A stretch of 64,000 nt of DNA from IMG/VR virus record IMGVR_UViG_3300032308_002246, positions 32,001 through 96,000 of that record; one strand, given 5' to 3'. Origin of the DNA: a virus. The notes beneath the pieces are model-generated. The model worked only from the letters and a program-made list of their open reading frames with translations. It did no database searches and was not told where the DNA came from. Position numbers and translations under genes: made by a program. Positions 1 to 64,000 of the stretch are shown here, piece after piece. Position 1 is the first letter of the stretch. Each line of letters starts with the position of its first letter.

Positions 1-2
1 AT

Positions 3-1124
3 GTTCTTTTCATTCGTGCAAAGAATTGGGCTTCAGGAAATGTTCCTGCATGGCGCGCTAACTCAAACAACTCTATCTACGCAGATGCTTACGAAGAAAT
101 CATGTCAGAACTTTGGAAAGGCTATGACGGAACGGGTGAGCCTTACGGTTTGGTAAACCGAAAGCTTGCACGCCAATATGGTCGTCTTGGTGAGAAGCGT
201 CCAGACCCAACAATCGAGGGCTTTAATCCATGTGCTGAAATTGCACTTGGCGACGGCGAGTCTTGCAACCTTTCAACAATCTTCCTTCCAAACATTGAGT
301 CAGAAGAACAGCTTCACTCCGTGTCAAAGCTTCTCTACATGACACAGAAGCACATTACGCGAATGAACTATCCGTACGAGAAGACGGTAACCATGGTTAC
401 AAAGAACGCACGTCTCGGACAGAGTGTCACCGGAGTTCTTCAGTGTTCAGAAGAACAAATTAGCTGGTTGTCTGGTGGTTACGATTACCTGCGTTCCGTG
501 GACGCAGCCTATTCGTCCGAGCATGATTTTCCTGAGTCGGTGCGTTTGACAACGGTTCAGCCATCAGGAACTCTCTCGTTGCTCCCAGGTGTTACCCCTG
601 GAATCCATCCAGCATTCGCTCCGTACTACATCCGCCGTGTGCGCTTTGGCTCATCCGACCCACTAGTTGACGCTTGTCGCAAGCGTGGCTACAAGGTTGT
701 TTGGGATATCGGTATTGACGGTCGTGAAGACCATACCCGATATGTGGTTGAGTTCCCTTGCAAGTCGCCAGAAACAGCTGTCCTTGCCTCTGCTATGACC
801 GCAATCGAGCAACTTGAGTGGGTAAAGAAAATGCAGACAATTTGGGCAGACAACGCTGTTTCAGTCACGGTTTACTACCGCAAAGAAGAGCTTGAATCAA
901 TCAAGGATTGGCTCTCAAAGAACTACGACAAGGGCGTAAAGTCCGTTTCATTCCTTCTCCACACGGACCACAACTTCCCGTTGCCTCCGTATGAAGAGGT
1001 GTCCAAAGAGGCTTACGAGAAGCTCATTTCAAAAATTGACTTCTTAGTACCCCTCCAAGACGCAGCTTTTGGAGATGCGTTGGCCCTGGATGACTGCTCA
1101 ACAGGTGCCTGCCCAATCAAGTAG
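3..1124 (+). CDS. nrdJ: Class II (adenosylcobalamin-dependent) ribonucleotide reductase, 5'-truncated by the window edge
   Basis: Frame is open from nt 3 (VLFIRAKNWASGNVPAWRANSNNSI...). Motifs GEPYG, NPCAEI, ESCNL, TTVQPSGTLSLL and C-terminal CSTGACPIK are typical of monomeric RTPR-like class II RNRs. Confidence 0.92.
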   Translation, partial: VLFIRAKNWASGNVPAWRANSNNSIYADAYEEIMSELWKGYDGTGEPYGLVNRKLARQYGRLGEKRPDPTIEGFNPCAEIALGDGESCNLSTIFLPNIESEEQLHSVSKLLYMTQKHITRMNYPYEKTVTMVTKNARLGQSVTGVLQCSEEQISWLSGGYDYLRSVDAAYSSEHDFPESVRLTTVQPSGTLSLLPGVTPGIHPAFAPYYIRRVRFGSSDPLVDACRKRGYKVVWDIGIDGREDHTRYVVEFPCKSPETAVLASAMTAIEQLEWVKKMQTIWADNAVSVTVYYRKEELESIKDWLSKNYDKGVKSVSFLLHTDHNFPLPPYEEVSKEAYEKLISKIDFLVPLQDAAFGDALALDDCSTGACPIK

Positions 1125-1173
1125 CTCTTGAATTTTTGAATATTTGCGCCTAGTGTTTAGGCATGGGGCACAA

Positions 1174-1296
1174 ATGAAAAAACTGGTTAAAAAGACTGTA
1201 CAGATTGAGCGTACGCCCCTGCACGGACAAGAGGATATTTCGTATTGGGAAGAAGTTGAAGAAGACGAACCAAAAGACGAAGAAGAGACTTCTTAA
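1174..1296 (+). CDS. Small hypothetical protein (40 aa) missed by the ORF track
   Basis: ATG at 1174 reads MKKLVKKTVQIERTPLHGQEDISYWEEVEEDEPKDEEETS then TAA; it fills the gap between nrdJ and the next gene. Confidence 0.55.
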   Translation: MKKLVKKTVQIERTPLHGQEDISYWEEVEEDEPKDEEETS

Positions 1297-1333
1297 ATAC
1301 GTTGGTGTAGTATTCCAATAGGAGGAAAAGCTG

Positions 1334-2215
1334 ATGGACTTTGAATACGAAGAAATTTACGACTTTATATTCGTTTATAAAAAGCTACTCCCAAATCATC
1401 AAGAGATATATCGCTCACTCAGAGAGAGCAAGGATAGAAACTCTGATAAAAACTTTTATGCCAATTGGACACCTTGGTACACATTTGGCTTTATGGCTTT
1501 GATTCAAGAGGGCAACGGTGACCCAGAGATTTCAAACTTTGAAAGACAGTGTTACCGTGAAACAACACATGCCATCCATGAGGCAATGCGGCACTACCAG
1601 AGAGTAAACGGGATATCAGACCCAAACACGGGTAATGAGCTTCCACTTCTTACAATGCCTGGTCCATGTACATACAAAGAACACTCATCTGACGGCAATA
1701 GCAATGACCCAAAAGCCATGAGTTATCACGTTGACTTCATTCCGGAAACAGTAAATTTTCCAGGAGAAAAGTTCATGATTACATCATGCACCTACCCAAA
1801 TGATGACTACGAGGGTGGCGAGATAGAGTTTTGGGCTGATGGTAAGGCAATAAGGTACAAGCCAAAAGCTGGCGAAATACTCGTTTTCCCTTCTGGTAAC
1901 CCATTATTCCCCGGAGACGGTCGACCATACTTTCACTCGGTATGCGCAACAGGCAGTGGTGAAAAATATCTATTTAGAGCATTTGGCAAATACGAGGACC
2001 CAGTCACACCAGAATGGGAATCTGGTGTTGAAAAACACGGTGAAGAACAATGGAAAAAAATGGTTTGCGGAAATGATAAAAATGCAAAAGATGTTTATTC
2101 AAAAGCCGGACCTGCATTGATGATGTTTGATAAAGGCGTTCCTTCTATTTCACAAGAGCTATTCAAGGCATATAACAGCAATATGGCCGGCGAATACAAA
2201 GTCAGGGGTGCATGA
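1334..2215 (+). CDS. 2OG-Fe(II) oxygenase (prolyl-hydroxylase-like)
   Basis: HxD (YHVD), YPNDDYEGGEIEF, KPKAGEILVFPS, distal His (YFHSV); GGAGG RBS upstream. Confidence 0.85.
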   Translation: MDFEYEEIYDFIFVYKKLLPNHQEIYRSLRESKDRNSDKNFYANWTPWYTFGFMALIQEGNGDPEISNFERQCYRETTHAIHEAMRHYQRVNGISDPNTGNELPLLTMPGPCTYKEHSSDGNSNDPKAMSYHVDFIPETVNFPGEKFMITSCTYPNDDYEGGEIEFWADGKAIRYKPKAGEILVFPSGNPLFPGDGRPYFHSVCATGSGEKYLFRAFGKYEDPVTPEWESGVEKHGEEQWKKMVCGNDKNAKDVYSKAGPALMMFDKGVPSISQELFKAYNSNMAGEYKVRGA

Positions 2216-2793
2216 TGAGCTTGTACAAGGGCAAAAGCGAGCAAGAAAAATTCGCTCTAGCTATGAGCGGCCATAAAAAAGAAGGCTTCTATGTTGAACT
2301 TGGCGCATACCATTCAACAGAAGGAAGCAATACTTATCACATGGAACAAGACTATGAGTGGTCTGGTGTTTCATTTGAAATAGTTGAAGAACGAAGAAAA
2401 GAATTTGAAAAAAACAGAAAAAACCCATGCTTTGGCGATGCACTTGAATTTGATTATTTATCTTATTTCAAAGAAAACAACTTTCCTAAACAAATAGATT
2501 ATCTGCAAGTTGATATTGATGCTGGTTACGACACGAACATCAAGCCTCTAACACCATTTACAACGCTTCTTGGTTTAATCACTCTTCCTCTTACTCAGTA
2601 CAGATTTAATGTAATCGTATTTGAGCACGATGCAAATATGTACTGGAGGATGGAATCCTCTAGAGACGCACAACGAGAGATTCTAGATGGTCTTGGATAC
2701 ACACTGATTTGGAAAGAAGAGCACGAAGACTGGTGGATTGACTGTGGCGCAATTGACCACCAGCTTGCTCGAAAATACTTTTACGAAAACTGA
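2212..2793 (+). CDS. FkbM-like SAM-dependent methyltransferase
   Basis: GFYVELGA..GSNT, IDYLQVDID and IVFEHD motifs; ATGA overlap with the upstream gene. Confidence 0.75.
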   Translation: MMSLYKGKSEQEKFALAMSGHKKEGFYVELGAYHSTEGSNTYHMEQDYEWSGVSFEIVEERRKEFEKNRKNPCFGDALEFDYLSYFKENNFPKQIDYLQVDIDAGYDTNIKPLTPFTTLLGLITLPLTQYRFNVIVFEHDANMYWRMESSRDAQREILDGLGYTLIWKEEHEDWWIDCGAIDHQLARKYFYEN

Positions 2794-2797
2794 TTAC

Positions 2798-3430
2798 ATG
2801 TTTGACACTCTGATAAGAACCGAGTTAGTTGACGCAGACACTCTTCTTGTTCTCAAAAAACATTGCGCTAAGTCGGATTTCTACATAAACGAATCTTACG
2901 GAGGCTTGCCAGCAGAATCAGATGTGAACAGAAATGGATTTACTGATAGGCAGATTAAAGAGCTTGGTCTACCGGCTGTCCCAAATGAGGTTTTACGTGC
3001 ACATCGTTTTATTGATATGAGCGAAGAGGTTAAATTAATTGCATCTGACATAAACAGAAAATGCAAAGAGTTAATTCTTGATGTATACGGCAAAAAACAA
3101 ACCTACATGCAGGGTGGCGATTTTGTCAGATACGGAGTTGGTCAGTCTCTTCCATATCACCAGGATTGGACATTGTCTGAATGGGTGATGAAGCACAATC
3201 TCCCAATCGTTCACTTGTCGTCTGTTTTTTACATAAATGACGACTACGAGGGAGGAGAGCTTCTGTTTTCATCTAAAAAAATGGATGGCTACGACCATGA
3301 TGTTTTATCGTTAAAGCCAAAAGCTGGAACCATCGTGTTTTTTGATGCCCTTCAGTGGCATGCGTCTTCACCAGTTGAAAACGGCTTCAAGTATGCAAGC
3401 ACCAATTTCTACACCCTAGAAGACAAGTAA
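2798..3430 (+). CDS. 2OG-Fe(II) oxygenase
   Basis: YHQD, FYINDDYEGGELLF, KPKAGTIVFF, WHAS..V..GFKY; ATG at 2798 preferred over the overlapping TTG at 2738. Confidence 0.85.
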   Translation: MFDTLIRTELVDADTLLVLKKHCAKSDFYINESYGGLPAESDVNRNGFTDRQIKELGLPAVPNEVLRAHRFIDMSEEVKLIASDINRKCKELILDVYGKKQTYMQGGDFVRYGVGQSLPYHQDWTLSEWVMKHNLPIVHLSSVFYINDDYEGGELLFSSKKMDGYDHDVLSLKPKAGTIVFFDALQWHASSPVENGFKYASTNFYTLEDK

Positions 3431-3452
3431 ATACTGTTACCATTATTAGACT

Positions 3453-4562
3453 ATGACAGTCACACGCGAAACATACAAAGAGTTTATTGGCCGAGTCAGC
3501 TATGGTGATATTGACCCGATTATCAACGCCCCAGAAACAGATTTTGAAGCCATTGACCACATAGTTAAGAACGATAGCGATGTGATATTCACTTGGGACT
3601 ATTCGTTGGTCCGGCCGCAACTCCGAAAACTCTATGAAAAAGCAAAGAATAATCAGTGGAATGGAGAAACCGCACTTGACTGGTCAACAGAAGTTGATGT
3701 TGAGCGTTCTGTTGTTGAGGACTATGCGAACTTTGGCTCAAGTCGTGAGATGTCAATTTATGACGGTAGCCCAGTTGAGAAGTGGGGAGATAAGGAATGG
3801 CTTGAATTTGGTGTCAACAGCAGACGCTGGTTGGTCTCACAGTTCATCCATGGCGAGCAAGCTGCTCTTATGTGTTCCGCAAAGCTCACACAAACGTGTC
3901 CGTGGTACGACGGGAAGCTGTATGCATCGACCCAGGTAATGGATGAAGCCAGACACGTAGAAGTGTTCGCAAAATACGCAAAAGAGAAGCTCGGTGGAAC
4001 TCTGCCATTCAACTGGCACATTCAAAGCCTTGTTGACGACACTATTGCAGATAACCGATGGGATATGACATACCTTGGAATGCAAATAATGGTTGAAGGC
4101 CTTGGCCTCGCTTCAATGGCTTATATGAGAGAACTAACCAATGAGCCACTACTCAAGCAGTTACTGAGAAATGTTATGGCTGACGAAGCACGTCATATCT
4201 CGTTTGGAATTATTTCGCTAAAAGAGATTTACGCAGAAATGAGTGACTCTGAAATCATGGAGCGCCAGCAATTTGCCTACGAAGCAAGCGTAAAACTTGG
4301 TGAGCGAATGCTTCAACAGGAAGTTTACGAGAAAATGGGAGTTAAGACGAAAGACATTGCTCCATACTTATTGAAAGACCCAGCACAAGCTTGGATTCGT
4401 AAAATGTTGGCCGCAAAGATAGTCCCAAATGTAAGCAAACTTGGGTTACTTGACCGAAATGGCGCTTGGCTGCGAAAAAAGTTTGAAGAAATGGGAACCA
4501 TAGAATTTGAAACACTTGGGGATTCAGAAGAAGAGTTTGCAGCTTTCGTACACAGCTACTAA
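3453..4562 (+). CDS. Ferritin-like diiron protein (AurF/N-oxygenase-like)
   Basis: Two E...DEARH metal-binding helix pairs: HGEQ...QVMDEARHVEVF and MVEGLG...ADEARHISFG. Confidence 0.75.
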   Translation: MTVTRETYKEFIGRVSYGDIDPIINAPETDFEAIDHIVKNDSDVIFTWDYSLVRPQLRKLYEKAKNNQWNGETALDWSTEVDVERSVVEDYANFGSSREMSIYDGSPVEKWGDKEWLEFGVNSRRWLVSQFIHGEQAALMCSAKLTQTCPWYDGKLYASTQVMDEARHVEVFAKYAKEKLGGTLPFNWHIQSLVDDTIADNRWDMTYLGMQIMVEGLGLASMAYMRELTNEPLLKQLLRNVMADEARHISFGIISLKEIYAEMSDSEIMERQQFAYEASVKLGERMLQQEVYEKMGVKTKDIAPYLLKDPAQAWIRKMLAAKIVPNVSKLGLLDRNGAWLRKKFEEMGTIEFETLGDSEEEFAAFVHSY

Positions 4563-5209
4563 TGAAAACCCCAGAAGATTTTTCAATAAATCTTGCTTAT
4601 TCTTATGAAAAGCCAGAAGACCTAGCTCGTTACTACGACGATTCTGCTAGCCAGTATGACGATTATGTAAATCAAGTCAAATACATTCTGCACCTAAAGG
4701 TTGCGGCTGAATATGTTATGAATGTTTCAAGCTGGGGAAGAATTCTTGATATTGGCTGTGGAACCGGGTTGCTTGGACAAGCGATTTCAAACATACTTCC
4801 TTCAATGCAAATTGATGGTGTTGATATTTCTACAGAGATGCTTGGGATTGCAAAAGAAAAACAGAATCAAGTACTTAATAGGCCAAGCTATAAAAATTTA
4901 TTTTTGCACGACGTATCAAAAGATTGGTCATTTACCGACACTAGGTATGATGCACTAGTTAGCTCAGGCGTATTCACTAGCGGTCACCTTATGCCAGAGG
5001 ATATTGTTTCTTCATTGAAATTGTTGCTTGGGCGAGGTCTATTCTTATCAAGCATTAAAAAAAATCACTATGAAAAATATGGTTTTGAACAAGTTATTCA
5101 GCAGTTATTTGATGATGGACACATACTAGAGCCCTCTTTTAAAGTTGTAAATTCATATGATTCCGAGTACGATGCTGAATCGGTGATTGTTGCATTTAGA
5201 AAGATATAA
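4562..5209 (+). CDS. Class I SAM-dependent methyltransferase
   Basis: ILDIGCGTG motif I, GVDIS.EML, YDALVSSGVF. Confidence 0.85.
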   Translation: MKTPEDFSINLAYSYEKPEDLARYYDDSASQYDDYVNQVKYILHLKVAAEYVMNVSSWGRILDIGCGTGLLGQAISNILPSMQIDGVDISTEMLGIAKEKQNQVLNRPSYKNLFLHDVSKDWSFTDTRYDALVSSGVFTSGHLMPEDIVSSLKLLLGRGLFLSSIKKNHYEKYGFEQVIQQLFDDGHILEPSFKVVNSYDSEYDAESVIVAFRKI

Positions 5210-5211
5210 AA

Positions 5212-5284
<73 letters not shown>

Positions 5285-5477
5285 CTAAAAATGGAATAGA
5301 TTTATATTTCTCCTATATGTATTTTGTGTATTTTTTAGTGACTGTATTGTAGTTTTATGGGCTATGAAGACCTATATAACAGTTTGTTCGCTTGTAGTCA
5401 TAATTGGATTTTTATCAAGCTGTATGAAAATGCGGGATTAATTTGTAATCTCTTGCTGCCGTTGGTAATCTTTTGTT

Positions 5478-6023
5478 ATGCCCAAGAGTCCAGATATTCA
5501 AAAACTTGTTGATTCTTTGCGGAGATTCACCAAGAACAATTTTGCAATGAGTCTTGTTGAATTTTATGACAAAAATAACTATTTGTCAGAAAAACAATTT
5601 TATGCGGGTAAAAATTTAGTTCGCAAGATGACTGTCAACGAACATGCTTACAGTTGGTCAATTCTTGCCGATGGTGTTTATATTGATTCTGACGAGGATG
5701 AGTCTTTTGTCCAGCTATATAAAGTTTTTTCTTTAAATGGCAAGCGCGTGATTCGCCGTCGAGGCGTAAATTCGCCTTATTGGTCTTCACTTGCGGATAA
5801 CGGGTTTGCCCATCAGCGTATTTTGAAGCTTTTGGGCGATGGTGAGATTCGCATTCTGACATTTGACGAGATGGTGGAGATTGGCCGCAAAACAGGACTT
5901 TGCTGTATTTGCGGGCGTTCTCTGGACGACGAAAAGAGTGTTGAAGCCGGTATTGGCCCTGTTTGCGCAAAGAAGATGCTGAGTGGGGCTGTTCCTGGTC
6001 CTGAGGACGAGAAGAATGTATAA
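5478..6023 (+). CDS. DUF6011-like Zn-finger protein
   Basis: C-terminal CCICGRSLDDEKSVEAGIGPVCAKK matches the CxxCGRxLxDxxSxxxGIGPxC pattern common in actinophages. Confidence 0.7.
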   Translation: MPKSPDIQKLVDSLRRFTKNNFAMSLVEFYDKNNYLSEKQFYAGKNLVRKMTVNEHAYSWSILADGVYIDSDEDESFVQLYKVFSLNGKRVIRRRGVNSPYWSSLADNGFAHQRILKLLGDGEIRILTFDEMVEIGRKTGLCCICGRSLDDEKSVEAGIGPVCAKKMLSGAVPGPEDEKNV

Positions 6024-6036
6024 TTCTTAACAAGCA

Positions 6037-6336
6037 TTGGAGATTCACGTGGATATTCGTCATCAAATACAGGCAATTAACGATACAAACCCAGTACTGG
6101 TTCTTCCAGACTTTGGCTTAGAAGTTAATTATTCTGTAAATTTTACAGTTCAGAACATAAGTGCATCAGCGACCGTTTATATTGGTGGCGATGCTGTTCA
6201 AAGCAATGACTATGGAATCAAACTAGAAGCTGGTGTTATTGCGTCTTTTGACGGGTTCCAACGTAATGCGCAATTGTTTGCAATCACTGACACGGGCTCT
6301 AGTGCAAGCGTCGCCGTTCTTAGAGTCAGCCAGTAG
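6037..6336 (+). CDS. Hypothetical protein (small beta-rich, possibly virion-associated)
   Basis: 99-aa ORF abutting the next gene; TVQN..ATVYIGG..V...YGIKL pattern. Confidence 0.5.
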   Translation: MEIHVDIRHQIQAINDTNPVLVLPDFGLEVNYSVNFTVQNISASATVYIGGDAVQSNDYGIKLEAGVIASFDGFQRNAQLFAITDTGSSASVAVLRVSQ

Positions 6337-7157
6337 TGCCATCAATTTCTATAGGCAATTCCCAGGAAATAAGTATTCTTGGGGGGCGGCATAAGCAACA
6401 TCCGTTTAATGTAAGTATTACATCTCCTTCTGCTCCGGCAGGCCCGCCTCCTCCCCCGCCTCCTCCACCACCTCCTGGAGAGTTTCTTGGAGATGGAACA
6501 TACACAATCTTGACAGGGCCAACGACTTGTGGCTCAATGCTCATTGGCGGCCAATTTAACGGAGCCGTCCTCCAGGTCACCCAAAACAATGCGCTCAACC
6601 TTGGCACTGGCTCATTTACCGTTGAGTGGTGGCAAAACCAGAATAATGTAAACAATCCTTTTGTTCGCCCATTTAGCTTTGGTACCTATCCAACTGCAAC
6701 ACTCGCAGTTTCTTACGAAGGTCCAAACTTTTTTGGATGGTTCCCAAGCGCAACTCCAGTTGGCTCACTTGGAACATACAGGAACCAATGGGTGCACTTT
6801 GCAATTACAAGACTTAATGGTGTAATTAAGGTGTTTAAAAACGGACAACAGATTGGTGGTGATATAGCAAATACCTCTAACATCGTTCATAGCACAGGTT
6901 TGACTATTGCAAACGAGACCACGCCAACTATTGCCGCTCAGTTCGGTGGTTATATAACAAACTTCCACATTATGAAGGCTTCCAAGTATTTAACAAGCTT
7001 CACCCCAGACACGAGCAAGCCAATCCCTCCAACGAGCCAGACCGTGTTACTGCTTGACTGTGACGACCCATCAAATGTGTCCAAAGACTATGTTGGACTT
7101 AACTCAACAAGCACTAGCGATAACTTCTACAACGCAGCAAATCCGTTTGGTTTCTAG
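6336..7157 (+). CDS. LamG/concanavalin-A-like lectin-fold protein with a polyproline linker
   Basis: GSFTVEWW, NQWVHFAITR..GVIKVFKNG, FGGYITNFHI; 11 consecutive Pro near the N-terminus. Confidence 0.8.
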   Translation: MPSISIGNSQEISILGGRHKQHPFNVSITSPSAPAGPPPPPPPPPPPGEFLGDGTYTILTGPTTCGSMLIGGQFNGAVLQVTQNNALNLGTGSFTVEWWQNQNNVNNPFVRPFSFGTYPTATLAVSYEGPNFFGWFPSATPVGSLGTYRNQWVHFAITRLNGVIKVFKNGQQIGGDIANTSNIVHSTGLTIANETTPTIAAQFGGYITNFHIMKASKYLTSFTPDTSKPIPPTSQTVLLLDCDDPSNVSKDYVGLNSTSTSDNFYNAANPFGF

Positions 7158-7166
7158 GTTAAACAT

Positions 7167-7195
7167 TTGACATTTTTCTGAAAGAATGACAGTAT
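7167..7195 (+). promoter_or_regulatory. SigA/sigma70-type promoter for a leaderless transcript
   Basis: TTGACA (7167-7172), 17-nt spacer ending TGA, CAGTAT (7190-7195); ATG at 7203 is 7 nt downstream with no RBS. Confidence 0.65.
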
Positions 7196-7202
7196 CTAAG
7201 CA

Positions 7203-7454
7203 ATGAGCTTTTACACTGGTGATGACATCGTAAATCGTTTGGAAAATAGACTGTTTTGGTCTGACGCTCAAGAAGCCGCCACCGAGATTCAGTTGTTGCG
7301 AAAGATTGCCAATGATTGGAAGCAAACAGCAAAAACTCTTGCGCTAGATTTGGGTCATGCTGAATATGCTCAAGAGGTATACGAAGATATAGCTAGTGGC
7401 CTATACGACAAAGTTCGTGGCCGCATAAGTGAAACAAAGGAAAAAGATGCATGA
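7203..7454 (+). CDS. Hypothetical protein
   Basis: 83-aa ORF directly after the promoter; DDIVNRL...AATEIQLLR pattern typical of small phage proteins. Confidence 0.6.
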   Translation: MSFYTGDDIVNRLENRLFWSDAQEAATEIQLLRKIANDWKQTAKTLALDLGHAEYAQEVYEDIASGLYDKVRGRISETKEKDA

Positions 7455-7743
7455 CATTGACCTGTTAAGCGCAAACACTGAGGTCCCTAGCTTTGATGGT
7501 GCATGCCGGGGAATGCCTACCGACTGGTGGTTCCCAGAAAAAGGCGCAGGCGGAGAAGACAAGTTGAACAACGAAAAAGCTGTTCAGATTTGTAAATCAT
7601 GCAGCTCGCAAACAGAGTGCCTTGACTTCTCGTTAACATTTATGAATCTACAGGGGATTTGGGGTGGGCTCTCACACAGGCAGAGGCAACGTGAGAGGAC
7701 AAAACGTGGGGTAAAGGTAATCCAGGATAGGGTCAAACATTGA
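7447..7743 (+). CDS. whiB: WhiB-family Fe-S transcription factor
   Basis: Four Cys (GAC...ICKSC...EC), DWWFPE and GIWGGLS turn followed by a basic tail; ATG at 7447. Confidence 0.9.
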   Translation: MHDIDLLSANTEVPSFDGACRGMPTDWWFPEKGAGGEDKLNNEKAVQICKSCSSQTECLDFSLTFMNLQGIWGGLSHRQRQRERTKRGVKVIQDRVKH

Positions 7744-7744
7744 T

Positions 7745-8137
7745 ATGAACGAACTATCCACAGCTATACAGCAACTTGCAAAAAAGATAAAGCCTCCTTA
7801 TTATTCGGCCATAGAAGTCGATGAGGGCTGGTATCAGTTGGTTATTGACTGCGATAAAGAGCTTTCAGAGATTGACCCTAAATACGACCTATTCCAGGTG
7901 AAGGAAAAATTTGGTGGTCTTAGATACTATTTTCAATCATCAAATCCTGATGTTAGAGACAAAATGGATTCTGTTGTTGCAAAGTATGAAGAACTTGCAA
8001 GTATTACATGCGAGGCAACCGGTAGACCAGGTGTTTTAATGAAGTCGGTCGGAAACTGGTACAAAACGCTTAGCCCGGATTACGCCGAGAACAGTCTTCA
8101 TTACGCAAAATATACCGAAGTAAAAAAAACTGATTAG
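7745..8137 (+). CDS. Conserved phage hypothetical protein
   Basis: GWYQLV...QVKEKFGGLRYY...CEATGRPG pattern recurrent in phage proteins of unknown function. Confidence 0.65.
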   Translation: MNELSTAIQQLAKKIKPPYYSAIEVDEGWYQLVIDCDKELSEIDPKYDLFQVKEKFGGLRYYFQSSNPDVRDKMDSVVAKYEELASITCEATGRPGVLMKSVGNWYKTLSPDYAENSLHYAKYTEVKKTD

Positions 8138-8778
8138 TTCTCTATAGAACCAATTCGTTTATCTATCCGTACGCTACCGCCAGGGAATACGTTTCGCAGC
8201 ATTTCGCCATCTGCCGTAGTGACCTCCCCACCGTGGATAACTTTTCCTGGACTAAATCCATAACATGAATTAACTACGTCACATACACCAAACATCATGA
8301 TAGAAATTCTCTTGCGTCGCCATTTTGGAGCAGTGATAATCTGCTGAATCATTGGGTCTCCTGCGCGCCAGTTAATCATTCCAGCCCATGTGGAAATGTA
8401 TTCCTTTTCAAGAACTTGAGATGCTTCTGAGCCATCTACAACCGTCCCCCAGGGGTATCTGTCGTCGGCAAACCCAAGGAGAACTAGATGAGCAGGTTGG
8501 GTGTGTCGATTGTCAAGAAGAACATACCAAAGTTTGGTTAGTTCGTTTTCTGGTCCAAAAATTTCCTCGCGGTAATACCTAACAACCAAATGGCCTTCGG
8601 AATCAACCTCTCCCCATCCCCATTCGACCGTGTCTGCAGTGGGCAGTTCTTCACCAGCGCTGTACCAACGTTTTGGTGGCTGCTTATCTAGTCTGTACGA
8701 AAGCCAGCGAACATCAAAGAAGCGGTCGCTAAGTTTATTGCCTGTATCTAAGGCAAATGTTGATGGGAATTTAGCCAT
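8134..8778 (-). CDS. Hypothetical protein, possible GNAT-like C-terminal domain
   Basis: IQQIITAPKWRRKRISIMM resembles acetyl-CoA-binding motif A; followed by IHGGEVTTADG. Confidence 0.45.
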   Translation of the reverse strand: MAKFPSTFALDTGNKLSDRFFDVRWLSYRLDKQPPKRWYSAGEELPTADTVEWGWGEVDSEGHLVVRYYREEIFGPENELTKLWYVLLDNRHTQPAHLVLLGFADDRYPWGTVVDGSEASQVLEKEYISTWAGMINWRAGDPMIQQIITAPKWRRKRISIMMFGVCDVVNSCYGFSPGKVIHGGEVTTADGEMLRNVFPGGSVRIDKRIGSIEN

Positions 8779-8787
8779 CCGGCTATA

Positions 8788-9480
8788 TTAGTCGTTCCAC
8801 CATTCAACCCATGGCTTTTGTGTGGCCGAGGCTGCATCTTCTTTGTCTATGCCAGTGTAGGCAATTGAGATGGTGACCTTTGCGTCATTCTCGTAGTAGC
8901 TCCAGTCGCCACCCACGTTGTAGACAAACAACTGAAGGAATTCGTCTGTGTTCATAACTGCAGCATCCGCGAGGTATGTTCGTTCATTCCACTCTTGTTC
9001 GCTCCAGCTTGAGTTCAGAGCGCGTGATTTTTCAATAGGTGATACAGCAGTGCTTCTAAGGTTCATTACATTGGACCCGAAACCGCCACCCTCTGTGGAG
9101 AATGCACCAATTCTTCCAGCGGCATCGTCTGGATTGCCAAGCCACATTGTGGGCTTAAGGTCCTCGTCCACACTTGCTTGGTATTCAAGGTCTTCAAACG
9201 GGTACACAATGTCACTTGGGTTGTCGTAAATGCTGTGTTGAGTCTTAGAGTTCTTTGTCTTAAAAGCCGCAAGAGCCAAAACTCTGTCAGTTGTCTCAAT
9301 GTCCAAAGTTTCCTCATCACCCTGCCAGAAACCAGCTGTGTCACCGTAAATCGCTTGTGTGGTGAACCACATTGACACAATCTTTACTCTAAATGGGAAT
9401 GACACATTCAAAAAAGATGGGCTGTTGACTTTTACGGTCCAATCGTAGTTAACGATTGATGGTGGGATTATTCCAGACAT
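8788..9480 (-). CDS. Hypothetical protein
   Basis: 230-aa ORF with AAGGAG RBS and an upstream TATAAT; no recognisable motif. Confidence 0.7.
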   Translation of the reverse strand: MSGIIPPSIVNYDWTVKVNSPSFLNVSFPFRVKIVSMWFTTQAIYGDTAGFWQGDEETLDIETTDRVLALAAFKTKNSKTQHSIYDNPSDIVYPFEDLEYQASVDEDLKPTMWLGNPDDAAGRIGAFSTEGGGFGSNVMNLRSTAVSPIEKSRALNSSWSEQEWNERTYLADAAVMNTDEFLQLFVYNVGGDWSYYENDAKVTISIAYTGIDKEDAASATQKPWVEWWND

Positions 9481-9555
9481 TATTGCTCCTTGGCTTAAGT
9501 TTTATTAATTATACAGCTTTATTTTTACAAGAATTGGAACTTTTTTAGCGCTAGG

Positions 9556-9584
9556 TTGCATTAATTGTCTAGTGTGGTTACGCT
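9556..9584 (+). promoter_or_regulatory. SigA/sigma70-type promoter
   Basis: TTGCAT (9556-9561), 17 nt, TACGCT (9579-9584), ahead of the GGAGG RBS of the 9615 gene. Confidence 0.45.
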
Positions 9585-9614
9585 TGCCTCAATCACCAGG
9601 CTAGTGGAGGACAA

Positions 9615-10400
9615 ATGTTGAATGTCAATAAAAAAATTGTTTTTACATTAATAATCTCGCTTATCACACTTCCGGTTGCCAGCTCCGTAAAAGCAGATGG
9701 GTGCACAAATTACACAGAAGCGCCATCTTCTAATTCTGCAACAACTCTTACAATCATCGACACCGATGTTGGAACAGAGGCTTACCAACGCCTTCTTGCG
9801 TATTCTTCAGGAGGACATAAGGCGCTTGGCATGGCAATAGCAAGCGAGTATGACTACTTCGGTTTGTGTCAATATGTTGGAGTTGGGATTATGGATGGAA
9901 GTGGGGGGAACGGTTTTAGGCCAAACTACACTCTGGCCATTTGGCATGGCGAAGTTGACTTGCAAATCGCCCGAACTGCAATTTATGCATTAATTGGTGC
10001 AAGTCCAGACCCAGTTGTAACAAACGGTGACTGCAATATTTCATGTGACGGCACAAATGGAAGGCAGTTTGACGGAACGGTAATCAATGAACCTACAACG
10101 ACGACTACAACCACTCCGCAAGTGGTAATCGAGCAGCCAGAAACCCAACCTTTGACATCAAATGAAATTCATTTTGATTCATCTGAAAACCCTATAAACA
10201 TTAACGAAACCAACAACATTGAAGCAGTGATTGCAGACACAATCCAGAGTTCACTTGTCGTCCAAGATTTGCCAGTAACTGTTCCCTCTATTGTCTTGGC
10301 GGATTCTTTTATTTCTTCAAAACAAACTACTGGCACAAAAAATAACTCTGTGCATGGGAAGAAAAAATCAAAGAAGCGAATTGCAAAACGCCTCCGATAG
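9615..10400 (+). CDS. Putative secreted protein with Thr/Pro linker and basic tail
   Basis: Signal peptide ending SVKA-D, PTTTTTTTP linker, KKKSKKRIAKRLR C-terminus; GGAGG RBS. Confidence 0.65.
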   Translation: MLNVNKKIVFTLIISLITLPVASSVKADGCTNYTEAPSSNSATTLTIIDTDVGTEAYQRLLAYSSGGHKALGMAIASEYDYFGLCQYVGVGIMDGSGGNGFRPNYTLAIWHGEVDLQIARTAIYALIGASPDPVVTNGDCNISCDGTNGRQFDGTVINEPTTTTTTTPQVVIEQPETQPLTSNEIHFDSSENPININETNNIEAVIADTIQSSLVVQDLPVTVPSIVLADSFISSKQTTGTKNNSVHGKKKSKKRIAKRLR

Positions 10401-10470
10401 AGATAATGATTTTTTGCAAAAATCAACTGTAAAATCCATGAATTGATATATTTTTTAAGAAATCAAGTTA

Positions 10471-10493
10471 AAACCCTTTGTCAGTAAGGGTTT
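10471..10493. repeat. Inverted repeat AAACCCTT-N7-AAGGGTTT
   Basis: Perfect 8-bp arms in the intergenic region; terminator or operator role not determined. Confidence 0.55.
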
Positions 10494-10517
10494 AATTTCC
10501 TCAAAACTACAGGAAAA

Positions 10518-10547
10518 TTGTGCAAAAGTAATCAAAAAGGCTATAAT
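10518..10547 (+). promoter_or_regulatory. Promoter for the structured leader and transglycosylase
   Basis: TTGTGC (10518-10523), 18 nt, TATAAT (10542-10547). Confidence 0.55.
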
Positions 10548-10550
10548 TGA

Positions 10551-10626
10551 TGTATGGATACACGAAGGGTTTTCTCAAACTGAGCTAGGTCCCCTTAAGG
10601 GTTGAATCTGCTCGCTGTCCTATACA
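10551..10626 (+). ncRNA. Candidate structured 5' leader RNA (unassigned family)
   Basis: Closing stem TGTATGGATA/TGTCCTATACA encloses GAGC-AGGT-CCCTTAAGGG-ATCT-GCTC nested stems; it lies between the -10 box and the AAGGAG RBS. Confidence 0.45.
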
Positions 10627-10645
10627 CCTAAACAAGGAGTGCAAC

Positions 10646-11227
10646 TTGAACATCAAAACTGGTATTTACGCTATTTTTTTTATGGTTATCGCCCAGGTAG
10701 GGGTCTCGGTGGTAAATGCAATGGAGGCAAAAGCCCCAGCTGCAAGCATCAGCCGTGAATCTGCAGCGCTGATTCAGTACGAAAAGAGTAACGAAATCAG
10801 CAGTTTTGATGCAATCAAGTTCACTCATGGCGATGTTTCATGGCTTGACGAAATGGCGCTAAGCGTAGGCTGGCCAGCAAAGCAGATACCAAAGCTCAAG
10901 AAAATCGTCCTTCGCGAGTCTGGTGGATGCCCAAACCGCATCGGCAGCTCCATTGTTGATAAGAATTGCAATATCACCGGGTATACCAAAGCAACAAATA
11001 AGTCCGATTCAGGCCTCCTGCAAATCAACGGAGTCAACTGGGACCCAAGCCGAAACAAGAACGCTGTTGCGTGCGTCCAATTTGGATTCTGCACTCAAGA
11101 GGACCTGCTTGACCCTGTGAACAACCTAAAGGTTGGACGAGAGCTATTTAGGCTTGCTGGATGGGACCCATGGGACCCATGCGCATGGGGTCCAGAATAC
11201 GCTCACAGGTGCAAAAAGGGCAAGTAG
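10646..11227 (+). CDS. Lytic transglycosylase / lysozyme-like protein with N-terminal signal or TM segment
   Basis: Catalytic RESGG, DSGLLQIN, LLDPVNNL and GWDPW motifs; AAGGAG RBS before TTG. Confidence 0.8.
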   Translation: MNIKTGIYAIFFMVIAQVGVSVVNAMEAKAPAASISRESAALIQYEKSNEISSFDAIKFTHGDVSWLDEMALSVGWPAKQIPKLKKIVLRESGGCPNRIGSSIVDKNCNITGYTKATNKSDSGLLQINGVNWDPSRNKNAVACVQFGFCTQEDLLDPVNNLKVGRELFRLAGWDPWDPCAWGPEYAHRCKKGK

Positions 11228-11263
11228 CGACCAGCCCTAGTTGTATTGGGTTATTATTCATTT

Positions 11264-11461
11264 GTGGCAAATAACAATTCAAAATCAGCAGGCAGAACAA
11301 GAATTAACCCAATAACCAAAGAAGTCGAAACCGTTGCTGGTACAAAAGCCGGCAAAAAAAGGCTTAGGCTTCCAGTGGGTCATCCGCAGAGAACGCATGA
11401 CCTATATGGTCCAGTCGGAAAGAAAAAAAAGAAGAGTATTCTTTCAGATGATGAAGATTAA
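11264..11461 (+). CDS. Small basic hypothetical protein
   Basis: GTG at 11264 lies 6 nt after TATTAT (leaderless pattern); Lys/Arg-rich with an acidic tail. Confidence 0.5.
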   Translation: MANNNSKSAGRTRINPITKEVETVAGTKAGKKRLRLPVGHPQRTHDLYGPVGKKKKKSILSDDED

Positions 11462-11916
11462 TTTTCTTCTATAATTTTAAACAAGGAGTCTCTGTCAAGA
11501 AAGATTGAGCCTCCACTTATGTTCGGCCCTTCATCGGACTCTTCAATGTAAATCGTAATGTCGTCTGGGGAAACCTTTAGCTTCTTTGCAATATAGACAG
11601 TCATTCTTGAGACTTCATCCTGTAGGGAAGATAGTGCAATTTCAGATTCATTTTCTTGAATCTCTATATCCTCATAACCTTCGTATCCAACGCCGGTTCT
11701 AACAAACTCGGCTGACATTTTTGTAAACGTTGATGCCTTGACGCACATCGAGCACGCTATTTTGTCGGTTTTTGCCGGTCTCTTACGCGGCTCCATGTGC
11801 CCGCATGAGAGCTTATGGAAATAAACCACATCCCCCCATTGACCCTTTCTAATTATGTCAACTACTGTATTTTGCGGGGCGGTTTTTTTATTTATTTCCA
11901 TAAAAATCCATTGCAT
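11458..11916 (-). CDS. Hypothetical protein with possible Zn-binding motif
   Basis: LSCGH...CSMC; start codon uncertain. Confidence 0.55.
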   Translation of the reverse strand: MQWIFMEINKKTAPQNTVVDIIRKGQWGDVVYFHKLSCGHMEPRKRPAKTDKIACSMCVKASTFTKMSAEFVRTGVGYEGYEDIEIQENESEIALSSLQDEVSRMTVYIAKKLKVSPDDITIYIEESDEGPNISGGSIFLDRDSLFKIIEEN

Positions 11917-11939
11917 TATTCATGGGTAAAGGGTACTAT
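11911..11939 (+). promoter_or_regulatory. SigA/sigma70-type promoter for a leaderless transcript
   Basis: TTGCAT (11911-11916), 17 nt, TACTAT (11934-11939); ATG at 11946 is 6 nt downstream. Confidence 0.6.
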
Positions 11940-11945
11940 GAATTT

Positions 11946-12356
11946 ATGCAAACATTTTTACCATATGCAAGTTTTAGCGATTCGGCATCAGTACTGGATT
12001 ACAGGAGGCTCGGCAAGCAACGTGTTGAGACGCTTCAAATCTTAAAAAGTTTACTTGACCCAGATTATGGGTGGAAAAGTCACCCGGCTGTAAAAATGTG
12101 GGTAGGTTTTGAGCCGGCATTGTCAGCTTATGGGGTTGAAGTGTGCAAAGCATGGCTGGCTAGGGGCTATAAAGACACATGTTTAGACAAAATCGTTTCA
12201 CTTGTAAAGCCGAGTACCGAAAATCTTCCGCCATGGATTGGGGATGAGCGTCTGCATGAAAGCCACAAATCAAACCTTCTTCGCAAGATGCCAGAATTTT
12301 ACTCTCCATTTTTTAGCGAGGTGAGTCCAGATATTCCTTACTTTTGGCCTAGTTGA
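11946..12356 (+). CDS. MSMEG_6728-family / pyrimidine-dimer DNA glycosylase (endonuclease V)-like protein
   Basis: MQTFLPY...LDYRRLGKQRVE...HPAVKMW...SHKSNLLRK...PYFWP signature. Confidence 0.85.
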   Translation: MQTFLPYASFSDSASVLDYRRLGKQRVETLQILKSLLDPDYGWKSHPAVKMWVGFEPALSAYGVEVCKAWLARGYKDTCLDKIVSLVKPSTENLPPWIGDERLHESHKSNLLRKMPEFYSPFFSEVSPDIPYFWPS

Positions 12357-12391
12357 TTTTCGTCAAATCAATATGCGCTAGTATCTATTTG

Positions 12392-13489
12392 ATGTCTGAA
12401 GAATCCAAAAAACTAACGGCAGCTTTTTTGACTACAGACTGGTCTTTTGGTCTGAAACCAATTCAGCCAAATGGTTGCGCCTATTATCGATGCAAGCTAC
12501 CGATGGACGAATTGCAAAAAGAATACAACTGGGTTTGTGGGTTGGGTCTACCAGGTCTAAATCAGACAAAAGGTATTGGCATGCTGGTTGAAGGTGATAA
12601 GGCAATCCATGGATGGGATTTGATAATCCTTAAACTGATTATGCATAAAACTTTTTCTGACTTTATGCCTGTGGCTAAACAGTTGGGTCAAAAGGTAATA
12701 GTTGACATAGACGACTGGTTTGATGGCCTAGAAAAAACAAACAGAGCATTTGAGACAACTGACCCTAAAAAAAATCCTGAAGTAAATAGAGAGCACTATG
12801 CAAACATAATAAAACAAGCTGATGCCCTTATTGTATCTACTCCATTCTTGCTGGATTACTATAAAAAATTCCACAAAAATGTTTTTCTTGTTAGAAACGG
12901 AATAGATTTAGATAGATGGGAAAAAAGAAAAGTTAAAAAAACCTGGAATCCAACAATCGGTTGGGTTGGAGCTACGCCGTGGAGGTCAAGCGACTTAGAA
13001 GTTTTGGGTCCTAAATTTGGTAAATACATCCAAAAAAATAAGTTAATGTTTCATCATTCTGGTTACACGGCAAATGCTCCACTTGCACATGAACTTGCTG
13101 GGGTGAGTCTTACAAATTCAACAGTTTCCCACATGGTCCCAATAAGCGATTATCCTAAGCTTTTCAAACATATTGATATTGGAATTGTCCCTTTGAACAA
13201 TGTTAAGTTCAATGATGCAAAGTCATATATAAAAGGCCTTGAGTATGCAGCTGCTGGGGTGCCCTTTATTGCTTCCCCATCACCCGAGTATCTTGAGCTT
13301 GCAAAAGCAGGGATAGGCAGAATTGCACATAACTGGGATGACTGGGAGTACCACTTTGATGAACTCCGGGACCCACAAAAAAGAGCTGATGATGCTGAAG
13401 TGAACCTGGAAAATCTCAAGAATTTTACGGTTAAAGCTAGGGGTTCCGAATGGAACTCAACATTGAGGTACATAATGGAGAATATATGA
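12392..13489 (+). CDS. GT-B glycosyltransferase (GT4-like)
   Basis: GCAYYRCKLP, VDIDD, IGWVG, DIGIVPL...FN.AKS.IK.LEYAAAGVPFIAS; ATG at 12392 is 7 nt after TAGTAT. Confidence 0.85.
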   Translation: MSEESKKLTAAFLTTDWSFGLKPIQPNGCAYYRCKLPMDELQKEYNWVCGLGLPGLNQTKGIGMLVEGDKAIHGWDLIILKLIMHKTFSDFMPVAKQLGQKVIVDIDDWFDGLEKTNRAFETTDPKKNPEVNREHYANIIKQADALIVSTPFLLDYYKKFHKNVFLVRNGIDLDRWEKRKVKKTWNPTIGWVGATPWRSSDLEVLGPKFGKYIQKNKLMFHHSGYTANAPLAHELAGVSLTNSTVSHMVPISDYPKLFKHIDIGIVPLNNVKFNDAKSYIKGLEYAAAGVPFIASPSPEYLELAKAGIGRIAHNWDDWEYHFDELRDPQKRADDAEVNLENLKNFTVKARGSEWNSTLRYIMENI

Positions 13490-14271
13490 TTCCGGACCTA
13501 GACCAACAATACGAACTGCTTTCGATTCCAGCACCTTTGCCGAGCCCGGCAGACTGGAATGACGATGGATTTGTAGTTAAGAAAAAACTATTGCCAGAAG
13601 AGCTAATGGTCAACTACGAAAGCTGTTGGATTGAGAATAACTCGGAGCGACCAGGCGGTTGGCCCGACTGCACTCCTTACCGTCGGCATCCAGAAGTTAT
13701 GGAGATACTCACATGCCGTGAAATAAACGACACTATGTTTGACCTAATTGGAGAGCCTGCAGGATTGCATCTAAACCTAACTGGCTGGAGAACAACAACC
13801 AGAAACTGGCACCAAGACACATACTTAAATCCACCGCATGTTGGTGATTATTATGTTGCTGTCTGGATTGCTCTAGAAACAATTCACCCAGACTCGGGCC
13901 CGTTTCAGCTCATTCCAGGCTCCCACAGATGGAGAACTGTAACCCAGGAGAAAATCCTAGATGCTCTTACACCTGCAGAACGAGACCACAGGTGGCCGAC
14001 TTATAGCGAAAGACTACTTACACCAATATTTGAGCATCAAATTGAAAAACGCAAACCGGAAATAGTTACATACCTGCCTGAGCGAGGCGACGTTCTTTTC
14101 TGGCACGGCAGACTGCTCCATAGGGGTTCTCTTGCAAATAATCCAGACATGCCAAGGAAGGCTTTAATTGCTCATTATTCAGGGATAAGGCACAGAGAGG
14201 ATATGCCACCAGCACAGCGACATAAGCTTGGTTGGTACTTTCCAGTAGATGGAGGAAACACAGGACAATGA
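13486..14271 (+). CDS. Phytanoyl-CoA dioxygenase (PhyH)-family 2OG-Fe(II) oxygenase
   Basis: WHQD, VAVWIALE, GPFQLIPGSH, GDVLFWHGRLLHRG; ATGA coupling to the GT stop. Confidence 0.85.
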   Translation: MIPDLDQQYELLSIPAPLPSPADWNDDGFVVKKKLLPEELMVNYESCWIENNSERPGGWPDCTPYRRHPEVMEILTCREINDTMFDLIGEPAGLHLNLTGWRTTTRNWHQDTYLNPPHVGDYYVAVWIALETIHPDSGPFQLIPGSHRWRTVTQEKILDALTPAERDHRWPTYSERLLTPIFEHQIEKRKPEIVTYLPERGDVLFWHGRLLHRGSLANNPDMPRKALIAHYSGIRHREDMPPAQRHKLGWYFPVDGGNTGQ

Positions 14272-14837
14272 GTAATATTGACGAACCATACCCAACTAAT
14301 GGTGGAGTGGAAAAAAACTTTCGGAATGAACTTGATAAGTTAAATGCTCCAAGAGTTTTGGAGCTTGGAACACTTCAATGGAAACCTGGAGTCTCAACAC
14401 ATCATGGAGAGTGGCTACCTAATGGAGCAACTCACATAAAGTCCGACATTGAAGCAGGTGGAGATGTCGATGTTGTGGCAGATGCGCACGACCTAGCTGC
14501 ATTTAAAGACAATGAATTTGATGTCTTTATAGCAATTAGTGTTTGGGAGCATTTACGTCATCCGTGGATTGCGGCAGAGCAAGCAGCTCGCATTTTAAAG
14601 CCGGGTGGCTTGCTTTATGTAGCAACACATCATACATTCCCAGTTCACGGATATCCATCGGATTACTGCAGATGGACAGACAAAGGGTTAGAGGGTTTAT
14701 TTGATGCTCCAACTTGGCGGAACCAGGTTAGCGCGCTATCTTATCCATGCAAAATAATCCCTAATGACAAAATCACCAACTGGAATACAGCTGCTCATGC
14801 GTTTTTGAATGTTGATATTTTTGCTGTAAAAAATTAA
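14268..14837 (+). CDS. Class I SAM-dependent methyltransferase (type 11-like)
   Basis: VLELG, DVVADAH, FD...SVWEHL..PW, ARILKPGG, HGYP.DY.R; ATGA coupling. Confidence 0.8.
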   Translation: MSNIDEPYPTNGGVEKNFRNELDKLNAPRVLELGTLQWKPGVSTHHGEWLPNGATHIKSDIEAGGDVDVVADAHDLAAFKDNEFDVFIAISVWEHLRHPWIAAEQAARILKPGGLLYVATHHTFPVHGYPSDYCRWTDKGLEGLFDAPTWRNQVSALSYPCKIIPNDKITNWNTAAHAFLNVDIFAVKN

Positions 14838-14851
14838 CTTTTAAACTAGTT

Positions 14852-15127
14852 TTATTTTTTTATATCCTTGGTTTCTATTTCTGAAGCCAGTGTTCCGCCA
14901 AATATTTTTGAAATAGATGGGAGCCCCATGTCGGAGATTCGTTTTGAAACTGGTTTCACCAACTCCGTGAGGCTGTCAGTTGAGTTTGGAGTAATTGTAA
15001 CTGTATAGGGCTTGGCAAGATTCTGCTGGTTCATAACCGAGCGCATGTAATCAACTTCCGATTTCAAAGCTTCTATCTTTTGATTCAAATCGGCAATTGA
15101 ATCCTGTGTTTCTCTGTTGTTGTCCAT
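14852..15127 (-). CDS. Hypothetical protein with N-terminal coiled coil
   Basis: 91-aa ORF; TAGTAT lies 6 nt before the ATG. Confidence 0.55.
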   Translation of the reverse strand: MDNNRETQDSIADLNQKIEALKSEVDYMRSVMNQQNLAKPYTVTITPNSTDSLTELVKPVSKRISDMGLPSISKIFGGTLASEIETKDIKK

Positions 15128-15141
15128 TGCAAAATACTATC

Positions 15142-15543
15142 CTATTTTGCTTTGAACTCAGCCCAGGTTTTGTCTCCTACGCCAAAGTACTCACGAGCAT
15201 AGCCAGCCTGGATGATGTCTTTGTTTAGACACGCTGTAGATGGGTCATCAATTTTGTCCGAGCTGTATATTCGTGCAAGGATTCGACCATATTTGTCATT
15301 CTTGTCAGGAATTGTATTAACAAACACCCACTTATGATTTGTTAGCCAATCCTGAGTAAATGATTTTGCTTTTAGCCCTAATTCTTTTTCTGCTAGGTCT
15401 TTAGTTCTTGATTCAGGAGTGTTAACGCCGTAAAGCCTAACTCTCATCTTGTGGTGGATATCAAAACCAAGGTCAACCATCAGCTCTATGGTGTCGCCAT
15501 CTATTACTTTTAGAACTGTAGCCCCATACCAAAATCTCTCCAT
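15142..15543 (-). CDS. Thermonuclease (staphylococcal nuclease family)
   Basis: VIDGDTI, RVRLYGVNTPE and DKYGRILA motifs. Confidence 0.9.
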   Translation of the reverse strand: MERFWYGATVLKVIDGDTIELMVDLGFDIHHKMRVRLYGVNTPESRTKDLAEKELGLKAKSFTQDWLTNHKWVFVNTIPDKNDKYGRILARIYSSDKIDDPSTACLNKDIIQAGYAREYFGVGDKTWAEFKAK

Positions 15544-15926
15544 TATTTTTTAACCTTCTTAATCATCCCATCAACAATTCCGCTGACAACCCCGTCTGGT
15601 ATGACCGCAAATCTGCACTTACCGTTTGGTTCAACGTTTTGTTGAATGATTTTGCATGAGCCATTGCCTTCATATAGCACGCAGTTTGAACATTTTACGC
15701 CTATTTGGGCTACTTCGTTTTCTCGAGCTCCAACATATCCAGCCCATATGCCAGTTTCGTCTTCGTTAAACTTGCCATATTTTTGAGCAATTGTAATTAA
15801 CGAATTAGCTAATTCTGCTTCTTCCGCAGCCAACTTTGGTTTTACCTGCGTCTTGTCAACCTCAACAAGAATAGAGTTGTCCCCGTTCACAAGGCTTTGT
15901 ATTAGTTTTAAGATTGGATTGTCCAT
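15543..15926 (-). CDS. Hypothetical protein with a HiPIP-like four-Cys domain
   Basis: CSNCVLY...C.II...VEPNGKC spacing; ATG near 15926 (MDNP) preferred over GTG at 15944. Confidence 0.55.
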   Translation of the reverse strand: MDNPILKLIQSLVNGDNSILVEVDKTQVKPKLAAEEAELANSLITIAQKYGKFNEDETGIWAGYVGARENEVAQIGVKCSNCVLYEGNGSCKIIQQNVEPNGKCRFAVIPDGVVSGIVDGMIKKVKK

Positions 15927-15943
15927 GTTGCAATTATCCCACA

Positions 15944-16519
15944 CTATATTGCGTCTATTATTAGATGAACTCGGTCGCTATTACCCGTGTTTTCAACACC
16001 ATGATATCTGTTGACATTATCTATCAGCCAAATCTGCCCTGGCTTCAGGTTCATTAACTCATTTCCTACGCTAAAAATGCATCCTTCATTCGTCAAAACC
16101 GGAACGTGTATCCTGTGGGTTTTAGCTGTCAACGGGCCTTTATCCATATGTGTTGGTATAACAGTGCCGGCTTTTAGCTTCGCTAGCATTGCTTGTCGCG
16201 TATAGACCTCTCCAAGGTGCTTTGAAGCAGCCAAAACAATTTCTTCTATATACGCACTAAATACATCGTAGTTTTCATGGAGGATTTTAGAATTAAGACG
16301 ATGTTTTTTATCGTACATTAAGGGAATCGTATGGGTATTTTTTGAAGCTATTCCACCAGTTTTTTTACGTTCTGTATATCTAGTCCAGTCTTCTGTTGTC
16401 AGATTCAATACCTCATTAAGCAATCCTGCAAATGAAGGCATATCTCCAATAAAGAAGAACGCATTGTTTTCCTTCATACACAATCTCTCCATATATAGCA
16501 AAAACCCCGCCCACCCCAA
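15944..16519 (-). CDS. Aspartyl/asparaginyl beta-hydroxylase-family 2OG-Fe(II) oxygenase
   Basis: LKAG.VIPTHMD, RIHVPV.TN, IDN...HGVEN.G..DRVHLIID; true start is probably the downstream MKENN, since 16500-16519 overlaps the terminator. Confidence 0.8.
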   Translation of the reverse strand: MGWAGFLLYMERLCMKENNAFFFIGDMPSFAGLLNEVLNLTTEDWTRYTERKKTGGIASKNTHTIPLMYDKKHRLNSKILHENYDVFSAYIEEIVLAASKHLGEVYTRQAMLAKLKAGTVIPTHMDKGPLTAKTHRIHVPVLTNEGCIFSVGNELMNLKPGQIWLIDNVNRYHGVENTGNSDRVHLIIDAI

Positions 16520-16538
16520 AGGAGCGAGCGGGGTTTTT
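16500..16538 (-). terminator. Intrinsic terminator after the major capsid gene
   Basis: AAAACCCCGC...GCGGGGTTTTT inverted repeat ~12 nt after the MCP stop, with U-tracts on both strands. Confidence 0.8.
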
Positions 16539-16549
16539 ACCAGTGCTTA

Positions 16550-17872
16550 TTAGGCTTCTGGAGCTCCGTCGAAGGTTACCTTCACGAATGACTCTGGACG
16601 CTTGACAGCAAGGGCGAGTCTCTGCTCGGCCAAGATGACAACTGCGTTTCTTACGAAGAAGTCCGAGTGCTGTTCGCTGATGCGAATCGATGCCTGCTCA
16701 CGGTCATACAACTGTGCGCCTGTACCGAATGCTCCAACAAGTGCTGTGCCTTCTTCGATTGCTGGGCTCTCCACGACTGGGATTCTCCATACTCTTGGCT
16801 CACCGCCGAGAGCAACGGAAACAGCGACCAAGTACTGGCCGTTCTGGTCCTTTGTCGTTTCAATCTTTTCCCAGTCAAGTGGGTTAAGAACAACGCCAGT
16901 TGGCTCGTAGTAAGCCAAGAATGACAAGGTTGCAGCGCGACGAATCGCATCTGCCATCGTGTCTGGAACTGGACTCACAACGCCGTCTGACCAGTCGTAG
17001 GTTTGGATTCCAGATGTCTGAAGAACACCGGTAAGGTTTTCGCCAATACCGTCGCCGTTCAAAATCTGGTCATCTTCCTGCAAACGGAGGCCGTACATCA
17101 ATTCGTTGTCGATGATTGAGCGTAGTTGTGGCTCATCAGCGAGAACGTTTCTGTGTGCTGCTTCCCAGTGAGCAAGCGTGCGTACTGGAGCCTGTTGGCC
17201 AACGAATACGAAGCTTGACTGTGGCTTTGGACCAAAGTTGTTGCCTGAACGCTCTGCAACAGACGATGCACTGTTTGTACCGCCACCAGTTGACGTAAAG
17301 CCAAGGTGCTGGAAGTATTCAATGACAGCTGCTGAAGTTGTGCGGACTGGGAACAAGTCACGAACACGCTTGGTACGCATTGGAGGCGTAACAATTGCAT
17401 CGCGCTGAATGGTTCCGAACGAGCCAGGAGTGCCTGATGGCAATGCTGAGTAAACGTCCTTAACATTGAAGCCGGTAAGCGAAGCGTTCATCTGGAAAGG
17501 TGATGGCATGTTTGCGCCATTCTTTCCACCCTGAAGCGACTTAAACTCAGCTGAGTTAACGAATGCGTCTCCAACGCTCATACGGCGCTCTGACTGTTGT
17601 GCAGATGCGCCTGCTGCTGCAGCTGCTGCTACAGAGTCTGATGATTGCTGTGAGCCCCATTCCGAGACACCCTTCATTGACTCAAGGCCCTCAATGAGGC
17701 TCTTGATTTCGCGGATGTCGCCCATGTTCTTATCAAAGGCTGACTTCTGCTCTGCGGACACAACAACCGTACCGTTGTCAACTCTGAATGAGTCAGCAAT
17801 TGTCTTGTTGTCGGCCATTTTTTCTCTGAGAGCTCCTTGGAGTTCTCTTAAACGTGAATCGTCGAATGACAT
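16550..17872 (-). CDS. Major capsid protein, HK97 fold, with N-terminal delta/scaffold domain
   Basis: Coiled-coil N-terminus, VRTLAHW, D.PQL.S.I..EL.YGL...ED.QILNGDG.GENLTG, LNP.DW, F.RN...ILAE.RLALAV.RPESFV; AGGAG RBS. Confidence 0.95.
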   Translation of the reverse strand: MSFDDSRLRELQGALREKMADNKTIADSFRVDNGTVVVSAEQKSAFDKNMGDIREIKSLIEGLESMKGVSEWGSQQSSDSVAAAAAAGASAQQSERRMSVGDAFVNSAEFKSLQGGKNGANMPSPFQMNASLTGFNVKDVYSALPSGTPGSFGTIQRDAIVTPPMRTKRVRDLFPVRTTSAAVIEYFQHLGFTSTGGGTNSASSVAERSGNNFGPKPQSSFVFVGQQAPVRTLAHWEAAHRNVLADEPQLRSIIDNELMYGLRLQEDDQILNGDGIGENLTGVLQTSGIQTYDWSDGVVSPVPDTMADAIRRAATLSFLAYYEPTGVVLNPLDWEKIETTKDQNGQYLVAVSVALGGEPRVWRIPVVESPAIEEGTALVGAFGTGAQLYDREQASIRISEQHSDFFVRNAVVILAEQRLALAVKRPESFVKVTFDGAPEA

Positions 17873-17916
17873 TTTTTTCTCCTGTTTGGAAGTTTGGTTT
17901 TGAAATTGTTTGCGTC

Positions 17917-17944
17917 GACACTGCTCAGGTAAGCACCCAGCGTC
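17917..17944 (-). promoter_or_regulatory. Hairpin in the MCP 5' leader
   Basis: Minus strand GACGCTG-GGTGCTTACC-TGAG-CAGTGTC; an extended -10-like TGTTAAATT lies at 17961-17969. Confidence 0.45.
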
Positions 17945-18000
17945 TTATGCCTTAGTTACAAATTTAACACGCCAAAAAGTTATGTAGGGAATGTATATTA

Positions 18001-18207
18001 CTAAGAGGGTATGTCAATTATTGCGCCAATTTTCTTGGCTTCAGCAACGCTCAAATTAGCCATTTTCAGCATTTCTCTATTTTCTTCTGTGTCAGAAAGA
18101 CCGGCCTCTTCAAGAGAGTAACCGTTCATTGCGGCCATGAGTAAAGCCTCAATTGGGCTTATCCCTTGACGGGCCAAAGGGTTGCCGAAACTGTTCATTT
18201 CCGTCAT
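18001..18207 (-). CDS. Small hypothetical protein downstream of the zeta-like domain
   Basis: 68-aa ORF starting 9 nt after the giant gene's stop. Confidence 0.6.
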   Translation of the reverse strand: MTEMNSFGNPLARQGISPIEALLMAAMNGYSLEEAGLSDTEENREMLKMANLSVAEAKKIGAIIDIPS

Positions 18208-18216
18208 GGTTAAATC

Positions 18217-21200
18217 CTATCTTCCTCTATCAAAATTTGCAAAGTCAAAGAGTTTAGGGTCCATTACTTCCAGCTGCTCATTAATTGCTCTTCTAGCAAT
18301 CATGATTGGGTTCATTGGGTCATTGGTAGTGTCGTAAACAAATAGCTCATCAAAGAATGGGTCTAGGTTTGGCAACTGGAAGTAAAGCGTCCTGTTTATA
18401 GCTGGAGGAATCCAGTCAGGAACCATTCTTCCGGTTCTTTCAAATCTTTCTGCATTTCTTTCCAGAATTACATCATCTGGCGAGAAGAAGTAGTGAGCAA
18501 CAACTTTATATCCAGCATTTTTCCAGTTGATGAGGTCTCTATTGCCGTCATTAAACTGACCGCTTGTATCATAAGTCATATCTACGCCCTCTGAAGCAGC
18601 CCTCCTCATTAGTGAGGCGGCCAATGCACGAGACTCTGTGTGGGTAAGGTTGGCAGCATCAGGTAGACGCTTTTCAAACCAGTAACGTGCTTCAGGCATA
18701 ATCATTTTTGCATCATCTGGGTCAACAACTACTGCATCTTCGTATGAAGGTATTCCTGCAAAGTTTGTATTTCTAGCATTTGTTTTGCCGGTTCCAGAAG
18801 CTCCGCCAAGCACATAAACAGTTGGCTGTTCATTGCCACTATCAAACTCAGGTTTTGACACTCTTGCAATGCTGTTTTCTATGTAAGGAACCCAGAGGCC
18901 GTTGTATCTGTCATCAGAAACTCTGTTGCCATTAAGTCTATATTTTTGCGATGTAGAAATTGGGTCTGATGAATTCAGTTCATCAATTGAATATCCAGAC
19001 TGGTATCCAAGCAGGTCGAGGTCTTCTGCAAGAGACTTATCAACTATTGGTCGTGATGGTTTTGCAACCTTTCCAACAGGACCATCTGGATTCCAGGAGT
19101 CACTCTTGAAATCAACGCCCCAAGGCATCAAAGGATGCGGCATCTTGTCATTTGGCAAGAATCTTTCAGCATCTTTTTCAGCTCGTATTTTATTTATTCT
19201 TGCAATTATTCTCTGGTTTCTTATTCTTTGTGCTTTTGCAAGTATGTTCAGTCTCATTGCTAATGACATTCTCAGGTCGCTAAATGGGTCAGCAGAATTT
19301 GAGCCTTCATAATCCTTGCCCATTTTTGCTACAGCTCTTCTCAACCATTCTGCATGTCCAAATGCGATTGGGTACTTGCCTCTTGCTATATCTTCAAGTG
19401 GAACCCAATTTGCAGCTTTCGCATCTGAAGCAGCCGTTACATTTGAATCCCATGGAACAACAAACAAGCCGGCACCAACTCGTGCGCCCTTAACAAATCG
19501 TGGGTCCCAGTCTGGTGATGTAATAATTCCAAGTGGTTTGGCTTCAATTGATGACTCAAGGTCAATTCCAACCTCTTCCAAACCCTCTCTTGTAGCAGTG
19601 GTCATGTAGTCTTCGTTTCCGTCTCGCAATCCTCCAACAAGGGCTTTTGCGTTTGTAAACGGTCCACTCTTTCTGTCAATCATAAGCACTTCAGCTGAGC
19701 GCAAGTCGTTATTGTTCATTCTTATGATTACAGCATCTGAAGCTTGTGTCAATTTGTTTTTAGCAAGAGACCAGTTGTTAGTAGACCATGTAACATCCTC
19801 ATCATCTCCAGATGTGAGGTTTTTACTAATGTCCAGCGGTGAGTAGTTTGACTGTAGATAAGCCGCTCTCCTCAAGTTGTCCGAAGCTATGTCTCGAGGT
19901 CCGTAAACAGTTTCGTAGTACTCGTCCTGTGGTTGCATCTCAGGCATTCCATAGATACCTTCAAATGACTTAATCAAACCATCAAATGTCGACATACTTC
20001 CGGTTGGGGAATCATCGTTGAACAGTTCAATGTGCTTGTCGTTGTTGAATATTGATTTTGCTTTGGCTACCAGGTCTGTGTAATTCTTATAGTCTTTACC
20101 AGAGCGGTCAACCATTGCCTCTATGAGATTTGAACGATAGGCAATCGCCCCAACTATGTCCGATGGCTCTTCTCCTATTTCTCCGTAAATGAATGAAGAG
20201 TTGGTAGGGAGGATTGAGTCTGACGCAAAAGGGGATGCGCCTTCACGGAAGTCGTACGCTGGAATACTCCTGTTAGCCACACCAGATACATACAGGTCCA
20301 TCAACCTTTGTAGTTCTTGTACTTGCTCTGAGTCGGAAGCGGTGTTGTTCCTGATTGCTGGGTTTCTATCTCTGTTGAACCACAGGTTGGATGAGTTGTT
20401 TTCAGCTCTTAGTGCTTCAAGCTCTCTATCTTTTTGCAAAATTGCGTCCCTAGCAATACCCATTTTCCCAACTGGTCCACTCTCATTTGGGAAACGACCC
20501 ATTGAGAATCTCTTTAGAGTAGAAATGCTCTCAGCAAGAAGCTCTGCTTTGCTAGTTCCAAGAGATTGAAGAATATTGGAAAGACCATCATCTCGTCCGT
20601 CTTCTGTTTTTGCAATAGCTGCAATTAAATGCTCTGTGTCAATGATGTTTTCACCACGATTGAGTGCCTCACGAACTGAGTTAATCATTGTTTTTCTAGC
20701 ACCAAAACTTAATGAAATTACTTTTTCTGCGTTTTCATCTAGGTTTTGGGTTGTTGCGTTATTGACTGCATTACGCAAGTCGTTTACATCGATTCCAAGT
20801 CTGTTAAGAACTCTTCCGGCGATGCTTTGATTTACAGATTTCTTGCCAATGTTTTCTCTAGCAAGACCCAAAAGAAGATGCGGTATGGTTACCTCGCTGG
20901 ACTTGCCAAGTTTGGCTTCTTCGTGTGCGTGCACAACCGAAAGGATATTTGGCTTTGTGTATCTGTTTAGAGCCATTTTCCCTATAGGTCCATCATTAGG
21001 TGGAACAATTCTATTGTCACCAAGCTCTGATGATTCGGTAAAGAAGTTCTTTGGTATTTCATCCTCTGATGAATAGTATTCGTATGTTAAATCTTCATAT
21101 CCATTGTCATTCAACCAAGAATCAAATGTTTTTAGATTTTTAAACTTTCGTGGAGATGAAAATGTTGAATCTGGAGCCGCATCAATTACTTCACGCTTGT

Positions 21201-24200
21201 ATCGAGGCATCAAGGAGTTTCTTTGTGTTCTCTTGTCTTCTGCTTTTATGAACTGTGCAATTTTGTCAAAAGCATCACCAACACTAATTGTTGAATCAAA
21301 AAAGTTTAAGTATTCGCCAAATTTTTCAGCTATTGCAGACGATGCAAAATCTCGGATGAATGAAAAAGCCTGATTTTCGTCGTTTGTATTCAACGCATCA
21401 ATAACTTTCATTGTGAGACCATCAATTGTGTCAGCTATTTCTTCTGCACCAATTTCCTGCGCAAAACCATTCAAAGCACCAAGAATTTCTATGGCTCTTA
21501 TTGAGTCATTGCGATTTGCTCTTAGTTGCTCTATTTGTTCAAAAACTGAATCCATTGGCGTCATTACTTCATTTAATGCACCCTGCGTTCTTCTTAGATT
21601 ATTTATTGCAGTTGTATTTTTTTGTGATTCTACGTATCTCTGATATGTTGCTCTGGCGTCTTCATCAAGAGAATTTATTTTTTCTTCTGTGAAAGCATTA
21701 ATTTTTTCAAATCTTTCTGCTTGTCGCGGCGTAAGCATTGAAGCTATATCACCTGACATCACAGGGTATGCATCTGAGGAATTAGACCAATTTACCCATG
21801 GGAAGTATGAGGACATTGTCATATTTTCTGACACTCGTGTTTGATTTTCTTTAAGAGCATCAACTTCCGACCGCAAGAAACCGCTTAACTGAGAATAAGC
21901 CTTTGCAAGAGCAAGTTCATCTTTATTTAGAGATACTCCATCCGAAAGAGTAATTCCGAAAAGCTGTCTTAGCATTGCCGAAGCATTTTCGTCCGGGGAA
22001 TCAGAAAGAGATTCAGTAAGAGCTTTTACATACTCAGAGAACTCGGCTCCTGAATCCATTGCAAGAATATCTTTTGTTGTAATTGGACTATCTGTAGATA
22101 TCTGGCCGTTTTCGTCCTGCCACCAATAAACATCTGGAGATGTCTCGTATTGTTCATACAGAGAATCAACTTCTGCTTCAGTCCCTGGTCTGGCAAACCA
22201 TTTAACATTTTTGTTATATGGTCTTGAGTCTTCAAATCCACTGTAAACAATGTCTGGGCCATATATTGTGAACTTGCCATCAGCTGCTCTTCTAGGAGCA
22301 ACAGAAAGCATGTCAAAAGAGTCATCTGACATCTTTGAGTTAGCAGAAGAAAACTCTATTGCGTCTGCAAAAAGAGCACCCATCGTGTCAGCGAGGTCTT
22401 TTACAGAGTCATACCATCTTTCGGTTTGCTCAGGATTGAGCTGTACAAATTTATCGCCTTTTTCTCTAGCTATATCCTGAAGAACAAATGGTGAACCAAC
22501 TTCATCGTATATTGATTTGAATATTCTGTCCAAATACCACCCAAGCATTTGGTCGTCTGCAACCGTTCTGCCCATGAAGTCAGAAATTGGATACATTGCG
22601 CGGTTGACATCGTTTACCGCGTCAAGCATCATGGAGTGAACGGCAGACATTACCTGTGCGGCTTTGAATTCACGTGTTGTGGCTGTTCTCATCCACTCTT
22701 TTATTCTATTTCTTGAATCCTCGTTTAGTCCAATTCGTTCAAGCTCTGAGTCTCTCGACATCAAACGAACTGCGTCATTAATCCAGTTTGAGTCTCCAGG
22801 TACAAAACCAGCAGTGGTTCTGCCAAGAGCTCTGTAAATCATCATTATGTCTTTAGCAATTGGACTATCAAGCGATGTAATTGATTCGGCATCAATAAAG
22901 CCTGATTCATACTCTATTGCGTCATCTTCGCTTTCAGAATATCCATCTACTCCAAAAGCTTCTGTTATTTCTTGCTCCAAAAGCATTTGGTTATATGATT
23001 CACTCATTATTTTTCGCATTGACCTAATTAGTCCAGGGAATTGACCCTCTTGAATCATGTCAGATACGGATTTGGTTTTGTCATTTTCCAACTCGGGGAA
23101 TACGCTTGGCGCATCCTCATCTGGACCACCTGCAGCTTCGTAAAGCTGTCCACCGAAAGCATGGTATTTGAGCAAATCACCAAGACCGGAGAACCATTTA
23201 ACAAGTGCTTCTTGGTCTTTTGGTTCTCCATCAGAGAACTTACGTGCTTCAACTGGTCCGTAGAACGGGTTTCCAACTATAACTGGCGGTGAATCTGGGA
23301 GGAAAACAGTAACTTCTGGATTGTCTGAGTCCCATTCTGGTGTTGGGCCATTTGACTGAGAAACATCACTTGGTATTCTGCGACTAGCCATTGCCCCTGC
23401 AGGACCAGAAGCCATTGCCTCATATGCATTTCTAAACGATTGTCTTGGCTGTGCGTTTTCTTCCGATGGCTGAATTATTGAGTTCAAAGCAGCCGCGCCT
23501 ATTCCATACTTGCGCATCGCCTGTCTCTTTGACATTCCTGATGCAATGTCATCAACAATTGCTTTTCTGTTTTTCGCAATCCATTCTTGTGAGCCAACAG
23601 AAGATGGAGCTACACCTGACTTCCTAAGCTCGTGAAGCAGATTTCTTACAGTATTTGGGTTAAATCCAGTAGTGTCAACAATATCTGATTCGTTATATCC
23701 TGCCTTAGCAAAGGATGCAACAACATCTCTTCTTGACTCCGGCATTATTGAAGACATAAACTTTGATGCTTCATCAATGCTTGGGTTCTTTTTCCCAACC
23801 TGCTTGTAGAATTCTTCGAGCTTGCCATTTCTTGCAAGGTCTCTAGCAGTTGCCATTTTAGGGTTAATCGTTCGGCCAAGAGCGCTTGATATTTCAGAAT
23901 CAGTTTGTCCAGATTCAATTGATTCAAATACTGGTTTCATTTCCGACCAGTTGCCAGCAATCCAGAGCAGGTCTCCGTCTGGTCCAACTTCTTGTTCTGA
24001 AGCAGCGTAAGCAGGCCATATATTTTCGGGATTTTTACCTATTGAATGGGCGAGCTTCCTAGCTGCATTTACAGAAAGATTAAACTTTCCACTTCTAAGC
24101 TTCTTTGCTGTAGCCGGTGATGTATTTAAAAATACAGCAAAGTTTTCATCGCTTATATTTTGTGAATTTGGAATAGCCTCAATAAATTTTGATGTTGGCA

Positions 24201-27200
24201 AGAATCCGGTTCTTATTAGGTCTGAATCCTTTACACCTCTCCAAGCAAATATTGGGCTCACGCCATTTTCATCGCTTGAATTTGTTCCATAGATGTTTTT
24301 ATCCAAGTCTGCTTTTTTCAAAGCTGCAGCCATAGCTCCATAAGGACCATCCATTGACCCAGATGACTCTATGTCTTCTGCGTTTTGTCGCAAAGCAAAG
24401 TTTCTGGCTTGTTCACCCATTCTCTGCTTGGCTTCATCTGAATTGAGCCAATCTTGTCTTTCACCGTAAGTCATGTAATCCCAGTCATTGGGGAGAGCAG
24501 AGTAGTTCTGGGGGGCTCGCCGTGCTGGTCTTGAAGGCCTATCCCCATCGTTAACTAAAGCCATGTATATGGACTTGGCCGAATCCTGATGAATCCCTGT
24601 TAGGCCAGCGGCGACACGAGGACTCATGTTTGGAAAATCAGCGAACAACCTCATAGCCCGGGCCATTCTTTCCTTAACCGAGCCGAGAGTTTCGTCGTTA
24701 AGTGCAACCAGCTTATAAGCAGAACCCATTCCTCTTGTTTTTGTTATTTCGGGGAATTCTTCATTCAATATTGAATAAGCTGAAGCAAGGGTGTTTGTTG
24801 GTATTAGCTCGTTAAATCTTTGTTGCATTTTTGCATATGATTTTCTAAACTTGTCAGCGTTTTTATAGGCGTTTACTGCATTTGTAAGTCTTGTCTTATC
24901 AAAACCATATTTATCAGCAACTTGACCCAGAGTTAATTTTTGGACATCGTATTTAACACTTGCCAAAAGCGACTCTCTAATCGCAGCAATTGAGAATATT
25001 TCCGTGACTGGAATGTTATTTTTTCTAGCCAAAGAGTATACATCTGCACCGTTATCTATTTCATTGAGAATCTGTGATGTTCTTGATGGCATGCCTTCAG
25101 AAGAATATGTAGCATTAATTAGATTTCTAATATCGTTTTCTTTTTCGGATGCAATCATCTTGCCGACTGAACGATTGTATTCATTCTGTAATACATTTTT
25201 GAGCGTTGTTGGCATGTCTGTTAGTTCATTTGAAAGAGTTCTAACCGCTCCAACAGGAGAAGACTGAATATTCTGTCTAAACGATTCAATTCTTTGTCTT
25301 GCTGTAACATCCCTATTGTCAACTAGGTCAATAGTTTGTATTCCATTAACAGAACGCAATTGTGACAACATCACACTGCTTAATGCTTTTTCTTTTTTGG
25401 TCATTGATATATTAAATGGAGTATAAAGATTTGAAGAATTATCAGCATATTCGTCAAAACCATTTATTGCTCCAGAATCGCCGAACAGGTAGCCAATTTT
25501 TTTCATATTCCCAACAGGGCCTGAGCCGATTACTCCGTCTCCATTGTTGTCGGCAAGATTCTTCATTGATTCGTTTACCGCTCTTTGAGCCATTAGTACA
25601 TTCATGTACTGAGCTGAGTCGGCAACCATATCCTTAAGTTCTGCGGCCCTGCTCATCAACTCGTTCTTTTGCTCAATAATGTCCTGTCTTGCACGCGAGC
25701 TAGCTTCTGCTTTGGTAGAAAATGATTGTATTTCAGCTTGCATTTGCAAAATCTGTGGACCATATTCGGAGTCCCACTGTTGTATCGAAATTAAATAATC
25801 TCTTGGGTTTATTGCTCCTGCACGAAGTTTTTCTTTTTGGCCAACGATAAACATTTCTCTAGCTTTTATTATTGATGAAGTTGCGCTAACTCTTGATAGA
25901 ATTTGTGCACGTATTCTTTCTTGATACTGGCGTGATGTTCTTTCTTCTGCATCGTCAAGTTCATTTATCGCATTGTCAATACTGTAAATTTCGCTAATCA
26001 AATCACCTGAGTTTTGTGTAATTTCAAGAACTTTTGCTAAAGCTTTTACCCTTGATTCTGCCTGTGAACGTGCGTTGGCTGCATTTCTTGCAGCTATCAG
26101 AACTGAATCAAGATTGTCTATTTGGTCATTCTCGCGTAGAGCTGTTTTTATGCCGGCAATAACTGCATCTGGGTAATAGCCATCACGCAAACCAATTTCT
26201 GATTCATCAAGCATTAAACCGCTTGTCATGTCCTTAAGCCATCCATCTCGGAGTGCTTTGCTTGATTTTGCTTTTGAGCGAGCTATTTTTTTCTGTTTAT
26301 CAAGCTCCATTTTCTCAGTAGCGCTAAGTCTTCTTTGCGAAGAGAATGAGCTCATTCCATATCTAGCTCCATTGCCGCTTGAACGATAACGCTGAGGGAC
26401 CACTGGAACTCTTATTGACTCAGCTGCCTTTATTGATTCTTCAAGGTCTTCGCCTTCAAGCCAACCACTTTGGTTCTGCACATAAATCAAAACCTTGTCC
26501 ATGTCAACTAGGCCTGGCTCATCGTTAATTGAACGGAGAAGAGCTTCAGCCTCTGTTCCGTATCTCCCATTTTCGTGGAACCAATCTCTTGTGAAGTAGT
26601 TGTTATTACCACCTATAAAAGACTCGTATCTGTCGTTAAGAGCAGAAGCTATTGGGTGTCTGTCTGGGTTGAAGTTTGATGGACGGAGCGACTCATCCTC
26701 ATCCATTTCTGGGTTATATACTCCAGAATCTTGTTCGTTGGACTCGTCTGCGCCAATGCCCTGTACGGAAACAGCGTCGTATCCGGTTAATCTCTGTGGT
26801 GCGTAAATGAGTTGACCATTTTTGAGTTTTCTGAACTCAGTGTTTTCAAAAGACTCATCGACTAGTCCATTTATTTCATTTACTAGTGTTTCTTCAATCT
26901 GTGGGTCAATTGCAATTTCATCAGGGCTTGTGTAGAAAAATCCATCAGGTGTATTAATTCCACGAACACCAAGTGCATCAATTGCGGCTTGCTCTATGTA
27001 CCCAAACTCATTTTTAGCCTGCTCATCATGCTTTCTGTGAGGATTAAGCGCAGCCTCTAGGAGTGCTTGTGCTTTTTGAGTTAATCCAGATGGCTTTCTT
27101 GCCATTGACCCAACTGGGGAATCGGAGAATTCATCATCGTCCCAGTCGTCTGGAGCATCAGCAAAGTCATCTTCTGGAGATATTCTACCAGCTCTGATAT

Positions 27201-30200
27201 CTCGTATTCTTCTTTGGTTTGCTTCAAACTCTTCTTCTGCTTTGCGAACTGTCTCAATTTCTTCAGGTGACATGTTTCTGTACTGGCTCAACAAGTCCGA
27301 AACTGCATCGTCCATCTTGTCACCAGCATCGCTTACTATCGCAGAAATTTCATCATCAATTCTTTGGATTCTTCTGCGTTGTACAGCCTTAGGGGTTTTT
27401 TCTGAATTTAGTTTTCTCAAAGCCTCGGTGTACTCACCTTTCCCAAGCAATGACCTACCACCGGACAGGAAGTAGTCAACAAGGGAGACATATTCTCGTC
27501 TATCTTCTGGTGTCAGGTTTTCAAGTGAAGATACTCCAAAAGATTCTGAAATTGCGTCCGAGATGAGCATATTCACATCATCGGCAGAATATCCTTCTGA
27601 GTCAACAAAACCACCCAAACCATAAATTGATTTCTTGAATTTCTCGCCAAGCCTATTCAGAGCTTGCTGTGTTCTTTCGGCTGCAGCTTTTTGGCTCCTC
27701 TTTCTTATCAATGAGCCTGGACCAGTTCCACCGATTCTATAGAGACTTGGGAATATGTATTTAGCCCAAAGCTTTCTAATCTGTTCGTCGGTTAGTGAAT
27801 CTATTATTTCTTTTGCAGACTCAGAAGTGCCATCGTATTTTGAGATTAGTTCGGATTGTTTTTTCTCAAGTGCACTTTGTGTTGTGCCTGCTGGAGTTGA
27901 TGCAACATAAACCTCTCTGGTTCCTATTCCATCAACTGGGTTTGATTCTACAAACCGCTGTAGTTGATTCTTGACTTTTTCAGGAGATTCTTCGGAAAGC
28001 GCTATTTCAGCAAATAATCTATTTACTCTATCCTTCTTGTCGTTTTCCGAAGCCTTCAACAAAGCTGATGTTTCATTGTTCGCAGAGAACAATGGCGCTG
28101 CTGCATTGAACCATAGTCTTGAGATTGGCTGAGTAGAAGATGCGTCCTCAACATATCTTGAAAGAGATTCGTAGGCGTCATCTTCTTCAATTTCGCTGTT
28201 CTGTATCTTTCTAAGCAATTCATTTGCACCGTCAGTGAGTGTGTCGGCAACTTCACCTACATATTGCCTAATCTTGTTTCTTCCTTCCTCAGTTTGTGAA
28301 AGCTTTGCTATAGCTACAGAAGTTTGTCTTATTAGCGAAGCTCTTTGCATTTGAAGGTTTTGATTATCAAATGAATTCTTTGTGTAATCTGAAACACTGA
28401 ATGATTTTCTTAAAGCATCAAGTTGTTGCTCGGACATTGAGTCAACTAGCTCTTTTGCAGAAGATGGACTTCCGTCAAATGCTTCTATTAGAATGTCTTG
28501 ACTCATTTGCTCAGGCGTTTTAATCAAATCACGTGAGCTTGGACTTGCCGGCACTGTTACTTTTGGAAGCGATTCAACAATTCTAAGTATTTCTTGTCTT
28601 GTTTCATCTTTGTCACCCAATTCTCCACCAAGCATTGAAACAAGAGTTTCTCTGTCTAGTTGGTCTTCAACCTGTGCAACAACAGCCATCTCTTTTGGTG
28701 AAAGTATTTCATTTAAGTCTGAATCAAGCATTTCAGGTGGCCATGATTCAGGATAGCGAGGAGTAATTTCATCTCCTCTAGCAGCTTTTGACAACGCAGT
28801 TCTTATTCTTGATTCAAAGTTCTTTACTGATTCTTCATTTGAAGCATCAGGGAATTTTGAAGATATTTCTTCAAACATTTCCATAACCGCTCTGTCGCCG
28901 AGCGATTTGATATGAAAAGAAAGACTGCCGGATTGTTTTTCTGCAATAGGCCGATATGCATTTGTAAGGTCAAATGGGCCAAATCTTACCCAGTCTTCTT
29001 CAACTATGTTCTCAAGTTGCTGGCGGGCCCACTGTGCTCTTCTGAATGCGTTTTCTTGCTCTGGGGTCATGTCTTTTGCTCTTTGTATTGAGCGTAGAGT
29101 TCTGGCAGCTTCAAATTCGTCTCGCAGATTTTCGCTTGGCCTGCCTGTATTGGAGCTCATACTTCCAACTGCGCTGGTTTCAATGAACTGCGAGCCACCA
29201 GATTCTGCTGTGTAGTTGTTTACAGTGTTAATAACTTCGTCAACGGCATCATTGCTCCAAATCTCATAGCCATTTTCTTTGGTGCTAAGCAGTTCTTTTA
29301 TTTCTCCAAATTTAAGAACTCTTGTTCCATCGTTAAGCATTGAAACAATTTCTACTGCTTCTGACACCTCATTATCTGTTATTCCATCAAGCTTTGATGC
29401 TTCTGGCTTAAGGCTCTTAAGAACTTCGGGGAAGTTTTCTCGCAGGAATTTACCGATTTGTTCTCTGTTTAATGTTTCTGGCAATGCCAGTTCTTCGGCG
29501 TTTTGATTAAAAACATTAGAAAGAGATTCAAGTGAATGGCCTCTATTGGCAATTGACGGCTGAATTCTTCTGAAGAAGTCATTTGCAAGACCCTTCATTG
29601 TTGCTGGGAACTCAATTTCCGCAGTTTCTCCACTTTCTGTTTCTAGAGGGTATTGACTCTTGGGCACCTTCCCGCCTGTTGAACGTGATACAAAATCATA
29701 AATGTCACGAACACGTTTTCTTAATTCATTTCTCATTTTCGTGTCATCGTTATCTAGACCAAATCTAACTCCAACTTCATTACCGTTAGATGAACTTATG
29801 GTCATGTATGGATTTCTAATCCACGATTGATAAACTGTCTCAAATGTTTCAGGGTTAAGTTCTGGATGAATCGCCCCAAGTATTTGTTTCATAGAATTTG
29901 CATCTGCGTTTATATCGCTTGGCGTGCCGGCAAATTTAACCAATTTGTCGCCATGAAAGGTTACGAAAAATGGATGTTTTTCAAGTTTGGTTGGATACAA
30001 GCCAATTTTTTCCAGTAATCCGGAATCGTTTAGTTCTTTAACTTTTTGGAAGCTCGAAGATATTCCAAAGCTAGACGGAAGCCCTACATAGCCCTTTCCT
30101 AATTTCCTTTTGTTTGCTGTTTGCAAATATTTAAGTCTTGAATTTTCATCTTTCCAATAGAATGCGAGATTGTTCCCGTCAAACATTGTGAGACTTGGAT

Positions 30201-33200
30201 TTTTTGAGTTTAATATTTCATTTGCAGTTATATTGCTTTCGTCAATATCGGCCCATCGTTTCTTAAATTCTTCTGTTAGATGAGAGTCTTTATTGTTTTC
30301 GGCAAGTTGAAGTCTTTGTGGCGAGTAACCAGCACCCATTCTGCCGACAGGAGACGAATCTGATACTTCTTGTGCGCTTCTGGCGGCTATCCTACGACGC
30401 TTTCTCTGGATTGCATCCAGATTTATCATCCCAAAAGCTTCTGCGTAATCTTTGTCGTACTTTGCTCTCATTGCGTTGGCAAATCCGTCAAATATTGGAC
30501 GCATGCGATTTCTGGTTCTTTCAGAAATGCCCTCTTCAAAAGCGTCATCCATATGACCTGAAATGGTTTCAAAAAGGCCAGCTAGAACCCTATTGTTCAT
30601 CCATCCCTCTGAAACGATTTCATCAAGTTCGGATTCAAGCTCTCTCAGTTTTGATGCTGGATTTCTATCTGCAATAGAGTCAAAAACAATTGTTTGTGAT
30701 TTATTTTCAAAATCACGCAGTCTGCCTTTTAAGGTTTTGTGTTTTTTATTCTCTATTGCCGCATATGCCTGCTCAATGCCAATTTTCCCAATTGGCCCAT
30801 TTTCAAGCATGTCGGATAGTGCCTTATCGTTTCTTGGCCTTATTTTTGAATACTCAGGTAGATAGAGTTCGGCCCAATCAAGCAACTCATTGAGAATTTC
30901 CCTTGCCTGCGAGCGCTCTCTGTTGTTTCTTGCATTTGCTGCGGCAACAGCAAGAAGCATCGTTATCGACTTTATTAGTCCAGGGCTATCACCAAGCGCT
31001 GAAGTTGGTTTTCGCGGATTGTAGAAGTCAAGCGAAAGAACGCCTGTTTTTTGGTCGTATGATTTTGCATAATCAGAAAGTTTTAGAGTGTTATTGCTAA
31101 CTCTTTCTCTTAGCGTAAGCATCAACTCTGAGATTTCCTCAAATACTTCGTTCTGATTTGCATCAACAGAATTTGCTATATCAAGATTCCTTCTATTTTT
31201 TCTATTTTTATAATCAAGATACATGCTTGATTGTGCGTAATTTGCAAGCGGGCTCCATGAGCCAGATTGTCTTCTTTCTCTTGGATATTCAAAACCAGAA
31301 CGGTTTGCCATTGCTCCACTAGGGCCCCAAGCAAATGGGGCTGCGTCCATATAGTTGTCAACAAGCTCAGAAAATGATTCACCATTTTCTTCCAAAATTT
31401 CAGATGCAACCGAGTTTTTAATCTGCTTTACATTGGTTGCTATTGTGTTGATTTCATCACCATATGCACCAAGAGTTCTAATGGCTGTTCCTATTATTCC
31501 AAGAGAGTTTATGAGGTGTTCGTGTCTTTCAAGAACTGTTTGCTTGCCAGAGTTGTCTTGTGCGTCCGCTACTATGGCGAGGTCAATGAACGAACGACCC
31601 TTTTGGTCGTATCTGTTAAGTTTGAGTCTGCGCGAAGCTATTACACCTGCGTCGTTAATTCCAAATGCATCTTCTCTTTCGCCAATTTGTGAAACTCTTG
31701 TTTCCGGCAATAAAAGAGAAGCGATTTTGAACGCAGTATTCTTTGCCCCTTCCGTGCTGTCACCGAGAAGACCATCAATAGCAAGCTTTGTTGAATTTGT
31801 ATGCGTGTTTTCCCATATTTCTTCAAGTTGCATGTCTCTGAGGTTTAAGGCAGAAATGAATTGCTCAATTGGGTGGGAAACTGCTTTTGTGATTGAGTTT
31901 CCAAATTGCATTGCATGATTCTGGTGTGGAGTCGAATTTTTGCTATCAGATTCAAACTCTGTGTCCTTCAAAAGCATATTCATGTCTTTGAGAGTTTGCA
32001 ATAAGTCAGCGGAAATTACTTCCTCATCATCTGTCCATCTCAATAAATTTTCTTGAGCTGAATCCATCAACATTTCGGTGGTTGCTTCATCCAATCCAAG
32101 GAACTTTGCTCTTTTTTCTGGCGTCATTTTTTTTAGAGCGTTGTAAGTTCTTGAGTTTTTGCTAAATTTTAAATACGACTCCCAGGTCTGCGATACACCG
32201 TCCCTGTTCATCCAGCCATCAAAGAAATTTTGGGTATAAAGTGCTCCGGCTAAATCCGTAAAATTTATCTTCCCATTTGATAAACCGGTTATTCGTTGCG
32301 CTGTTTCAAACGCCCCATCAAGCGAGAGTGGTTGCATTTCATCCAGAAAGCTAATCGCTTGGTTCTTGCGTCTGGCTATTCCACGTCTTCCAAGTTCTTC
32401 GGCAAAACCAATCAGTTCATCATCTGAAAGCTTTGACAAAACAGCCAGTCTGCTTGTAATTTTTACATTATCTCTAGAGTCAATATTTTTAACGAACTCA
32501 GAGTTTTCAATTGGGAGATTTAGGTCTGTTTCTTGACTCAATCTTTCTTGCGTCTTATCTAGAGCCAATTCCGGGTTTGATGCAATTACTTCTGAACGGG
32601 CTCTTCTGAGCGCCTCCTTGTGGTCAACTAACGCCGTATCTAGTGCGTCAGCAATTTCCGCAAATCTAAGCATTGCTACTGATGAATCTTCGTTCGCTGC
32701 AAGATTTGGCAAATATGTTTCGTATGCTTCGTTGAAAGTAGGCATACCTCCACGCATGAACATTGACATTGCAAATGCATTAAATACTGAGCCAAGTAGG
32801 GATTTGTCTAACTGCGTTCCTGCTTGTTCGTCTGAAAGTTCTCTTGTTTTTTCTGCAAAACCAACAAGACTTCGGAACATTTGATGTCTTGTTAAATCGG
32901 TTAATCTTCCTTCTTCGTCTTTTTCACCAAACACTCTGTAAGAAGGAAAATCGTATTCTATTGTTGCATCTTGCATTGACTCGACTATTGCTTTGGCGCC
33001 AAAAGAAGCAAGAGAATCGCCGGATTTCAAAAAATCAACCATCTGTGTTGCGTAGTCAAAACCTATGTTGCTTGGAACATTGTGATTTCCATAATTTGGA
33101 TACAGCCCAGTAAGTGCTGACATCCTTGCGTTTAGTCCATCTTCTATTGATATAGAAGCTATTTTCTGATACTCATTTAGAGCCGCATCAAAATCAATTT

Positions 33201-34254
33201 CTTCTAAATCAGATGACCTGAGCTTTTGTAGAAATAGTGATGAAAGTTGTTCAAATTCAGTGTCCCACCATTCTGTGGCTAATTTTGCGGTTTCTTCATC
33301 AAAAAGTTGCCTTGCAAGCCCCTCTCGTCCAATGATTGTTTTGAGTTTTGCAAAATTGGCTTCGTCTACTTCTGCTTTTGTTTTTTCAATATATCTTTCG
33401 TAGAAACCAGACCCTTCTGCGTCTGGTCCGAATATTACTTCTAGTATTTTTTTTCTTAATTCTGAATCTTCTGGGAGGTCAATCTCTCTTGGGACTTCGC
33501 TCATGTAGGAGCCGTATTTTCTTTCACCTACTGACTTGTGTTTCAAAGAAACTGCACCTATAGGGCCACTTGGTTTTTCTTCAGTCGCTTTCGGTGCTGG
33601 GCGAAGCCTATTTGACTCTTTTGGAGCTCTTGGTCTTTCTGTGGCCGATGCTTTGGGTCTTGGGGTTTTATCAATGCTTACTTCTGGCAGTGGCGGGGTT
33701 ATTCTTGGCTGTGGTTTAACAACATCCTGAAGGTTGGTAGTTGCTGCATCGGTAGTAGCTTCAATCTGATTGCCCCCTGGGGTAGGGTCTGGAATTCCGC
33801 GGCCAAAATTTACTTCAGCTACACCCTCAAGAACCAACTTGTCTTTATCTGCGTCGACAGCCGTATTCGGGTCCATATTTCTTGGAGCAACACCAATTGG
33901 CTGACCAACATTTGGTCCAAGGGCTTTTTCTTCTAGTTCTTTTTTGTTGATTACACGTCTTACTCTCTGAGCAAAATCTCTGTCTTGGTTTCTTCTACCA
34001 AGAGGGCTCGCCCCAGTGACTCTTCTATAGTCAGACTCGTTGGTGCATGGCATCCACAGGTATCCGCCAGTGGTTGAGTTGTACTGTCTGACCCCAATGC
34101 ATCCAAGCTGTCTTGCCCTTTGCCTAGCTGATTCTTTATCTGTAAATGAGTCAATAGAGCCTGGTCTTATTGCTCTTGAGCCAAAGCTAAGAGACTTTTC
34201 TTGGTTCCCATTTTCTATTGGGCAACAGTCGCCCTGCTCAAAATCGTTGGTCAT
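18217..34254 (-). CDS. Giant 5345-aa multidomain (polyvalent) protein in the head module
   Basis: N-terminal LGC.G...WMPC (DUF3721-like) and DPTPG module, HTH cluster (~23480-25070), ClpC N-domain (~20490-20976), NUDIX (~19340-19740, GGLRDGNEDYMTTATREGLEEVG), C-terminal zeta-toxin-like P-loop kinase (GGASGTGKT at 18781-18807); 14 linker motifs. Confidence 0.85.
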   Translation of the reverse strand: MTNDFEQGDCCPIENGNQEKSLSFGSRAIRPGSIDSFTDKESARQRARQLGCIGVRQYNSTTGGYLWMPCTNESDYRRVTGASPLGRRNQDRDFAQRVRRVINKKELEEKALGPNVGQPIGVAPRNMDPNTAVDADKDKLVLEGVAEVNFGRGIPDPTPGGNQIEATTDAATTNLQDVVKPQPRITPPLPEVSIDKTPRPKASATERPRAPKESNRLRPAPKATEEKPSGPIGAVSLKHKSVGERKYGSYMSEVPREIDLPEDSELRKKILEVIFGPDAEGSGFYERYIEKTKAEVDEANFAKLKTIIGREGLARQLFDEETAKLATEWWDTEFEQLSSLFLQKLRSSDLEEIDFDAALNEYQKIASISIEDGLNARMSALTGLYPNYGNHNVPSNIGFDYATQMVDFLKSGDSLASFGAKAIVESMQDATIEYDFPSYRVFGEKDEEGRLTDLTRHQMFRSLVGFAEKTRELSDEQAGTQLDKSLLGSVFNAFAMSMFMRGGMPTFNEAYETYLPNLAANEDSSVAMLRFAEIADALDTALVDHKEALRRARSEVIASNPELALDKTQERLSQETDLNLPIENSEFVKNIDSRDNVKITSRLAVLSKLSDDELIGFAEELGRRGIARRKNQAISFLDEMQPLSLDGAFETAQRITGLSNGKINFTDLAGALYTQNFFDGWMNRDGVSQTWESYLKFSKNSRTYNALKKMTPEKRAKFLGLDEATTEMLMDSAQENLLRWTDDEEVISADLLQTLKDMNMLLKDTEFESDSKNSTPHQNHAMQFGNSITKAVSHPIEQFISALNLRDMQLEEIWENTHTNSTKLAIDGLLGDSTEGAKNTAFKIASLLLPETRVSQIGEREDAFGINDAGVIASRRLKLNRYDQKGRSFIDLAIVADAQDNSGKQTVLERHEHLINSLGIIGTAIRTLGAYGDEINTIATNVKQIKNSVASEILEENGESFSELVDNYMDAAPFAWGPSGAMANRSGFEYPRERRQSGSWSPLANYAQSSMYLDYKNRKNRRNLDIANSVDANQNEVFEEISELMLTLRERVSNNTLKLSDYAKSYDQKTGVLSLDFYNPRKPTSALGDSPGLIKSITMLLAVAAANARNNRERSQAREILNELLDWAELYLPEYSKIRPRNDKALSDMLENGPIGKIGIEQAYAAIENKKHKTLKGRLRDFENKSQTIVFDSIADRNPASKLRELESELDEIVSEGWMNNRVLAGLFETISGHMDDAFEEGISERTRNRMRPIFDGFANAMRAKYDKDYAEAFGMINLDAIQRKRRRIAARSAQEVSDSSPVGRMGAGYSPQRLQLAENNKDSHLTEEFKKRWADIDESNITANEILNSKNPSLTMFDGNNLAFYWKDENSRLKYLQTANKRKLGKGYVGLPSSFGISSSFQKVKELNDSGLLEKIGLYPTKLEKHPFFVTFHGDKLVKFAGTPSDINADANSMKQILGAIHPELNPETFETVYQSWIRNPYMTISSSNGNEVGVRFGLDNDDTKMRNELRKRVRDIYDFVSRSTGGKVPKSQYPLETESGETAEIEFPATMKGLANDFFRRIQPSIANRGHSLESLSNVFNQNAEELALPETLNREQIGKFLRENFPEVLKSLKPEASKLDGITDNEVSEAVEIVSMLNDGTRVLKFGEIKELLSTKENGYEIWSNDAVDEVINTVNNYTAESGGSQFIETSAVGSMSSNTGRPSENLRDEFEAARTLRSIQRAKDMTPEQENAFRRAQWARQQLENIVEEDWVRFGPFDLTNAYRPIAEKQSGSLSFHIKSLGDRAVMEMFEEISSKFPDASNEESVKNFESRIRTALSKAARGDEITPRYPESWPPEMLDSDLNEILSPKEMAVVAQVEDQLDRETLVSMLGGELGDKDETRQEILRIVESLPKVTVPASPSSRDLIKTPEQMSQDILIEAFDGSPSSAKELVDSMSEQQLDALRKSFSVSDYTKNSFDNQNLQMQRASLIRQTSVAIAKLSQTEEGRNKIRQYVGEVADTLTDGANELLRKIQNSEIEEDDAYESLSRYVEDASSTQPISRLWFNAAAPLFSANNETSALLKASENDKKDRVNRLFAEIALSEESPEKVKNQLQRFVESNPVDGIGTREVYVASTPAGTTQSALEKKQSELISKYDGTSESAKEIIDSLTDEQIRKLWAKYIFPSLYRIGGTGPGSLIRKRSQKAAAERTQQALNRLGEKFKKSIYGLGGFVDSEGYSADDVNMLISDAISESFGVSSLENLTPEDRREYVSLVDYFLSGGRSLLGKGEYTEALRKLNSEKTPKAVQRRRIQRIDDEISAIVSDAGDKMDDAVSDLLSQYRNMSPEEIETVRKAEEEFEANQRRIRDIRAGRISPEDDFADAPDDWDDDEFSDSPVGSMARKPSGLTQKAQALLEAALNPHRKHDEQAKNEFGYIEQAAIDALGVRGINTPDGFFYTSPDEIAIDPQIEETLVNEINGLVDESFENTEFRKLKNGQLIYAPQRLTGYDAVSVQGIGADESNEQDSGVYNPEMDEDESLRPSNFNPDRHPIASALNDRYESFIGGNNNYFTRDWFHENGRYGTEAEALLRSINDEPGLVDMDKVLIYVQNQSGWLEGEDLEESIKAAESIRVPVVPQRYRSSGNGARYGMSSFSSQRRLSATEKMELDKQKKIARSKAKSSKALRDGWLKDMTSGLMLDESEIGLRDGYYPDAVIAGIKTALRENDQIDNLDSVLIAARNAANARSQAESRVKALAKVLEITQNSGDLISEIYSIDNAINELDDAEERTSRQYQERIRAQILSRVSATSSIIKAREMFIVGQKEKLRAGAINPRDYLISIQQWDSEYGPQILQMQAEIQSFSTKAEASSRARQDIIEQKNELMSRAAELKDMVADSAQYMNVLMAQRAVNESMKNLADNNGDGVIGSGPVGNMKKIGYLFGDSGAINGFDEYADNSSNLYTPFNISMTKKEKALSSVMLSQLRSVNGIQTIDLVDNRDVTARQRIESFRQNIQSSPVGAVRTLSNELTDMPTTLKNVLQNEYNRSVGKMIASEKENDIRNLINATYSSEGMPSRTSQILNEIDNGADVYSLARKNNIPVTEIFSIAAIRESLLASVKYDVQKLTLGQVADKYGFDKTRLTNAVNAYKNADKFRKSYAKMQQRFNELIPTNTLASAYSILNEEFPEITKTRGMGSAYKLVALNDETLGSVKERMARAMRLFADFPNMSPRVAAGLTGIHQDSAKSIYMALVNDGDRPSRPARRAPQNYSALPNDWDYMTYGERQDWLNSDEAKQRMGEQARNFALRQNAEDIESSGSMDGPYGAMAAALKKADLDKNIYGTNSSDENGVSPIFAWRGVKDSDLIRTGFLPTSKFIEAIPNSQNISDENFAVFLNTSPATAKKLRSGKFNLSVNAARKLAHSIGKNPENIWPAYAASEQEVGPDGDLLWIAGNWSEMKPVFESIESGQTDSEISSALGRTINPKMATARDLARNGKLEEFYKQVGKKNPSIDEASKFMSSIMPESRRDVVASFAKAGYNESDIVDTTGFNPNTVRNLLHELRKSGVAPSSVGSQEWIAKNRKAIVDDIASGMSKRQAMRKYGIGAAALNSIIQPSEENAQPRQSFRNAYEAMASGPAGAMASRRIPSDVSQSNGPTPEWDSDNPEVTVFLPDSPPVIVGNPFYGPVEARKFSDGEPKDQEALVKWFSGLGDLLKYHAFGGQLYEAAGGPDEDAPSVFPELENDKTKSVSDMIQEGQFPGLIRSMRKIMSESYNQMLLEQEITEAFGVDGYSESEDDAIEYESGFIDAESITSLDSPIAKDIMMIYRALGRTTAGFVPGDSNWINDAVRLMSRDSELERIGLNEDSRNRIKEWMRTATTREFKAAQVMSAVHSMMLDAVNDVNRAMYPISDFMGRTVADDQMLGWYLDRIFKSIYDEVGSPFVLQDIAREKGDKFVQLNPEQTERWYDSVKDLADTMGALFADAIEFSSANSKMSDDSFDMLSVAPRRAADGKFTIYGPDIVYSGFEDSRPYNKNVKWFARPGTEAEVDSLYEQYETSPDVYWWQDENGQISTDSPITTKDILAMDSGAEFSEYVKALTESLSDSPDENASAMLRQLFGITLSDGVSLNKDELALAKAYSQLSGFLRSEVDALKENQTRVSENMTMSSYFPWVNWSNSSDAYPVMSGDIASMLTPRQAERFEKINAFTEEKINSLDEDARATYQRYVESQKNTTAINNLRRTQGALNEVMTPMDSVFEQIEQLRANRNDSIRAIEILGALNGFAQEIGAEEIADTIDGLTMKVIDALNTNDENQAFSFIRDFASSAIAEKFGEYLNFFDSTISVGDAFDKIAQFIKAEDKRTQRNSLMPRYKREVIDAAPDSTFSSPRKFKNLKTFDSWLNDNGYEDLTYEYYSSEDEIPKNFFTESSELGDNRIVPPNDGPIGKMALNRYTKPNILSVVHAHEEAKLGKSSEVTIPHLLLGLARENIGKKSVNQSIAGRVLNRLGIDVNDLRNAVNNATTQNLDENAEKVISLSFGARKTMINSVREALNRGENIIDTEHLIAAIAKTEDGRDDGLSNILQSLGTSKAELLAESISTLKRFSMGRFPNESGPVGKMGIARDAILQKDRELEALRAENNSSNLWFNRDRNPAIRNNTASDSEQVQELQRLMDLYVSGVANRSIPAYDFREGASPFASDSILPTNSSFIYGEIGEEPSDIVGAIAYRSNLIEAMVDRSGKDYKNYTDLVAKAKSIFNNDKHIELFNDDSPTGSMSTFDGLIKSFEGIYGMPEMQPQDEYYETVYGPRDIASDNLRRAAYLQSNYSPLDISKNLTSGDDEDVTWSTNNWSLAKNKLTQASDAVIIRMNNNDLRSAEVLMIDRKSGPFTNAKALVGGLRDGNEDYMTTATREGLEEVGIDLESSIEAKPLGIITSPDWDPRFVKGARVGAGLFVVPWDSNVTAASDAKAANWVPLEDIARGKYPIAFGHAEWLRRAVAKMGKDYEGSNSADPFSDLRMSLAMRLNILAKAQRIRNQRIIARINKIRAEKDAERFLPNDKMPHPLMPWGVDFKSDSWNPDGPVGKVAKPSRPIVDKSLAEDLDLLGYQSGYSIDELNSSDPISTSQKYRLNGNRVSDDRYNGLWVPYIENSIARVSKPEFDSGNEQPTVYVLGGASGTGKTNARNTNFAGIPSYEDAVVVDPDDAKMIMPEARYWFEKRLPDAANLTHTESRALAASLMRRAASEGVDMTYDTSGQFNDGNRDLINWKNAGYKVVAHYFFSPDDVILERNAERFERTGRMVPDWIPPAINRTLYFQLPNLDPFFDELFVYDTTNDPMNPIMIARRAINEQLEVMDPKLFDFANFDRGR

Positions 34255-34319
34255 TTTCCCTCATGGTCTCACTAATGTGGAGCGCGTTTATCGTACCAAC
34301 AAATATAGCCGACTATTTC

Positions 34320-35153
34320 CTATTCAGGCATAAGCCCCTTATGGGATTTGATTTTTCTGGTTGACGGAACCCTGTGCTCGGTGTCAATTAATTTTGACAA
34401 AATCGGTGCAGAAACAATCCCACCGCCGTCAAGCGAAGATATTCCAACCGGGCCGCGCTCGTTGAGTTTTTCCCAGTTCGCACCACGGACTTTTCTTTTT
34501 GCTTTCCGTGGCGAGCCATTGTCTATTGATTCAAGACGTTCAACTATCTTTGATTTGACCAAGATGATTGGTTGATGAGACTTTGTTGAATTTTTTCTAG
34601 CCCTAGCCGCAGCTTCTGTATTTCTGACAAACTGTTGACCAGAAGCGCTACCTTTTCTTTTCTTATTGTTCGTAGCTCTTTTTTGTCCCGGGGTAAGTTT
34701 TGCCCAAGCTTTTGCTGGCAGGTATCTTCTTGTTCCACCGGTTCTTATTGCTGGTTTCCCGTCAGATGTAGTCCATTTTTCTTTAGTCCATTTAGAAAGA
34801 GACCTTTGTTTTTTGTTTTTGCCGCCTTTATAACCGCCACCTCGTTTTTTGTACTCTTGAGCTACAAGTTGGGCTTTTCTGGCAGACCACTGACCAGGTT
34901 TCCCACCTCTTGAGCCGGCCATGATGCGATTCTTTATTTCTTCTCTTAATCCAGGCTTTGTATAGTTTGAAGATTTTTCCTCTAACTCTGATTTCTTCAA
35001 AAATGATTCATTCTCTGCTTCGTTGCTCAGCCTTTGGAGTGTCTGCATATCGGCGCACGGCATCCATTCGCCTTTTTCATTTTTGTGCGCTCCACGGCAC
35101 CCCATGTATCTAGCAATCTTTAAAACTTGTTTTTTTCTGTCGTCGTCGTTCAT
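34320..35153 (-). CDS. Basic protein with DUF3721-like and DUF5872-like domains
   Basis: MGCRGAH...WMPC; NYTKPGLRE.IK.RIMAGS.GGKPGQWSARKAQL...Y...GGGY; SL.KWT.EKW...RYLP. Confidence 0.7.
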   Translation of the reverse strand: MNDDDRKKQVLKIARYMGCRGAHKNEKGEWMPCADMQTLQRLSNEAENESFLKKSELEEKSSNYTKPGLREEIKNRIMAGSRGGKPGQWSARKAQLVAQEYKKRGGGYKGGKNKKQRSLSKWTKEKWTTSDGKPAIRTGGTRRYLPAKAWAKLTPGQKRATNNKKRKGSASGQQFVRNTEAAARARKNSTKSHQPIILVKSKIVERLESIDNGSPRKAKRKVRGANWEKLNERGPVGISSLDGGGIVSAPILSKLIDTEHRVPSTRKIKSHKGLMPE

Positions 35154-35572
35154 GTTGGAATCTCCGCATCTCCGTCCCAGTATGAAAAAGACTGAAGTAC
35201 AGACCTGTCGTCTCCCATGCCGTAGTCTTTTGAAAACTGTAAAGCAGCTTTTTCTGGGGTAATTGACATTGCCCTATACATGTCTGCTTGTGAGATTTCT
35301 GTATCAAATTTTTCTTCAACATCTGCAAATTTGTTGTAAGCCTTGTCTCCATATGTATAAAGAGACCATTCTTTCTGAAGAGCCCATTTAAAATCTTTTC
35401 CAGCTTTTGAATGCATGTACGATAAAGGCGGAAATTTTGCAAGCTCCATCATTGCTACATAATCTTCTGCAATTTTTTCGACTGCGTTGTCGAGGATTGA
35501 AATCTCTTCTTTGGATAAAGATTTTTTATCTTTTACCGCTTTTTTGAAAAGCTCTTGGGTATCTGTTTCCAT
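35150..35572 (-). CDS. Hypothetical protein (acidic, helical)
   Basis: 140-aa ORF; overlaps the next start by 4 nt. Confidence 0.65.
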   Translation of the reverse strand: METDTQELFKKAVKDKKSLSKEEISILDNAVEKIAEDYVAMMELAKFPPLSYMHSKAGKDFKWALQKEWSLYTYGDKAYNKFADVEEKFDTEISQADMYRAMSITPEKAALQFSKDYGMGDDRSVLQSFSYWDGDAEIPT

Positions 35573-35587
35573 TATTTATGCCTATCG

Positions 35588-38500
35588 TTAATACGGTTTG
35601 TCTGTTGTTCCATCTTTTTTGGTTACTTCAATGGTGTTCAGCCACTCACGTGCATCGTCAAGAGATGTAGCTTCGTTGAGCAGGATTAGACCAGTTCTGT
35701 TCGTAACCATTATATGGTTCTCGTCATTGTATTTACCAGGCGGAATACGCAAATATTGTTTAACTGGGTCTAGGTTGTATACCGCCGAATTGCTACTCAA
35801 ATAGACATCTACGCCTAGAATTGGGGCAAAAAGAACCTCATCGTCAAGATGGCGAAGATACTGCTGGCCTCTGTAAAGGCGTTTTACCTGCTCGTCTTCA
35901 TCGGTTAAACCCATTGCGTATAGTGCATTTTTTGCAATTTCCAGCTGTACATACCATCCAAATATTTCATTTCTTGTTGCGGCAAACCAATCTGGCCCAC
36001 CAATCTCTCCATCAAGGTAACCAGTTCCGGAGAGGTTTCTAATCATGTAATCAGGAACTTCATATCCAAAGTCATTACCAGAAGGTCTATTTGAGGTCAG
36101 ACCTGCAAGAATTGATGCATAAAGAGACTCAACCGAACCCTGGTCGGACCAGTTTGCATCTTGCGGCATTGGAAGGGCATTGAGCGCTATTTCTCTCCAT
36201 GTATTGTCTATGTCCCTATCGGAGTATCTATCTGCGGTAAAAGCAGATTGTCCATCTCCACGGGTTATCTTTTTGTTAAAAAATGTAGTCAACTGTCTAA
36301 TTTGTGATGCCAGTATGCTCATCTCGGCGCGGCCAATTATTCTTCCAGTGCGTGGGACCAGAGCGAGTATTGCTGATTTTTCTTCGCTGTTTCCATAGTA
36401 ACCAGTTATAGGGGTTTTAGCGGCAGAGAAGTTATCTCCTTCGCCTCCAGCAGAGCCGCCTTCTCCAGAAGGGATGTATCTTTCCCTAAATATGTAGTCC
36501 AACACCATTTCTTTTTGGCTCTTGCCAGTTTTTGCTCTTGAGATTCCCCTAACTATAGGAATAAACATTGGCTGGTCATCATCGTCAAGCATTTTCAAAA
36601 GAGACTCAGCTTCTTCTGGAGAAACGACAACCGTAGGCTCGTTGTAGCCGTTCAAGCCATGTGCTGCGGTGTGCATGGCTTTCTTTTCGTCGCCAATGTT
36701 TTCAAGAGTTGCATAGTTGATACTTTGCTCACGAGACATTTGTACTGTGTTGAAGTAGTCTATTTTGCCATCTGACAAAATAGATGACTGATACTCTTCT
36801 CCTGGTTGCAAGACAAGTGGCTGTTGTTCAAATATGCCCAATGTTCTATTTTTTTCAAGTAGTCCAATAATTTCATCTGGCGTTCTGAGTATTAGGTTTC
36901 CATCTTCGTCTTTTAGAGGAGCCAGCAATGTTGGGTCAACTCCGCCAATAACCCTTGTTCCGTCTTCTTGGGCTTTGACTCTTGCTGCAGCCAATCTGTT
37001 TCTAATCTTTGCTGAATTTTGCATAGTCTCTTTGATGGACTCGGTTATTCTTGGGAAAATAGAAGGGAAAACCCTGTCTGCTATTTCCTCAAGTGATTCT
37101 GCTAATTGAGCATTAAGAACAAATTCTCTTCTCTGTCTTTGATTATTTTTTGGAGTTCTTCTCCAGTCGGACAAAGCTGAATCCCTTGAACTAACAGCGT
37201 CTGAATGTGCTCTCTTGAGTTCTTGCCACGCCTTGTACCAAGCATTGCCGTCATTTGATTCAAGTGCTTGGTTGACTGCCTCCATCACCTTTGCGGCATC
37301 TGTAACCGCATAGCTCCAGCCAACATCTTTGTCTTTTGCAATAAACAGTGGCTGGGATGGGGCTTTATCCCCTTCCATCCCTGAGACAAGAGAGCCAGAA
37401 CGGTAGTAGCTTCTTCTTGGGTTGAAGTACTGGTCTCCATCGGCATTTCTTACAGTGTCTGGTGTACCTGGTGTTCCATCGTCATTTGCTGGGATGTCAA
37501 CAATCACCAAACCTGGATATTCTTTTTTAACTCTGTCTGGCAAGCTTTCCCATATTGCGTCTCTTGCTTGCTTGTATGATGCAACGCTGTTTTCGTGTGT
37601 ACCCGGAGCCAGCGATACGAAGCGGTCTTGACCTCCAGGCCCACCAACATTTGATTTGATTTTTGGATAAGAAACAATCTCTGCACCGGTTTTGCCAGAC
37701 CTCTGCATTGGAGGATAAGGCTGCATAGGGGTGAACTCGGTATCTATCGATATTGGGAAGTCTGAATAATCTTCTCTATATTGACCAGAGATTGGGTCTC
37801 GCAATAGTCCGGTGTATTCCTCGATTACATATTTGGCATTTTCTGAAGCTTCTTGTGTTCCATGCTCTACAGCTGGAATTACAACATTCGTGGCTTCATC
37901 ATTGGTTGGCTCAACAACTGAATCAACATTGAGAGATTCTGGGGTGTCAATTTCTGTAGAAACAGGGTCAATGTCTGCAGGAATTGTTGCCTGTGGAGAA
38001 ACATCTTGAGTTGCTGGCTGGCTTGTGTCAACCGGCAAACTAGGTTGATTTGTTTTTCTTGGTCTCTTTGGCGCAACTGGTGCAGCTGGTTTTTGTCTAG
38101 GAGTTTTGGCTGTGTTCTTTGACAGTAGGCCGGCATCTTCCAGAATCCACTCTCTTAAACCAGGCTTGAGAGACGCCCAGTCTGACTTTTTGTTTTTTGG
38201 ATAAAGCGGTTCTGTTGAATCAAGGAAGTCGTCAATCACAACTATGTTGTGTGCTTGGTTTTTGATTATTGCAGCTTTTCTTGGCTGTGTTTTTGCCAAA
38301 TTTGACATCCACTGCTCAATTGACTCTTCTGTTAGGTCGTCAGATGGATTAAGACCAATTCTCTTTCTCCAACCGTTCTCAAGCCGTGTTCTAGCCTTCT
38401 TCATTGAGTCTTCTATTGAAGCTTGTTCAGTAGGTGTGTAGGCATCCCAGTCTTTTATTGTTTTTGCAACTCTTTGCGATGGAACTATGTTGCCGTACAT

Positions 38501-39922
38501 CAAGCTTCGAGGATTTGTTTTGCTTAAAGAAACAGACCGAGCTCTTTGTCTAACACCAACTGGCTTATTTGCTTTTGGAGATTCATTTGGTAGCACTGAG
38601 TAGTCAGTTTTTGGCTTACTAAGTCTATTGGCGAGTCTGTCTAGTCGTTGAGCGGCTCTTGAGCGCATTGACTCTCCAGAACCATCAGGAGTCTTACCAA
38701 TTTTTTTACGCTTCTTACCTCTTCGTCTATTTGCCTCAAAATCGTCATCTGGAGTTAGTGAACGACTTCTAATCTTCTTGTCAATTGGGGAAATCTTTGG
38801 AGTCTTGCCTTTTTTTACCCTTCTATTTGAGCTTGGCAAAATATTTTGGCTGTCTTCGCTTGTAGCTGCATCTTCTGGTGCTGGAGGTAGCGCAAATTGG
38901 TCACCGGCATTGGAGCGCTCTTCTGCGCGTCTTGCTGTTCTTGAAGTAACAACATCTGCATCAACAAAATCTGGTTCATTTAACTTTGGTGTTACTCTTT
39001 GCCCACTAACGCGGTCAGCAAACTGGGCAAGTCTTTCTGCTCGAGAATTTCTTCTCTTTGAACGTGCTTGGGGCTTTGGCATGTATGTGTCAATGACATC
39101 AGTATCTATTGGCTCTTCTAGTTTTGCAATTCTTCGTTCTATTCTTCTCTGTTCTGAACGAATTTTGTTAGCTTGTCTTCTTGAGGCTCTTGCCAACGAC
39201 TGAGCAGAACGAAGGTCGCCCGTTGCTTCTAGGAGCGCCCCACGTTCTCCAAGAGGCGTGTTTAAATCGCCTCCAGCAAGGTCTATAAGCCTTGAGCCAA
39301 GCCGTCTAGCCATTCCTGGCAGGCATCCACGGCCGAATCTGTTTGTGAACTGTCCTGCGGTATCTCCGCTCGTTGGAGGGCATCTCCAAGCTCCGCCGCC
39401 TGGACTGTCTGGGTCCCAAACTGCTCTTACACCCTTTGCTCCAAGCAATAGTGAAGATGAAGCTTTATCGGATATGAATGCTTTTGCTTTGAAGTTTACG
39501 GCGCTGCGCTTGAATTGAACCTCAATAAGACTCAATGCCACATCTGTTATAGGCCATTCAGATACAAGCTCAAACTCATCTTCTGAATAAAAATCGTCCA
39601 TTTCCTCAGGAAGAGATTTCTTCTCAATCTTTAAAACAGGTGCTTCAATTAAGTCCTTAAGCTTGTTTAGAGTTTTCGGAGAGAGGATGTCTGATACTGC
39701 AGAAATAGAATCGTCATCAAGTATTTTTTCTTTGTCAAAATCTAGTCCAAAATCAAGAGAATCTAGAATTTCCTGAGGAGTAACGCTTGTTCCGTTAGCC
39801 CACGAAGCCCAGTCGTTTGCTTGACTTGTGTTGCCTACGCATGTTTTCCCGTTTTTTGAGATGACAATTGCACCGTATGGCACTTTTGTGTCTGAGTCTC
39901 TAATTAAGATAAATTTACTCAT
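35588..39922 (-). CDS. Large (~1444 aa) head-module protein with RC..FTN..C module and possible ART-like C-terminal domain
   Basis: Likely start MSKFILIRD at 39922 (8-nt overlap with the upstream gene); WRCPPTSGDTAGQFTNRFGRGC; C-terminal GYNEP..V, IVRG, GG..GEGDNFS, GVD, VTNRTGLIL. Confidence 0.75.
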   Translation of the reverse strand: MSKFILIRDSDTKVPYGAIVISKNGKTCVGNTSQANDWASWANGTSVTPQEILDSLDFGLDFDKEKILDDDSISAVSDILSPKTLNKLKDLIEAPVLKIEKKSLPEEMDDFYSEDEFELVSEWPITDVALSLIEVQFKRSAVNFKAKAFISDKASSSLLLGAKGVRAVWDPDSPGGGAWRCPPTSGDTAGQFTNRFGRGCLPGMARRLGSRLIDLAGGDLNTPLGERGALLEATGDLRSAQSLARASRRQANKIRSEQRRIERRIAKLEEPIDTDVIDTYMPKPQARSKRRNSRAERLAQFADRVSGQRVTPKLNEPDFVDADVVTSRTARRAEERSNAGDQFALPPAPEDAATSEDSQNILPSSNRRVKKGKTPKISPIDKKIRSRSLTPDDDFEANRRRGKKRKKIGKTPDGSGESMRSRAAQRLDRLANRLSKPKTDYSVLPNESPKANKPVGVRQRARSVSLSKTNPRSLMYGNIVPSQRVAKTIKDWDAYTPTEQASIEDSMKKARTRLENGWRKRIGLNPSDDLTEESIEQWMSNLAKTQPRKAAIIKNQAHNIVVIDDFLDSTEPLYPKNKKSDWASLKPGLREWILEDAGLLSKNTAKTPRQKPAAPVAPKRPRKTNQPSLPVDTSQPATQDVSPQATIPADIDPVSTEIDTPESLNVDSVVEPTNDEATNVVIPAVEHGTQEASENAKYVIEEYTGLLRDPISGQYREDYSDFPISIDTEFTPMQPYPPMQRSGKTGAEIVSYPKIKSNVGGPGGQDRFVSLAPGTHENSVASYKQARDAIWESLPDRVKKEYPGLVIVDIPANDDGTPGTPDTVRNADGDQYFNPRRSYYRSGSLVSGMEGDKAPSQPLFIAKDKDVGWSYAVTDAAKVMEAVNQALESNDGNAWYKAWQELKRAHSDAVSSRDSALSDWRRTPKNNQRQRREFVLNAQLAESLEEIADRVFPSIFPRITESIKETMQNSAKIRNRLAAARVKAQEDGTRVIGGVDPTLLAPLKDEDGNLILRTPDEIIGLLEKNRTLGIFEQQPLVLQPGEEYQSSILSDGKIDYFNTVQMSREQSINYATLENIGDEKKAMHTAAHGLNGYNEPTVVVSPEEAESLLKMLDDDDQPMFIPIVRGISRAKTGKSQKEMVLDYIFRERYIPSGEGGSAGGEGDNFSAAKTPITGYYGNSEEKSAILALVPRTGRIIGRAEMSILASQIRQLTTFFNKKITRGDGQSAFTADRYSDRDIDNTWREIALNALPMPQDANWSDQGSVESLYASILAGLTSNRPSGNDFGYEVPDYMIRNLSGTGYLDGEIGGPDWFAATRNEIFGWYVQLEIAKNALYAMGLTDEDEQVKRLYRGQQYLRHLDDEVLFAPILGVDVYLSSNSAVYNLDPVKQYLRIPPGKYNDENHIMVTNRTGLILLNEATSLDDAREWLNTIEVTKKDGTTDKPY

Positions 39923-41978
39923 TTGATTGTCCAACGTATTTTTTAAGTAGAGATACCGAAGTTGAAAGTTTTCTAATTCTGTTGTCATATAGAGACTTCA
40001 TAATCTCTATATGCTTTCTTTCAGATTCGCTTATCTGTCCATCAATTGATGCCCTATTAGCAAAATCGTCAAAATTAAAAGACCTTGCTCTTTCCAGCAA
40101 TTCTTTTAACATTGATAAAACTTTGGCTTTTTGATTTTTTCTTAGTTTTTCAAAATAATCCTTATAAGTCAATTTATCACTTTCCTGAAGTATTTCAGCA
40201 ATTGACATGTTTATCCTGTCGGATTGATTTCTTTTACTTAAACCAGAAAGTCCGGAGTATATTGATGGGCTTGCAAATGTTCTTTTTTTGTTGCCTGTTG
40301 AGATTGTGTAGATTGAAGAGGGATTTCTCATCTTGGAGTCGGTTAGCAAATCGGATATAAACAGTCTTGCCATATCAGAAGCGTTTGCCATATCCATTGA
40401 CGCTGTTCTCGTCGAGCGAGATGTTGCTACAGAGTCGTTCGGATATGAGACTAGGTATCTTCTTCTTGAGCCTTCTCCAGAAAACCAAATGTCTGGGGAC
40501 ATCATCCCAAGGTGCGATTGAATTTCCGATGAAAGCATTGCACCTAGATGCTCGTACTCACGGCTTGGAGATACTTCATATATCTTCTGCCTGCCGATTT
40601 CGTGTTCAATCAATCTGTCGTTGATTTTTTTGGTATCTACAGATTTGCTTTTCCCAAGAGCCGTTCCACGTAAACGTGGTTCTATGTTCCCAATTTGTCC
40701 ACCTGAATCAATCAGCTTTATGGCATCTGCAAGTGATTCAACAAAACCCGCTTCATCTTCTATTTGTGTTTTTCTTTCGCTTATAACAGGTTTTGGTGTC
40801 TTTATGAATGCTTCGTAATGCCATCTTCGCATTTGTTTCTTTGTCTTATTGTTTGGTAAAAGAACCTCTATGACATCATTAGGGTTTTTGATGTTTTCAA
40901 ATTTTTGCTCGTAAGCGATTGCACCATTCATTTCGGCTGCTATCATTTCAAGTCTTGAAGCTGGGTTTTGTCCAACTTTCATTTTTTCCGCTTCGGCTAC
41001 TGTTCGACCAAGTTTTCTTCTTTCTCCTGCTGAAAGATTTCTTTTTTTACGAAGCGATATTGTTGAGCCATCCGGCAGTACATAAATAACACTATTTATA
41101 CCAGTATTTGAAAGCATTCCAAGCTCTGTTTTGCCTAGTTCGCTTGCAGAAACTATTTTCTGAATATACGCAGCGCCTTCCATGTCTCTGTTATCTGGAA
41201 CTGTTCTTAGAACACGTGAAGAGACTACTGGCGTTAGTACAACTCCGTCTCTTCTAACAAGCCTTGCTATACCGCCTGAAACCGGCCTCATTTCTTCAAC
41301 AACATTTTCTATTGCTTTTTTGTAAGCAGCAAAGTTCATTCGTGAAACTTTTGGAATTATTATATTTGGCTGTCTCATCAAACTAACTTGGTTGTTTCCA
41401 ATTAGTGGCTTTATAACTCGTCCGGAGGTGCCAATTTGCCGAGGTGTATTTCTTGAGGCAAGCTCTGACACATTTTGCAAACCTGCGGCTATTGACATTG
41501 CAAGTTCAAAAAGTCTTTTCCCGCATGTTGTGTAATACTTGTTTGTAAATCTTCCACCAAACTGAAATCCCTCTGGGCATCTGTATCCACGTTCAGGTTT
41601 TGGAAACCCGCCAGCACTTGCTCTAGCTAGTGGGTTTGGTATTCCACTACCCCCAGGCATCAACATTGACCAAGCAGCTGAACGAAGTGGATTCTTGAGG
41701 TCACCAGGCAAAACAGAGCTAATCAACGATTGAACGCCTTGCCCTATCGGGTTGTCACTGCTTGCTATCCCTGCTTTTACTGAAATCAAACTGTCTTTTG
41801 ATGAGGATATTTGAGCTCTGCATTTAAACTCAATTGCGCTCTGCTTGTCTGTTACAACAATCAATGGTGATTTAACAACATTGGGGCGTGTAACGGCAAT
41901 TGCAGGCATGAGAGTTCTATTTCTAGTCACACCTGTTTTATCGCATGCAGCGCATTCGGCATTTTTTTTACGCATCAA
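39915..41978 (-). CDS. 687-aa protein with RC..FTN..C module and a degenerate HipA/PI3K-like kinase domain
   Basis: YRCPEGFQFGGRFTNKYYTTC; HLGAMLSSEIQSHLGM.SP; DLLTDSKMRNPSSI in place of D.L..N.DRH..N. Confidence 0.65.
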   Translation of the reverse strand: MMRKKNAECAACDKTGVTRNRTLMPAIAVTRPNVVKSPLIVVTDKQSAIEFKCRAQISSSKDSLISVKAGIASSDNPIGQGVQSLISSVLPGDLKNPLRSAAWSMLMPGGSGIPNPLARASAGGFPKPERGYRCPEGFQFGGRFTNKYYTTCGKRLFELAMSIAAGLQNVSELASRNTPRQIGTSGRVIKPLIGNNQVSLMRQPNIIIPKVSRMNFAAYKKAIENVVEEMRPVSGGIARLVRRDGVVLTPVVSSRVLRTVPDNRDMEGAAYIQKIVSASELGKTELGMLSNTGINSVIYVLPDGSTISLRKKRNLSAGERRKLGRTVAEAEKMKVGQNPASRLEMIAAEMNGAIAYEQKFENIKNPNDVIEVLLPNNKTKKQMRRWHYEAFIKTPKPVISERKTQIEDEAGFVESLADAIKLIDSGGQIGNIEPRLRGTALGKSKSVDTKKINDRLIEHEIGRQKIYEVSPSREYEHLGAMLSSEIQSHLGMMSPDIWFSGEGSRRRYLVSYPNDSVATSRSTRTASMDMANASDMARLFISDLLTDSKMRNPSSIYTISTGNKKRTFASPSIYSGLSGLSKRNQSDRINMSIAEILQESDKLTYKDYFEKLRKNQKAKVLSMLKELLERARSFNFDDFANRASIDGQISESERKHIEIMKSLYDNRIRKLSTSVSLLKKYVGQSNE

Positions 41979-42573
41979 ATTCTTCTAATTCCCAGTTCTC
42001 GTCGTTTGCTACCCAGCTTGAAAAATCTTGCTCCATGGAGATGAACTGCTCAAGCACCTTGAATGCGTGGTCCCAGTCTTCGTTTGTTACAACAGGGGTG
42101 AATGGTTCGTCGTAAACCGTGCTGCTTCCTGAAGCAATTGCGGTTTTGCGACCAGCGCGAGATGTGATTTTTTTGATTCTGTCATCAAATTCTTGGTCGT
42201 TCCATATTGAGCCCTGAACAACGCCACGAATTTTTTTTCTGCAATTTTTCATTCCTGGATGGTGACATCCTTCATTTGGCCATAGGCCGGTAGTTTCGTG
42301 GTGGAGCCATGCACAAATATTATTCAGCGGATAAAGCTCTGGATGGTCAGCAAGAATTACACGGCATCTTCTAAAACCGCCTGGCTTCCTCATGATTGGG
42401 CGCCAATATCTTAAAAGTCTTTCAAGGTTGCCACGTCTAGGACCACGACCTTTTAACAGGTCGCCAGTGATTCTCTCTTGTGGTATTGCATCTGGTGGGA
42501 CAGCAAGCTTTTCAGATGTGTTACCAAGATTTTTTATGATAAGCCTGTCCGGTATGTAGTTGTTATCACTCAT
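41968..42573 (-). CDS. Head-associated hypothetical protein
   Basis: L.RYW...PGGFRRC..L...CA.LH...TG.WP pattern recalled from actinophage head-region proteins. Confidence 0.6.
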   Translation of the reverse strand: MSDNNYIPDRLIIKNLGNTSEKLAVPPDAIPQERITGDLLKGRGPRRGNLERLLRYWRPIMRKPGGFRRCRVILADHPELYPLNNICAWLHHETTGLWPNEGCHHPGMKNCRKKIRGVVQGSIWNDQEFDDRIKKITSRAGRKTAIASGSSTVYDEPFTPVVTNEDWDHAFKVLEQFISMEQDFSSWVANDENWELEEFDA

Positions 42574-42991
42574 TGTCTTGACTCTCCAAATTCTTGATTT
42601 CTTCTAAAGCTTTATTTATTTTTTCAAGTGCAGAATCACCAAGCAAAAGCGATTCACCAACATTTATTTTTTTATCTTTAGCCTCAAAGTAGTCGTTCTT
42701 TTCTTTCATTAATCTGTTTGCTTCAATTGAGTTGATTATCTTTTTTGCTGTATCAGATGAATTTTTGTAAACCTCGCTACTTAAGAGATTTTTTATTCTC
42801 TCCCTTGTCGAGTCTGCCGGCTGCCAGTTGTTTGAAAATCTGTCAACAATTCCTATTTTTTCATCAAACTGCCCATGCTGGACCGAACCATCAAATCCAC
42901 TTTGCTCAATCAACTCCTTAATTGGAGTCTTTTTAATTCTGTCAAGCAATTCGACGAAGTCTTTGTCTGCATTTTTACCAGTGTCTTCCAT
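42566..42991 (-). CDS. Hypothetical protein
   Basis: Likely start MEDTGK at 42991, immediately after the stop of the 1748-aa gene. Confidence 0.6.
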   Translation of the reverse strand: MEDTGKNADKDFVELLDRIKKTPIKELIEQSGFDGSVQHGQFDEKIGIVDRFSNNWQPADSTRERIKNLLSSEVYKNSSDTAKKIINSIEANRLMKEKNDYFEAKDKKINVGESLLLGDSALEKINKALEEIKNLESQDNE

Positions 42992-42992
42992 G

Positions 42993-45900
42993 TTACATCC
43001 CTTCGCCGTTTCCGGTAGCCCATTCAATCATTCTTGAGTGAAGTCTATCAAGAAGGTCTTTCTCCTGTTCTGAGAACTGCGAAAGACCACCAGCATCCTC
43101 GAGCGTCTTTGCAACATGCAACTCTGCGTACCCTTCTGCGTTTGATGCAACATAGTTTTTTGCTGGCTTTGTGCCTGGATAGTATGCCGGCCCTGCATAA
43201 ATGGATATGTAAGGCAAAAGTGCAGAGATTGCACTAATTTCATCATCTGAAAAGTTTTTCCATCCATTGTTGTTTTGTTTATTCATCAGCTCGTTCACAT
43301 ACATCAACAATCTCTGATAAAGAGCATCATCATTTACTTTTTCAATTACGGACGCAACATATTTGGCTTTGTCAAACTTTCCATTTTGGTCAAACCAGCT
43401 GTTTTTTCCGTATACATTTCCTGCAAAATTCTGCATAAACTCGTCAACTGCATTTTTATTCCCGTTTAGGATATCAGTCAAGAGATAATGCATTCTGTCA
43501 AAAGCAAATGTTTGGTTGTTTAGCCACTTTAAAATTGGAACTAGGTTCTGCAGTTTGTTTTGGAATGCTTCCATCATCAGTTGTGCTTGGACAAGCTGAT
43601 TATCCATTATTTCTAAAGTTTCTTTCATTGACTGAAGCTTTTCAAGTGCATCGTCTTGACTTGGTGCCATTATCGAATTCAAAATTGAATTTATTACAGA
43701 TTCAAGACCTGCTCCAGAGTTCAGAGCCTCGTCAATGCCGCTTCTTATATCCAGCTCGCCAACACCAGACATTGATGAAGAAACGGTTTCCTCAAAGGCT
43801 TTTATACTTGCCGCAAGCTCGTTTCTTTGTTCAATCATTTGCGGGATGTCTTGCAACATTCTCTCGTGGGATATCTTTGACTGAATGGCGTCCATAACTT
43901 GTTCAACAACAAATTTTGTAGCGTACATATCTGCAATATCATTCACGAATGGTGAGCTCATCCCAGATTCAATCGCCGAAAGTTCAGCTACTGCAAGCCT
44001 AAATTCTCTTGCTGAATTGAGTCCATTTCCAGAGTTTTTGTTTGCCGCATTTGGAGAATTGCGCCAATCTCCAACACCATCAAGCAAATGTCCAAATTCA
44101 TGAACTCCAACCAAGAATGTAGAAACTTTCAACATTTCGTCAAAACCCTCAATTGCTTTGTTCGTTGCATTTGAGACTATTTGGTTTCTTAGTGCTGGTT
44201 TTTGTTTTGCAAGATTCATTGCTTCTTCGTAGTTATTTGCTATTTCTTGCGAAAGCTGAGATACGGCAGTTGTAATTGTCGTATCCATAATCCCACCGGA
44301 CGAAGCTCTCTTGTTGGTCGCCATTTCAAGCATTTCGTTTATTACGGCATCAACAACTCCGTTTGGAATTTCTTCAAGCTGTAATGAAATAGGTCCAATT
44401 CCAGGAACGAAGAATTCTGGATTCTTCCCCTGATTGTAAGGTATTGATGGGAGCGAAAGCTGTATTGACTTACTGGCTCGACGAAGCTTTGGGTTTATTG
44501 ATACGCCGACTTGGGTCATGTCGTCTAACCCAACTTGAGATACAAGAACACGACCCTCTAGGCCGGGCAGTGATGGATTCTGTCTAATACCCTGAGCCCC
44601 AAGGCCAGCCCTGTTTAGTGTGAACTCCATGAATGTTGGGAGTATTCCAGTTGTCCCTCCTGGAGCGTTTGCAGCTGGTTGGTCGGGCATGTTCAGTGAG
44701 TTAAAGTCCAAAAATACGTCTTTAAATGCTGCCGGATATTCAATTAGGTGATGCATCAATGCGTAGTATGCGCCAAGTTCAGCTGGAGATATAGGAGTGT
44801 CTGGTCCGGAGTATCTTCCGCCAAGAACCTCTTGCAGGGCACCCATTGACGAAAGCACAAAATAGGACGGGGAAACCTCAGTGTTTATCCCAGCATTATT
44901 CATCGTCTCAACAATTGTTTCAATATTTTGAATTGCGTGCCTAATTTTTTTAGGTTTTCCTGGGAAAAATGAATCGACTTTTGCTTCTATCTCATTAATT
45001 TTTTGCCTTAGACCGTTAATATCGTAGAGCCAATCGTTTTCGGTTGGTCTTGGAAGTGGATAGTTCTCAATTTTCCCAAGTGGCCCAGCTGCGTTTTCTC
45101 TCTCAGATGCAATTGTGGATATTGATTGAACAGCCGAGATTCTTTTTTCTGGTTTTTGTTTTTTTAACTTATTTCTTCTTGTGCGTCTATTTTCTATGTT
45201 TGGAGAAAATGAATCCCGCGCTGCTGTATTGGTAGCTGCACGTATTGCCCCAACTGGCGAGCTAGGTCGTTCGTGTATTGTTGCATCCTGAACGCTTCCG
45301 TCGTTATCGCCATCATATGCATTTGCTCTAAATGGCTCAATTCTTCTGCCACGTGATGAACCGATTGGACTTCCAAGTGCTTTTATAGATGACTTGCCTA
45401 CAAAACTTGATATTGATTTTGCTTTAACATTGTTATAGTTATGGAACTTGCTAGGTGCAAGAATCAGGGCCGTATTTCTGACATTTACATTAAGGTGCTT
45501 GAAGTCGTAGGCGTTACTATTCCCTGGGTTCATAAAAGCTTGCTGCACGCGTTCTTCTCCAAGAAAAAGACCCAGTATGTCAATTATTTCACTTTCTGTG
45601 TAATTGGAAAAGTTTGTATTTTCTGATGAATTTAGCCATCTCTTTATTTGTTGAACTCCGTCTCCAGAGAAAACAAAAGCTCCTAATTCGGCCATCGCTT
45701 CATTTGTGCTGCTCTGTCCATATGAGGTTCCAAGTATGTTGTTTATAAGCGCCCATAGTTCTGGTGATGCAACAGCATCTCTAGGTATGGCTCTAAAAGA
45801 CGGGTCTTGTTGTCCAAATGCATTAATAAAAGCTTCGTACCACCAATCAAAATCACCATTTATTCCACGAGCACCCAATGCATCTTTTACGCTATCAAGA

Positions 45901-48239
45901 ACATCCTGTATTGCTCTTTTTGTAAAGCCTTTATTTTTGGCCCATCTCTCGTAAGCTTCTCTTAGTTGCTCTGAATTTGTGTAGTTTTCCATGTACCACT
46001 GCATGATTGTCGAAGCTTTTTCTATATCGTCCCTAGCCGCTCCAACCCTTAGGTCAAGATTTCTTAATTGTGCAGCAAGAATGCTGTCTGGATTGTACGA
46101 TGCAAGTGTGCGGAAATTTAGTGGCTGTCCACTTGAGAGTATTTCCTGCCATTGTTCCTTATCTATCCCAGCTATTGTTCTTATTCTGTTGTAGTAATCA
46201 TTTATATGGTTGAGCTCATGGTCCATCAAGTCCTGTATGAACTGTGATGTTGTTTTTGGTTTGCCATTTACAAAAAAATGGTCTCCTACCGAATTCATAA
46301 AATCCCATAAATTCTCTTCTTTAAAGAGGTCTGGATTTAAAACAAAAACACCATAAGCAGGTGGGTTTAGTTCAGACATTATTGCGCGCAGTGCTTTTGG
46401 ACTTTTTGTTTTCAATCTTTCTAGCTCAGTGTCAATATCGGAGGCAGAAATACCTGGATTCATACGTGAAATATAGTTAATCAATTGAGCATCAAGTATT
46501 TCTGATTCTGCAGATGTCAGAGTTCTGTTCCCAACAATTGATGCTCCTCCGGATGATATTCCAAAAGAATCTGCAAAGTTGTCTGGGTCAATAGCATCTG
46601 GATTTCTAAAAGGGTTTTTTGTCCCAGGTATCATTGCGTACATTAGGGTATTTGGCTTGTACTGGTCATCAGGGTCCAAAATTCCCTCTTGGTTTTTAAA
46701 TTCTTCACTTGAGCCCCAGTACATCCTTAGAGGTATTACTGAAACATCCTCCATTTCTGCAGATGTATCTTGGATATGTATTGAATACGCATCAAGAATA
46801 TCCATTATTGATTCTTCTAGAAGTTTTAGCCTTCTGTCGCTTATTGGGGTTTCTAGTTGTCTTTCAAGTGCTCTTCTTCTTGCTTCTCTTACTGCAGATT
46901 CAGAAACTCCACGGTTCATTAATTGCGAAACTTCTTGGTCGTATCCAAGTAATGTAACTTCAATATTTGTTAAAGGCCTAAAGCCACCAGCTCCATCCGG
47001 AACCACCAGCTGTTGCAGTGTTCCACCAATCATCACCGGAGATGCTTGTTCAAAAAATGTAGTGTCCAGCCTTATGTCGGGTAGGCCTTTTGCCCGACGT
47101 CTTGAATTTATTCTTTCTTCAAGGTCGGAAAGAGCTCGACGCGCAGTTTCAAGAGACTTGTCAAGTCCGCTTCCAGGCATACTTTTTTGAGCAATTTTTA
47201 AATTAGATTTTGCTTTTTCGTATCTAGCTCTTTTGCGGGCTTGTCTTTCTTTTATGTTTGTGCGAGGTATCAACCTTGTAAGACTGCTTACAATTGGTGG
47301 AAACATCCTTCCAATTGCAGAAGACTCAGGCGCATCGGCTCCAGATGCGATAACCGAGCCGTCATCTGTAAATAGGCTTAATGTGTTCTTATCGTATCTA
47401 AGAGGCCTAATACTGCTTGGCATTGAATCAAAAACTGCTGACAATTTTCTAAACTTTGGAACTTCCGGAATTTTATCGTTGTTTAGTTTTGCAACAGCAG
47501 AGCCAACCGAGCCATCTGGTCCATCTGGTGAACCAGGTATATCGCAACCAATTCCAAAAATATTCGTAAATCTATTTGCCCCTGGATTTCCGGGGCCGCA
47601 TCTAAGTTTGTTCTTGCCGTCAAGATAAAGGCCTCTTGCGTTAGCCGCAAGGCCCAAAAGCGACTCGCTGAATTCTCTCAAGGAACGTCCGAGCAGTCCT
47701 TTTTCGGATTCGTTTTTTACCTTGCGCGGGTATTGCATTTTAAACTTGTCTGTTGGCAGTGGGAGATATTTGATTATGTCGTCTAGCTCTTCAAACCTCA
47801 TGTCGTCAATCGGAGTTCCACCTCCATAGTTGTGACACATTCTCATGGATAGACCAGGAGGCATGGCTGGAAGGTCGTCGCCAGGTTTCCATTGTTTGGC
47901 CCACTTAAAGAACTCTGACTCAGGATATGCAGGAACTTCTTTTTTGGGCTTTGATGCCTTAAAATTTATTTGCTTATCAGGTTGTCTCCACCAACTGTCA
48001 AGACTCTTGCCTCTGTATGCAATGATTGCATTTGTTGCCCACTCGGAGTTGTGCCCACCAAATTCTGTAATTGAAACAGATTTCAGTTGAATTTCGTCAG
48101 ATGCTTCAGCTTTCCTTAAATTTCCAGTAGTCGAGTTATAGACAAAACGCCCGCCACTAGGTGTTTGATACATGAATGAGTTGCCATTTTTTGCAACAAT
48201 TCTTGCATTTAGTGGAATGTTTTGGCTTTTGTCGCCCAT
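42993..48239 (-). CDS. 1748-aa protein with two zincin metallopeptidase domains
   Basis: HELNH (46206-46220) with downstream YGQSSTNEAMAE, and HEFGH (44088-44102) with downstream YVASNAEGYAE; also an RC..FTN..C module, a DGDNDG module and 3 linker motifs. Confidence 0.8.
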   Translation of the reverse strand: MGDKSQNIPLNARIVAKNGNSFMYQTPSGGRFVYNSTTGNLRKAEASDEIQLKSVSITEFGGHNSEWATNAIIAYRGKSLDSWWRQPDKQINFKASKPKKEVPAYPESEFFKWAKQWKPGDDLPAMPPGLSMRMCHNYGGGTPIDDMRFEELDDIIKYLPLPTDKFKMQYPRKVKNESEKGLLGRSLREFSESLLGLAANARGLYLDGKNKLRCGPGNPGANRFTNIFGIGCDIPGSPDGPDGSVGSAVAKLNNDKIPEVPKFRKLSAVFDSMPSSIRPLRYDKNTLSLFTDDGSVIASGADAPESSAIGRMFPPIVSSLTRLIPRTNIKERQARKRARYEKAKSNLKIAQKSMPGSGLDKSLETARRALSDLEERINSRRRAKGLPDIRLDTTFFEQASPVMIGGTLQQLVVPDGAGGFRPLTNIEVTLLGYDQEVSQLMNRGVSESAVREARRRALERQLETPISDRRLKLLEESIMDILDAYSIHIQDTSAEMEDVSVIPLRMYWGSSEEFKNQEGILDPDDQYKPNTLMYAMIPGTKNPFRNPDAIDPDNFADSFGISSGGASIVGNRTLTSAESEILDAQLINYISRMNPGISASDIDTELERLKTKSPKALRAIMSELNPPAYGVFVLNPDLFKEENLWDFMNSVGDHFFVNGKPKTTSQFIQDLMDHELNHINDYYNRIRTIAGIDKEQWQEILSSGQPLNFRTLASYNPDSILAAQLRNLDLRVGAARDDIEKASTIMQWYMENYTNSEQLREAYERWAKNKGFTKRAIQDVLDSVKDALGARGINGDFDWWYEAFINAFGQQDPSFRAIPRDAVASPELWALINNILGTSYGQSSTNEAMAELGAFVFSGDGVQQIKRWLNSSENTNFSNYTESEIIDILGLFLGEERVQQAFMNPGNSNAYDFKHLNVNVRNTALILAPSKFHNYNNVKAKSISSFVGKSSIKALGSPIGSSRGRRIEPFRANAYDGDNDGSVQDATIHERPSSPVGAIRAATNTAARDSFSPNIENRRTRRNKLKKQKPEKRISAVQSISTIASERENAAGPLGKIENYPLPRPTENDWLYDINGLRQKINEIEAKVDSFFPGKPKKIRHAIQNIETIVETMNNAGINTEVSPSYFVLSSMGALQEVLGGRYSGPDTPISPAELGAYYALMHHLIEYPAAFKDVFLDFNSLNMPDQPAANAPGGTTGILPTFMEFTLNRAGLGAQGIRQNPSLPGLEGRVLVSQVGLDDMTQVGVSINPKLRRASKSIQLSLPSIPYNQGKNPEFFVPGIGPISLQLEEIPNGVVDAVINEMLEMATNKRASSGGIMDTTITTAVSQLSQEIANNYEEAMNLAKQKPALRNQIVSNATNKAIEGFDEMLKVSTFLVGVHEFGHLLDGVGDWRNSPNAANKNSGNGLNSAREFRLAVAELSAIESGMSSPFVNDIADMYATKFVVEQVMDAIQSKISHERMLQDIPQMIEQRNELAASIKAFEETVSSSMSGVGELDIRSGIDEALNSGAGLESVINSILNSIMAPSQDDALEKLQSMKETLEIMDNQLVQAQLMMEAFQNKLQNLVPILKWLNNQTFAFDRMHYLLTDILNGNKNAVDEFMQNFAGNVYGKNSWFDQNGKFDKAKYVASVIEKVNDDALYQRLLMYVNELMNKQNNNGWKNFSDDEISAISALLPYISIYAGPAYYPGTKPAKNYVASNAEGYAELHVAKTLEDAGGLSQFSEQEKDLLDRLHSRMIEWATGNGEGM

Positions 48240-48307
48240 GGTGGGTCTTTCTTTAATCTTTGTGATTGCGAGTTATTTGTATGTAAATTATAGACTTATT
48301 ATGATAA

Positions 48308-50866
48308 TTACTGCGAAGGAGACTCTTCGTAGCCGTCAATAATTGAACCAATTCTTGATGTAAGTTTTTCCCCTGTTGTCGACCAACTGTATGTCTTATT
48401 ATTTTTAAAATCTGTATATGTGTAACCAAATGGATTTGAGCGAATACTTGGGTCGTCAATGTTTTTGTCAACTTCAAGCGTTTTCATTACAAGGTCGTAT
48501 CCGGCGGCCCGTATTTTCTTCCTTGTTTTTTCTGAACTTTCGGCAATGTTTTCAGATAGTAGTCTGAGCATTTTTACAGCATTTTCTCTGTTTAGTGAGA
48601 TTCTGTTTGACAAGTAACCATTGTTTATCAACCCAAAATCATTTGCCATAAAAGCAAATCCAAACCAGTCTCGCATCTCTGTGTCAGTCATTGGGCCTTC
48701 TGGGACTCCGTCTGAGCCGTTACTCAAAACACCTGACCCAAGAAGCGAGTTGACCTTGTGAACTGGGTTTGAAAGAGACCCTTTTCCTCCGGAAATTTGC
48801 TCCCACAAAGGCACTCCTGTAGTTTCTGATAGATATCCAGGAAAATTGTTTTCCAATGTTTTGTTGGACATTGAACCAATCGGACCAGGCTCAATAAAAG
48901 GTGCAACGCCGGTTTTTGATTTTGAACCACTAAAGCTGACTTGTCTTTCCTCTAGAAGCTTGAAGAAGTTTTTTAAGTCTTCATAAGCAGGGAACGCTTG
49001 TGCATAGTCTGAATCCTTGCCCAATCTTTCAATCATTTGCTCAGCAACAGATTCTCTTTCGTCTTGCGAGATAGACCAAAGTAGCGGTGGATTTTGTCCT
49101 ATTTCAATTTTCCACCCATCAAGAGTTGATGTTATCTTTACACCGTTGTTTTTGCTGATTTTTTTGTTTGAACCGCTAAAGTAATTTTCAAAATTGTTAT
49201 AATTTATTAGTTCTTCATCTACGCCATTTATCCCCATGAAGTAGATGCCGGCTCTGCGCATATCAAAGGCCTTATATTGTTCTTTTGCTGGATTTTTGCT
49301 ATCGCCCTTTAAGACCAACATCATGTAGTCAGCCGGTGTTCTGCCCAATAGTCCATACCCAGTTTTTTCTAGCAGTTCATTTTTTTTGAAGTTTTCATCA
49401 AGATGATTTTCAATTAATGGCTGTATGTCATTAGCCATTAACCAAAAATCAAACCAGTCAACTGGCTCTCCGTCAGTAAAACTGCTAAATCCAAACACAT
49501 CGCCGTATTGATTGTTTTTCAAAGACTGTCCGTCAGCGTCTGCTCCCTTTGGGCTAGATGAAATCCAGGAATGAAGTGGGTTTGCCGAAATTGATGTTCC
49601 AAATTTTTTTCTTTGGTTCACAACTCCATTTGCAAGGTCGGTATTAAGAAGTTGGTTCAAAGATGAAATTTTGCCAACAGGACTATTTTGTTCTTGTATT
49701 TCGTACTTGAGTTGCTTTATGTTATTTACGTCTCCAGGGTTATCCCAGTAGTCATTGTGGTTAAACTTAATCCCACCATCCGCCAGTGATTGCTGCATAA
49801 GCAATAGGGATTCAAACTCTTTTTTCAGTCCTAGAATTTGGGCGGACCTCGTCATCTTCCATATTCTCGTGGGGTAGGCCAACCAAGGGTCTTGTCCAGC
49901 ATCCCAATTTATGTCTTCAATATACGTGGATGTTTCCACATCCCATCCAAGGGCAAGAGCATTTATTTTTATTGCCTCTGCGACATTTTTCAAAAACCTT
50001 CTATTTTTTTTGAGTCTTTTCAGCGGCTTTCCAGCGATATTGTATTTTTCTCCATAAGCACCACTGCCTCTATCGATTGGGAACATCCACCAGTCGTAGT
50101 GGTCGTTATGTATTTTGCTCCATTGAGAAGAATCTGCTAGCTGTCTGTGTTTGGCTAGTTCAAGGGCTTGGTGGGTTATTACAAACCTGTCACCACCGTA
50201 TGGGGTTGTGTTTATAAATCTTGCTCTTGGAATTGTGCTTTTAGGCAGTATCGAAGACGGTCTTTGGTAATTTGAAAGTATGTCTGACTGTGGTTCAAAG
50301 TCTTCCTGGCTATCCATGGTTTCGTAAAAGTTTGGGGGAGGAAACTCGTACGACTCTTCAAAGTTTGGGTCTAGACCAGCATCCTCAAGATATGCACGCC
50401 AGGCATCGTTGTAGTCAATCTCAAGTTCTTCTTCTTCAAAATCAGTCAAGTTATTTCCAACTTCAAGAGAACTCATATCGTCAAATTCAAAATCGTCAAA
50501 TAGTTCATCTTGCCCAAAAAGCGATGGTTGAGATTGGTCGTCTATATCAAACTCGGCATCAGCTACTGGTTCATCTTTTGAAACTGCACGGTTTACAAAA
50601 TCTCTAGCTTTTCTTCTTTTTGACCTATTGTTCTCCATCTGCCCGACTGGACCGCCTGGGGTTGGGTCAATCACTCCACGTCCACGATTTATGAACGGAA
50701 CACCCTCAAGAACATAGGGGTCGTTGTCTGCGTTTCGTGCAGTACTTGGGTCAAGATTTCTTCCAGCAGAACCTATGGGCATGCCAATAGCTTTAACGCC
50801 TAAGTTGGCATTAATTTTTCTATTTGCTCTGTTTCCAGATTCTCTGATTTCAGTTGGTTCGGCCAT
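48308..50866 (-). CDS. 852-aa protein with DPTPG module and OGFr-N/DUF1810-like domain
   Basis: KAIG...DP.TA.NADND..VLEG.P.INRGRG..DPTPG; HNDHYDWWMFPI...RIWKMTRSAQILG; 3 linker motifs. Confidence 0.7.
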   Translation of the reverse strand: MAEPTEIRESGNRANRKINANLGVKAIGMPIGSAGRNLDPSTARNADNDPYVLEGVPFINRGRGVIDPTPGGPVGQMENNRSKRRKARDFVNRAVSKDEPVADAEFDIDDQSQPSLFGQDELFDDFEFDDMSSLEVGNNLTDFEEEELEIDYNDAWRAYLEDAGLDPNFEESYEFPPPNFYETMDSQEDFEPQSDILSNYQRPSSILPKSTIPRARFINTTPYGGDRFVITHQALELAKHRQLADSSQWSKIHNDHYDWWMFPIDRGSGAYGEKYNIAGKPLKRLKKNRRFLKNVAEAIKINALALGWDVETSTYIEDINWDAGQDPWLAYPTRIWKMTRSAQILGLKKEFESLLLMQQSLADGGIKFNHNDYWDNPGDVNNIKQLKYEIQEQNSPVGKISSLNQLLNTDLANGVVNQRKKFGTSISANPLHSWISSSPKGADADGQSLKNNQYGDVFGFSSFTDGEPVDWFDFWLMANDIQPLIENHLDENFKKNELLEKTGYGLLGRTPADYMMLVLKGDSKNPAKEQYKAFDMRRAGIYFMGINGVDEELINYNNFENYFSGSNKKISKNNGVKITSTLDGWKIEIGQNPPLLWSISQDERESVAEQMIERLGKDSDYAQAFPAYEDLKNFFKLLEERQVSFSGSKSKTGVAPFIEPGPIGSMSNKTLENNFPGYLSETTGVPLWEQISGGKGSLSNPVHKVNSLLGSGVLSNGSDGVPEGPMTDTEMRDWFGFAFMANDFGLINNGYLSNRISLNRENAVKMLRLLSENIAESSEKTRKKIRAAGYDLVMKTLEVDKNIDDPSIRSNPFGYTYTDFKNNKTYSWSTTGEKLTSRIGSIIDGYEESPSQ

Positions 50867-50880
50867 GCCGCACCACCGAA

Positions 50881-52380
50881 CTAGTTGAGCTCTGTTTGAG
50901 GCTTTGATTCGTCTTGGCTGTTAGAAAAACCCTCTTCAGCCGCAATCATTTCAAACTCAAGAAGCGTTGAAAGGAAATTATCTGCTGCAGACTTTTCTCC
51001 AGTTTCAAATCTCTTTTTAGTTTCTTCATCAACCCAGCCATCTGGAATGATATTTTCAAGACCCAGTGCCATTGCTCTTTTCATGATATGCATCTTTGCA
51101 ACATCACTCTTTGAGCGTTCCCATGCCATGATTGCATTTCTTAGGTCCATCTCGTTAGCAATTGGGAACTTACCGTCTTCCATTGCTTCGCCAGACTCTG
51201 ACATTTCTTTCTTTTGAATGTCGCTATAAGAACGCTTCAGAGCAATTTCAGCAGCTTCGGCTTCGATTGCGAGAGCTTCGTCTTGAGTGTACTCGTCGTA
51301 CCCAAGAACATCGCCATCAAGCGAAACGAACACATCGTAGGACTTTCCGTCAATGCCTTCAATTTCTACTGCGTATGCGTCAAAGCCCTCAAAAATGTCT
51401 GCTTCAACAGCTACAACATCGCCCTGAATGCTCTTTGTTGCGATACCGGCAGCTTCGCTAAATGAAATTAGATTTGTTGGCTGAAAACCAGATTTAACCT
51501 GCAGAACTTCTTCGTTCAACATGTGCCAGCCCATAACTTCGCCGGTTGAACCGTCAAAGAAGATTTCAATTGGCTTTCCGTCTTTTCTTTCAACATCAAC
51601 AACAAACATATCAGCGACATCTGAATAGCCAGAATCAAGAACCTTGCCGCTAAACATGTCTTCAGCTCTACCTTCAATTTCAAGTAAAGCTGGCATGTCG
51701 CCTTCTTTAACACAGCCGCCTGGGCAGTTGTCGCAAATTCCAGATGCACCTGGATAAACCTTACGCTCAATTGCGCATACGAATACATCAGAGCCAAAGT
51801 CTTCAGACTTATAACCCATGCTTCTTAGTCTTCTGTTCTCCATCATCTGACGATTTGGTATTTCGTCTTCTTGCTCTGGCATTTCTTCATCAAGCTCTTC
51901 TTCTTCAACGAGCTCTTCTTCTGCCATCGGAGCCATCTGTCTTTTTCTTTTTGGAGCCGAACGCATGGCGAGCATTTCATCCATGTCGTCGTCCATCTCC
52001 GTTTCGTCGTCTTCAATGTCCATGTCCTCTTCGTCCATGTCCATTTCTTCGTCGTCCATTTCTTCTTCGTCATCTTCTTGGACGTCGTGTTCTTCATCTT
52101 GGTAGACATCGCCATAAGCTCTCATGGCTGCCTTTTCTTCTGCCATTTCCATTTCCATCATTGGCTTCTTTTTCTTTTTTGGCATTGGGGCAGGCATGTC
52201 TTCATCCATTTCCATGACTGCATCGTCCATCATCTTCATGGAAACAGCCATAGCTCCGCATTTGCCACAGACCTTGTCTCCAGCTTTATAACCACACTCG
52301 GAAGAATCAAGACCTTTTGCACACTGAACAAGTTCTCCGTCAGCATCAATTTTTACCATAGGACCGTCACCCATTGCCAT
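50881..52380 (-). CDS. 499-aa protein: Cys-rich domains, acidic Met-rich tract, two PepSY-like domains, DUF6582-like C-terminus
   Basis: CAKG..C...CGKC; EEMDDEEMDMDEED tract; ISFSEAAGIA...GDVVAVE...AYAVEI...GKSYDVFVS.DG.VL plus an upstream copy; DGKFPI....DL.NAI...HI.KRA..LG...IP..W. Confidence 0.7.
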   Translation of the reverse strand: MAMGDGPMVKIDADGELVQCAKGLDSSECGYKAGDKVCGKCGAMAVSMKMMDDAVMEMDEDMPAPMPKKKKKPMMEMEMAEEKAAMRAYGDVYQDEEHDVQEDDEEEMDDEEMDMDEEDMDIEDDETEMDDDMDEMLAMRSAPKRKRQMAPMAEEELVEEEELDEEMPEQEDEIPNRQMMENRRLRSMGYKSEDFGSDVFVCAIERKVYPGASGICDNCPGGCVKEGDMPALLEIEGRAEDMFSGKVLDSGYSDVADMFVVDVERKDGKPIEIFFDGSTGEVMGWHMLNEEVLQVKSGFQPTNLISFSEAAGIATKSIQGDVVAVEADIFEGFDAYAVEIEGIDGKSYDVFVSLDGDVLGYDEYTQDEALAIEAEAAEIALKRSYSDIQKKEMSESGEAMEDGKFPIANEMDLRNAIMAWERSKSDVAKMHIMKRAMALGLENIIPDGWVDEETKKRFETGEKSAADNFLSTLLEFEMIAAEEGFSNSQDESKPQTELN

Positions 52381-52573
52381 TTTTTTGCTCCTTGTATTGC
52401 ATGGTTGTCGAAAGACAACCCTTTGGGCTCATGCATCCACCACACGGAAACTGGCGCTTTTCGCCAGCAACAATGCACTGATACTTTGCCTTAGAACTGT
52501 TTTCTTTAGTAGGTTTAGCATAACCCATAACAGGGTTCTTGCGGTTGTACCCACTTTTTCTTTCTGTATTCAT
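52367..52573 (-). CDS. Small Cys-rich protein
   Basis: YQC...PCGGCMSPKGC resembles FVC...ICDNCPGGC in the downstream gene. Confidence 0.55.
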   Translation of the reverse strand: MNTERKSGYNRKNPVMGYAKPTKENSSKAKYQCIVAGEKRQFPCGGCMSPKGCLSTTMQYKEQKNGNG

Positions 52574-52577
52574 AAAA

Positions 52578-53078
52578 CTATTTACTTCTGTTTTTCCATT
52601 TTTCCGGAATCATGTCTTGCCGCCCCAAAGATATGGCTCTTTTTATTATGTGCTTTTTTGCTCTGGCCTTGTTTTTTGCTCGACCATAAGCATAAATTGC
52701 GTTCTCTAAATCTGATTCATTTTCAATTGGGTATGAGCCATCAGGTAATGCCATCCCGGTTTTTGCAAGCTTTTCACGTGATTCTTCGCTGAACAATCTT
52801 TTTTCATTTAAGTAAGAAAGCTCGTTCAATTTATTCACAAGTTCGTCAACCAAAAGTGGACCCATTGATTTAGCGTCAACAAGCACTACGCCTTTTTCGT
52901 TTGCAGATGACTCAAATCCGTATTTTTCTAGAATTTGGTCAACTTCTGTTTTGAGATTGAATATCTCCGACAATTCACTTTGGATAACAATTTCTTCTTG
53001 AAGCGTATTGTCAAGAGATTCAAGACTTTTTATTGACATTTCATATTTGTTTGTTTGAGTTGAAGTATATATTTTCAT
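52578..53078 (-). CDS. Hypothetical protein with DUF6582-like C-terminal domain
   Basis: REKLAKTGMALPDGSYPIENESDLENAIYAYGRAK...HIIKRAISLG..DMIPEKW, paralogous to the C-terminus of the 499-aa protein. Confidence 0.7.
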   Translation of the reverse strand: MKIYTSTQTNKYEMSIKSLESLDNTLQEEIVIQSELSEIFNLKTEVDQILEKYGFESSANEKGVVLVDAKSMGPLLVDELVNKLNELSYLNEKRLFSEESREKLAKTGMALPDGSYPIENESDLENAIYAYGRAKNKARAKKHIIKRAISLGRQDMIPEKWKNRSK

Positions 53079-53084
53079 ATGAAA

Positions 53085-56000
53085 TTACCCTCTATCTCGT
53101 GGAACCGTGATTCCAGGTATGTTGTATCTTGGGAAGTTGGATGAGTAAAGCCTTGTTGGGTCCTCAAGTGACACTCCGCTTCTCGTCTTTTCCATTGCAT
53201 CAATCTGTGAAACACCATCAACATCTCTGTTCTCAAGCATTTGCCTTCTGAGTTGCAGATAGAACCAGTTCCTTCGTTTTTGAAGCTTTGGAAGGTAAGA
53301 CACAAGCTTTCTTACTTCGGCTTTTTTCTTATCACGAGCATCTCCAGCATGTGTCCTCATTCTTGACAAATACTCAAGTCTTCCGATGATTGTGTCAAGG
53401 GCTGCGTCTGAAGCTGTCCATCCAGAGAAAAGCATGTATTCAGAAGCTTCTTCGGCACCACCATATGGAAGAACGGCATCACCTTCTTCGTACTCTCTTA
53501 TGGCGGCTTCCGCGTTGCCCTTTGTCACTCTTGCACCATTTCTTCTAACTGGGTCATTTGATACATATCTGCTCCCAGGTATTCTTCTCATTTCCCCAGC
53601 TGGCCCATCGTCAAATGGGAGTTCTGGCTGTTCGTTTTCAAAAACCCCAGATTCAATGATTGGGTTCTGGGGTTGCTCTTGTCTTTGTGGTGGGTTTTGT
53701 GAAGAAACCCGTGATGGGGCGAATGGATTAAATGTTCTGTCGTTTCTGTCCATTCTCTTAGCACCACTAAGAGCCTCAAGCCTGCTGTCAAAAGGACGGC
53801 TAGCCGTAACATTCCTGTTAGCCGTGTCAATTATCACCCACTTGCCATCTTGGGTTGGTTTTATGTCGTATCTTTGCGGAACAAAACGTCTGCCCATTGC
53901 GCCAACAGGACCACCATCGCCGCCGTCAGAACCATATGGAGGACTGTTGAACAACTTGTTAAGTTCTTCAATTTCACGCGCAGTGTCTACGTCAATGTCC
54001 GGTTCAGTCGTTTCTTGACCATATGAGAAATAACCAGCATAAGGTCCGCCAAGGTCATCTATTTCTTCTACTGAGCGTTCATTGCCATTTGCATCGTAAA
54101 GTATGTTCTTGTTTCTTTCGGTTGCTGATTGGAACCAATCAGAAAATCCATCTCCAAGCTCTGCTCTTCTTCTTGCAATAAGTCTCTCAAATGTCTTGCG
54201 TCTATCGTTCTGAATCATCCGCTCAGCTCTCTCAAACGGGGTCATCAAAGCTGCCATACGTGCCTCAAGTATTTCTTTACCCTTTTTGGAGTAATCAACA
54301 ACTTGATTTGCAGATATATCTAAATCTCCGGCGACAGAAAGAATATCGTAAGGCATTCCATCCATCTCGCCCATTTCATCTCCACTCATTTGTGAGTCAA
54401 ATATTCTTTGCGTGAGGTAGTGATGAATATCAATTAAGTCATCGTCTGTCGGATTTTCCCAATCCCTGTCTTCAATCGTAGAAAATCTTTTTCCAATTTG
54501 TTCTGCAACAATTTTCCAGTTGTCGTCGCCGTAAACCTCGTAGAGCCTTCTGTCAACATGCCTACTACCGCTAATTGGGTTTTCAGGCATTGAACCAGAA
54601 GACATAAGCCCAACTGGACCTTGAGGGGGATTCTGTTGTATTTCTCTAATCGCGGCTTGTGCGTCTTCTGAGTCAAAGTATCTTCTTTGAATTTCTCTAC
54701 CAACAGATTTTAGCTCTTTCATAATTGCAGATTTAGCGGCTCTGTCTTTTCGATGCGGTCTTCCATATGAACCGAATAGCTTTTCCATTGCATCGTTCCA
54801 TGCGCTCACAAGTTCATCATCAGACATATCTGAAACATTTTTGCCAGACATTGCCCCAATAGGTCCAAAATCATCATAAGAAAGATTCATCTCCCTGTAG
54901 GCATAGTCTATATTTTTAATCAACTGCCTTGGGCTCATGTCTGAGTCAATGCGCATTTCAAGTTCATCAAATGTAATGTCTCCAGATTCAAGCTGACTTA
55001 TAATTTCATCAACGGCATCAAGTGAGCGTATTTCATTTGCTCTTTCTCTATCTACAACATTTAGTCTTCGTCTTATATTTTGCTGACTGGTTGAATGTCT
55101 CTGAGCAAGCTGCGCTATTGCTTGTCCCTCTGGCACCGATGAAAGCAAATCTGTCAATTCGTTGTAAATCTGAATGTTGTATGAATCGTCAATTTTTCTT
55201 TCTTCTGTATCTCTAGGTCTTACATACCTTCCCATTTTCCCAAAAGGAGAAGAATTCATTTCTGGGTCAAATGGCATTGTCCCAGAAATCTCGTATTCAC
55301 CATTTTCAAGCCTCGTAATAGAAACACCAAACTCATCCACATATGGACCATTTGCAGTTTTCATTATTCTCTCAAGTGCGGCGTATCTGTCTAAGACATC
55401 GTTAAGCTGCGAGTCATTCCTGTTAGCAGAATTAAGTATTCTAGAAAGCAATCTTTGCGATTCAGCTTTTCTTTGTGCATTCGGCATTGACGCATATGTT
55501 GAATCGTGCTTATTTGGTTTCCAAAATTCAGTTGGAGAATAGTTTGGAACACGTGCGGCGTTCAATCCCAGTGAACCAACCGGGCCGGTATCAAAGCTAT
55601 TAATTTGATTTTGTCTACTTGCTCTAGCAAGTTTTTCTTTGGCTCTGTTGTAGGCTGCAATATCTGAAGCACTTGACACCGCAAAACTTCTTCTGTCTCC
55701 GCCAATTCGACGGCTCAATTCATCTAGTGAATACGGCAGAGATGTTGGTATTGGTTCTGCAGTTGACCTAACGGCAATCATGTATGGGTCAAATATCTTT
55801 CGTTGGCCATCTGCTTTGTCTGTTGCATGTAGAGATACATTGCCGTCTGCATTTTTGACAAACTTGACAAGTTCAACTGCGTAAACTTTATTTCCGTATG
55901 GGAACTCTGCGTCAATCACATCCCTGTCTGCTGTTGCCAGCGTATTTGCAACGGTTCCTTGATTATCGTCAAGAGATATGAACAAAGTTCTGTCTCGTGC

Positions 56001-59000
56001 ACCCCTTCTGAGCGCAGTTGTCTGAGCAACGATATCAGCAGTTCTTTTCTGCCTCTCTGTTTGTCTTTCCTTTGGTCTGGCTTGCTCCTCACGTGGTGGA
56101 GTTCTTTCTTGCTGACCGGGCTGTTCCTCTCTTGGTCTTCTGTTGCCTGAATCCTCTTCAGTGGGTCTGCTAGTTGATTCATTGCGAGGTCTGCGTTCAC
56201 CACGTGGTTCTCTGCGTGGTCTTCTTTGACCCGTCTCGTCTTGCGCCTCCGCCTCTGGTTTTGGTTTCTCAGACTTTCTTCCGTACATTCTGTCAGTTCT
56301 AAAATTCTTTTCCTTACCGTCTTTTTCATCAATGCCGACGATGTATGCGCCAAGAAGTTCGCCGTCTCTGCCAAAACGCTCTTCGTATCTTGGTTCGGTA
56401 ACTGTTCTTTTTTCTGGTCTGTCTGCATCTGGTTTTAGATATTCAAAAGAAATTCCAAGACCGGAATCGCTTGCATCATTTACTGCTTTTTTGATGTCTG
56501 ATTCGGTGAAGTTTTTGCCAAGTATTATTTCGGTATCTGTTTCAATAACAGGAGCAGATGAGTCAGAGCCAAGACCATAAAGGCCAAGCTTTTCATATTC
56601 CGCTTTTATCTCTTGTGCAGTTACTGTTTCCCCAGCCTTTGTCCTTATGTCTGCTTCAATTTCCCATGGCTTTGCCGAAATGAATACGCCATCTGTTGCT
56701 GGATGTCTTCCTCTTTGGGTTCTAATCTTTTCTGTAGTTTCATCAAAGATTTCACCAAGTTCTTCTTGTGGCCAGTCTTCATATGAGAACAGGTCCCCAG
56801 CTACTGGGTGATTCCATTTGACCAGATTGCCATTGTCGTCTTCTGCAACCAAAAATACTGGACCAGTAGAGTTTGAACCAACATTCTTGTGTTGATACTT
56901 AGTTATCTCTCCGGTCAACTTGTTTACATATGTAGAAACAAATTTTCCATCGTCTTCAACTTCTGATTTGTCTATGGCCGGTTCGCTAACTCCAACTGTT
57001 GGAGAGCTTGGTCTTGTAGAAGTTTGTCCAGTTTGTCTGGCAGCACGATTTTCTGCCATTCTTTGTTTTGTTAGGTTTCGTAGTCTGTCCCACTGCTCAG
57101 GCATCAAGCCACCATCAATGTCGTACCTATACAGAATTTTTTCAATCTCTGCATCATCCTGTTCAAGCATTCGTGCAGCATTTACTAAACGTTTTGCATC
57201 TTCTGGGTCTGCGCCAAGCAGTTCTCCAGTTTCCTTATTTACTTTAAGTACAGCTTCTTCTCCTGGCGCAAGAGTGTATCCACCATCTCCGCTTTCGAAC
57301 TTGTCAATCAATGACGATGCGTAAGACCACTGTCTATCTGAAAGACCGCCATTTTTTGCGTACTGGTAGTACATGTCGCTTAGAACTGAATAGTTCTTTT
57401 CTGGGCCAGTAAGGTCTTTTTTATCTTTTGAGTTTACTGTTGCTCTAAGAGCATCAAAATCTGGACTATTTCTAAGCGTGTGAATTTTTTCTATCACCGA
57501 AGGACCGAAGTCTGGAGTGTTTGGACTTTTAGTAACAGACAAGTCATCGCTACCTTGGAATCGCCACTTCCATGAGTCCATGGTCCAGAATTTTTCATCA
57601 GGTCCACTTTCAAGTCTTCTTAACTTTTTATTTCTGGCTACTCGTTTTGCATTTCTTTCATCCTCATCCCAGCTCTCAGACATATCAGAAGTTGCAAAAA
57701 CTGTACCGCCGAGCCTGAAGTAGGAAGGCTCGCCATCGTATCCAGCGCGGTCATTCCAAGAAACAACTCTCAAACCTTCTCTTGGAGAAGTTTGAATTGG
57801 TATAGGACGCAATTCTTCAGTTCCATCTGAGTTAAGGAATAAACCTTGTGGAAACATTTCATCGTCAAGGAACATTCCACGCTCAGCAGCTCTAGCCATT
57901 GCCTGAGCCTCAGTTTGAGTAACAAATGAATACTCTGGAGTATCAACAACCATGTAGTTGTATCCACCATCTTCTGCCAAAAGTTTTCTGCCCAACATTT
58001 CGTGCAGTTCTGGTTGGTTGAATCCACGCACTCTGCGGAGGTATGGCTTCTCCTGCATTGGAACACCGTCGGCAAGGTCTTCTGTAAAGTCGTATTCTTC
58101 TACTATTCCATCGTCTGCATTGGCATAAATTCGTACTTTTTTGTTCTGTCGAATCGCCATTGCACCAATCGGACCATCTGAAAGGTATTCGTTTATTTCA
58201 TTGTCTAGTTCTGTCTTGCCTATGTATTTTCTATACAGGCTGCCGTCGCTTGCATCTGCTTCAACAAAAAATCCTTCGTCGTCAACTCCGTATCTGGTGT
58301 TTGAAACGGATGGCGGCTTTGACGTTGAGCCATCTGCTTTTCTTAGAGTGCGCAAAGACTTTGTCAACCTTGAATCAACATCGTCAATTCTTAAATTGAA
58401 ATCTTTTGCAATATCTGCATTTGTTGCGCCGTAGAGTTTTTGAGACATTATGTCTCTATCTGTTCCATCAAGCAGGTAACCGTGTTCTCTCATCAGGTAG
58501 CGCATCTCAGAGCGCTCTGGGGTCTCTGTAGCAGAGAGAATGGTTGCTTGTGCTTTTACAATCTTTACAACATCATTTCTTGAAATATCGTTGTCTTTTG
58601 CTATTTGCTCAATTGATGAATTTCCAAAACTTGAGTAAACATTTCTCATCAGCTTTTCTGGGTATGAACTCTCTTCATTGTTGTCATTGCTGATGATTCT
58701 GTTTATTGCTTTTACTGCACCAGAAGGACCGTCTGGAGCGTTGATGCCGGAATAGGGTTCTCCGGTTACCGAGAAGTTACTCAAAAAGCTGTTTATTATG
58801 TTTGGAAGATACTCGTCAAGCTCTGCGTCATCAGAGTCGTTTTGTTTTAAGTAGCTCTTCTTACGACCGGTTGAGTCAAAAACTTCAGATGCAAAACCAT
58901 CCGGAAGAGCTCTTTCATACGAAGACATTCTGCCAACAGGGCCTGAGCCCAAACCTCTTTTGGCAATTTCTTTTCTTACTTCTTCTAATGTGTCTTCTCC

Positions 59001-62000
59001 AAGATTTGTTAGTGCAACTGCATAGTTGATTTCTTCTTGCAATTCAGAAACTTTTTCTAAATCTCTTTCAATTCTTGCAATTTTCTTACGCTCAAGTGCG
59101 TCCATGATGTCGTCTTTTATTTCTACAACATACTTATCAAACTTTTGCAGATTTTTTAAAAGTGATTCATCGCTGAGCTTTGGAATTTCTTCTTTAATTT
59201 TTCTGCCAGCTATAGAAGAAATTTTTCTCATTTCTTCTGCTGTATCTATGGAGTCAAGTAAATCAATATCTTCTTTTGTTAGTTCGTCAATCATTGCTCT
59301 CTGTAGAGAGTCGGCAAGCGCATTGTTGGCTTCATCCGAGCCCCTTGGGTACCCAGCAATAGTGTCTGTTTCAGGAGTTAGTTCAAGCCCACTTAGTCTT
59401 GGTCGCTCTGGTGATGGTGCTGCGTCTAGTCCTGTCCCACGAAGTCTTGGGCGCTCAGTCGGTGCTCCTGGTGTTATTGCAGTTCCACGCAATCTAGGTC
59501 TCTCTGCAGGGGTTTCTGTCGTTAAACCAGTCCCACGAAGTCGTGGTCTTTCTGGTGATGATTCTGGTGGAGAAACTCTTATTCTTGGTCTTTCTGTAGG
59601 TGTTTCTGCAGATGTTGTCGGTGGAGAAACTCTTATTCTTGGTCTTTCAATTCTTGATGCAGGGCTTCCGTCGCCACGGTCAAAAACTACACCATCTTCT
59701 CCATCATCAATTGAATCAAAAGATTCATCAAAACCATCAAAATCAACAAAGGAGTCTCCTGTCGACATTCTTCCAACAGGTGCGCTGTAGAAAATCCTGC
59801 TAAAAGGTTTATCTTTTAGAGTCCTATCTTGACCTTTTAAATCGTCGACAGACTCGGCTGCCCTTATTGACTCCGTCCATTTTGCATTGGCCATTGAGCC
59901 AACAGGCCCATTGTCAATCACCATGGAGTCTTGCAACTTTCTCATTGCAATCTGTTCTTGTCTTCTTACAGTTTGTCTATCTGTGCCAAGTCTTGCTGCG
60001 GCTTCTTGGAGAGTCTCCCCATCAAGTCTTCTCTTCATCAAATCTGTTTGTTCGTCGGTAAGAGTTGAAGCAGGGTCATCAAGCATTCTTCTTGTTACTC
60101 TGTTTGGACTGTTCTCATCCATGCCACGAAGTTTTGACATGTGTCTAAGCTCAAGCTGTCTTGCTTTTTGTCTTGAAACTTTGAATCTCGAAGCCGCTTC
60201 TTCAAGTGAAATTCCATCATTTTCTCTTGCAAGGAATATTTGTCGTCCAAGTTTTTCTTCTCTAAGAAGTCTTTTTTCTCTTGCTGTAAGAATCGAGTCG
60301 TTTGGCAAGGAAGACATTGCTCCACGTGGGGAATCAACATCAATTACTCCTGCTTCTTCAGGTCTCATTACATATGGGAGGTCTCTGTTATTTCTTCTTC
60401 CCATTTCATTTATGTATCTCTCAACGGTTCTAGGAGAAATTTTAAACTTACGGGCTACTTGTTCATAAGCTCTTTTTGTATTTTTATCTTTTGATACAGT
60501 ATTGAATTCATTGAATACTTTTTCCGCAGTATCCATGTCAACTGGTCGTTGGTCTTGTGGGAATCTTCTTCCATCAGCCATGCGACCTACAGGACCACTA
60601 GATGCTCTCTGTGGGACTCTTTGTGGAACTGGTGTTCTAGTTGGAACAGGAACTCTCTCAGGTTCTCTCTGTGGCACTCGTTCAGGAACTCGTTGCGGTT
60701 CTCTCTGTGGAACACGCTCAGGAACTCTTTCTGGTTTTCTTTCAGGAACAGTTGCTGGTCTTGCTGGTTTAATTGCTGGCTTGGCTGGTTGTACTTCTGG
60801 AATTTCTTCCGGAACTTCAACTGGTCTTGGGACAGCAGGCATGTCTGCTTCGCCAGGTCTCTTGGCGCGTCTTGGTTTAGATACGCCTCTCTTGCCTCGA
60901 GACCTTGGTGCTTTTGGGATATCAAAATCACTCCCAGGAGTTGGGTCAACTACGCCACGCCCTCTGTTGATAGTTGGAATTCCTTCAAGAACATATAGGT
61001 CGTTATCAGCGTTACGGGCAGTAAACGCATTCATATTTCTTGGTGTTCTCCCAATTGCATTACCAATAGCTTTTTGTTCAAAAGAATCCAATACATTTGA
61101 TAAAGCTTTATAAGCAGCAACACTGACTTTGTCAATGTCTGGAATAACAATTCCGTTTTCTAAAACTTTTACATCAAATGAATGGTATTCAGCAATTGTG
61201 TTGATTATTTCAAAAGCTTCAATTTTCTCTGCATTATCTTCTGGCTCCAAGAAAAGATGTTCGCCTCTATTTGCAGACTTAAACTCTTCAAGTGTGCTTA
61301 GATGATTTGGAACCGAGCATAATGTTTCACCTTTTGCGCAATCGTCACAACATGCTTCATGTGGAACAGCAGCCGAAGACATTGCGTCGTAAAGACTTCC
61401 ATTTGTTTGTGGCATGGATATGACCATTGCACTAGGTGTTCCACTGTCACCGATACGACTTCCGTTTGAATTATTTGTAGGTATATAGACGGTTTCTGGT
61501 TTTACTTGTTGCGCCGTTCCGAACATAAACTCATCACCATCAAAGTGGTAAGCGACTCTTAGTGTCTCAACAGCCTGACCGGCACCCATCTCAAAAATTG
61601 CAATGTCGTTATCGGCGTTAACTAGTCTTACCGCTCCGCCAAAGTGTGAAGCAAGTGCTCTTGTCAGGTCAGCCGCTCTTCCAACTACTGAGTTTTCTGA
61701 ACTGTTCATTGCCTCGTAAATTGCGCTTACATGGTTTTTTGTTTCCGAGCTTTCGCTGTCGTCTTTTTTCTTTGTATTGCTATAACGCTCAAGGAGTCTT
61801 CTTCCTTTTGCAGCAAGTTTTGCAGCGTCTTCCATATTCTTTGGAACTGGCTCACCCCATGCAGCCGCCGAAAGAGCAAGTCTTGTTGGTTCTCCATTTG
61901 GCTTTTTCATTGGGCCAGATGGGTTTGTAAAAAATCTTGTGAGAAATGAACCCTTGCGGCGCATCTTTTCTGGTGTGTCAGCTGGACCCTTAACGCCAGG

Positions 62001-62651
62001 CTTTAGATTTGCTCCTTCTGTTCTCTTGAAATGAGCACGACCGGCTGCGGTTAAACCGCCCTTTGGGTCTCTTAGCGGCTGACGTTTTACATCTATCCCA
62101 TCTTTGTTTTCGTTAACAGCTTCATCCGATTTTATTGAAATAGTGCCGGTCAGCTGGTTTGCTCCATGGAGAACAGGAGAAACTTCGTAAAGCTCAACTT
62201 CTTTTAAGAGATTGGCTTGCTGGGTTGGGTCAAAAACTGCATCAAGAGTTTTGTAGCCTATTGACCACTCCTGCTCAAGACCAAAGAATGACACATTTGC
62301 AAATGCCTCACGGCCTCTTTCGGCTTTGAGGTTAAATTGCACTCTTGCGTAAAGGCCACCTATTCCAGCCTTTCTCATCTTCGCAGGAAGACGAGGGTCA
62401 TTTGGACCAACTTCATAGATTTCTAAAACTTTGCCAATTGGCTCATTCCAATTGTGACCCCATACGACCCGAGGTTTTCTTCTTTTCAGGGAGTTCGTGA
62501 AACATCCTGGAAGGCAAATATCGCCGACGGAGTCCTTGTTGCCAACACCAGCAGCGAAGCACTCGACTATGCCAAGAGCCTCGTCAATATTGAATTGCCC
62601 TGTCAGGGACTTGTATTCGTAGTCAGCTGCTGTTTCGTGTGTGTTAGTCAT
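53085..62651 (-). CDS. HK97-type prohead protease fused to a ~3000-aa multidomain extension
   Basis: N-terminal ~170 aa: D..GDI..PG.F, VWGHNWNEPIGK, EWSIGY, LYEVSPVLHGAN (peptidase S78/U35). Then DUF6321-like (KGGLTAAGR...RRKGSF..RF), DPTPG module, sigma4-like HTHs, WYL-like domain and 13 linker motifs. ATG at 62651 with AGGTG RBS. Confidence 0.88.
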   Translation of the reverse strand: MTNTHETAADYEYKSLTGQFNIDEALGIVECFAAGVGNKDSVGDICLPGCFTNSLKRRKPRVVWGHNWNEPIGKVLEIYEVGPNDPRLPAKMRKAGIGGLYARVQFNLKAERGREAFANVSFFGLEQEWSIGYKTLDAVFDPTQQANLLKEVELYEVSPVLHGANQLTGTISIKSDEAVNENKDGIDVKRQPLRDPKGGLTAAGRAHFKRTEGANLKPGVKGPADTPEKMRRKGSFLTRFFTNPSGPMKKPNGEPTRLALSAAAWGEPVPKNMEDAAKLAAKGRRLLERYSNTKKKDDSESSETKNHVSAIYEAMNSSENSVVGRAADLTRALASHFGGAVRLVNADNDIAIFEMGAGQAVETLRVAYHFDGDEFMFGTAQQVKPETVYIPTNNSNGSRIGDSGTPSAMVISMPQTNGSLYDAMSSAAVPHEACCDDCAKGETLCSVPNHLSTLEEFKSANRGEHLFLEPEDNAEKIEAFEIINTIAEYHSFDVKVLENGIVIPDIDKVSVAAYKALSNVLDSFEQKAIGNAIGRTPRNMNAFTARNADNDLYVLEGIPTINRGRGVVDPTPGSDFDIPKAPRSRGKRGVSKPRRAKRPGEADMPAVPRPVEVPEEIPEVQPAKPAIKPARPATVPERKPERVPERVPQREPQRVPERVPQREPERVPVPTRTPVPQRVPQRASSGPVGRMADGRRFPQDQRPVDMDTAEKVFNEFNTVSKDKNTKRAYEQVARKFKISPRTVERYINEMGRRNNRDLPYVMRPEEAGVIDVDSPRGAMSSLPNDSILTAREKRLLREEKLGRQIFLARENDGISLEEAASRFKVSRQKARQLELRHMSKLRGMDENSPNRVTRRMLDDPASTLTDEQTDLMKRRLDGETLQEAAARLGTDRQTVRRQEQIAMRKLQDSMVIDNGPVGSMANAKWTESIRAAESVDDLKGQDRTLKDKPFSRIFYSAPVGRMSTGDSFVDFDGFDESFDSIDDGEDGVVFDRGDGSPASRIERPRIRVSPPTTSAETPTERPRIRVSPPESSPERPRLRGTGLTTETPAERPRLRGTAITPGAPTERPRLRGTGLDAAPSPERPRLSGLELTPETDTIAGYPRGSDEANNALADSLQRAMIDELTKEDIDLLDSIDTAEEMRKISSIAGRKIKEEIPKLSDESLLKNLQKFDKYVVEIKDDIMDALERKKIARIERDLEKVSELQEEINYAVALTNLGEDTLEEVRKEIAKRGLGSGPVGRMSSYERALPDGFASEVFDSTGRKKSYLKQNDSDDAELDEYLPNIINSFLSNFSVTGEPYSGINAPDGPSGAVKAINRIISNDNNEESSYPEKLMRNVYSSFGNSSIEQIAKDNDISRNDVVKIVKAQATILSATETPERSEMRYLMREHGYLLDGTDRDIMSQKLYGATNADIAKDFNLRIDDVDSRLTKSLRTLRKADGSTSKPPSVSNTRYGVDDEGFFVEADASDGSLYRKYIGKTELDNEINEYLSDGPIGAMAIRQNKKVRIYANADDGIVEEYDFTEDLADGVPMQEKPYLRRVRGFNQPELHEMLGRKLLAEDGGYNYMVVDTPEYSFVTQTEAQAMARAAERGMFLDDEMFPQGLFLNSDGTEELRPIPIQTSPREGLRVVSWNDRAGYDGEPSYFRLGGTVFATSDMSESWDEDERNAKRVARNKKLRRLESGPDEKFWTMDSWKWRFQGSDDLSVTKSPNTPDFGPSVIEKIHTLRNSPDFDALRATVNSKDKKDLTGPEKNYSVLSDMYYQYAKNGGLSDRQWSYASSLIDKFESGDGGYTLAPGEEAVLKVNKETGELLGADPEDAKRLVNAARMLEQDDAEIEKILYRYDIDGGLMPEQWDRLRNLTKQRMAENRAARQTGQTSTRPSSPTVGVSEPAIDKSEVEDDGKFVSTYVNKLTGEITKYQHKNVGSNSTGPVFLVAEDDNGNLVKWNHPVAGDLFSYEDWPQEELGEIFDETTEKIRTQRGRHPATDGVFISAKPWEIEADIRTKAGETVTAQEIKAEYEKLGLYGLGSDSSAPVIETDTEIILGKNFTESDIKKAVNDASDSGLGISFEYLKPDADRPEKRTVTEPRYEERFGRDGELLGAYIVGIDEKDGKEKNFRTDRMYGRKSEKPKPEAEAQDETGQRRPRREPRGERRPRNESTSRPTEEDSGNRRPREEQPGQQERTPPREEQARPKERQTERQKRTADIVAQTTALRRGARDRTLFISLDDNQGTVANTLATADRDVIDAEFPYGNKVYAVELVKFVKNADGNVSLHATDKADGQRKIFDPYMIAVRSTAEPIPTSLPYSLDELSRRIGGDRRSFAVSSASDIAAYNRAKEKLARASRQNQINSFDTGPVGSLGLNAARVPNYSPTEFWKPNKHDSTYASMPNAQRKAESQRLLSRILNSANRNDSQLNDVLDRYAALERIMKTANGPYVDEFGVSITRLENGEYEISGTMPFDPEMNSSPFGKMGRYVRPRDTEERKIDDSYNIQIYNELTDLLSSVPEGQAIAQLAQRHSTSQQNIRRRLNVVDRERANEIRSLDAVDEIISQLESGDITFDELEMRIDSDMSPRQLIKNIDYAYREMNLSYDDFGPIGAMSGKNVSDMSDDELVSAWNDAMEKLFGSYGRPHRKDRAAKSAIMKELKSVGREIQRRYFDSEDAQAAIREIQQNPPQGPVGLMSSGSMPENPISGSRHVDRRLYEVYGDDNWKIVAEQIGKRFSTIEDRDWENPTDDDLIDIHHYLTQRIFDSQMSGDEMGEMDGMPYDILSVAGDLDISANQVVDYSKKGKEILEARMAALMTPFERAERMIQNDRRKTFERLIARRRAELGDGFSDWFQSATERNKNILYDANGNERSVEEIDDLGGPYAGYFSYGQETTEPDIDVDTAREIEELNKLFNSPPYGSDGGDGGPVGAMGRRFVPQRYDIKPTQDGKWVIIDTANRNVTASRPFDSRLEALSGAKRMDRNDRTFNPFAPSRVSSQNPPQRQEQPQNPIIESGVFENEQPELPFDDGPAGEMRRIPGSRYVSNDPVRRNGARVTKGNAEAAIREYEEGDAVLPYGGAEEASEYMLFSGWTASDAALDTIIGRLEYLSRMRTHAGDARDKKKAEVRKLVSYLPKLQKRRNWFYLQLRRQMLENRDVDGVSQIDAMEKTRSGVSLEDPTRLYSSNFPRYNIPGITVPRDRG
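59380..59655 (-). repeat. Six imperfect tandem peptide repeats (ERPRIRVSPP / ERPRLRGT)
   Basis: Visible in translation and in DNA (e.g. repeated GGTGGAGAAACTCTTATTCTTGGTCTTTC on the + strand). Confidence 0.85.
60600..60760 (-). repeat. Tandem tetrapeptide repeats (PERV/PQRE/PQRV)
   Basis: VPERKPERVPERVPQREPQRVPERVPQREPERVPVPTRTPVPQRVPQR; 12-nt periodic DNA. Confidence 0.85.
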
Positions 62652-62710
62652 GGTCACCTAGTTATCAATGATAAACGAGTCGTATCTGTTTTTGTGAAGC
62701 TATTTGGTTT

Positions 62711-62743
62711 GTTTATATAAACTTAGTTGAATTTATATAAACT
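62711..62743. promoter_or_regulatory. Two palindromic TTTATATAAA boxes upstream of the protease gene
   Basis: GTTTATATAAAC (62711-62722) and TTTATATAAACT (62732-62743), 20 bp apart. Confidence 0.45.
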
Positions 62744-63998
62744 AGTCTTTATCAAACCTCAACCTACACCTGCAATTGATTGTTAGGTGCGGTGGGGCAA
62801 ATGGGTCTCCAGGGAATCTGAGCAAGTTGCCACCCATATCAAACGCTTCTAAAACACCAACTGACTTGCCATGTAAACCGGCATGTTCTGGTCTAACTTT
62901 CGGGTCTTTTTCTGTAATCCATGTCTTTGTCATTGCGCCAATTGAACGCCCAGACAAATAGGTTCCTGCGTTGTATGCGGTTTGACCTTCATGCTCGGCG
63001 ATAAGTCTTTTGCGCTTCATCAAAAGATTTATAAAAATTGCTACAAGAGCAGCCTTGAGCATTCCAACTTTGTCTTCCCCGTCGGACATTGATGATGCAA
63101 CAAGAACGGCTGCGGCAACTTCTGCAGCCGTGGTGGAGTTCACATTCTCCATTCGCTCCATCTGTGAATCAAGATGCTCTTTTACCGCATCCTCATCCAT
63201 CTCCGCCTGCATTGATGCTTCCTGAGAAACGACACTTGATGCGTCGTTCATTATTCCGCTGAGAATTGGTCTTATGTCCTCATTGAGTTGCTTGTTCCAT
63301 ACAGCGATGTCAAATATCGCCTCTGGGTCAAGTGACTTTGATTCAATATTCTTTCTTGCTTTGCTTCCAGCAGCTTTTTCCATGATTACTCTCTGCTGTC
63401 TTTCAAAGAATCTTTCAAGTGATGCATCAAGTATTTCAATCCATCTATCAGATGACTCCTCCGCCTTTGAATCCCACTCGTCGGATATATAGGAGCTAGC
63501 CCCTTCGGCTTTTGTTTGTGGCCCACCCATTGCTGTTGCTTGTTGAGCGGCGATTGCTTCTGCAGTCAAAGCCGCAGTCATACCTTCGCCTGGGCCACCT
63601 TGAGGAGCTACTTGAGGACCAAATCCGGGAACTGGCATTTCTTGTGGAGTTGCAGTTGCTCCAGGTGTTGGAGGCATTCCGGGAACTGGTGGCATTCCAG
63701 GAACTGGAGCACCGCCACCCATCATGTCAAGTTGTCCTTGTTGTGCAGGTTCAAACTTTTTGTTTGTGTATCCGATTGGTGTCAAGTTTGGATTAGCAAG
63801 CATTGCGTCCATTAGTTCGGAGTCAATCTTTCCGCGCCCAGCACCTTCTCTATATTCGTTTCCACTTATTAAACCACTCTGGTATTCGTTTAACAAATAT
63901 CTATCTCGTTCTTGCTTGTAGAGAACTAGAACAGGAACATCGGTAACGTCAAAGTCAACATAGTATTTTGAATGAAGTTCGTCTAATCCACGGGCCAG
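62742..63998 (-). CDS. Portal protein C-terminus fused to a MuF/gp7-like head morphogenesis domain; 5'-truncated by the window edge
   Basis: Frame is open to the edge (LARGLDEL...VDFDVTDVPVL...GLISGNEYR, portal-like), followed by a Pro-rich linker and KTW....D.KVR.EH..LHG...LRFPGDP.AP....INCRC (MuF). Confidence 0.85.
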   Translation of the reverse strand: MARGLDELHSKYYVDFDVTDVPVLVLYKQERDRYLLNEYQSGLISGNEYREGAGRGKIDSELMDAMLANPNLTPIGYTNKKFEPAQQGQLDMMGGGAPVPGMPPVPGMPPTPGATATPQEMPVPGFGPQVAPQGGPGEGMTAALTAEAIAAQQATAMGGPQTKAEGASSYISDEWDSKAEESSDRWIEILDASLERFFERQQRVIMEKAAGSKARKNIESKSLDPEAIFDIAVWNKQLNEDIRPILSGIMNDASSVVSQEASMQAEMDEDAVKEHLDSQMERMENVNSTTAAEVAAAVLVASSMSDGEDKVGMLKAALVAIFINLLMKRKRLIAEHEGQTAYNAGTYLSGRSIGAMTKTWITEKDPKVRPEHAGLHGKSVGVLEAFDMGGNLLRFPGDPFAPPHLTINCRCRLRFDKD

Positions 63999-64000
63999 AG

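Follow-up and report, generated by a model that had tools for sequence, protein, structure and literature searches.

A lineage-specific junction peptide punctuates giant polyproteins encoded among the head genes of an uncultured phage and may mark sites of proteolytic processing

Introduction

Why would a tailed phage encode, among its head genes, a few giant proteins that repeat one short peptide from domain joint to domain joint? The question arises in an uncultured phage with a 174-kb genome, of which a stretch of 64,000 nucleotides (the window; all features given below lie on its minus strand) holds four giant head-gene proteins that carry the motif [GSA][PA]xGx[MIVL]. A preliminary description of the window had counted 33 copies by hand, had proposed for them either a protease site (a) or a capsid-docking peptide (b), and had stated that no such phage system was described. 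The host of this large uncultured phage group probably belongs to the freshwater Actinobacteria.

Giant multi-domain proteins encoded beside virion genes are known from phages and conjugative elements as polyvalent proteins (Iyer, Burroughs, Anand, de Souza, and Aravind 2017, PMC5512222). That study predicted that they are packaged into the virion and travel along with the DNA when it is delivered. Their set of conflict-related domains is variable, processing by embedded peptidases was proposed, and assemblin-like peptidases are mentioned as rare and as C-terminal only (PMC5512222). The word "linker" occurs 0 times in that text, which holds no junction peptide, lineage code, or code-site exchange. 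Here, we argue, with a probability that we put at roughly 60%, that the four proteins of the window are capsid cargo of the polyvalent type and that their motif is read by one trans-acting factor, most likely a protease, for which a prohead protease of the S78 family is the best candidate.

Results

The motif proteins are encoded in a head module. The HK97-fold major capsid protein (440 aa; 16550..17872; Pfam Phage_capsid, E 2e-43) shares 48% identity with capsid proteins of Gordonia and Brevibacterium phages and has an N-terminal delta-like region of ~100 aa. At the other end, the C-terminal part of a 747-aa portal-MuF fusion (62742..64000; Pfam Phage_Mu_F) runs out of the window, where its gene continues; its homologue in locus L004 matched both Phage_portal and Phage_Mu_F. 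The genes follow each other as portal-MuF, a protease fusion, further genes, a 5345-aa protein, and the major capsid protein, and the same order, with terminase and portal, was found in the related loci L001 to L005. The position of portal-MuF thus places the polyproteins between the portal and capsid genes.

Searching with the regular expression, we obtained 15 matches in the 5345-aa protein P0001 (18217..34254), whose ORF directly precedes the major capsid gene, 13 in the 3190-aa protease fusion P0002 (53085..62657), 4 in the 1748-aa protein P0317 (42993..48239), and 3 in an 852-aa protein (48308..50866). Every coordinate of the earlier hand count was the low end of a refound 18-nt motif (for example, 33550-33567 and 60579-60596), and two matches came in addition, GPDGDL in P0001 and GPDGSV in the 1748-aa protein. 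These 35 matches compare with 4.8 ± 2.1 (maximum 13) in 1000 composition-preserving shuffles, and the strict form [GS]PxGxM occurred 21 times versus 0.15 times in shuffles, while the ten other minus-strand ORFs of the head module had zero regex matches. With a position-specific scoring matrix trained on the same four proteins, matches of ≥14 bits among the 174 non-nested ORFs of the 174-kb genome were confined to these proteins; shuffled proteomes yielded zero such matches, and weak matches outside the four proteins numbered 3 versus 3.7 expected. The flanks were as the preliminary description had put it, with S (12), D (10), or N (3) at position -1 and S (10), A (9), or G (7) at position +1 (n = 35).

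The motif falls at joints between domains. In P0001, Pfam identified DUF3721, Clp_N, NUDIX, and Zeta_toxin, and we regard 13 motifs as credible joints delimiting 14 modules (33550-33567, 31309-31326, 30781-30798, 30337-30354, 29158-29175, 27103-27120, 25504-25521, 25243-25260, 23389-23406, 20974-20991, 20461-20478, 19993-20010, and 19066-19083). The claim that the motif brackets a ClpC N-domain was borne out: Clp_N spans residues 4443-4500 of P0001, the flanking motifs are at 4422 and 4593, and the module between them (20479..20973; residues 4428-4592) gave a confident AF2 model with disordered linkers on either side and a TM score of 0.85-0.87 to the M. tuberculosis ClpC1 NTD in Foldseek. Likewise, a motif at residue 5058 does separate NUDIX (4841-4972) from Zeta_toxin (5137-5279). 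The NUDIX module, enclosed by two motifs (19084..19992; residues 4755-5057; Pfam and AF2), matched ADP-ribose pyrophosphatase-type Nudix proteins in Foldseek, and the last module of the chain, a zeta-toxin-like P-loop kinase (18220..19065; residues 5064-5345; Pfam E 6e-17), matched zeta/PezT and AvrRxo1. P0001 residues 4300-5345 were modelled with AF2 (pLDDT 79.5). This stretch contains four motifs, all of which fall in the four long segments of pLDDT <50 that separate the ClpC-N, helical, NUDIX, and zeta-kinase domains, themselves folded with confidence. Because conservation of the 20-residue flanks of the sites showed no clear difference from background in the orthologue alignment, the linker location rests on this four-site model together with the Pfam domain boundaries.

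Two matches in P0001 were set aside. DGPYGAM at residue 3303, one of the 14 copies listed earlier for this protein, and GPDGDL at residue 3424 belong to folded domains, are conserved as such in every orthologue, and depart from the lineage code described below, so that they are probably not joints; the other 13 of the 14 copies remain credible. GPDGSV in the 1748-aa protein is doubtful as a joint. This leaves ~32 credible joints and ~36 modules across the four proteins, with 3-13 internal motif copies per protein, one per domain joint, and none terminal.

P0002 begins with an S78 (HK97-type) prohead serine protease domain (62139..62570; PF04586, residues 30-173, E 5e-11, 43.4 bits against a cut-off of 21), followed by DUF6321 (196-267), a mid domain, a leader segment, and then the motif-delimited modules, among them several HTH or sigma-70 region 4 modules (Sigma70_r4 at 865-909). 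Its 13 motifs (60579-60596, 60315-60332, 59892-59909, 59766-59783, 58926-58943, 58713-58730, 58158-58175, 55569-55586, 55233-55250, 54849-54866, 54603-54620, 53895-53912, and 53589-53606) delimit 14 modules. The 852-aa protein has three motifs (50636-50653, 49667-49684, and 48869-48886) and four modules. P0317 has three credible motifs (47304-47321, 45243-45260, and 45069-45086), kept in 10-13 close homologues. Most modules of the four proteins match no family in Pfam or PHROGs, and neither database had a match for the 1748-, 852-, 1466-, 687-, 499-, and 166-aa proteins.

Three of the four motif proteins share a further element in their first fragment, a conserved leader of ~55 aa (DPTPG) that occurs once per protein. 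Delineated in all three by blastp, alignment, and HMM, it spans residues 92-161 of P0001 (33772..33981), residues 8-72 of the 852-aa protein (50651..50845), with the first motif directly after it, and residues 529-598 of P0002 (60864..61073), where a Pro-rich spacer and the first motif follow. An HMM of 20 leader copies matched these three proteins alone in the genome (E 1e-25 to 1e-31), and the same search found no leader in the 1748-aa protein. The leader may be the part that targets the chains to the procapsid, and it is a better candidate for capsid targeting than the junction motif.

Related phages carry a peptide of their own at the same joints, which most likely makes the motif a cutting signal for a phage protease. 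P0001 orthologues with 27-36% identity have other, lineage-specific peptides in place of GPxGxM (PSGSM, P[TV]ASM, EAGM, DTGxM, or [DE]SGxM), among which Met followed by Ser, Ala, or Gly is constant; per orthologue, 7-12 code copies align to within 12 columns of a P0001 site, where <1 would be expected. P0002 shows the same replacement of codes at shared joints when compared with P0011, P0012, P0014, and P0019. That all sites of a genome change in concert points to a single co-evolving reader. The ends of gained and lost modules coincide exactly with motifs: P0006 lacks residues 952-1246 of P0002, and P0008 has a 100-aa insert with a motif at each end. More widely, the N-terminal S78 domain is common to at least 280 metagenomic giant proteins, and most of the 121 S78-fused proteins that we examined have their own punctuating peptide, such as GLAS (16 copies in L001), RGMxS (13 copies in L002), GF[AS]S, G[LM]RS, or [LF]SSG. 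On a FastTree protease tree, the motif class was heritable, with 15 changes compared to ~60 with shuffled labels.

These codes, together with the codons, bear on the idea that nothing reads the motif, which would then be a preferred flexible hinge, a trace left by recombination that swaps cassettes at a shared linker, or a series of internal translation starts, in which a Gly codon would act as a Shine-Dalgarno-like element ahead of ATG. Cassette exchange does happen at the motif, internal initiation at the motif Met is conceivable in principle, and GGG is over-represented at the fourth motif position (13/35 versus 11% background). However, the codons vary freely, as the preliminary description had claimed: all four Gly codons and both Ser families (TCN and AGY) occur in the motifs, so that conservation sits at the protein level and there is no shared DNA for recombination at the motif. 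Several sites in the window moreover end in V, I, or L (GTT, ATT, ATA, or CTG), and many lineages have codes without Met (GLAS and LSSG); variable codons, non-Met endings, and Met-less codes elsewhere led us to reject the reading as internal starts with Shine-Dalgarno sequences. As the concerted switch of all sites between lineages is also unexplained by a passive hinge, we consider a motif without any reader very improbable.

A reader need not cut. The chains might instead be tethered uncut to the inner capsid surface by a repeated docking peptide, similar to cargo loading in encapsulins. Such docking would suit the HK97 fold of the shell and the likeness of P-V-G-S-M/L to the T-V-G-S-L quoted in the preliminary description, and both the linker location and the concerted lineage change would fit co-evolution with a binding groove too. 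Encapsulin cargo-loading peptides are, however, typically terminal, few, and not cut, and a chain here has up to 13 internal copies, one at every joint. The major capsid protein, furthermore, keeps 72-95% identity between lineages whose codes differ greatly, processing better explains why modules are gained and lost from motif to motif and why a small residue follows Met, and the separate DPTPG leader, present once per protein, is the more natural targeting element. We thus regard docking as distinctly unlikely, and the cleavage site of model (a) as the best-supported reading over model (b). Cleavage sites in viral polyproteins typically combine an extended non-prime side with a small Ser, Ala, or Gly after the cut, and assemblin (A↓S, the arrow marking the scissile bond) and HK97 (K↓S) regularly have Ser at P1'; the presumed capsid junction of this phage, RRM↓S, likewise places Ser after Met.

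If the motif is cut, which protease reads it? The S78 domain is the sole component common to all lineages examined. With proteases annotated for capsid maturation in Gordonia and Brevibacterium phages it shares 39-43% identity, and its H68 and S132 do not vary among 45 homologues; since a search by sequence profile found no solved structure homologous to the domain, on which the substrate groove could have been mapped, their assignment as putative catalytic residues is by analogy only. Over the 45 homologues, which span all motif classes, the domain stays 67-97% identical, so that its conservation across quite different codes counts against it as the reader. The capsid maturation junction, presumed by analogy with HK97 to be ...ERRM↓SVGDAF, does not clearly show the lineage code, which would count against the proposed explanation: its RRM↓S agrees with the motif at Met-Ser alone, and across lineages it reads x↓[ST][ILV]G[DEQ]xF with a P1 residue (K, M, Y, Q, and others) that does not track the code, although capsids of the LSSG class do read ...QLSSREIK↓S. 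A complex prediction for the S78 domain with a 35-residue motif peptide scored 0.00, which we counted neither for nor against binding.

Another protease could therefore be the reader, all the more since HExxH motifs are enriched in the protease-fusion family (29 versus 2.1 expected) and each of the five fetched loci has at least one giant head protein with HExxH. The site would then be cut by a zincin-like module of P0317 or by a host protease, in the head or after injection, and S78 would only mature the capsid. P0317 has two such conserved modules, whose HELNH (46206-46220) and HEFGH (44088-44102) are invariant in 12 homologues, and relatives carry MPTase-PolyVal, a proposed processor of polyvalent proteins (PMC5512222); the constancy of the S78 domain and of the capsid junction under changing codes would find a ready explanation. 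Yet the P0317 homologues that a word-limited search recovered all lie inside the GPxGxM clade at ≥68% identity, and the zincin fold is only putative, with no Pfam or PHROGs match, an ESM Atlas score below 0.9 for the second zincin module, and an AF2 model of residues 560-1748 (13-row alignment) that was unusable at pLDDT 38.9. S78, in comparison, is shared by every lineage examined, and the motif is absent from the tail proteins of this genome, so that no reader outside the head is required. We hence judge a second protease to be the less probable reader, although it is the rival that deserves most weight.

Discussion

The processing that we favor would proceed as follows. The motif proteins are chains of unrelated enzyme or DNA-binding modules, in which the peptide (S/D)-(G/S)-P-(V/I)-G-x-M-(S/A/G) would serve as recognition site in the disordered linker of each joint. 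The chains would be loaded into the procapsid, where activation of the protease, for which the S78 domain at the N terminus of the 3190-aa protein is the candidate, would cut them into ~36 modules. We infer that the scissile bond lies at or directly after Met, which would leave each module with a small Ser, Ala, or Gly as its N-terminus. Released modules may then stay in the head with the DNA and, through packaging and injection, reach the next host. Of model (a), the cutting is what the linkers, the same-joint codes, the motif-bounded indels, the small residue after Met, and the presence of S78 favor, whereas the identity of the reader is less settled. A tentative extension, to which we give rather less than even odds, is that each lineage has a heritable, re-programmable junction code that is read by its co-evolved, fused S78 domain, with ~30 sites switching together and code-bounded cassettes being exchanged.

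The earlier statement that no such system was described was too strong, as polyvalent proteins and the head processing of T4, phiKZ, and SPN3US come close, but a repeated lineage-specific junction peptide in S78-fused polyproteins was not found in the accessible literature that was searched. The proteins of the window resemble polyvalent proteins in being single chains of many unrelated, independently folding domains (Pfam and AF2), encoded among virion genes from portal to capsid. Compared to the polyvalent conflict repertoire, the four proteins here offer NUDIX, zeta kinase, Clp_N, HTH, and two HExxH modules; ArdC-N, MPTase-PolyVal, UvrD helicase, pentapeptide repeats, and RNase_T occur in homologues of the protease fusion. 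Unlike the polyvalent proteins of PMC5512222, the protease is N-terminal here, in at least 280 proteins.

In T4, gp21 cuts IPI-III and Alt, which carry a capsid targeting sequence, and gp175 and gp245 are the counterparts in phiKZ and SPN3US (PMC5694885, PMC10052503, PMC7411985). The likeness lies in an N-terminal targeting part and in short consensus sites, in some cases more than one per protein, that a head protease cuts; in place of the targeting segment, three of the four proteins here have the DPTPG leader, for which targeting would be the analogous role, followed by the first motif. Those internal or ejected proteins are delivered to the host, as the modules here may be. Their proteases belong to other MEROPS families, whereas an HK97-type S78 domain is fused to the cargo here. 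T4- and phiKZ-type proteases use x-x-E sites that occur also in the capsid protein. In the present phages, by contrast, a chain has up to 13 sites, the capsid junction does not clearly show the code, and the code differs between close lineages. The likeness to encapsulin peptides, a short Gly/hydrophobic peptide with an HK97-fold shell, is a superficial sequence resemblance, as those peptides are terminal and few and the present ones internal, at every domain joint. With the polyprotein sites of eukaryotic RNA viruses and of herpesvirus assemblin (A↓S), the motif would share repeated short sites, an extended non-prime side, a small Ser, Ala, or Gly after the cut, and co-evolution with a protease; assemblin has the same fold as phage prohead proteases. 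The products of those sites are replication or structural proteins, whereas here they would be accessory cargo modules of a tailed dsDNA phage.

If the junctions are cut, this phage group would synthesize dozens of enzymes and regulators in the form of a handful of giant chains and free them by means of a lineage-specific peptide code. The arsenal would comprise sigma-factor-like HTH modules, a module resembling the ClpC1 N-domain, a NUDIX hydrolase, a zeta-type kinase, and putative zincins, to which relatives add ArdC, helicases, and DNA mimics. Cutting would also supply a testable rule for the processing of polyvalent proteins, a question that has stood since 2017, and natural boundaries for hundreds of unknown cargo modules, aiding structural and functional work. 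Should the junction code hold true, tailed dsDNA phages would use a polyprotein strategy of the RNA-virus type; should the peptide be a docking signal instead, tailed phages would have their first example of encapsulin-like loading. Related proteases with different short sites could, if the junctions are cut, serve as orthogonal tools, and a true junction code would make them natural orthogonal protease/site pairs. As a descriptive observation, confounded by ancestry, one protease position tracks the motif class: residue 127, five before the invariant Ser132, is L or M in most Met classes (16 of 17), mostly Q in the GLAS, GFxS, and FAS classes, H in GMxS, and E in all 27 proteases of the LSSG class.

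A repeated junction peptide punctuates four head-module proteins

The single contig of 173,962 bp (43.8% G+C), of which the window covers bases 32001-96000, is evidently a phage genome, with a head module on the minus strand. In order, this module encodes a portal-MuF fusion (747 aa) that extends beyond the window end; a 3190-aa protease-led polyprotein (P0002), with an S78 HK97-type prohead protease in its first ~175 residues and then DUF6321; ORFs of 166 and 499 aa; an 852-aa protein and a 1748-aa protein (P0317); ORFs of 153, 201, 687, 1466 and 277 aa; a 5345-aa cargo polyprotein (P0001); and, immediately following P0001, the 440-aa major capsid protein with the HK97 fold.

All 33 motifs of the form [GSA][PA]xGx[MIVL] that the preliminary description had listed in four proteins (P0001, P0002, the 852-aa protein and P0317) were recovered at their positions. 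Upon scanning these proteins with the same pattern, we obtained 35 matches versus 4.8 ± 2.1 in shuffled sequences, and the strict form [GS]PxGxM yielded 21 versus 0.15. Ten other head-module ORFs contained no match, while a position-specific matrix trained on the sites detected no additional strong copy anywhere in the genome and no enrichment of weak ones elsewhere (3 matches versus 3.7 expected). As judged by these scans, the code, by which we mean the junction peptide particular to a lineage, is confined in this genome to head-module proteins, and it is absent from every tail protein. Its consensus is (S/D)-(G/S)-P-(V/I)-G-(A/K/S/R)-M-(S/A/G). The motif codons vary freely, with both Ser codon families in use, which indicates selection on the peptide and bears out the proposed conservation at the protein level. 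Within the motif codons (18217-62657), GGG encodes the second Gly in 13 of 35 copies, compared with 11% of all Gly codons across these genes, and Pro shows a preference for CCT; codon context may account for the bias.

As previously described, motifs lie on both sides of the Clp_N domain of P0001 and between its NUDIX and Zeta_toxin domains. An AlphaFold2 model of P0001 residues 4300-5345 (75-row alignment, mean pLDDT 79.5) folded the ClpC-N, helical, NUDIX and zeta-kinase domains with confidence and left four long internal segments with pLDDT below 50 (model residues 93-129, 288-303, 441-476 and 751-769), each containing one motif (123-128, 294-299, 450-455 and 759-764). Burial within folded domains, which would have spoken against the original proposal, is thus not predicted at these four sites. 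The free-standing ClpC-N module (window 20479-20973, minus strand, P0001 residues 4428-4592) has the N-terminal domain of Mycobacterium tuberculosis ClpC1 as its closest structure (TM 0.85-0.87, 26-28% identity) and might act as a decoy or as an adaptor mimic towards the Clp system of the host. In the capsid protein (48% identity) and the protease domain (39-43%), Gordonia and Brevibacterium phages are the nearest in culture, which, together with this likeness, makes an actinobacterial host a reasonable guess. P0002 also contains Pro/Arg-rich tandem repeats, ERPR(I/L)R... and PERVPQREP..., in an inter-module spacer and in the stretch from the leader to the first junction motif (residues about 995-1100 and 640-685, respectively; window about 59358-59675 and 60600-60740, minus strand).

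The peptide changes in concert while the joints stay in place

An exhaustive profile search recovered six orthologues of P0001 (P0155-P0160; overall identity 82, 36, 30, 28, 27 and 28%, respectively). At the GP(V/I)GxM joints of P0001, P0156 has xPSGSM, P0157 (G/E)P(T/V)ASM, P0158 xEAGM, P0159 SDTGxM and P0160 (S/G)(D/E)SGxM, with one version used throughout each orthologue and a constant Met followed by S/A/G. Per orthologue, 7 to 12 copies of its own peptide lie at most 12 alignment columns from a P0001 site, versus fewer than one expected. Two P0001 matches, at residues 3303 and 3424, are probably not joints, as every orthologue conserves them within a domain. Relatives of P0002 gave the same picture, with GA[ST]GxM in P0011, [DQ]SGAM in P0012, GPT[AS]SM in P0014 and PxA[SG]M in P0019. 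Among close relatives, whole modules are gained or lost exactly from motif to motif: P0006 lacks the unit at P0002 residues 952-1246, and P0008 carries a 100-residue insert with a motif at either boundary.

Searching long proteins with the N-terminal 700 residues of P0002, we recovered 280 or more metagenomic proteins (1754-5583 aa) with an S78 domain at 67-97% identity and highly divergent cargo, including UvrD helicases, ArdC-N with MPTase-PolyVal, pentapeptide repeats, RNase T, WYL and sigma-70 region 4. GPxGxM occurs in the closest relatives only, and de novo pattern counting revealed a punctuating peptide of their own in most other members examined: RxGLAS(R/S) in 16 copies at one fetched locus (L001), RGM(A/S/R)S in 13 copies at another (L002), and elsewhere GF(A/S)S, G(L/M)RS and (R)(L/F)SSG(R). 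Gene order in the fetched loci matches that of this phage (terminase, portal, protease fusion), and the best 80 of the capsid proteins collected from 373 IMG/VR stretches are 72-95% identical to its own. On a quick tree of the protease domain, motif class changed 15 times versus about 60 times with shuffled labels, so that the code is inherited within lineages and has changed on several occasions.

As a concept, multi-domain effectors that are packaged and processed are known from polyvalent proteins (PMC5512222) and from the processing of cargo by the head proteases of T4, phiKZ and SPN3US (PMC5694885, PMC10052503, PMC7411985). The earlier view that no such phage system had been described is too strong. 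In the searchable literature we found no polyproteins of 2-5 thousand residues that begin with an S78 protease, no explicit repeated junction peptide in such polyproteins and no lineage-specific, concerted change of one. What is added here is the Met-type code, the demonstration, one orthologue at a time, of its switching at fixed joints, and its confinement to head-module proteins.

The S78 protease is the first-ranked candidate reader

Because one peptide occupies every joint and changes in concert per lineage while the joints stay put, the pattern would require a single co-evolving reader, i.e., a trans-acting factor that recognizes the peptide. The form of the site, with five to six specified residues, Met (Leu/Phe in other codes) and a small residue, suggests that this putative reader is a protease. 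Viral polyprotein processing sites share this form of specified residues followed by a small one, and both assemblin (A|S) and HK97 (K|S) as a rule have Ser directly behind the cleaved bond. The alternative that the peptide docks cargo to the capsid fits less well, as it sits poorly with one copy per joint, with cassette boundaries at the motif and with the presence of a separate leader. This leader is a conserved module of ~55 aa (...N-P-x-TARDAD-x-D-x-LVLEG-x-P-x-IN-x-GRGV-x-DPTPG) that occurs once each in three of the four motif-bearing proteins (33772-33981, 60864-61073 and 50651-50845, minus strand), invariably within the first fragment, with the first motif after it. It is also found in protease fusions of related lineages, and a genome scan with its HMM gave no matches beyond the three proteins. 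By analogy with the T4 capsid targeting sequence, we infer that it is a candidate procapsid-targeting part.

Among possible proteases, we rank the S78 domain first, as it is the only component common to all lineages examined and is physically fused to one substrate. Between classes, 10-35 core positions of the domain differ, and the identity of residue 127, five positions N-terminal to the invariant Ser132, varies with motif class in a correlation confounded by ancestry. Against this assignment, the domain is unusually conserved for a specificity shift from GPVGxM to GLAS or LSSG. The code is absent from the presumed capsid maturation junction, which reads RRM|S in this phage, agreeing with the motif at Met-Ser only, and GFK|S in I(S/T)GxM lineages; the LSSG-class junction, QLSSREIK|S, is suggestive of a link to its code, and simple inheritance may also account for it. 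A serious rival is recognition by a zincin-like (HExxH) module. The 1748-aa protein contains HEFGH (44088-44102) and HELNH (46206-46220, both minus strand), both unchanged in 12 homologues. The protease-fusion family shows an enrichment of HExxH of about 14-fold (29 versus 2.1 expected), each of the five fetched head modules has one or more, and MPTase domains have been proposed as zincin processing peptidases by Iyer et al. (PMC5512222). The zincin-like region of the 1748-aa protein, however, reached a pLDDT of only 38.9 in AlphaFold2.

Neighboring proteins

The proteins of 499 aa (window 50881-52380) and 166 aa (window 52578-53078, both minus strand), encoded right after the protease fusion, have a C-terminal domain of ~84 residues in common (40% identity, E 8e-17), and both lack the junction motif. 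Relatives encode an acidic, scaffold-like protein of 461-495 aa at this position. In L001 (19733-21118) and L002 (16798-18195), the very acidic N-terminal half of this 461/465-aa protein ends, near residue 153, in K(K/R)RLAS; the peptide resembles the GLAS or GMAS code that the respective genome uses and may be a processing site. DUF3721 occurs twice, in the N-terminus of P0001 (residues 38-73) and in the 277-aa protein just upstream of it (window 34320-35153, minus strand), which also matches DUF5872 and two PHROGs without assigned function. On the plus strand, a cluster of modification-type enzymes adjoins the head module (window 1-14300), comprising a ribonucleotide reductase fragment, a 2OG-Fe(II) oxygenase, an AurF-like N-oxygenase, a SAM methyltransferase, a concanavalin-like lectin-domain protein, a glycosyltransferase and a PhyH dioxygenase.

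Follow-up and report, generated by a model that had tools for sequence, protein, structure and literature searches.

In phage T4, the internal proteins IPI, IPII and IPIII carry a capsid targeting sequence of 10 residues, which gp21 cleaves off and which is also able to bring foreign proteins into the head (Mullaney & Black 1996, reviewed in PMC9026906). It has been proposed as an evolutionary device for new cargo, and protease propeptides are suspected of the same role (PMC9026906). The viral locus described here, seen through a window of 64,000 nucleotides (the whole stretch of DNA that was analysed) within a 174-kb genome, encodes a module that resembles the T4 sequence in being a short leader shared by unrelated internal head proteins and placed upstream of a prohead-protease site, putative in this case. 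The T4 sequence occupies 10 residues at the extreme N-terminus, whereas the module has ~45 residues, lies 13–570 residues into its carriers and can follow folded domains. The machineries differ as well: T4 has gp21 and the gp22 core, whereas the present locus encodes a protease of the S78 family and a capsid protein of HK97 type that has a probable scaffold extension fused to it. No sequence relationship was found between the T4 sequence and the module, and the role of the latter is a putative one.

The HK97 maturation protease gp4 is said, in work of Duda, Oh and Hendrix from 2013, to have a C-terminal encapsidation (capsid-targeting) region. It belongs to the same family (Peptidase_S78) as the protease of this locus, in which the module would likewise lie at the C-terminus of the protease fragment after the predicted first cut. 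However, the HK97 signal is private to the protease, whereas the module is common to the protease and at least four other families, and the protease here heads a polyprotein of 3,190 aa. Encapsulin cargo-loading peptides, the subject of a review (PMC7355545), are also short, Gly-containing, unfolded tags that direct diverse cargo to the inner face of an HK97-fold shell, but they have ~10 residues and are usually C-terminal. The likeness is one of analogy. The giant multi-domain effectors known as polyvalent proteins and MuF polymorphic toxins are encoded among late and head genes, and their packaging and delivery are predicted (PMC5512222; PMC5576092). They share with the present proteins a conserved N-terminal trafficking part followed by variable downstream domains; their address is MuF or a known head-associated domain, whereas here it would be a new module of 45 residues, with MuF on a separate gene.

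The module ends in an invariant Asp-Pro-Thr-Pro (D-P-T-P) and is found near the start of its carrier proteins. Its core reads N-P-x-T-A-x-[DN]-A-D-x-D-x-x-V-L-E-G-...-N-x-G-R-G-x-x-D-P-T-P, with an invariant A-D-x-D, and is preceded in many copies by K-A-x-G-x-P-I-G. Variants of the core include R-N-A-D-N-D and I-D-A-D-L-D types. Conservation ends right after D-P-T-P. In the window, all four module segments, like all the genes, lie on the minus strand (translating the plus strand of the segments gives nonsense), in a block of head genes with the following features:

33775..33927, minus strand: canonical module, aa 110–160 of a 5,345-aa protein (gene 18217–34254)
45264..45383, minus strand: diverged module copy, aa 953–992 of a 1,748-aa protein (gene 42993–48239)
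50654..50794, minus strand: canonical module, aa 25–71 of an 852-aa protein (gene 48308–50866)
60933..61073, minus strand: canonical module, aa 529–575 of the 3,190-aa polyprotein (gene 53085–62657)
62142..62570, minus strand: N-terminal Peptidase_S78 prohead serine protease domain of the 3,190-aa polyprotein
16550..17872, minus strand: HK97-type major capsid protein of 440 aa, with an N-terminal extension of ~150 aa
35588..39988, minus strand: 1,466-aa protein without the module, whose orthologues in another lineage carry a canonical copy at aa 210–270

The first-pass annotation had reported a module shared by four proteins. For three of them the sharing is beyond chance: in an all-versus-all blastp comparison of 14 head-block proteins, the module is the sole similarity among the 5,345-, 852- and 3,190-aa proteins (E 7e-13, 7e-11 and 7e-16). 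When an HMM of these three copies was run against all six reading frames of the entire genome (174 kb), only the canonical copies were significant, and no further match was found outside the head block; the best other match, restricted to the first half of the module, was the variant of the 1,748-aa protein, at a non-significant E of 0.15. This fourth copy retains the first half (K-A-L-G-S-P-I-G), the second half having become a D-G-D-N-D-G loop, and is located at the junction of two fused genes. Because stand-alone homologues of the second half of the 1,748-aa protein have a canonical module exactly at that site, its position supports reading it as a diverged relic left by the gene fusion. 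The segments had been correctly located by the annotation, though 1 nt out of frame for the copy in the 852-aa protein and 1–2 nt for that in the 1,748-aa protein.

A DUF3721-like N-terminal domain (aa 38–73) precedes the module in the 5,345-aa protein. In the 852-aa protein, a GPVGQM motif (50636–50653) begins at the residue directly after it. The 3,190-aa polyprotein carries, in order, the S78 protease domain (aa 30–173), DUF6321 (aa 196–267), a Cys-containing middle region and the module, followed downstream by a Pro-rich linker and a first GPVGRM (aa 688–693, bases 60579–60596). At the nucleotide level the copies of the window are 58–70% identical, with the same codon at 7–13 of 19–27 conserved residues. 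Since only about half of the codons for conserved residues are identical, it is the protein sequence that is conserved; recent duplication of DNA, or gene conversion, is rejected as the source of the copies within the window.

The module is a new sequence family as judged by database searches. Fourteen copies match no Pfam family at E up to 10, except for one chance match; PHROGs give no match at the module position on the carrier proteins; the best match of a PDB profile search is not significant (E 1.7), and a search of the ESM Atlas gives no usable match. For the isolated module (14-row alignment), AF2 predicts neither secondary structure nor a confident fold (pLDDT 50), and in a model of aa 1–690 of the protease polyprotein (8-row alignment, mean pLDDT 40) the module region stays below 50. 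The low confidence for the isolated module is a hint of disorder, which would fit a docking motif.

A profile search of 1.84 billion (1.84e9) representative proteins returned 39 matches, of which 37 are true carriers, all with an unchanged D-P-T-P. Apart from two fragments (220 and 496 aa), the carriers are 852–6,391 aa long. In every carrier the copy is single and N-proximal (aa ~13–62, 100–160, 200–330 or 520–573). The co-occurrence with HK97 head genes that had been put forward for checking is borne out, as every carrier contig with enough context has the same syntenic block, running from portal-MuF and protease to the HK97-type capsid gene. Across the clade, five protein families of this block carry the module, and between the 852-aa protein and carriers of the remaining classes the matches extend over only 45–100 aa around the module. 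In the family of giant proteins, the leader is the best-conserved part (52–59% identity versus 31–34% overall), with 12–97% of the cargo alignable.

Comparison of homologous sites supports gain, loss or replacement of the module in some lineages. The 1,466-aa protein of the window has a different conserved Cys-containing segment at the site where its orthologues carry the module. In the complete relative G001, a 789-aa protease protein is devoid of the canonical module and has F-D-G-D-S-D-G at the equivalent place; thus, the canonical module is not obligatory for protease loading. A separate observation concerns the relatives G003 and G002, in which copies within a genome are somewhat more alike than orthologues (mean identity ~0.79 versus 0.71), a weak indication of concerted change.

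Putative cut sites are centred on Met. Within the block, the strict pattern [GSA]P[VILA]G.[MLIV] occurs in the same four proteins only (11, 2, 3 and 11 matches), in agreement with the earlier claim that the module is confined to proteins with the GPVGxM motif; one of the 11 matches in the protease polyprotein falls inside the protease domain. The module was also said to stand ahead of each array of linkers. This holds for the three canonical carriers, in which it precedes every motif outside the protease domain, and fails as a general rule in distant relatives, which retain the module with other Met-centred motifs, such as D-x-P-T-A-S-M. The order is only weakly informative (chance ~0.08 by our own estimate), and since the module is N-proximal anyway, it was dropped as a statistical argument. 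In many carriers a Met-centred motif is found 0–90 residues after the module; a lax regular expression for such sites, applied to all 37 carriers, was too noisy for counting. The K-A-x-G-x-P-I-G segment was considered as a pseudo-cleavage site and rejected, its P-I-G being unchanged where the cut-type motif is P-T-A-S-M.

From these gene arrangements, and by analogy with the T4 capsid targeting sequence, the reading that we favour is that the module is a leader for incorporation into the procapsid, and we give it about an even chance. The module would be a short, probably unfolded docking segment that binds one common receptor within the HK97-type prohead during assembly. For this receptor the likeliest candidate is the capsid protein, through either its ~150-aa extension, which is probably a scaffold (delta) domain, or its inner face. 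Portal-MuF is less likely; MuF is on a separate gene, probably a portal-MuF fusion, adjoining the protease polyprotein. Through binding, the shell would take up the prohead protease during assembly together with several giant cargo proteins of many domains. The S78 protease, the presumed processing enzyme, would then cut Met-centred motifs downstream of the module and free the cargo domains from their leader, and the module would remain as the C-terminus of the protease fragment. We infer prohead binding, the identity of the receptor, cleavage and any role of Ca2+.

The loading reading is supported by the protease, which is necessarily enclosed by the shell and bears the same module as the cargo. 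This is true in at least three representative clusters (P0005, P0030 and P0034). It is also favoured by the 1,466-aa family, in which orthologues from another lineage have both the module and a Met-centred motif ~55 aa downstream, and the protein of the window has neither. The large block proteins without the module (1,466, 687 and 499 aa), which may or may not be packaged, count against loading, as do the G001 protease protein without a canonical copy and a 953-aa protein of G002 with a cut-type motif and no module. The module is also far longer (~45 residues) than the T4 sequence and more rigidly conserved, with its invariant D-P-T-P, which may point to chemistry beyond docking.

A possible, if rather doubtful, alternative is that the module does not bind the shell and serves as an exosite by which the S78 protease is recruited to its substrates or activated on them, acting in cis within the protease polyprotein and in trans on the others. 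The restriction of the module, in the window, to proteins with putative cut motifs would be expected on these terms, as would its presence on the protease polyprotein and the joint loss of module and motif in the 1,466-aa family. However, the P-I-G half stays constant while the cut motif shifts from P-V-G-x-M to P-T-A-S-M between lineages, a single module is present even in proteins with at least 10 sites to cut, and in G002 a site without a module is present in the 953-aa protein. Docking of the protease is, moreover, compatible with loading.

The invariant A-D-x-D core brings to mind a Ca2+-binding hinge or spacer of the D-x-D-x-D type, which would organise the linker between N-terminal domain and cargo and hold no address information. 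Classical Ca2+ loops follow the pattern D-x-[DN]-x-[DN]-G, in which position 8 is hydrophobic and position 12 acidic. Diverged copies approach it, with D-G-D-x-D-G in the 1,748-aa protein (D-G-D-N-D-G-S-V), its G003 orthologue and the G001 protease protein (D-G-D-S-D-G-F). In contrast, the canonical A-D-x-D-x-x-V-L-E-G has, with numbering from the first Asp, a Glu at position 8 and no Gly at position 6, and the positions equivalent to 6 and 12 break the classical pattern. A spacer is not expected to be single-copy, N-proximal and the best-conserved part of proteins from five families in one head block, and this explanation is unlikely.

The first-pass annotation had viewed the module as a portable tag, for prohead loading or for ejection, on unrelated cargo. 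Portability is upheld by a module that is separable, single-copy, restricted to the head block and present on the protease; ejection is the less likely half of the proposal. As a signal for passage through the portal, the module would set the order in which cargo leaves by the tail during infection, in keeping with its leader-like position on effector-looking proteins with Zeta toxin, NUDIX, Clp_N and sigma-70 region 4 domains. Yet cutting at the adjacent motifs would part the module from most cargo domains before DNA packaging; the motif of the 852-aa protein starts right after the module, so that cutting there would remove the tag from its cargo by that stage. The module is also borne by the protease, for which no ejection is expected, and a role in ejection appears improbable.

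Autocatalytic cleavage of the invariant Asp-Pro bond at the C-terminal edge, perhaps triggered by Ca2+ and of the kind known from FrpC and the GDPH sites of mucins, would suit the invariance of D-P-T-P in 37 of 37 carriers, the stop of conservation there and the acidic D-x-D cluster upstream, but is very unlikely, since Pfam and PDB profile searches reveal no sequence or structural match to known self-processing modules, FrpC has its conserved module after the Asp-Pro bond and not before it, and the diverged copies lack D-P-T-P.

It is just conceivable that the module acts as a Ca2+-responsive clip, in which A-D-x-D would sense an ionic change at maturation or DNA entry and the Asp-Pro bond would break, or be the first processing site, with giant effectors released or covalently transferred inside the capsid.

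Loading by a docking leader is put forward here as a hypothesis well supported by sequence comparisons, not as a result. Its taxonomic reach is narrow, with 37 representative clusters in 1.84 billion and carriers from large uncultured phages that form a rare group. Should the module prove to be a loading tag, it would offer a defined peptide to try as a means of bringing foreign proteins into HK97-fold shells, the use that the T4 sequence has in T4. It would also be a natural, recombination-portable address for HK97-type capsids, by which one tag loads both the maturation protease and effector polyproteins of megadalton scale with toxin-like, NUDIX, Clp_N and sigma-factor-like domains. Such an address would explain how this phage clade can swap very large cargo while the loading step remains constant.

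All four segments that the first-pass annotation had assigned to the leader module encode the peptides it named, but on the minus strand; translation of the plus strand gives nonsense. They lie within a single minus-strand head-gene block. The window itself covers bases 32001-96000 of a virus record that is 173 962 bp long and has direct terminal repeats. The block, in transcription order and with each module copy placed under its carrier, comprises:

62742-63896 and past the window end, minus strand: MuF-domain protein, first in the block, probably a portal-MuF fusion continuing past the window end
Minus strand: 3,190-aa polyprotein, second in the block; a prohead protease of the Peptidase_S78 family (aa 30-173) opens it, followed by DUF6321 (aa 196-267)
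60933-61073, minus strand: module copy, aa 529-575 of the 3,190-aa protein
52578-53078 and 50881-52380, minus strand: 166-aa and 499-aa proteins
Minus strand: 852-aa protein
50654-50794, minus strand: module copy, aa 25-71 of the 852-aa protein
42993-48239, minus strand: 1,748-aa protein
45264-45383, minus strand: variant module copy, aa 953-992 of the 1,748-aa protein
Minus strand: proteins of 153, 201, 687 (39915-41978), 1,466 (35588-39988), 140 and 277 aa (34320-35153), in that order
Minus strand: 5,345-aa protein, with DUF3721 near its N-terminus (34030-34140)
33775-33927, minus strand: module copy, aa 110-160 of the 5,345-aa protein
Minus strand: HK97-type major capsid protein, 440 aa, last

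In an all-versus-all blastp of 14 block proteins, the module is the sole similarity among the 5,345-, 852- and 3,190-aa proteins (E 7e-13, 7e-11 and 7e-16). An HMM of these three copies, run against the entire genome translated in six frames, found no further ones; the best remaining match was the variant in the 1,748-aa protein, non-significant (E 0.15) and covering the first half of the module only. Nucleotide identity between copies is only 58-70%, and where residues are conserved roughly half of the codons agree, so the copies are old and kept by selection on the peptide.

The variant is nevertheless a true, diverged homologue, as had been proposed, and the evidence is its position. In other lineages, homologues of residues 1017-1743 of the 1,748-aa protein exist as stand-alone proteins of ∼900 aa (L010, with 893 aa; P0018, P0031 and P0036-P0038) that bear a canonical module at aa 30-82. 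The weak copy aligns exactly onto that module: K-A-L-G-S-P-I-G matches the customary first half, and Y-D-G-D-N-D-G-S-V-Q-D lies over the A-D-x-D-x-x-V-L-E-G core. After either version come the same basic stretch, N-R-R-x-R-R, and, ∼55-80 residues on, a Met-centred motif at a conserved position. Residues 1-898 match a separate 963-aa protein, encoded just upstream of the 893-aa one in the G002-type lineage. Since its halves match adjacent separate proteins and the weak copy aligns with the canonical module, the 1,748-aa protein is a gene fusion, and its internal 'leader' a relic from which the N-x-G-R-G-x-x-D-P-T-P half has been lost. In the relative L020, a 3,764-aa product is encoded upstream of the 917-aa homologue; with the genes separate in the G002-type lineage and fused here, fusion and fission of head-block genes seem frequent.

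A scan of viral contigs gave 10 module loci, usually with three carrier proteins per phage and one copy in each. When 1.84 billion representative proteins were searched with a profile of 14 sequences, 39 matched; two of these, unrelated repeat proteins, were discarded. The 37 genuine carriers each hold a single copy and measure 852-6,391 aa, save two fragments (220 and 496 aa). The module occupies four positional classes: aa about 13-62, 100-160 (giants of 5-6 thousand aa), 200-330 and 520-573 (protease fusions). Its strongly kept core is N-P-x-T-A-x-[DN]-A-D-x-D-x-x-V-L-E-G-x-x-x-x-N-x-G-R-G-x-x-D-P-T-P; every one of the 37 has D-P-T-P unchanged, and conservation ends directly after it. Wherever contigs are long enough, the carriers stand in the same syntenic block beside the HK97 capsid gene, bearing out the suggested co-occurrence with HK97 head genes. 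The module is real and reaches across a small, coherent phage clade. With no relative in Pfam, PHROGs, the PDB or the ESM Atlas, it represents, by sequence, a new family.

Portability also holds: five block protein families bear the module in at least one lineage, namely the protease polyprotein, the 852-aa protein, the second half of the 1,748-aa protein, the 1,466-aa protein and the 5,345-aa protein. In G002-type orthologues of the 1,466-aa protein (P0009, P0011, P0027, P0033, P0039 and P0042), the canonical module stands at aa 210-270, with a P-T-A-S-M motif ∼55 residues past it. In the window protein and its G003 and G001 orthologues (another lineage and a complete relative), a different conserved, Cys-containing segment replaces the module, and the motif downstream of it is absent. 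This segment lies at ∼aa 200-240 and follows the pattern W-R-C-P-P ... G-Q-F-T-N-R-x-G-x-G-C; it may be another kind of leader or a place where metal binds. The G001 protease protein is just 789 aa long, with F-D-G-D-S-D-G where the canonical module is expected. Among members of the 5,345-aa family, conservation is highest in the leader (aa 1-160/200), with 52-59% identity versus 31-34% overall, and the downstream chain is 12-97% alignable, a pattern that reads as constant address and variable cargo.

Several neighbouring features were recorded. Sigma-70 region 4 and HTH domains lie downstream of the protease and DUF6321 in the 3,190-aa protein, and Clp_N, NUDIX and Zeta-toxin domains far downstream of DUF3721 in the 5,345-aa protein. 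DUF3721 occurs twice, in the 277-aa protein (with DUF5872) and at the N-terminus of the neighbouring 5,345-aa protein; this gene pair is kept in the distant relatives L012 and L020. The 499-aa and 166-aa proteins have in common a domain of 69 residues at the C-terminus (45% identity, E 2e-16); the former, without a Pfam or PHROG family, is kept a short way downstream of the protease gene in each of the four lineages. The listed 687-aa and 1,466-aa frames overlap by 74 bases, and the true start of the latter is probably further downstream, because alignment with its closest orthologue (L011) begins only at residue 16.

The proposed tie to Met-centred motifs, putative prohead-protease cut sites, stands in part. 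Within the block, the strict form [GSA]P[VILA]G.[MLIV] is confined to the four module proteins, all of which have it, but distant relatives retain the module without G-P-V-G-x-M. What recurs in them is P-x-G-x-M, I-x-G-x-M or D-x-P-T-A-S-M. A motif of the locally typical kind usually falls 0-90 residues past the module; in the 852-aa protein, it begins at the very next residue. The first half of the module was considered as a pseudo-cleavage site and rejected, because it does not co-vary with motif type. The module and the first G-P-V-G-R-M of the 3,190-aa protein are separated by a linker rich in Pro (aa 577-687; ∼60600-60930, minus strand), in which units of the P-E-R-V-P-Q-R-E type are repeated; in G001, the equivalent position is taken by a Pro-rich stretch containing an internal duplication. 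Between DUF6321 and the module (aa 434-450; ∼61300-61360, minus strand), C436, C440 and C447 are invariant in eight orthologues and may form a metal-binding site; G001 has a Gly/Cys-rich run there.

Most economically read, the module would be a procapsid-loading leader, to which about an even chance is given. The protease must be inside the shell and has this element in common with giant cargo proteins; each carrier has the module once, towards its N-terminus, and the module is restricted to the head block, better kept than cargo and exchangeable between families. For the isolated module, no confident fold was predicted. A protease-docking exosite is unlikely, though compatible with loading. 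A Ca2+ hinge is somewhat less likely again. An ejection signal is improbable, and an Asp-Pro self-processing element very improbable. For a loading leader, the first-choice candidate receptor would be the N-terminal extension of the capsid protein. A putative cut at the first downstream motif would free the cargo of the module and leave the protease fragment with the module at its C-terminus. The latter arrangement would resemble the HK97 protease, which has a C-terminal targeting region. Detachment from cargo after the predicted cut would recall the T4 capsid targeting sequence, a precedent for leader-directed loading of head proteins (PMC9026906), and predicted module removal can be likened to N-terminal propeptide removal in giant phages (PMC10052503). 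The proposed function would vary a known principle, the leader-directed loading of head proteins, by means of a new sequence family.
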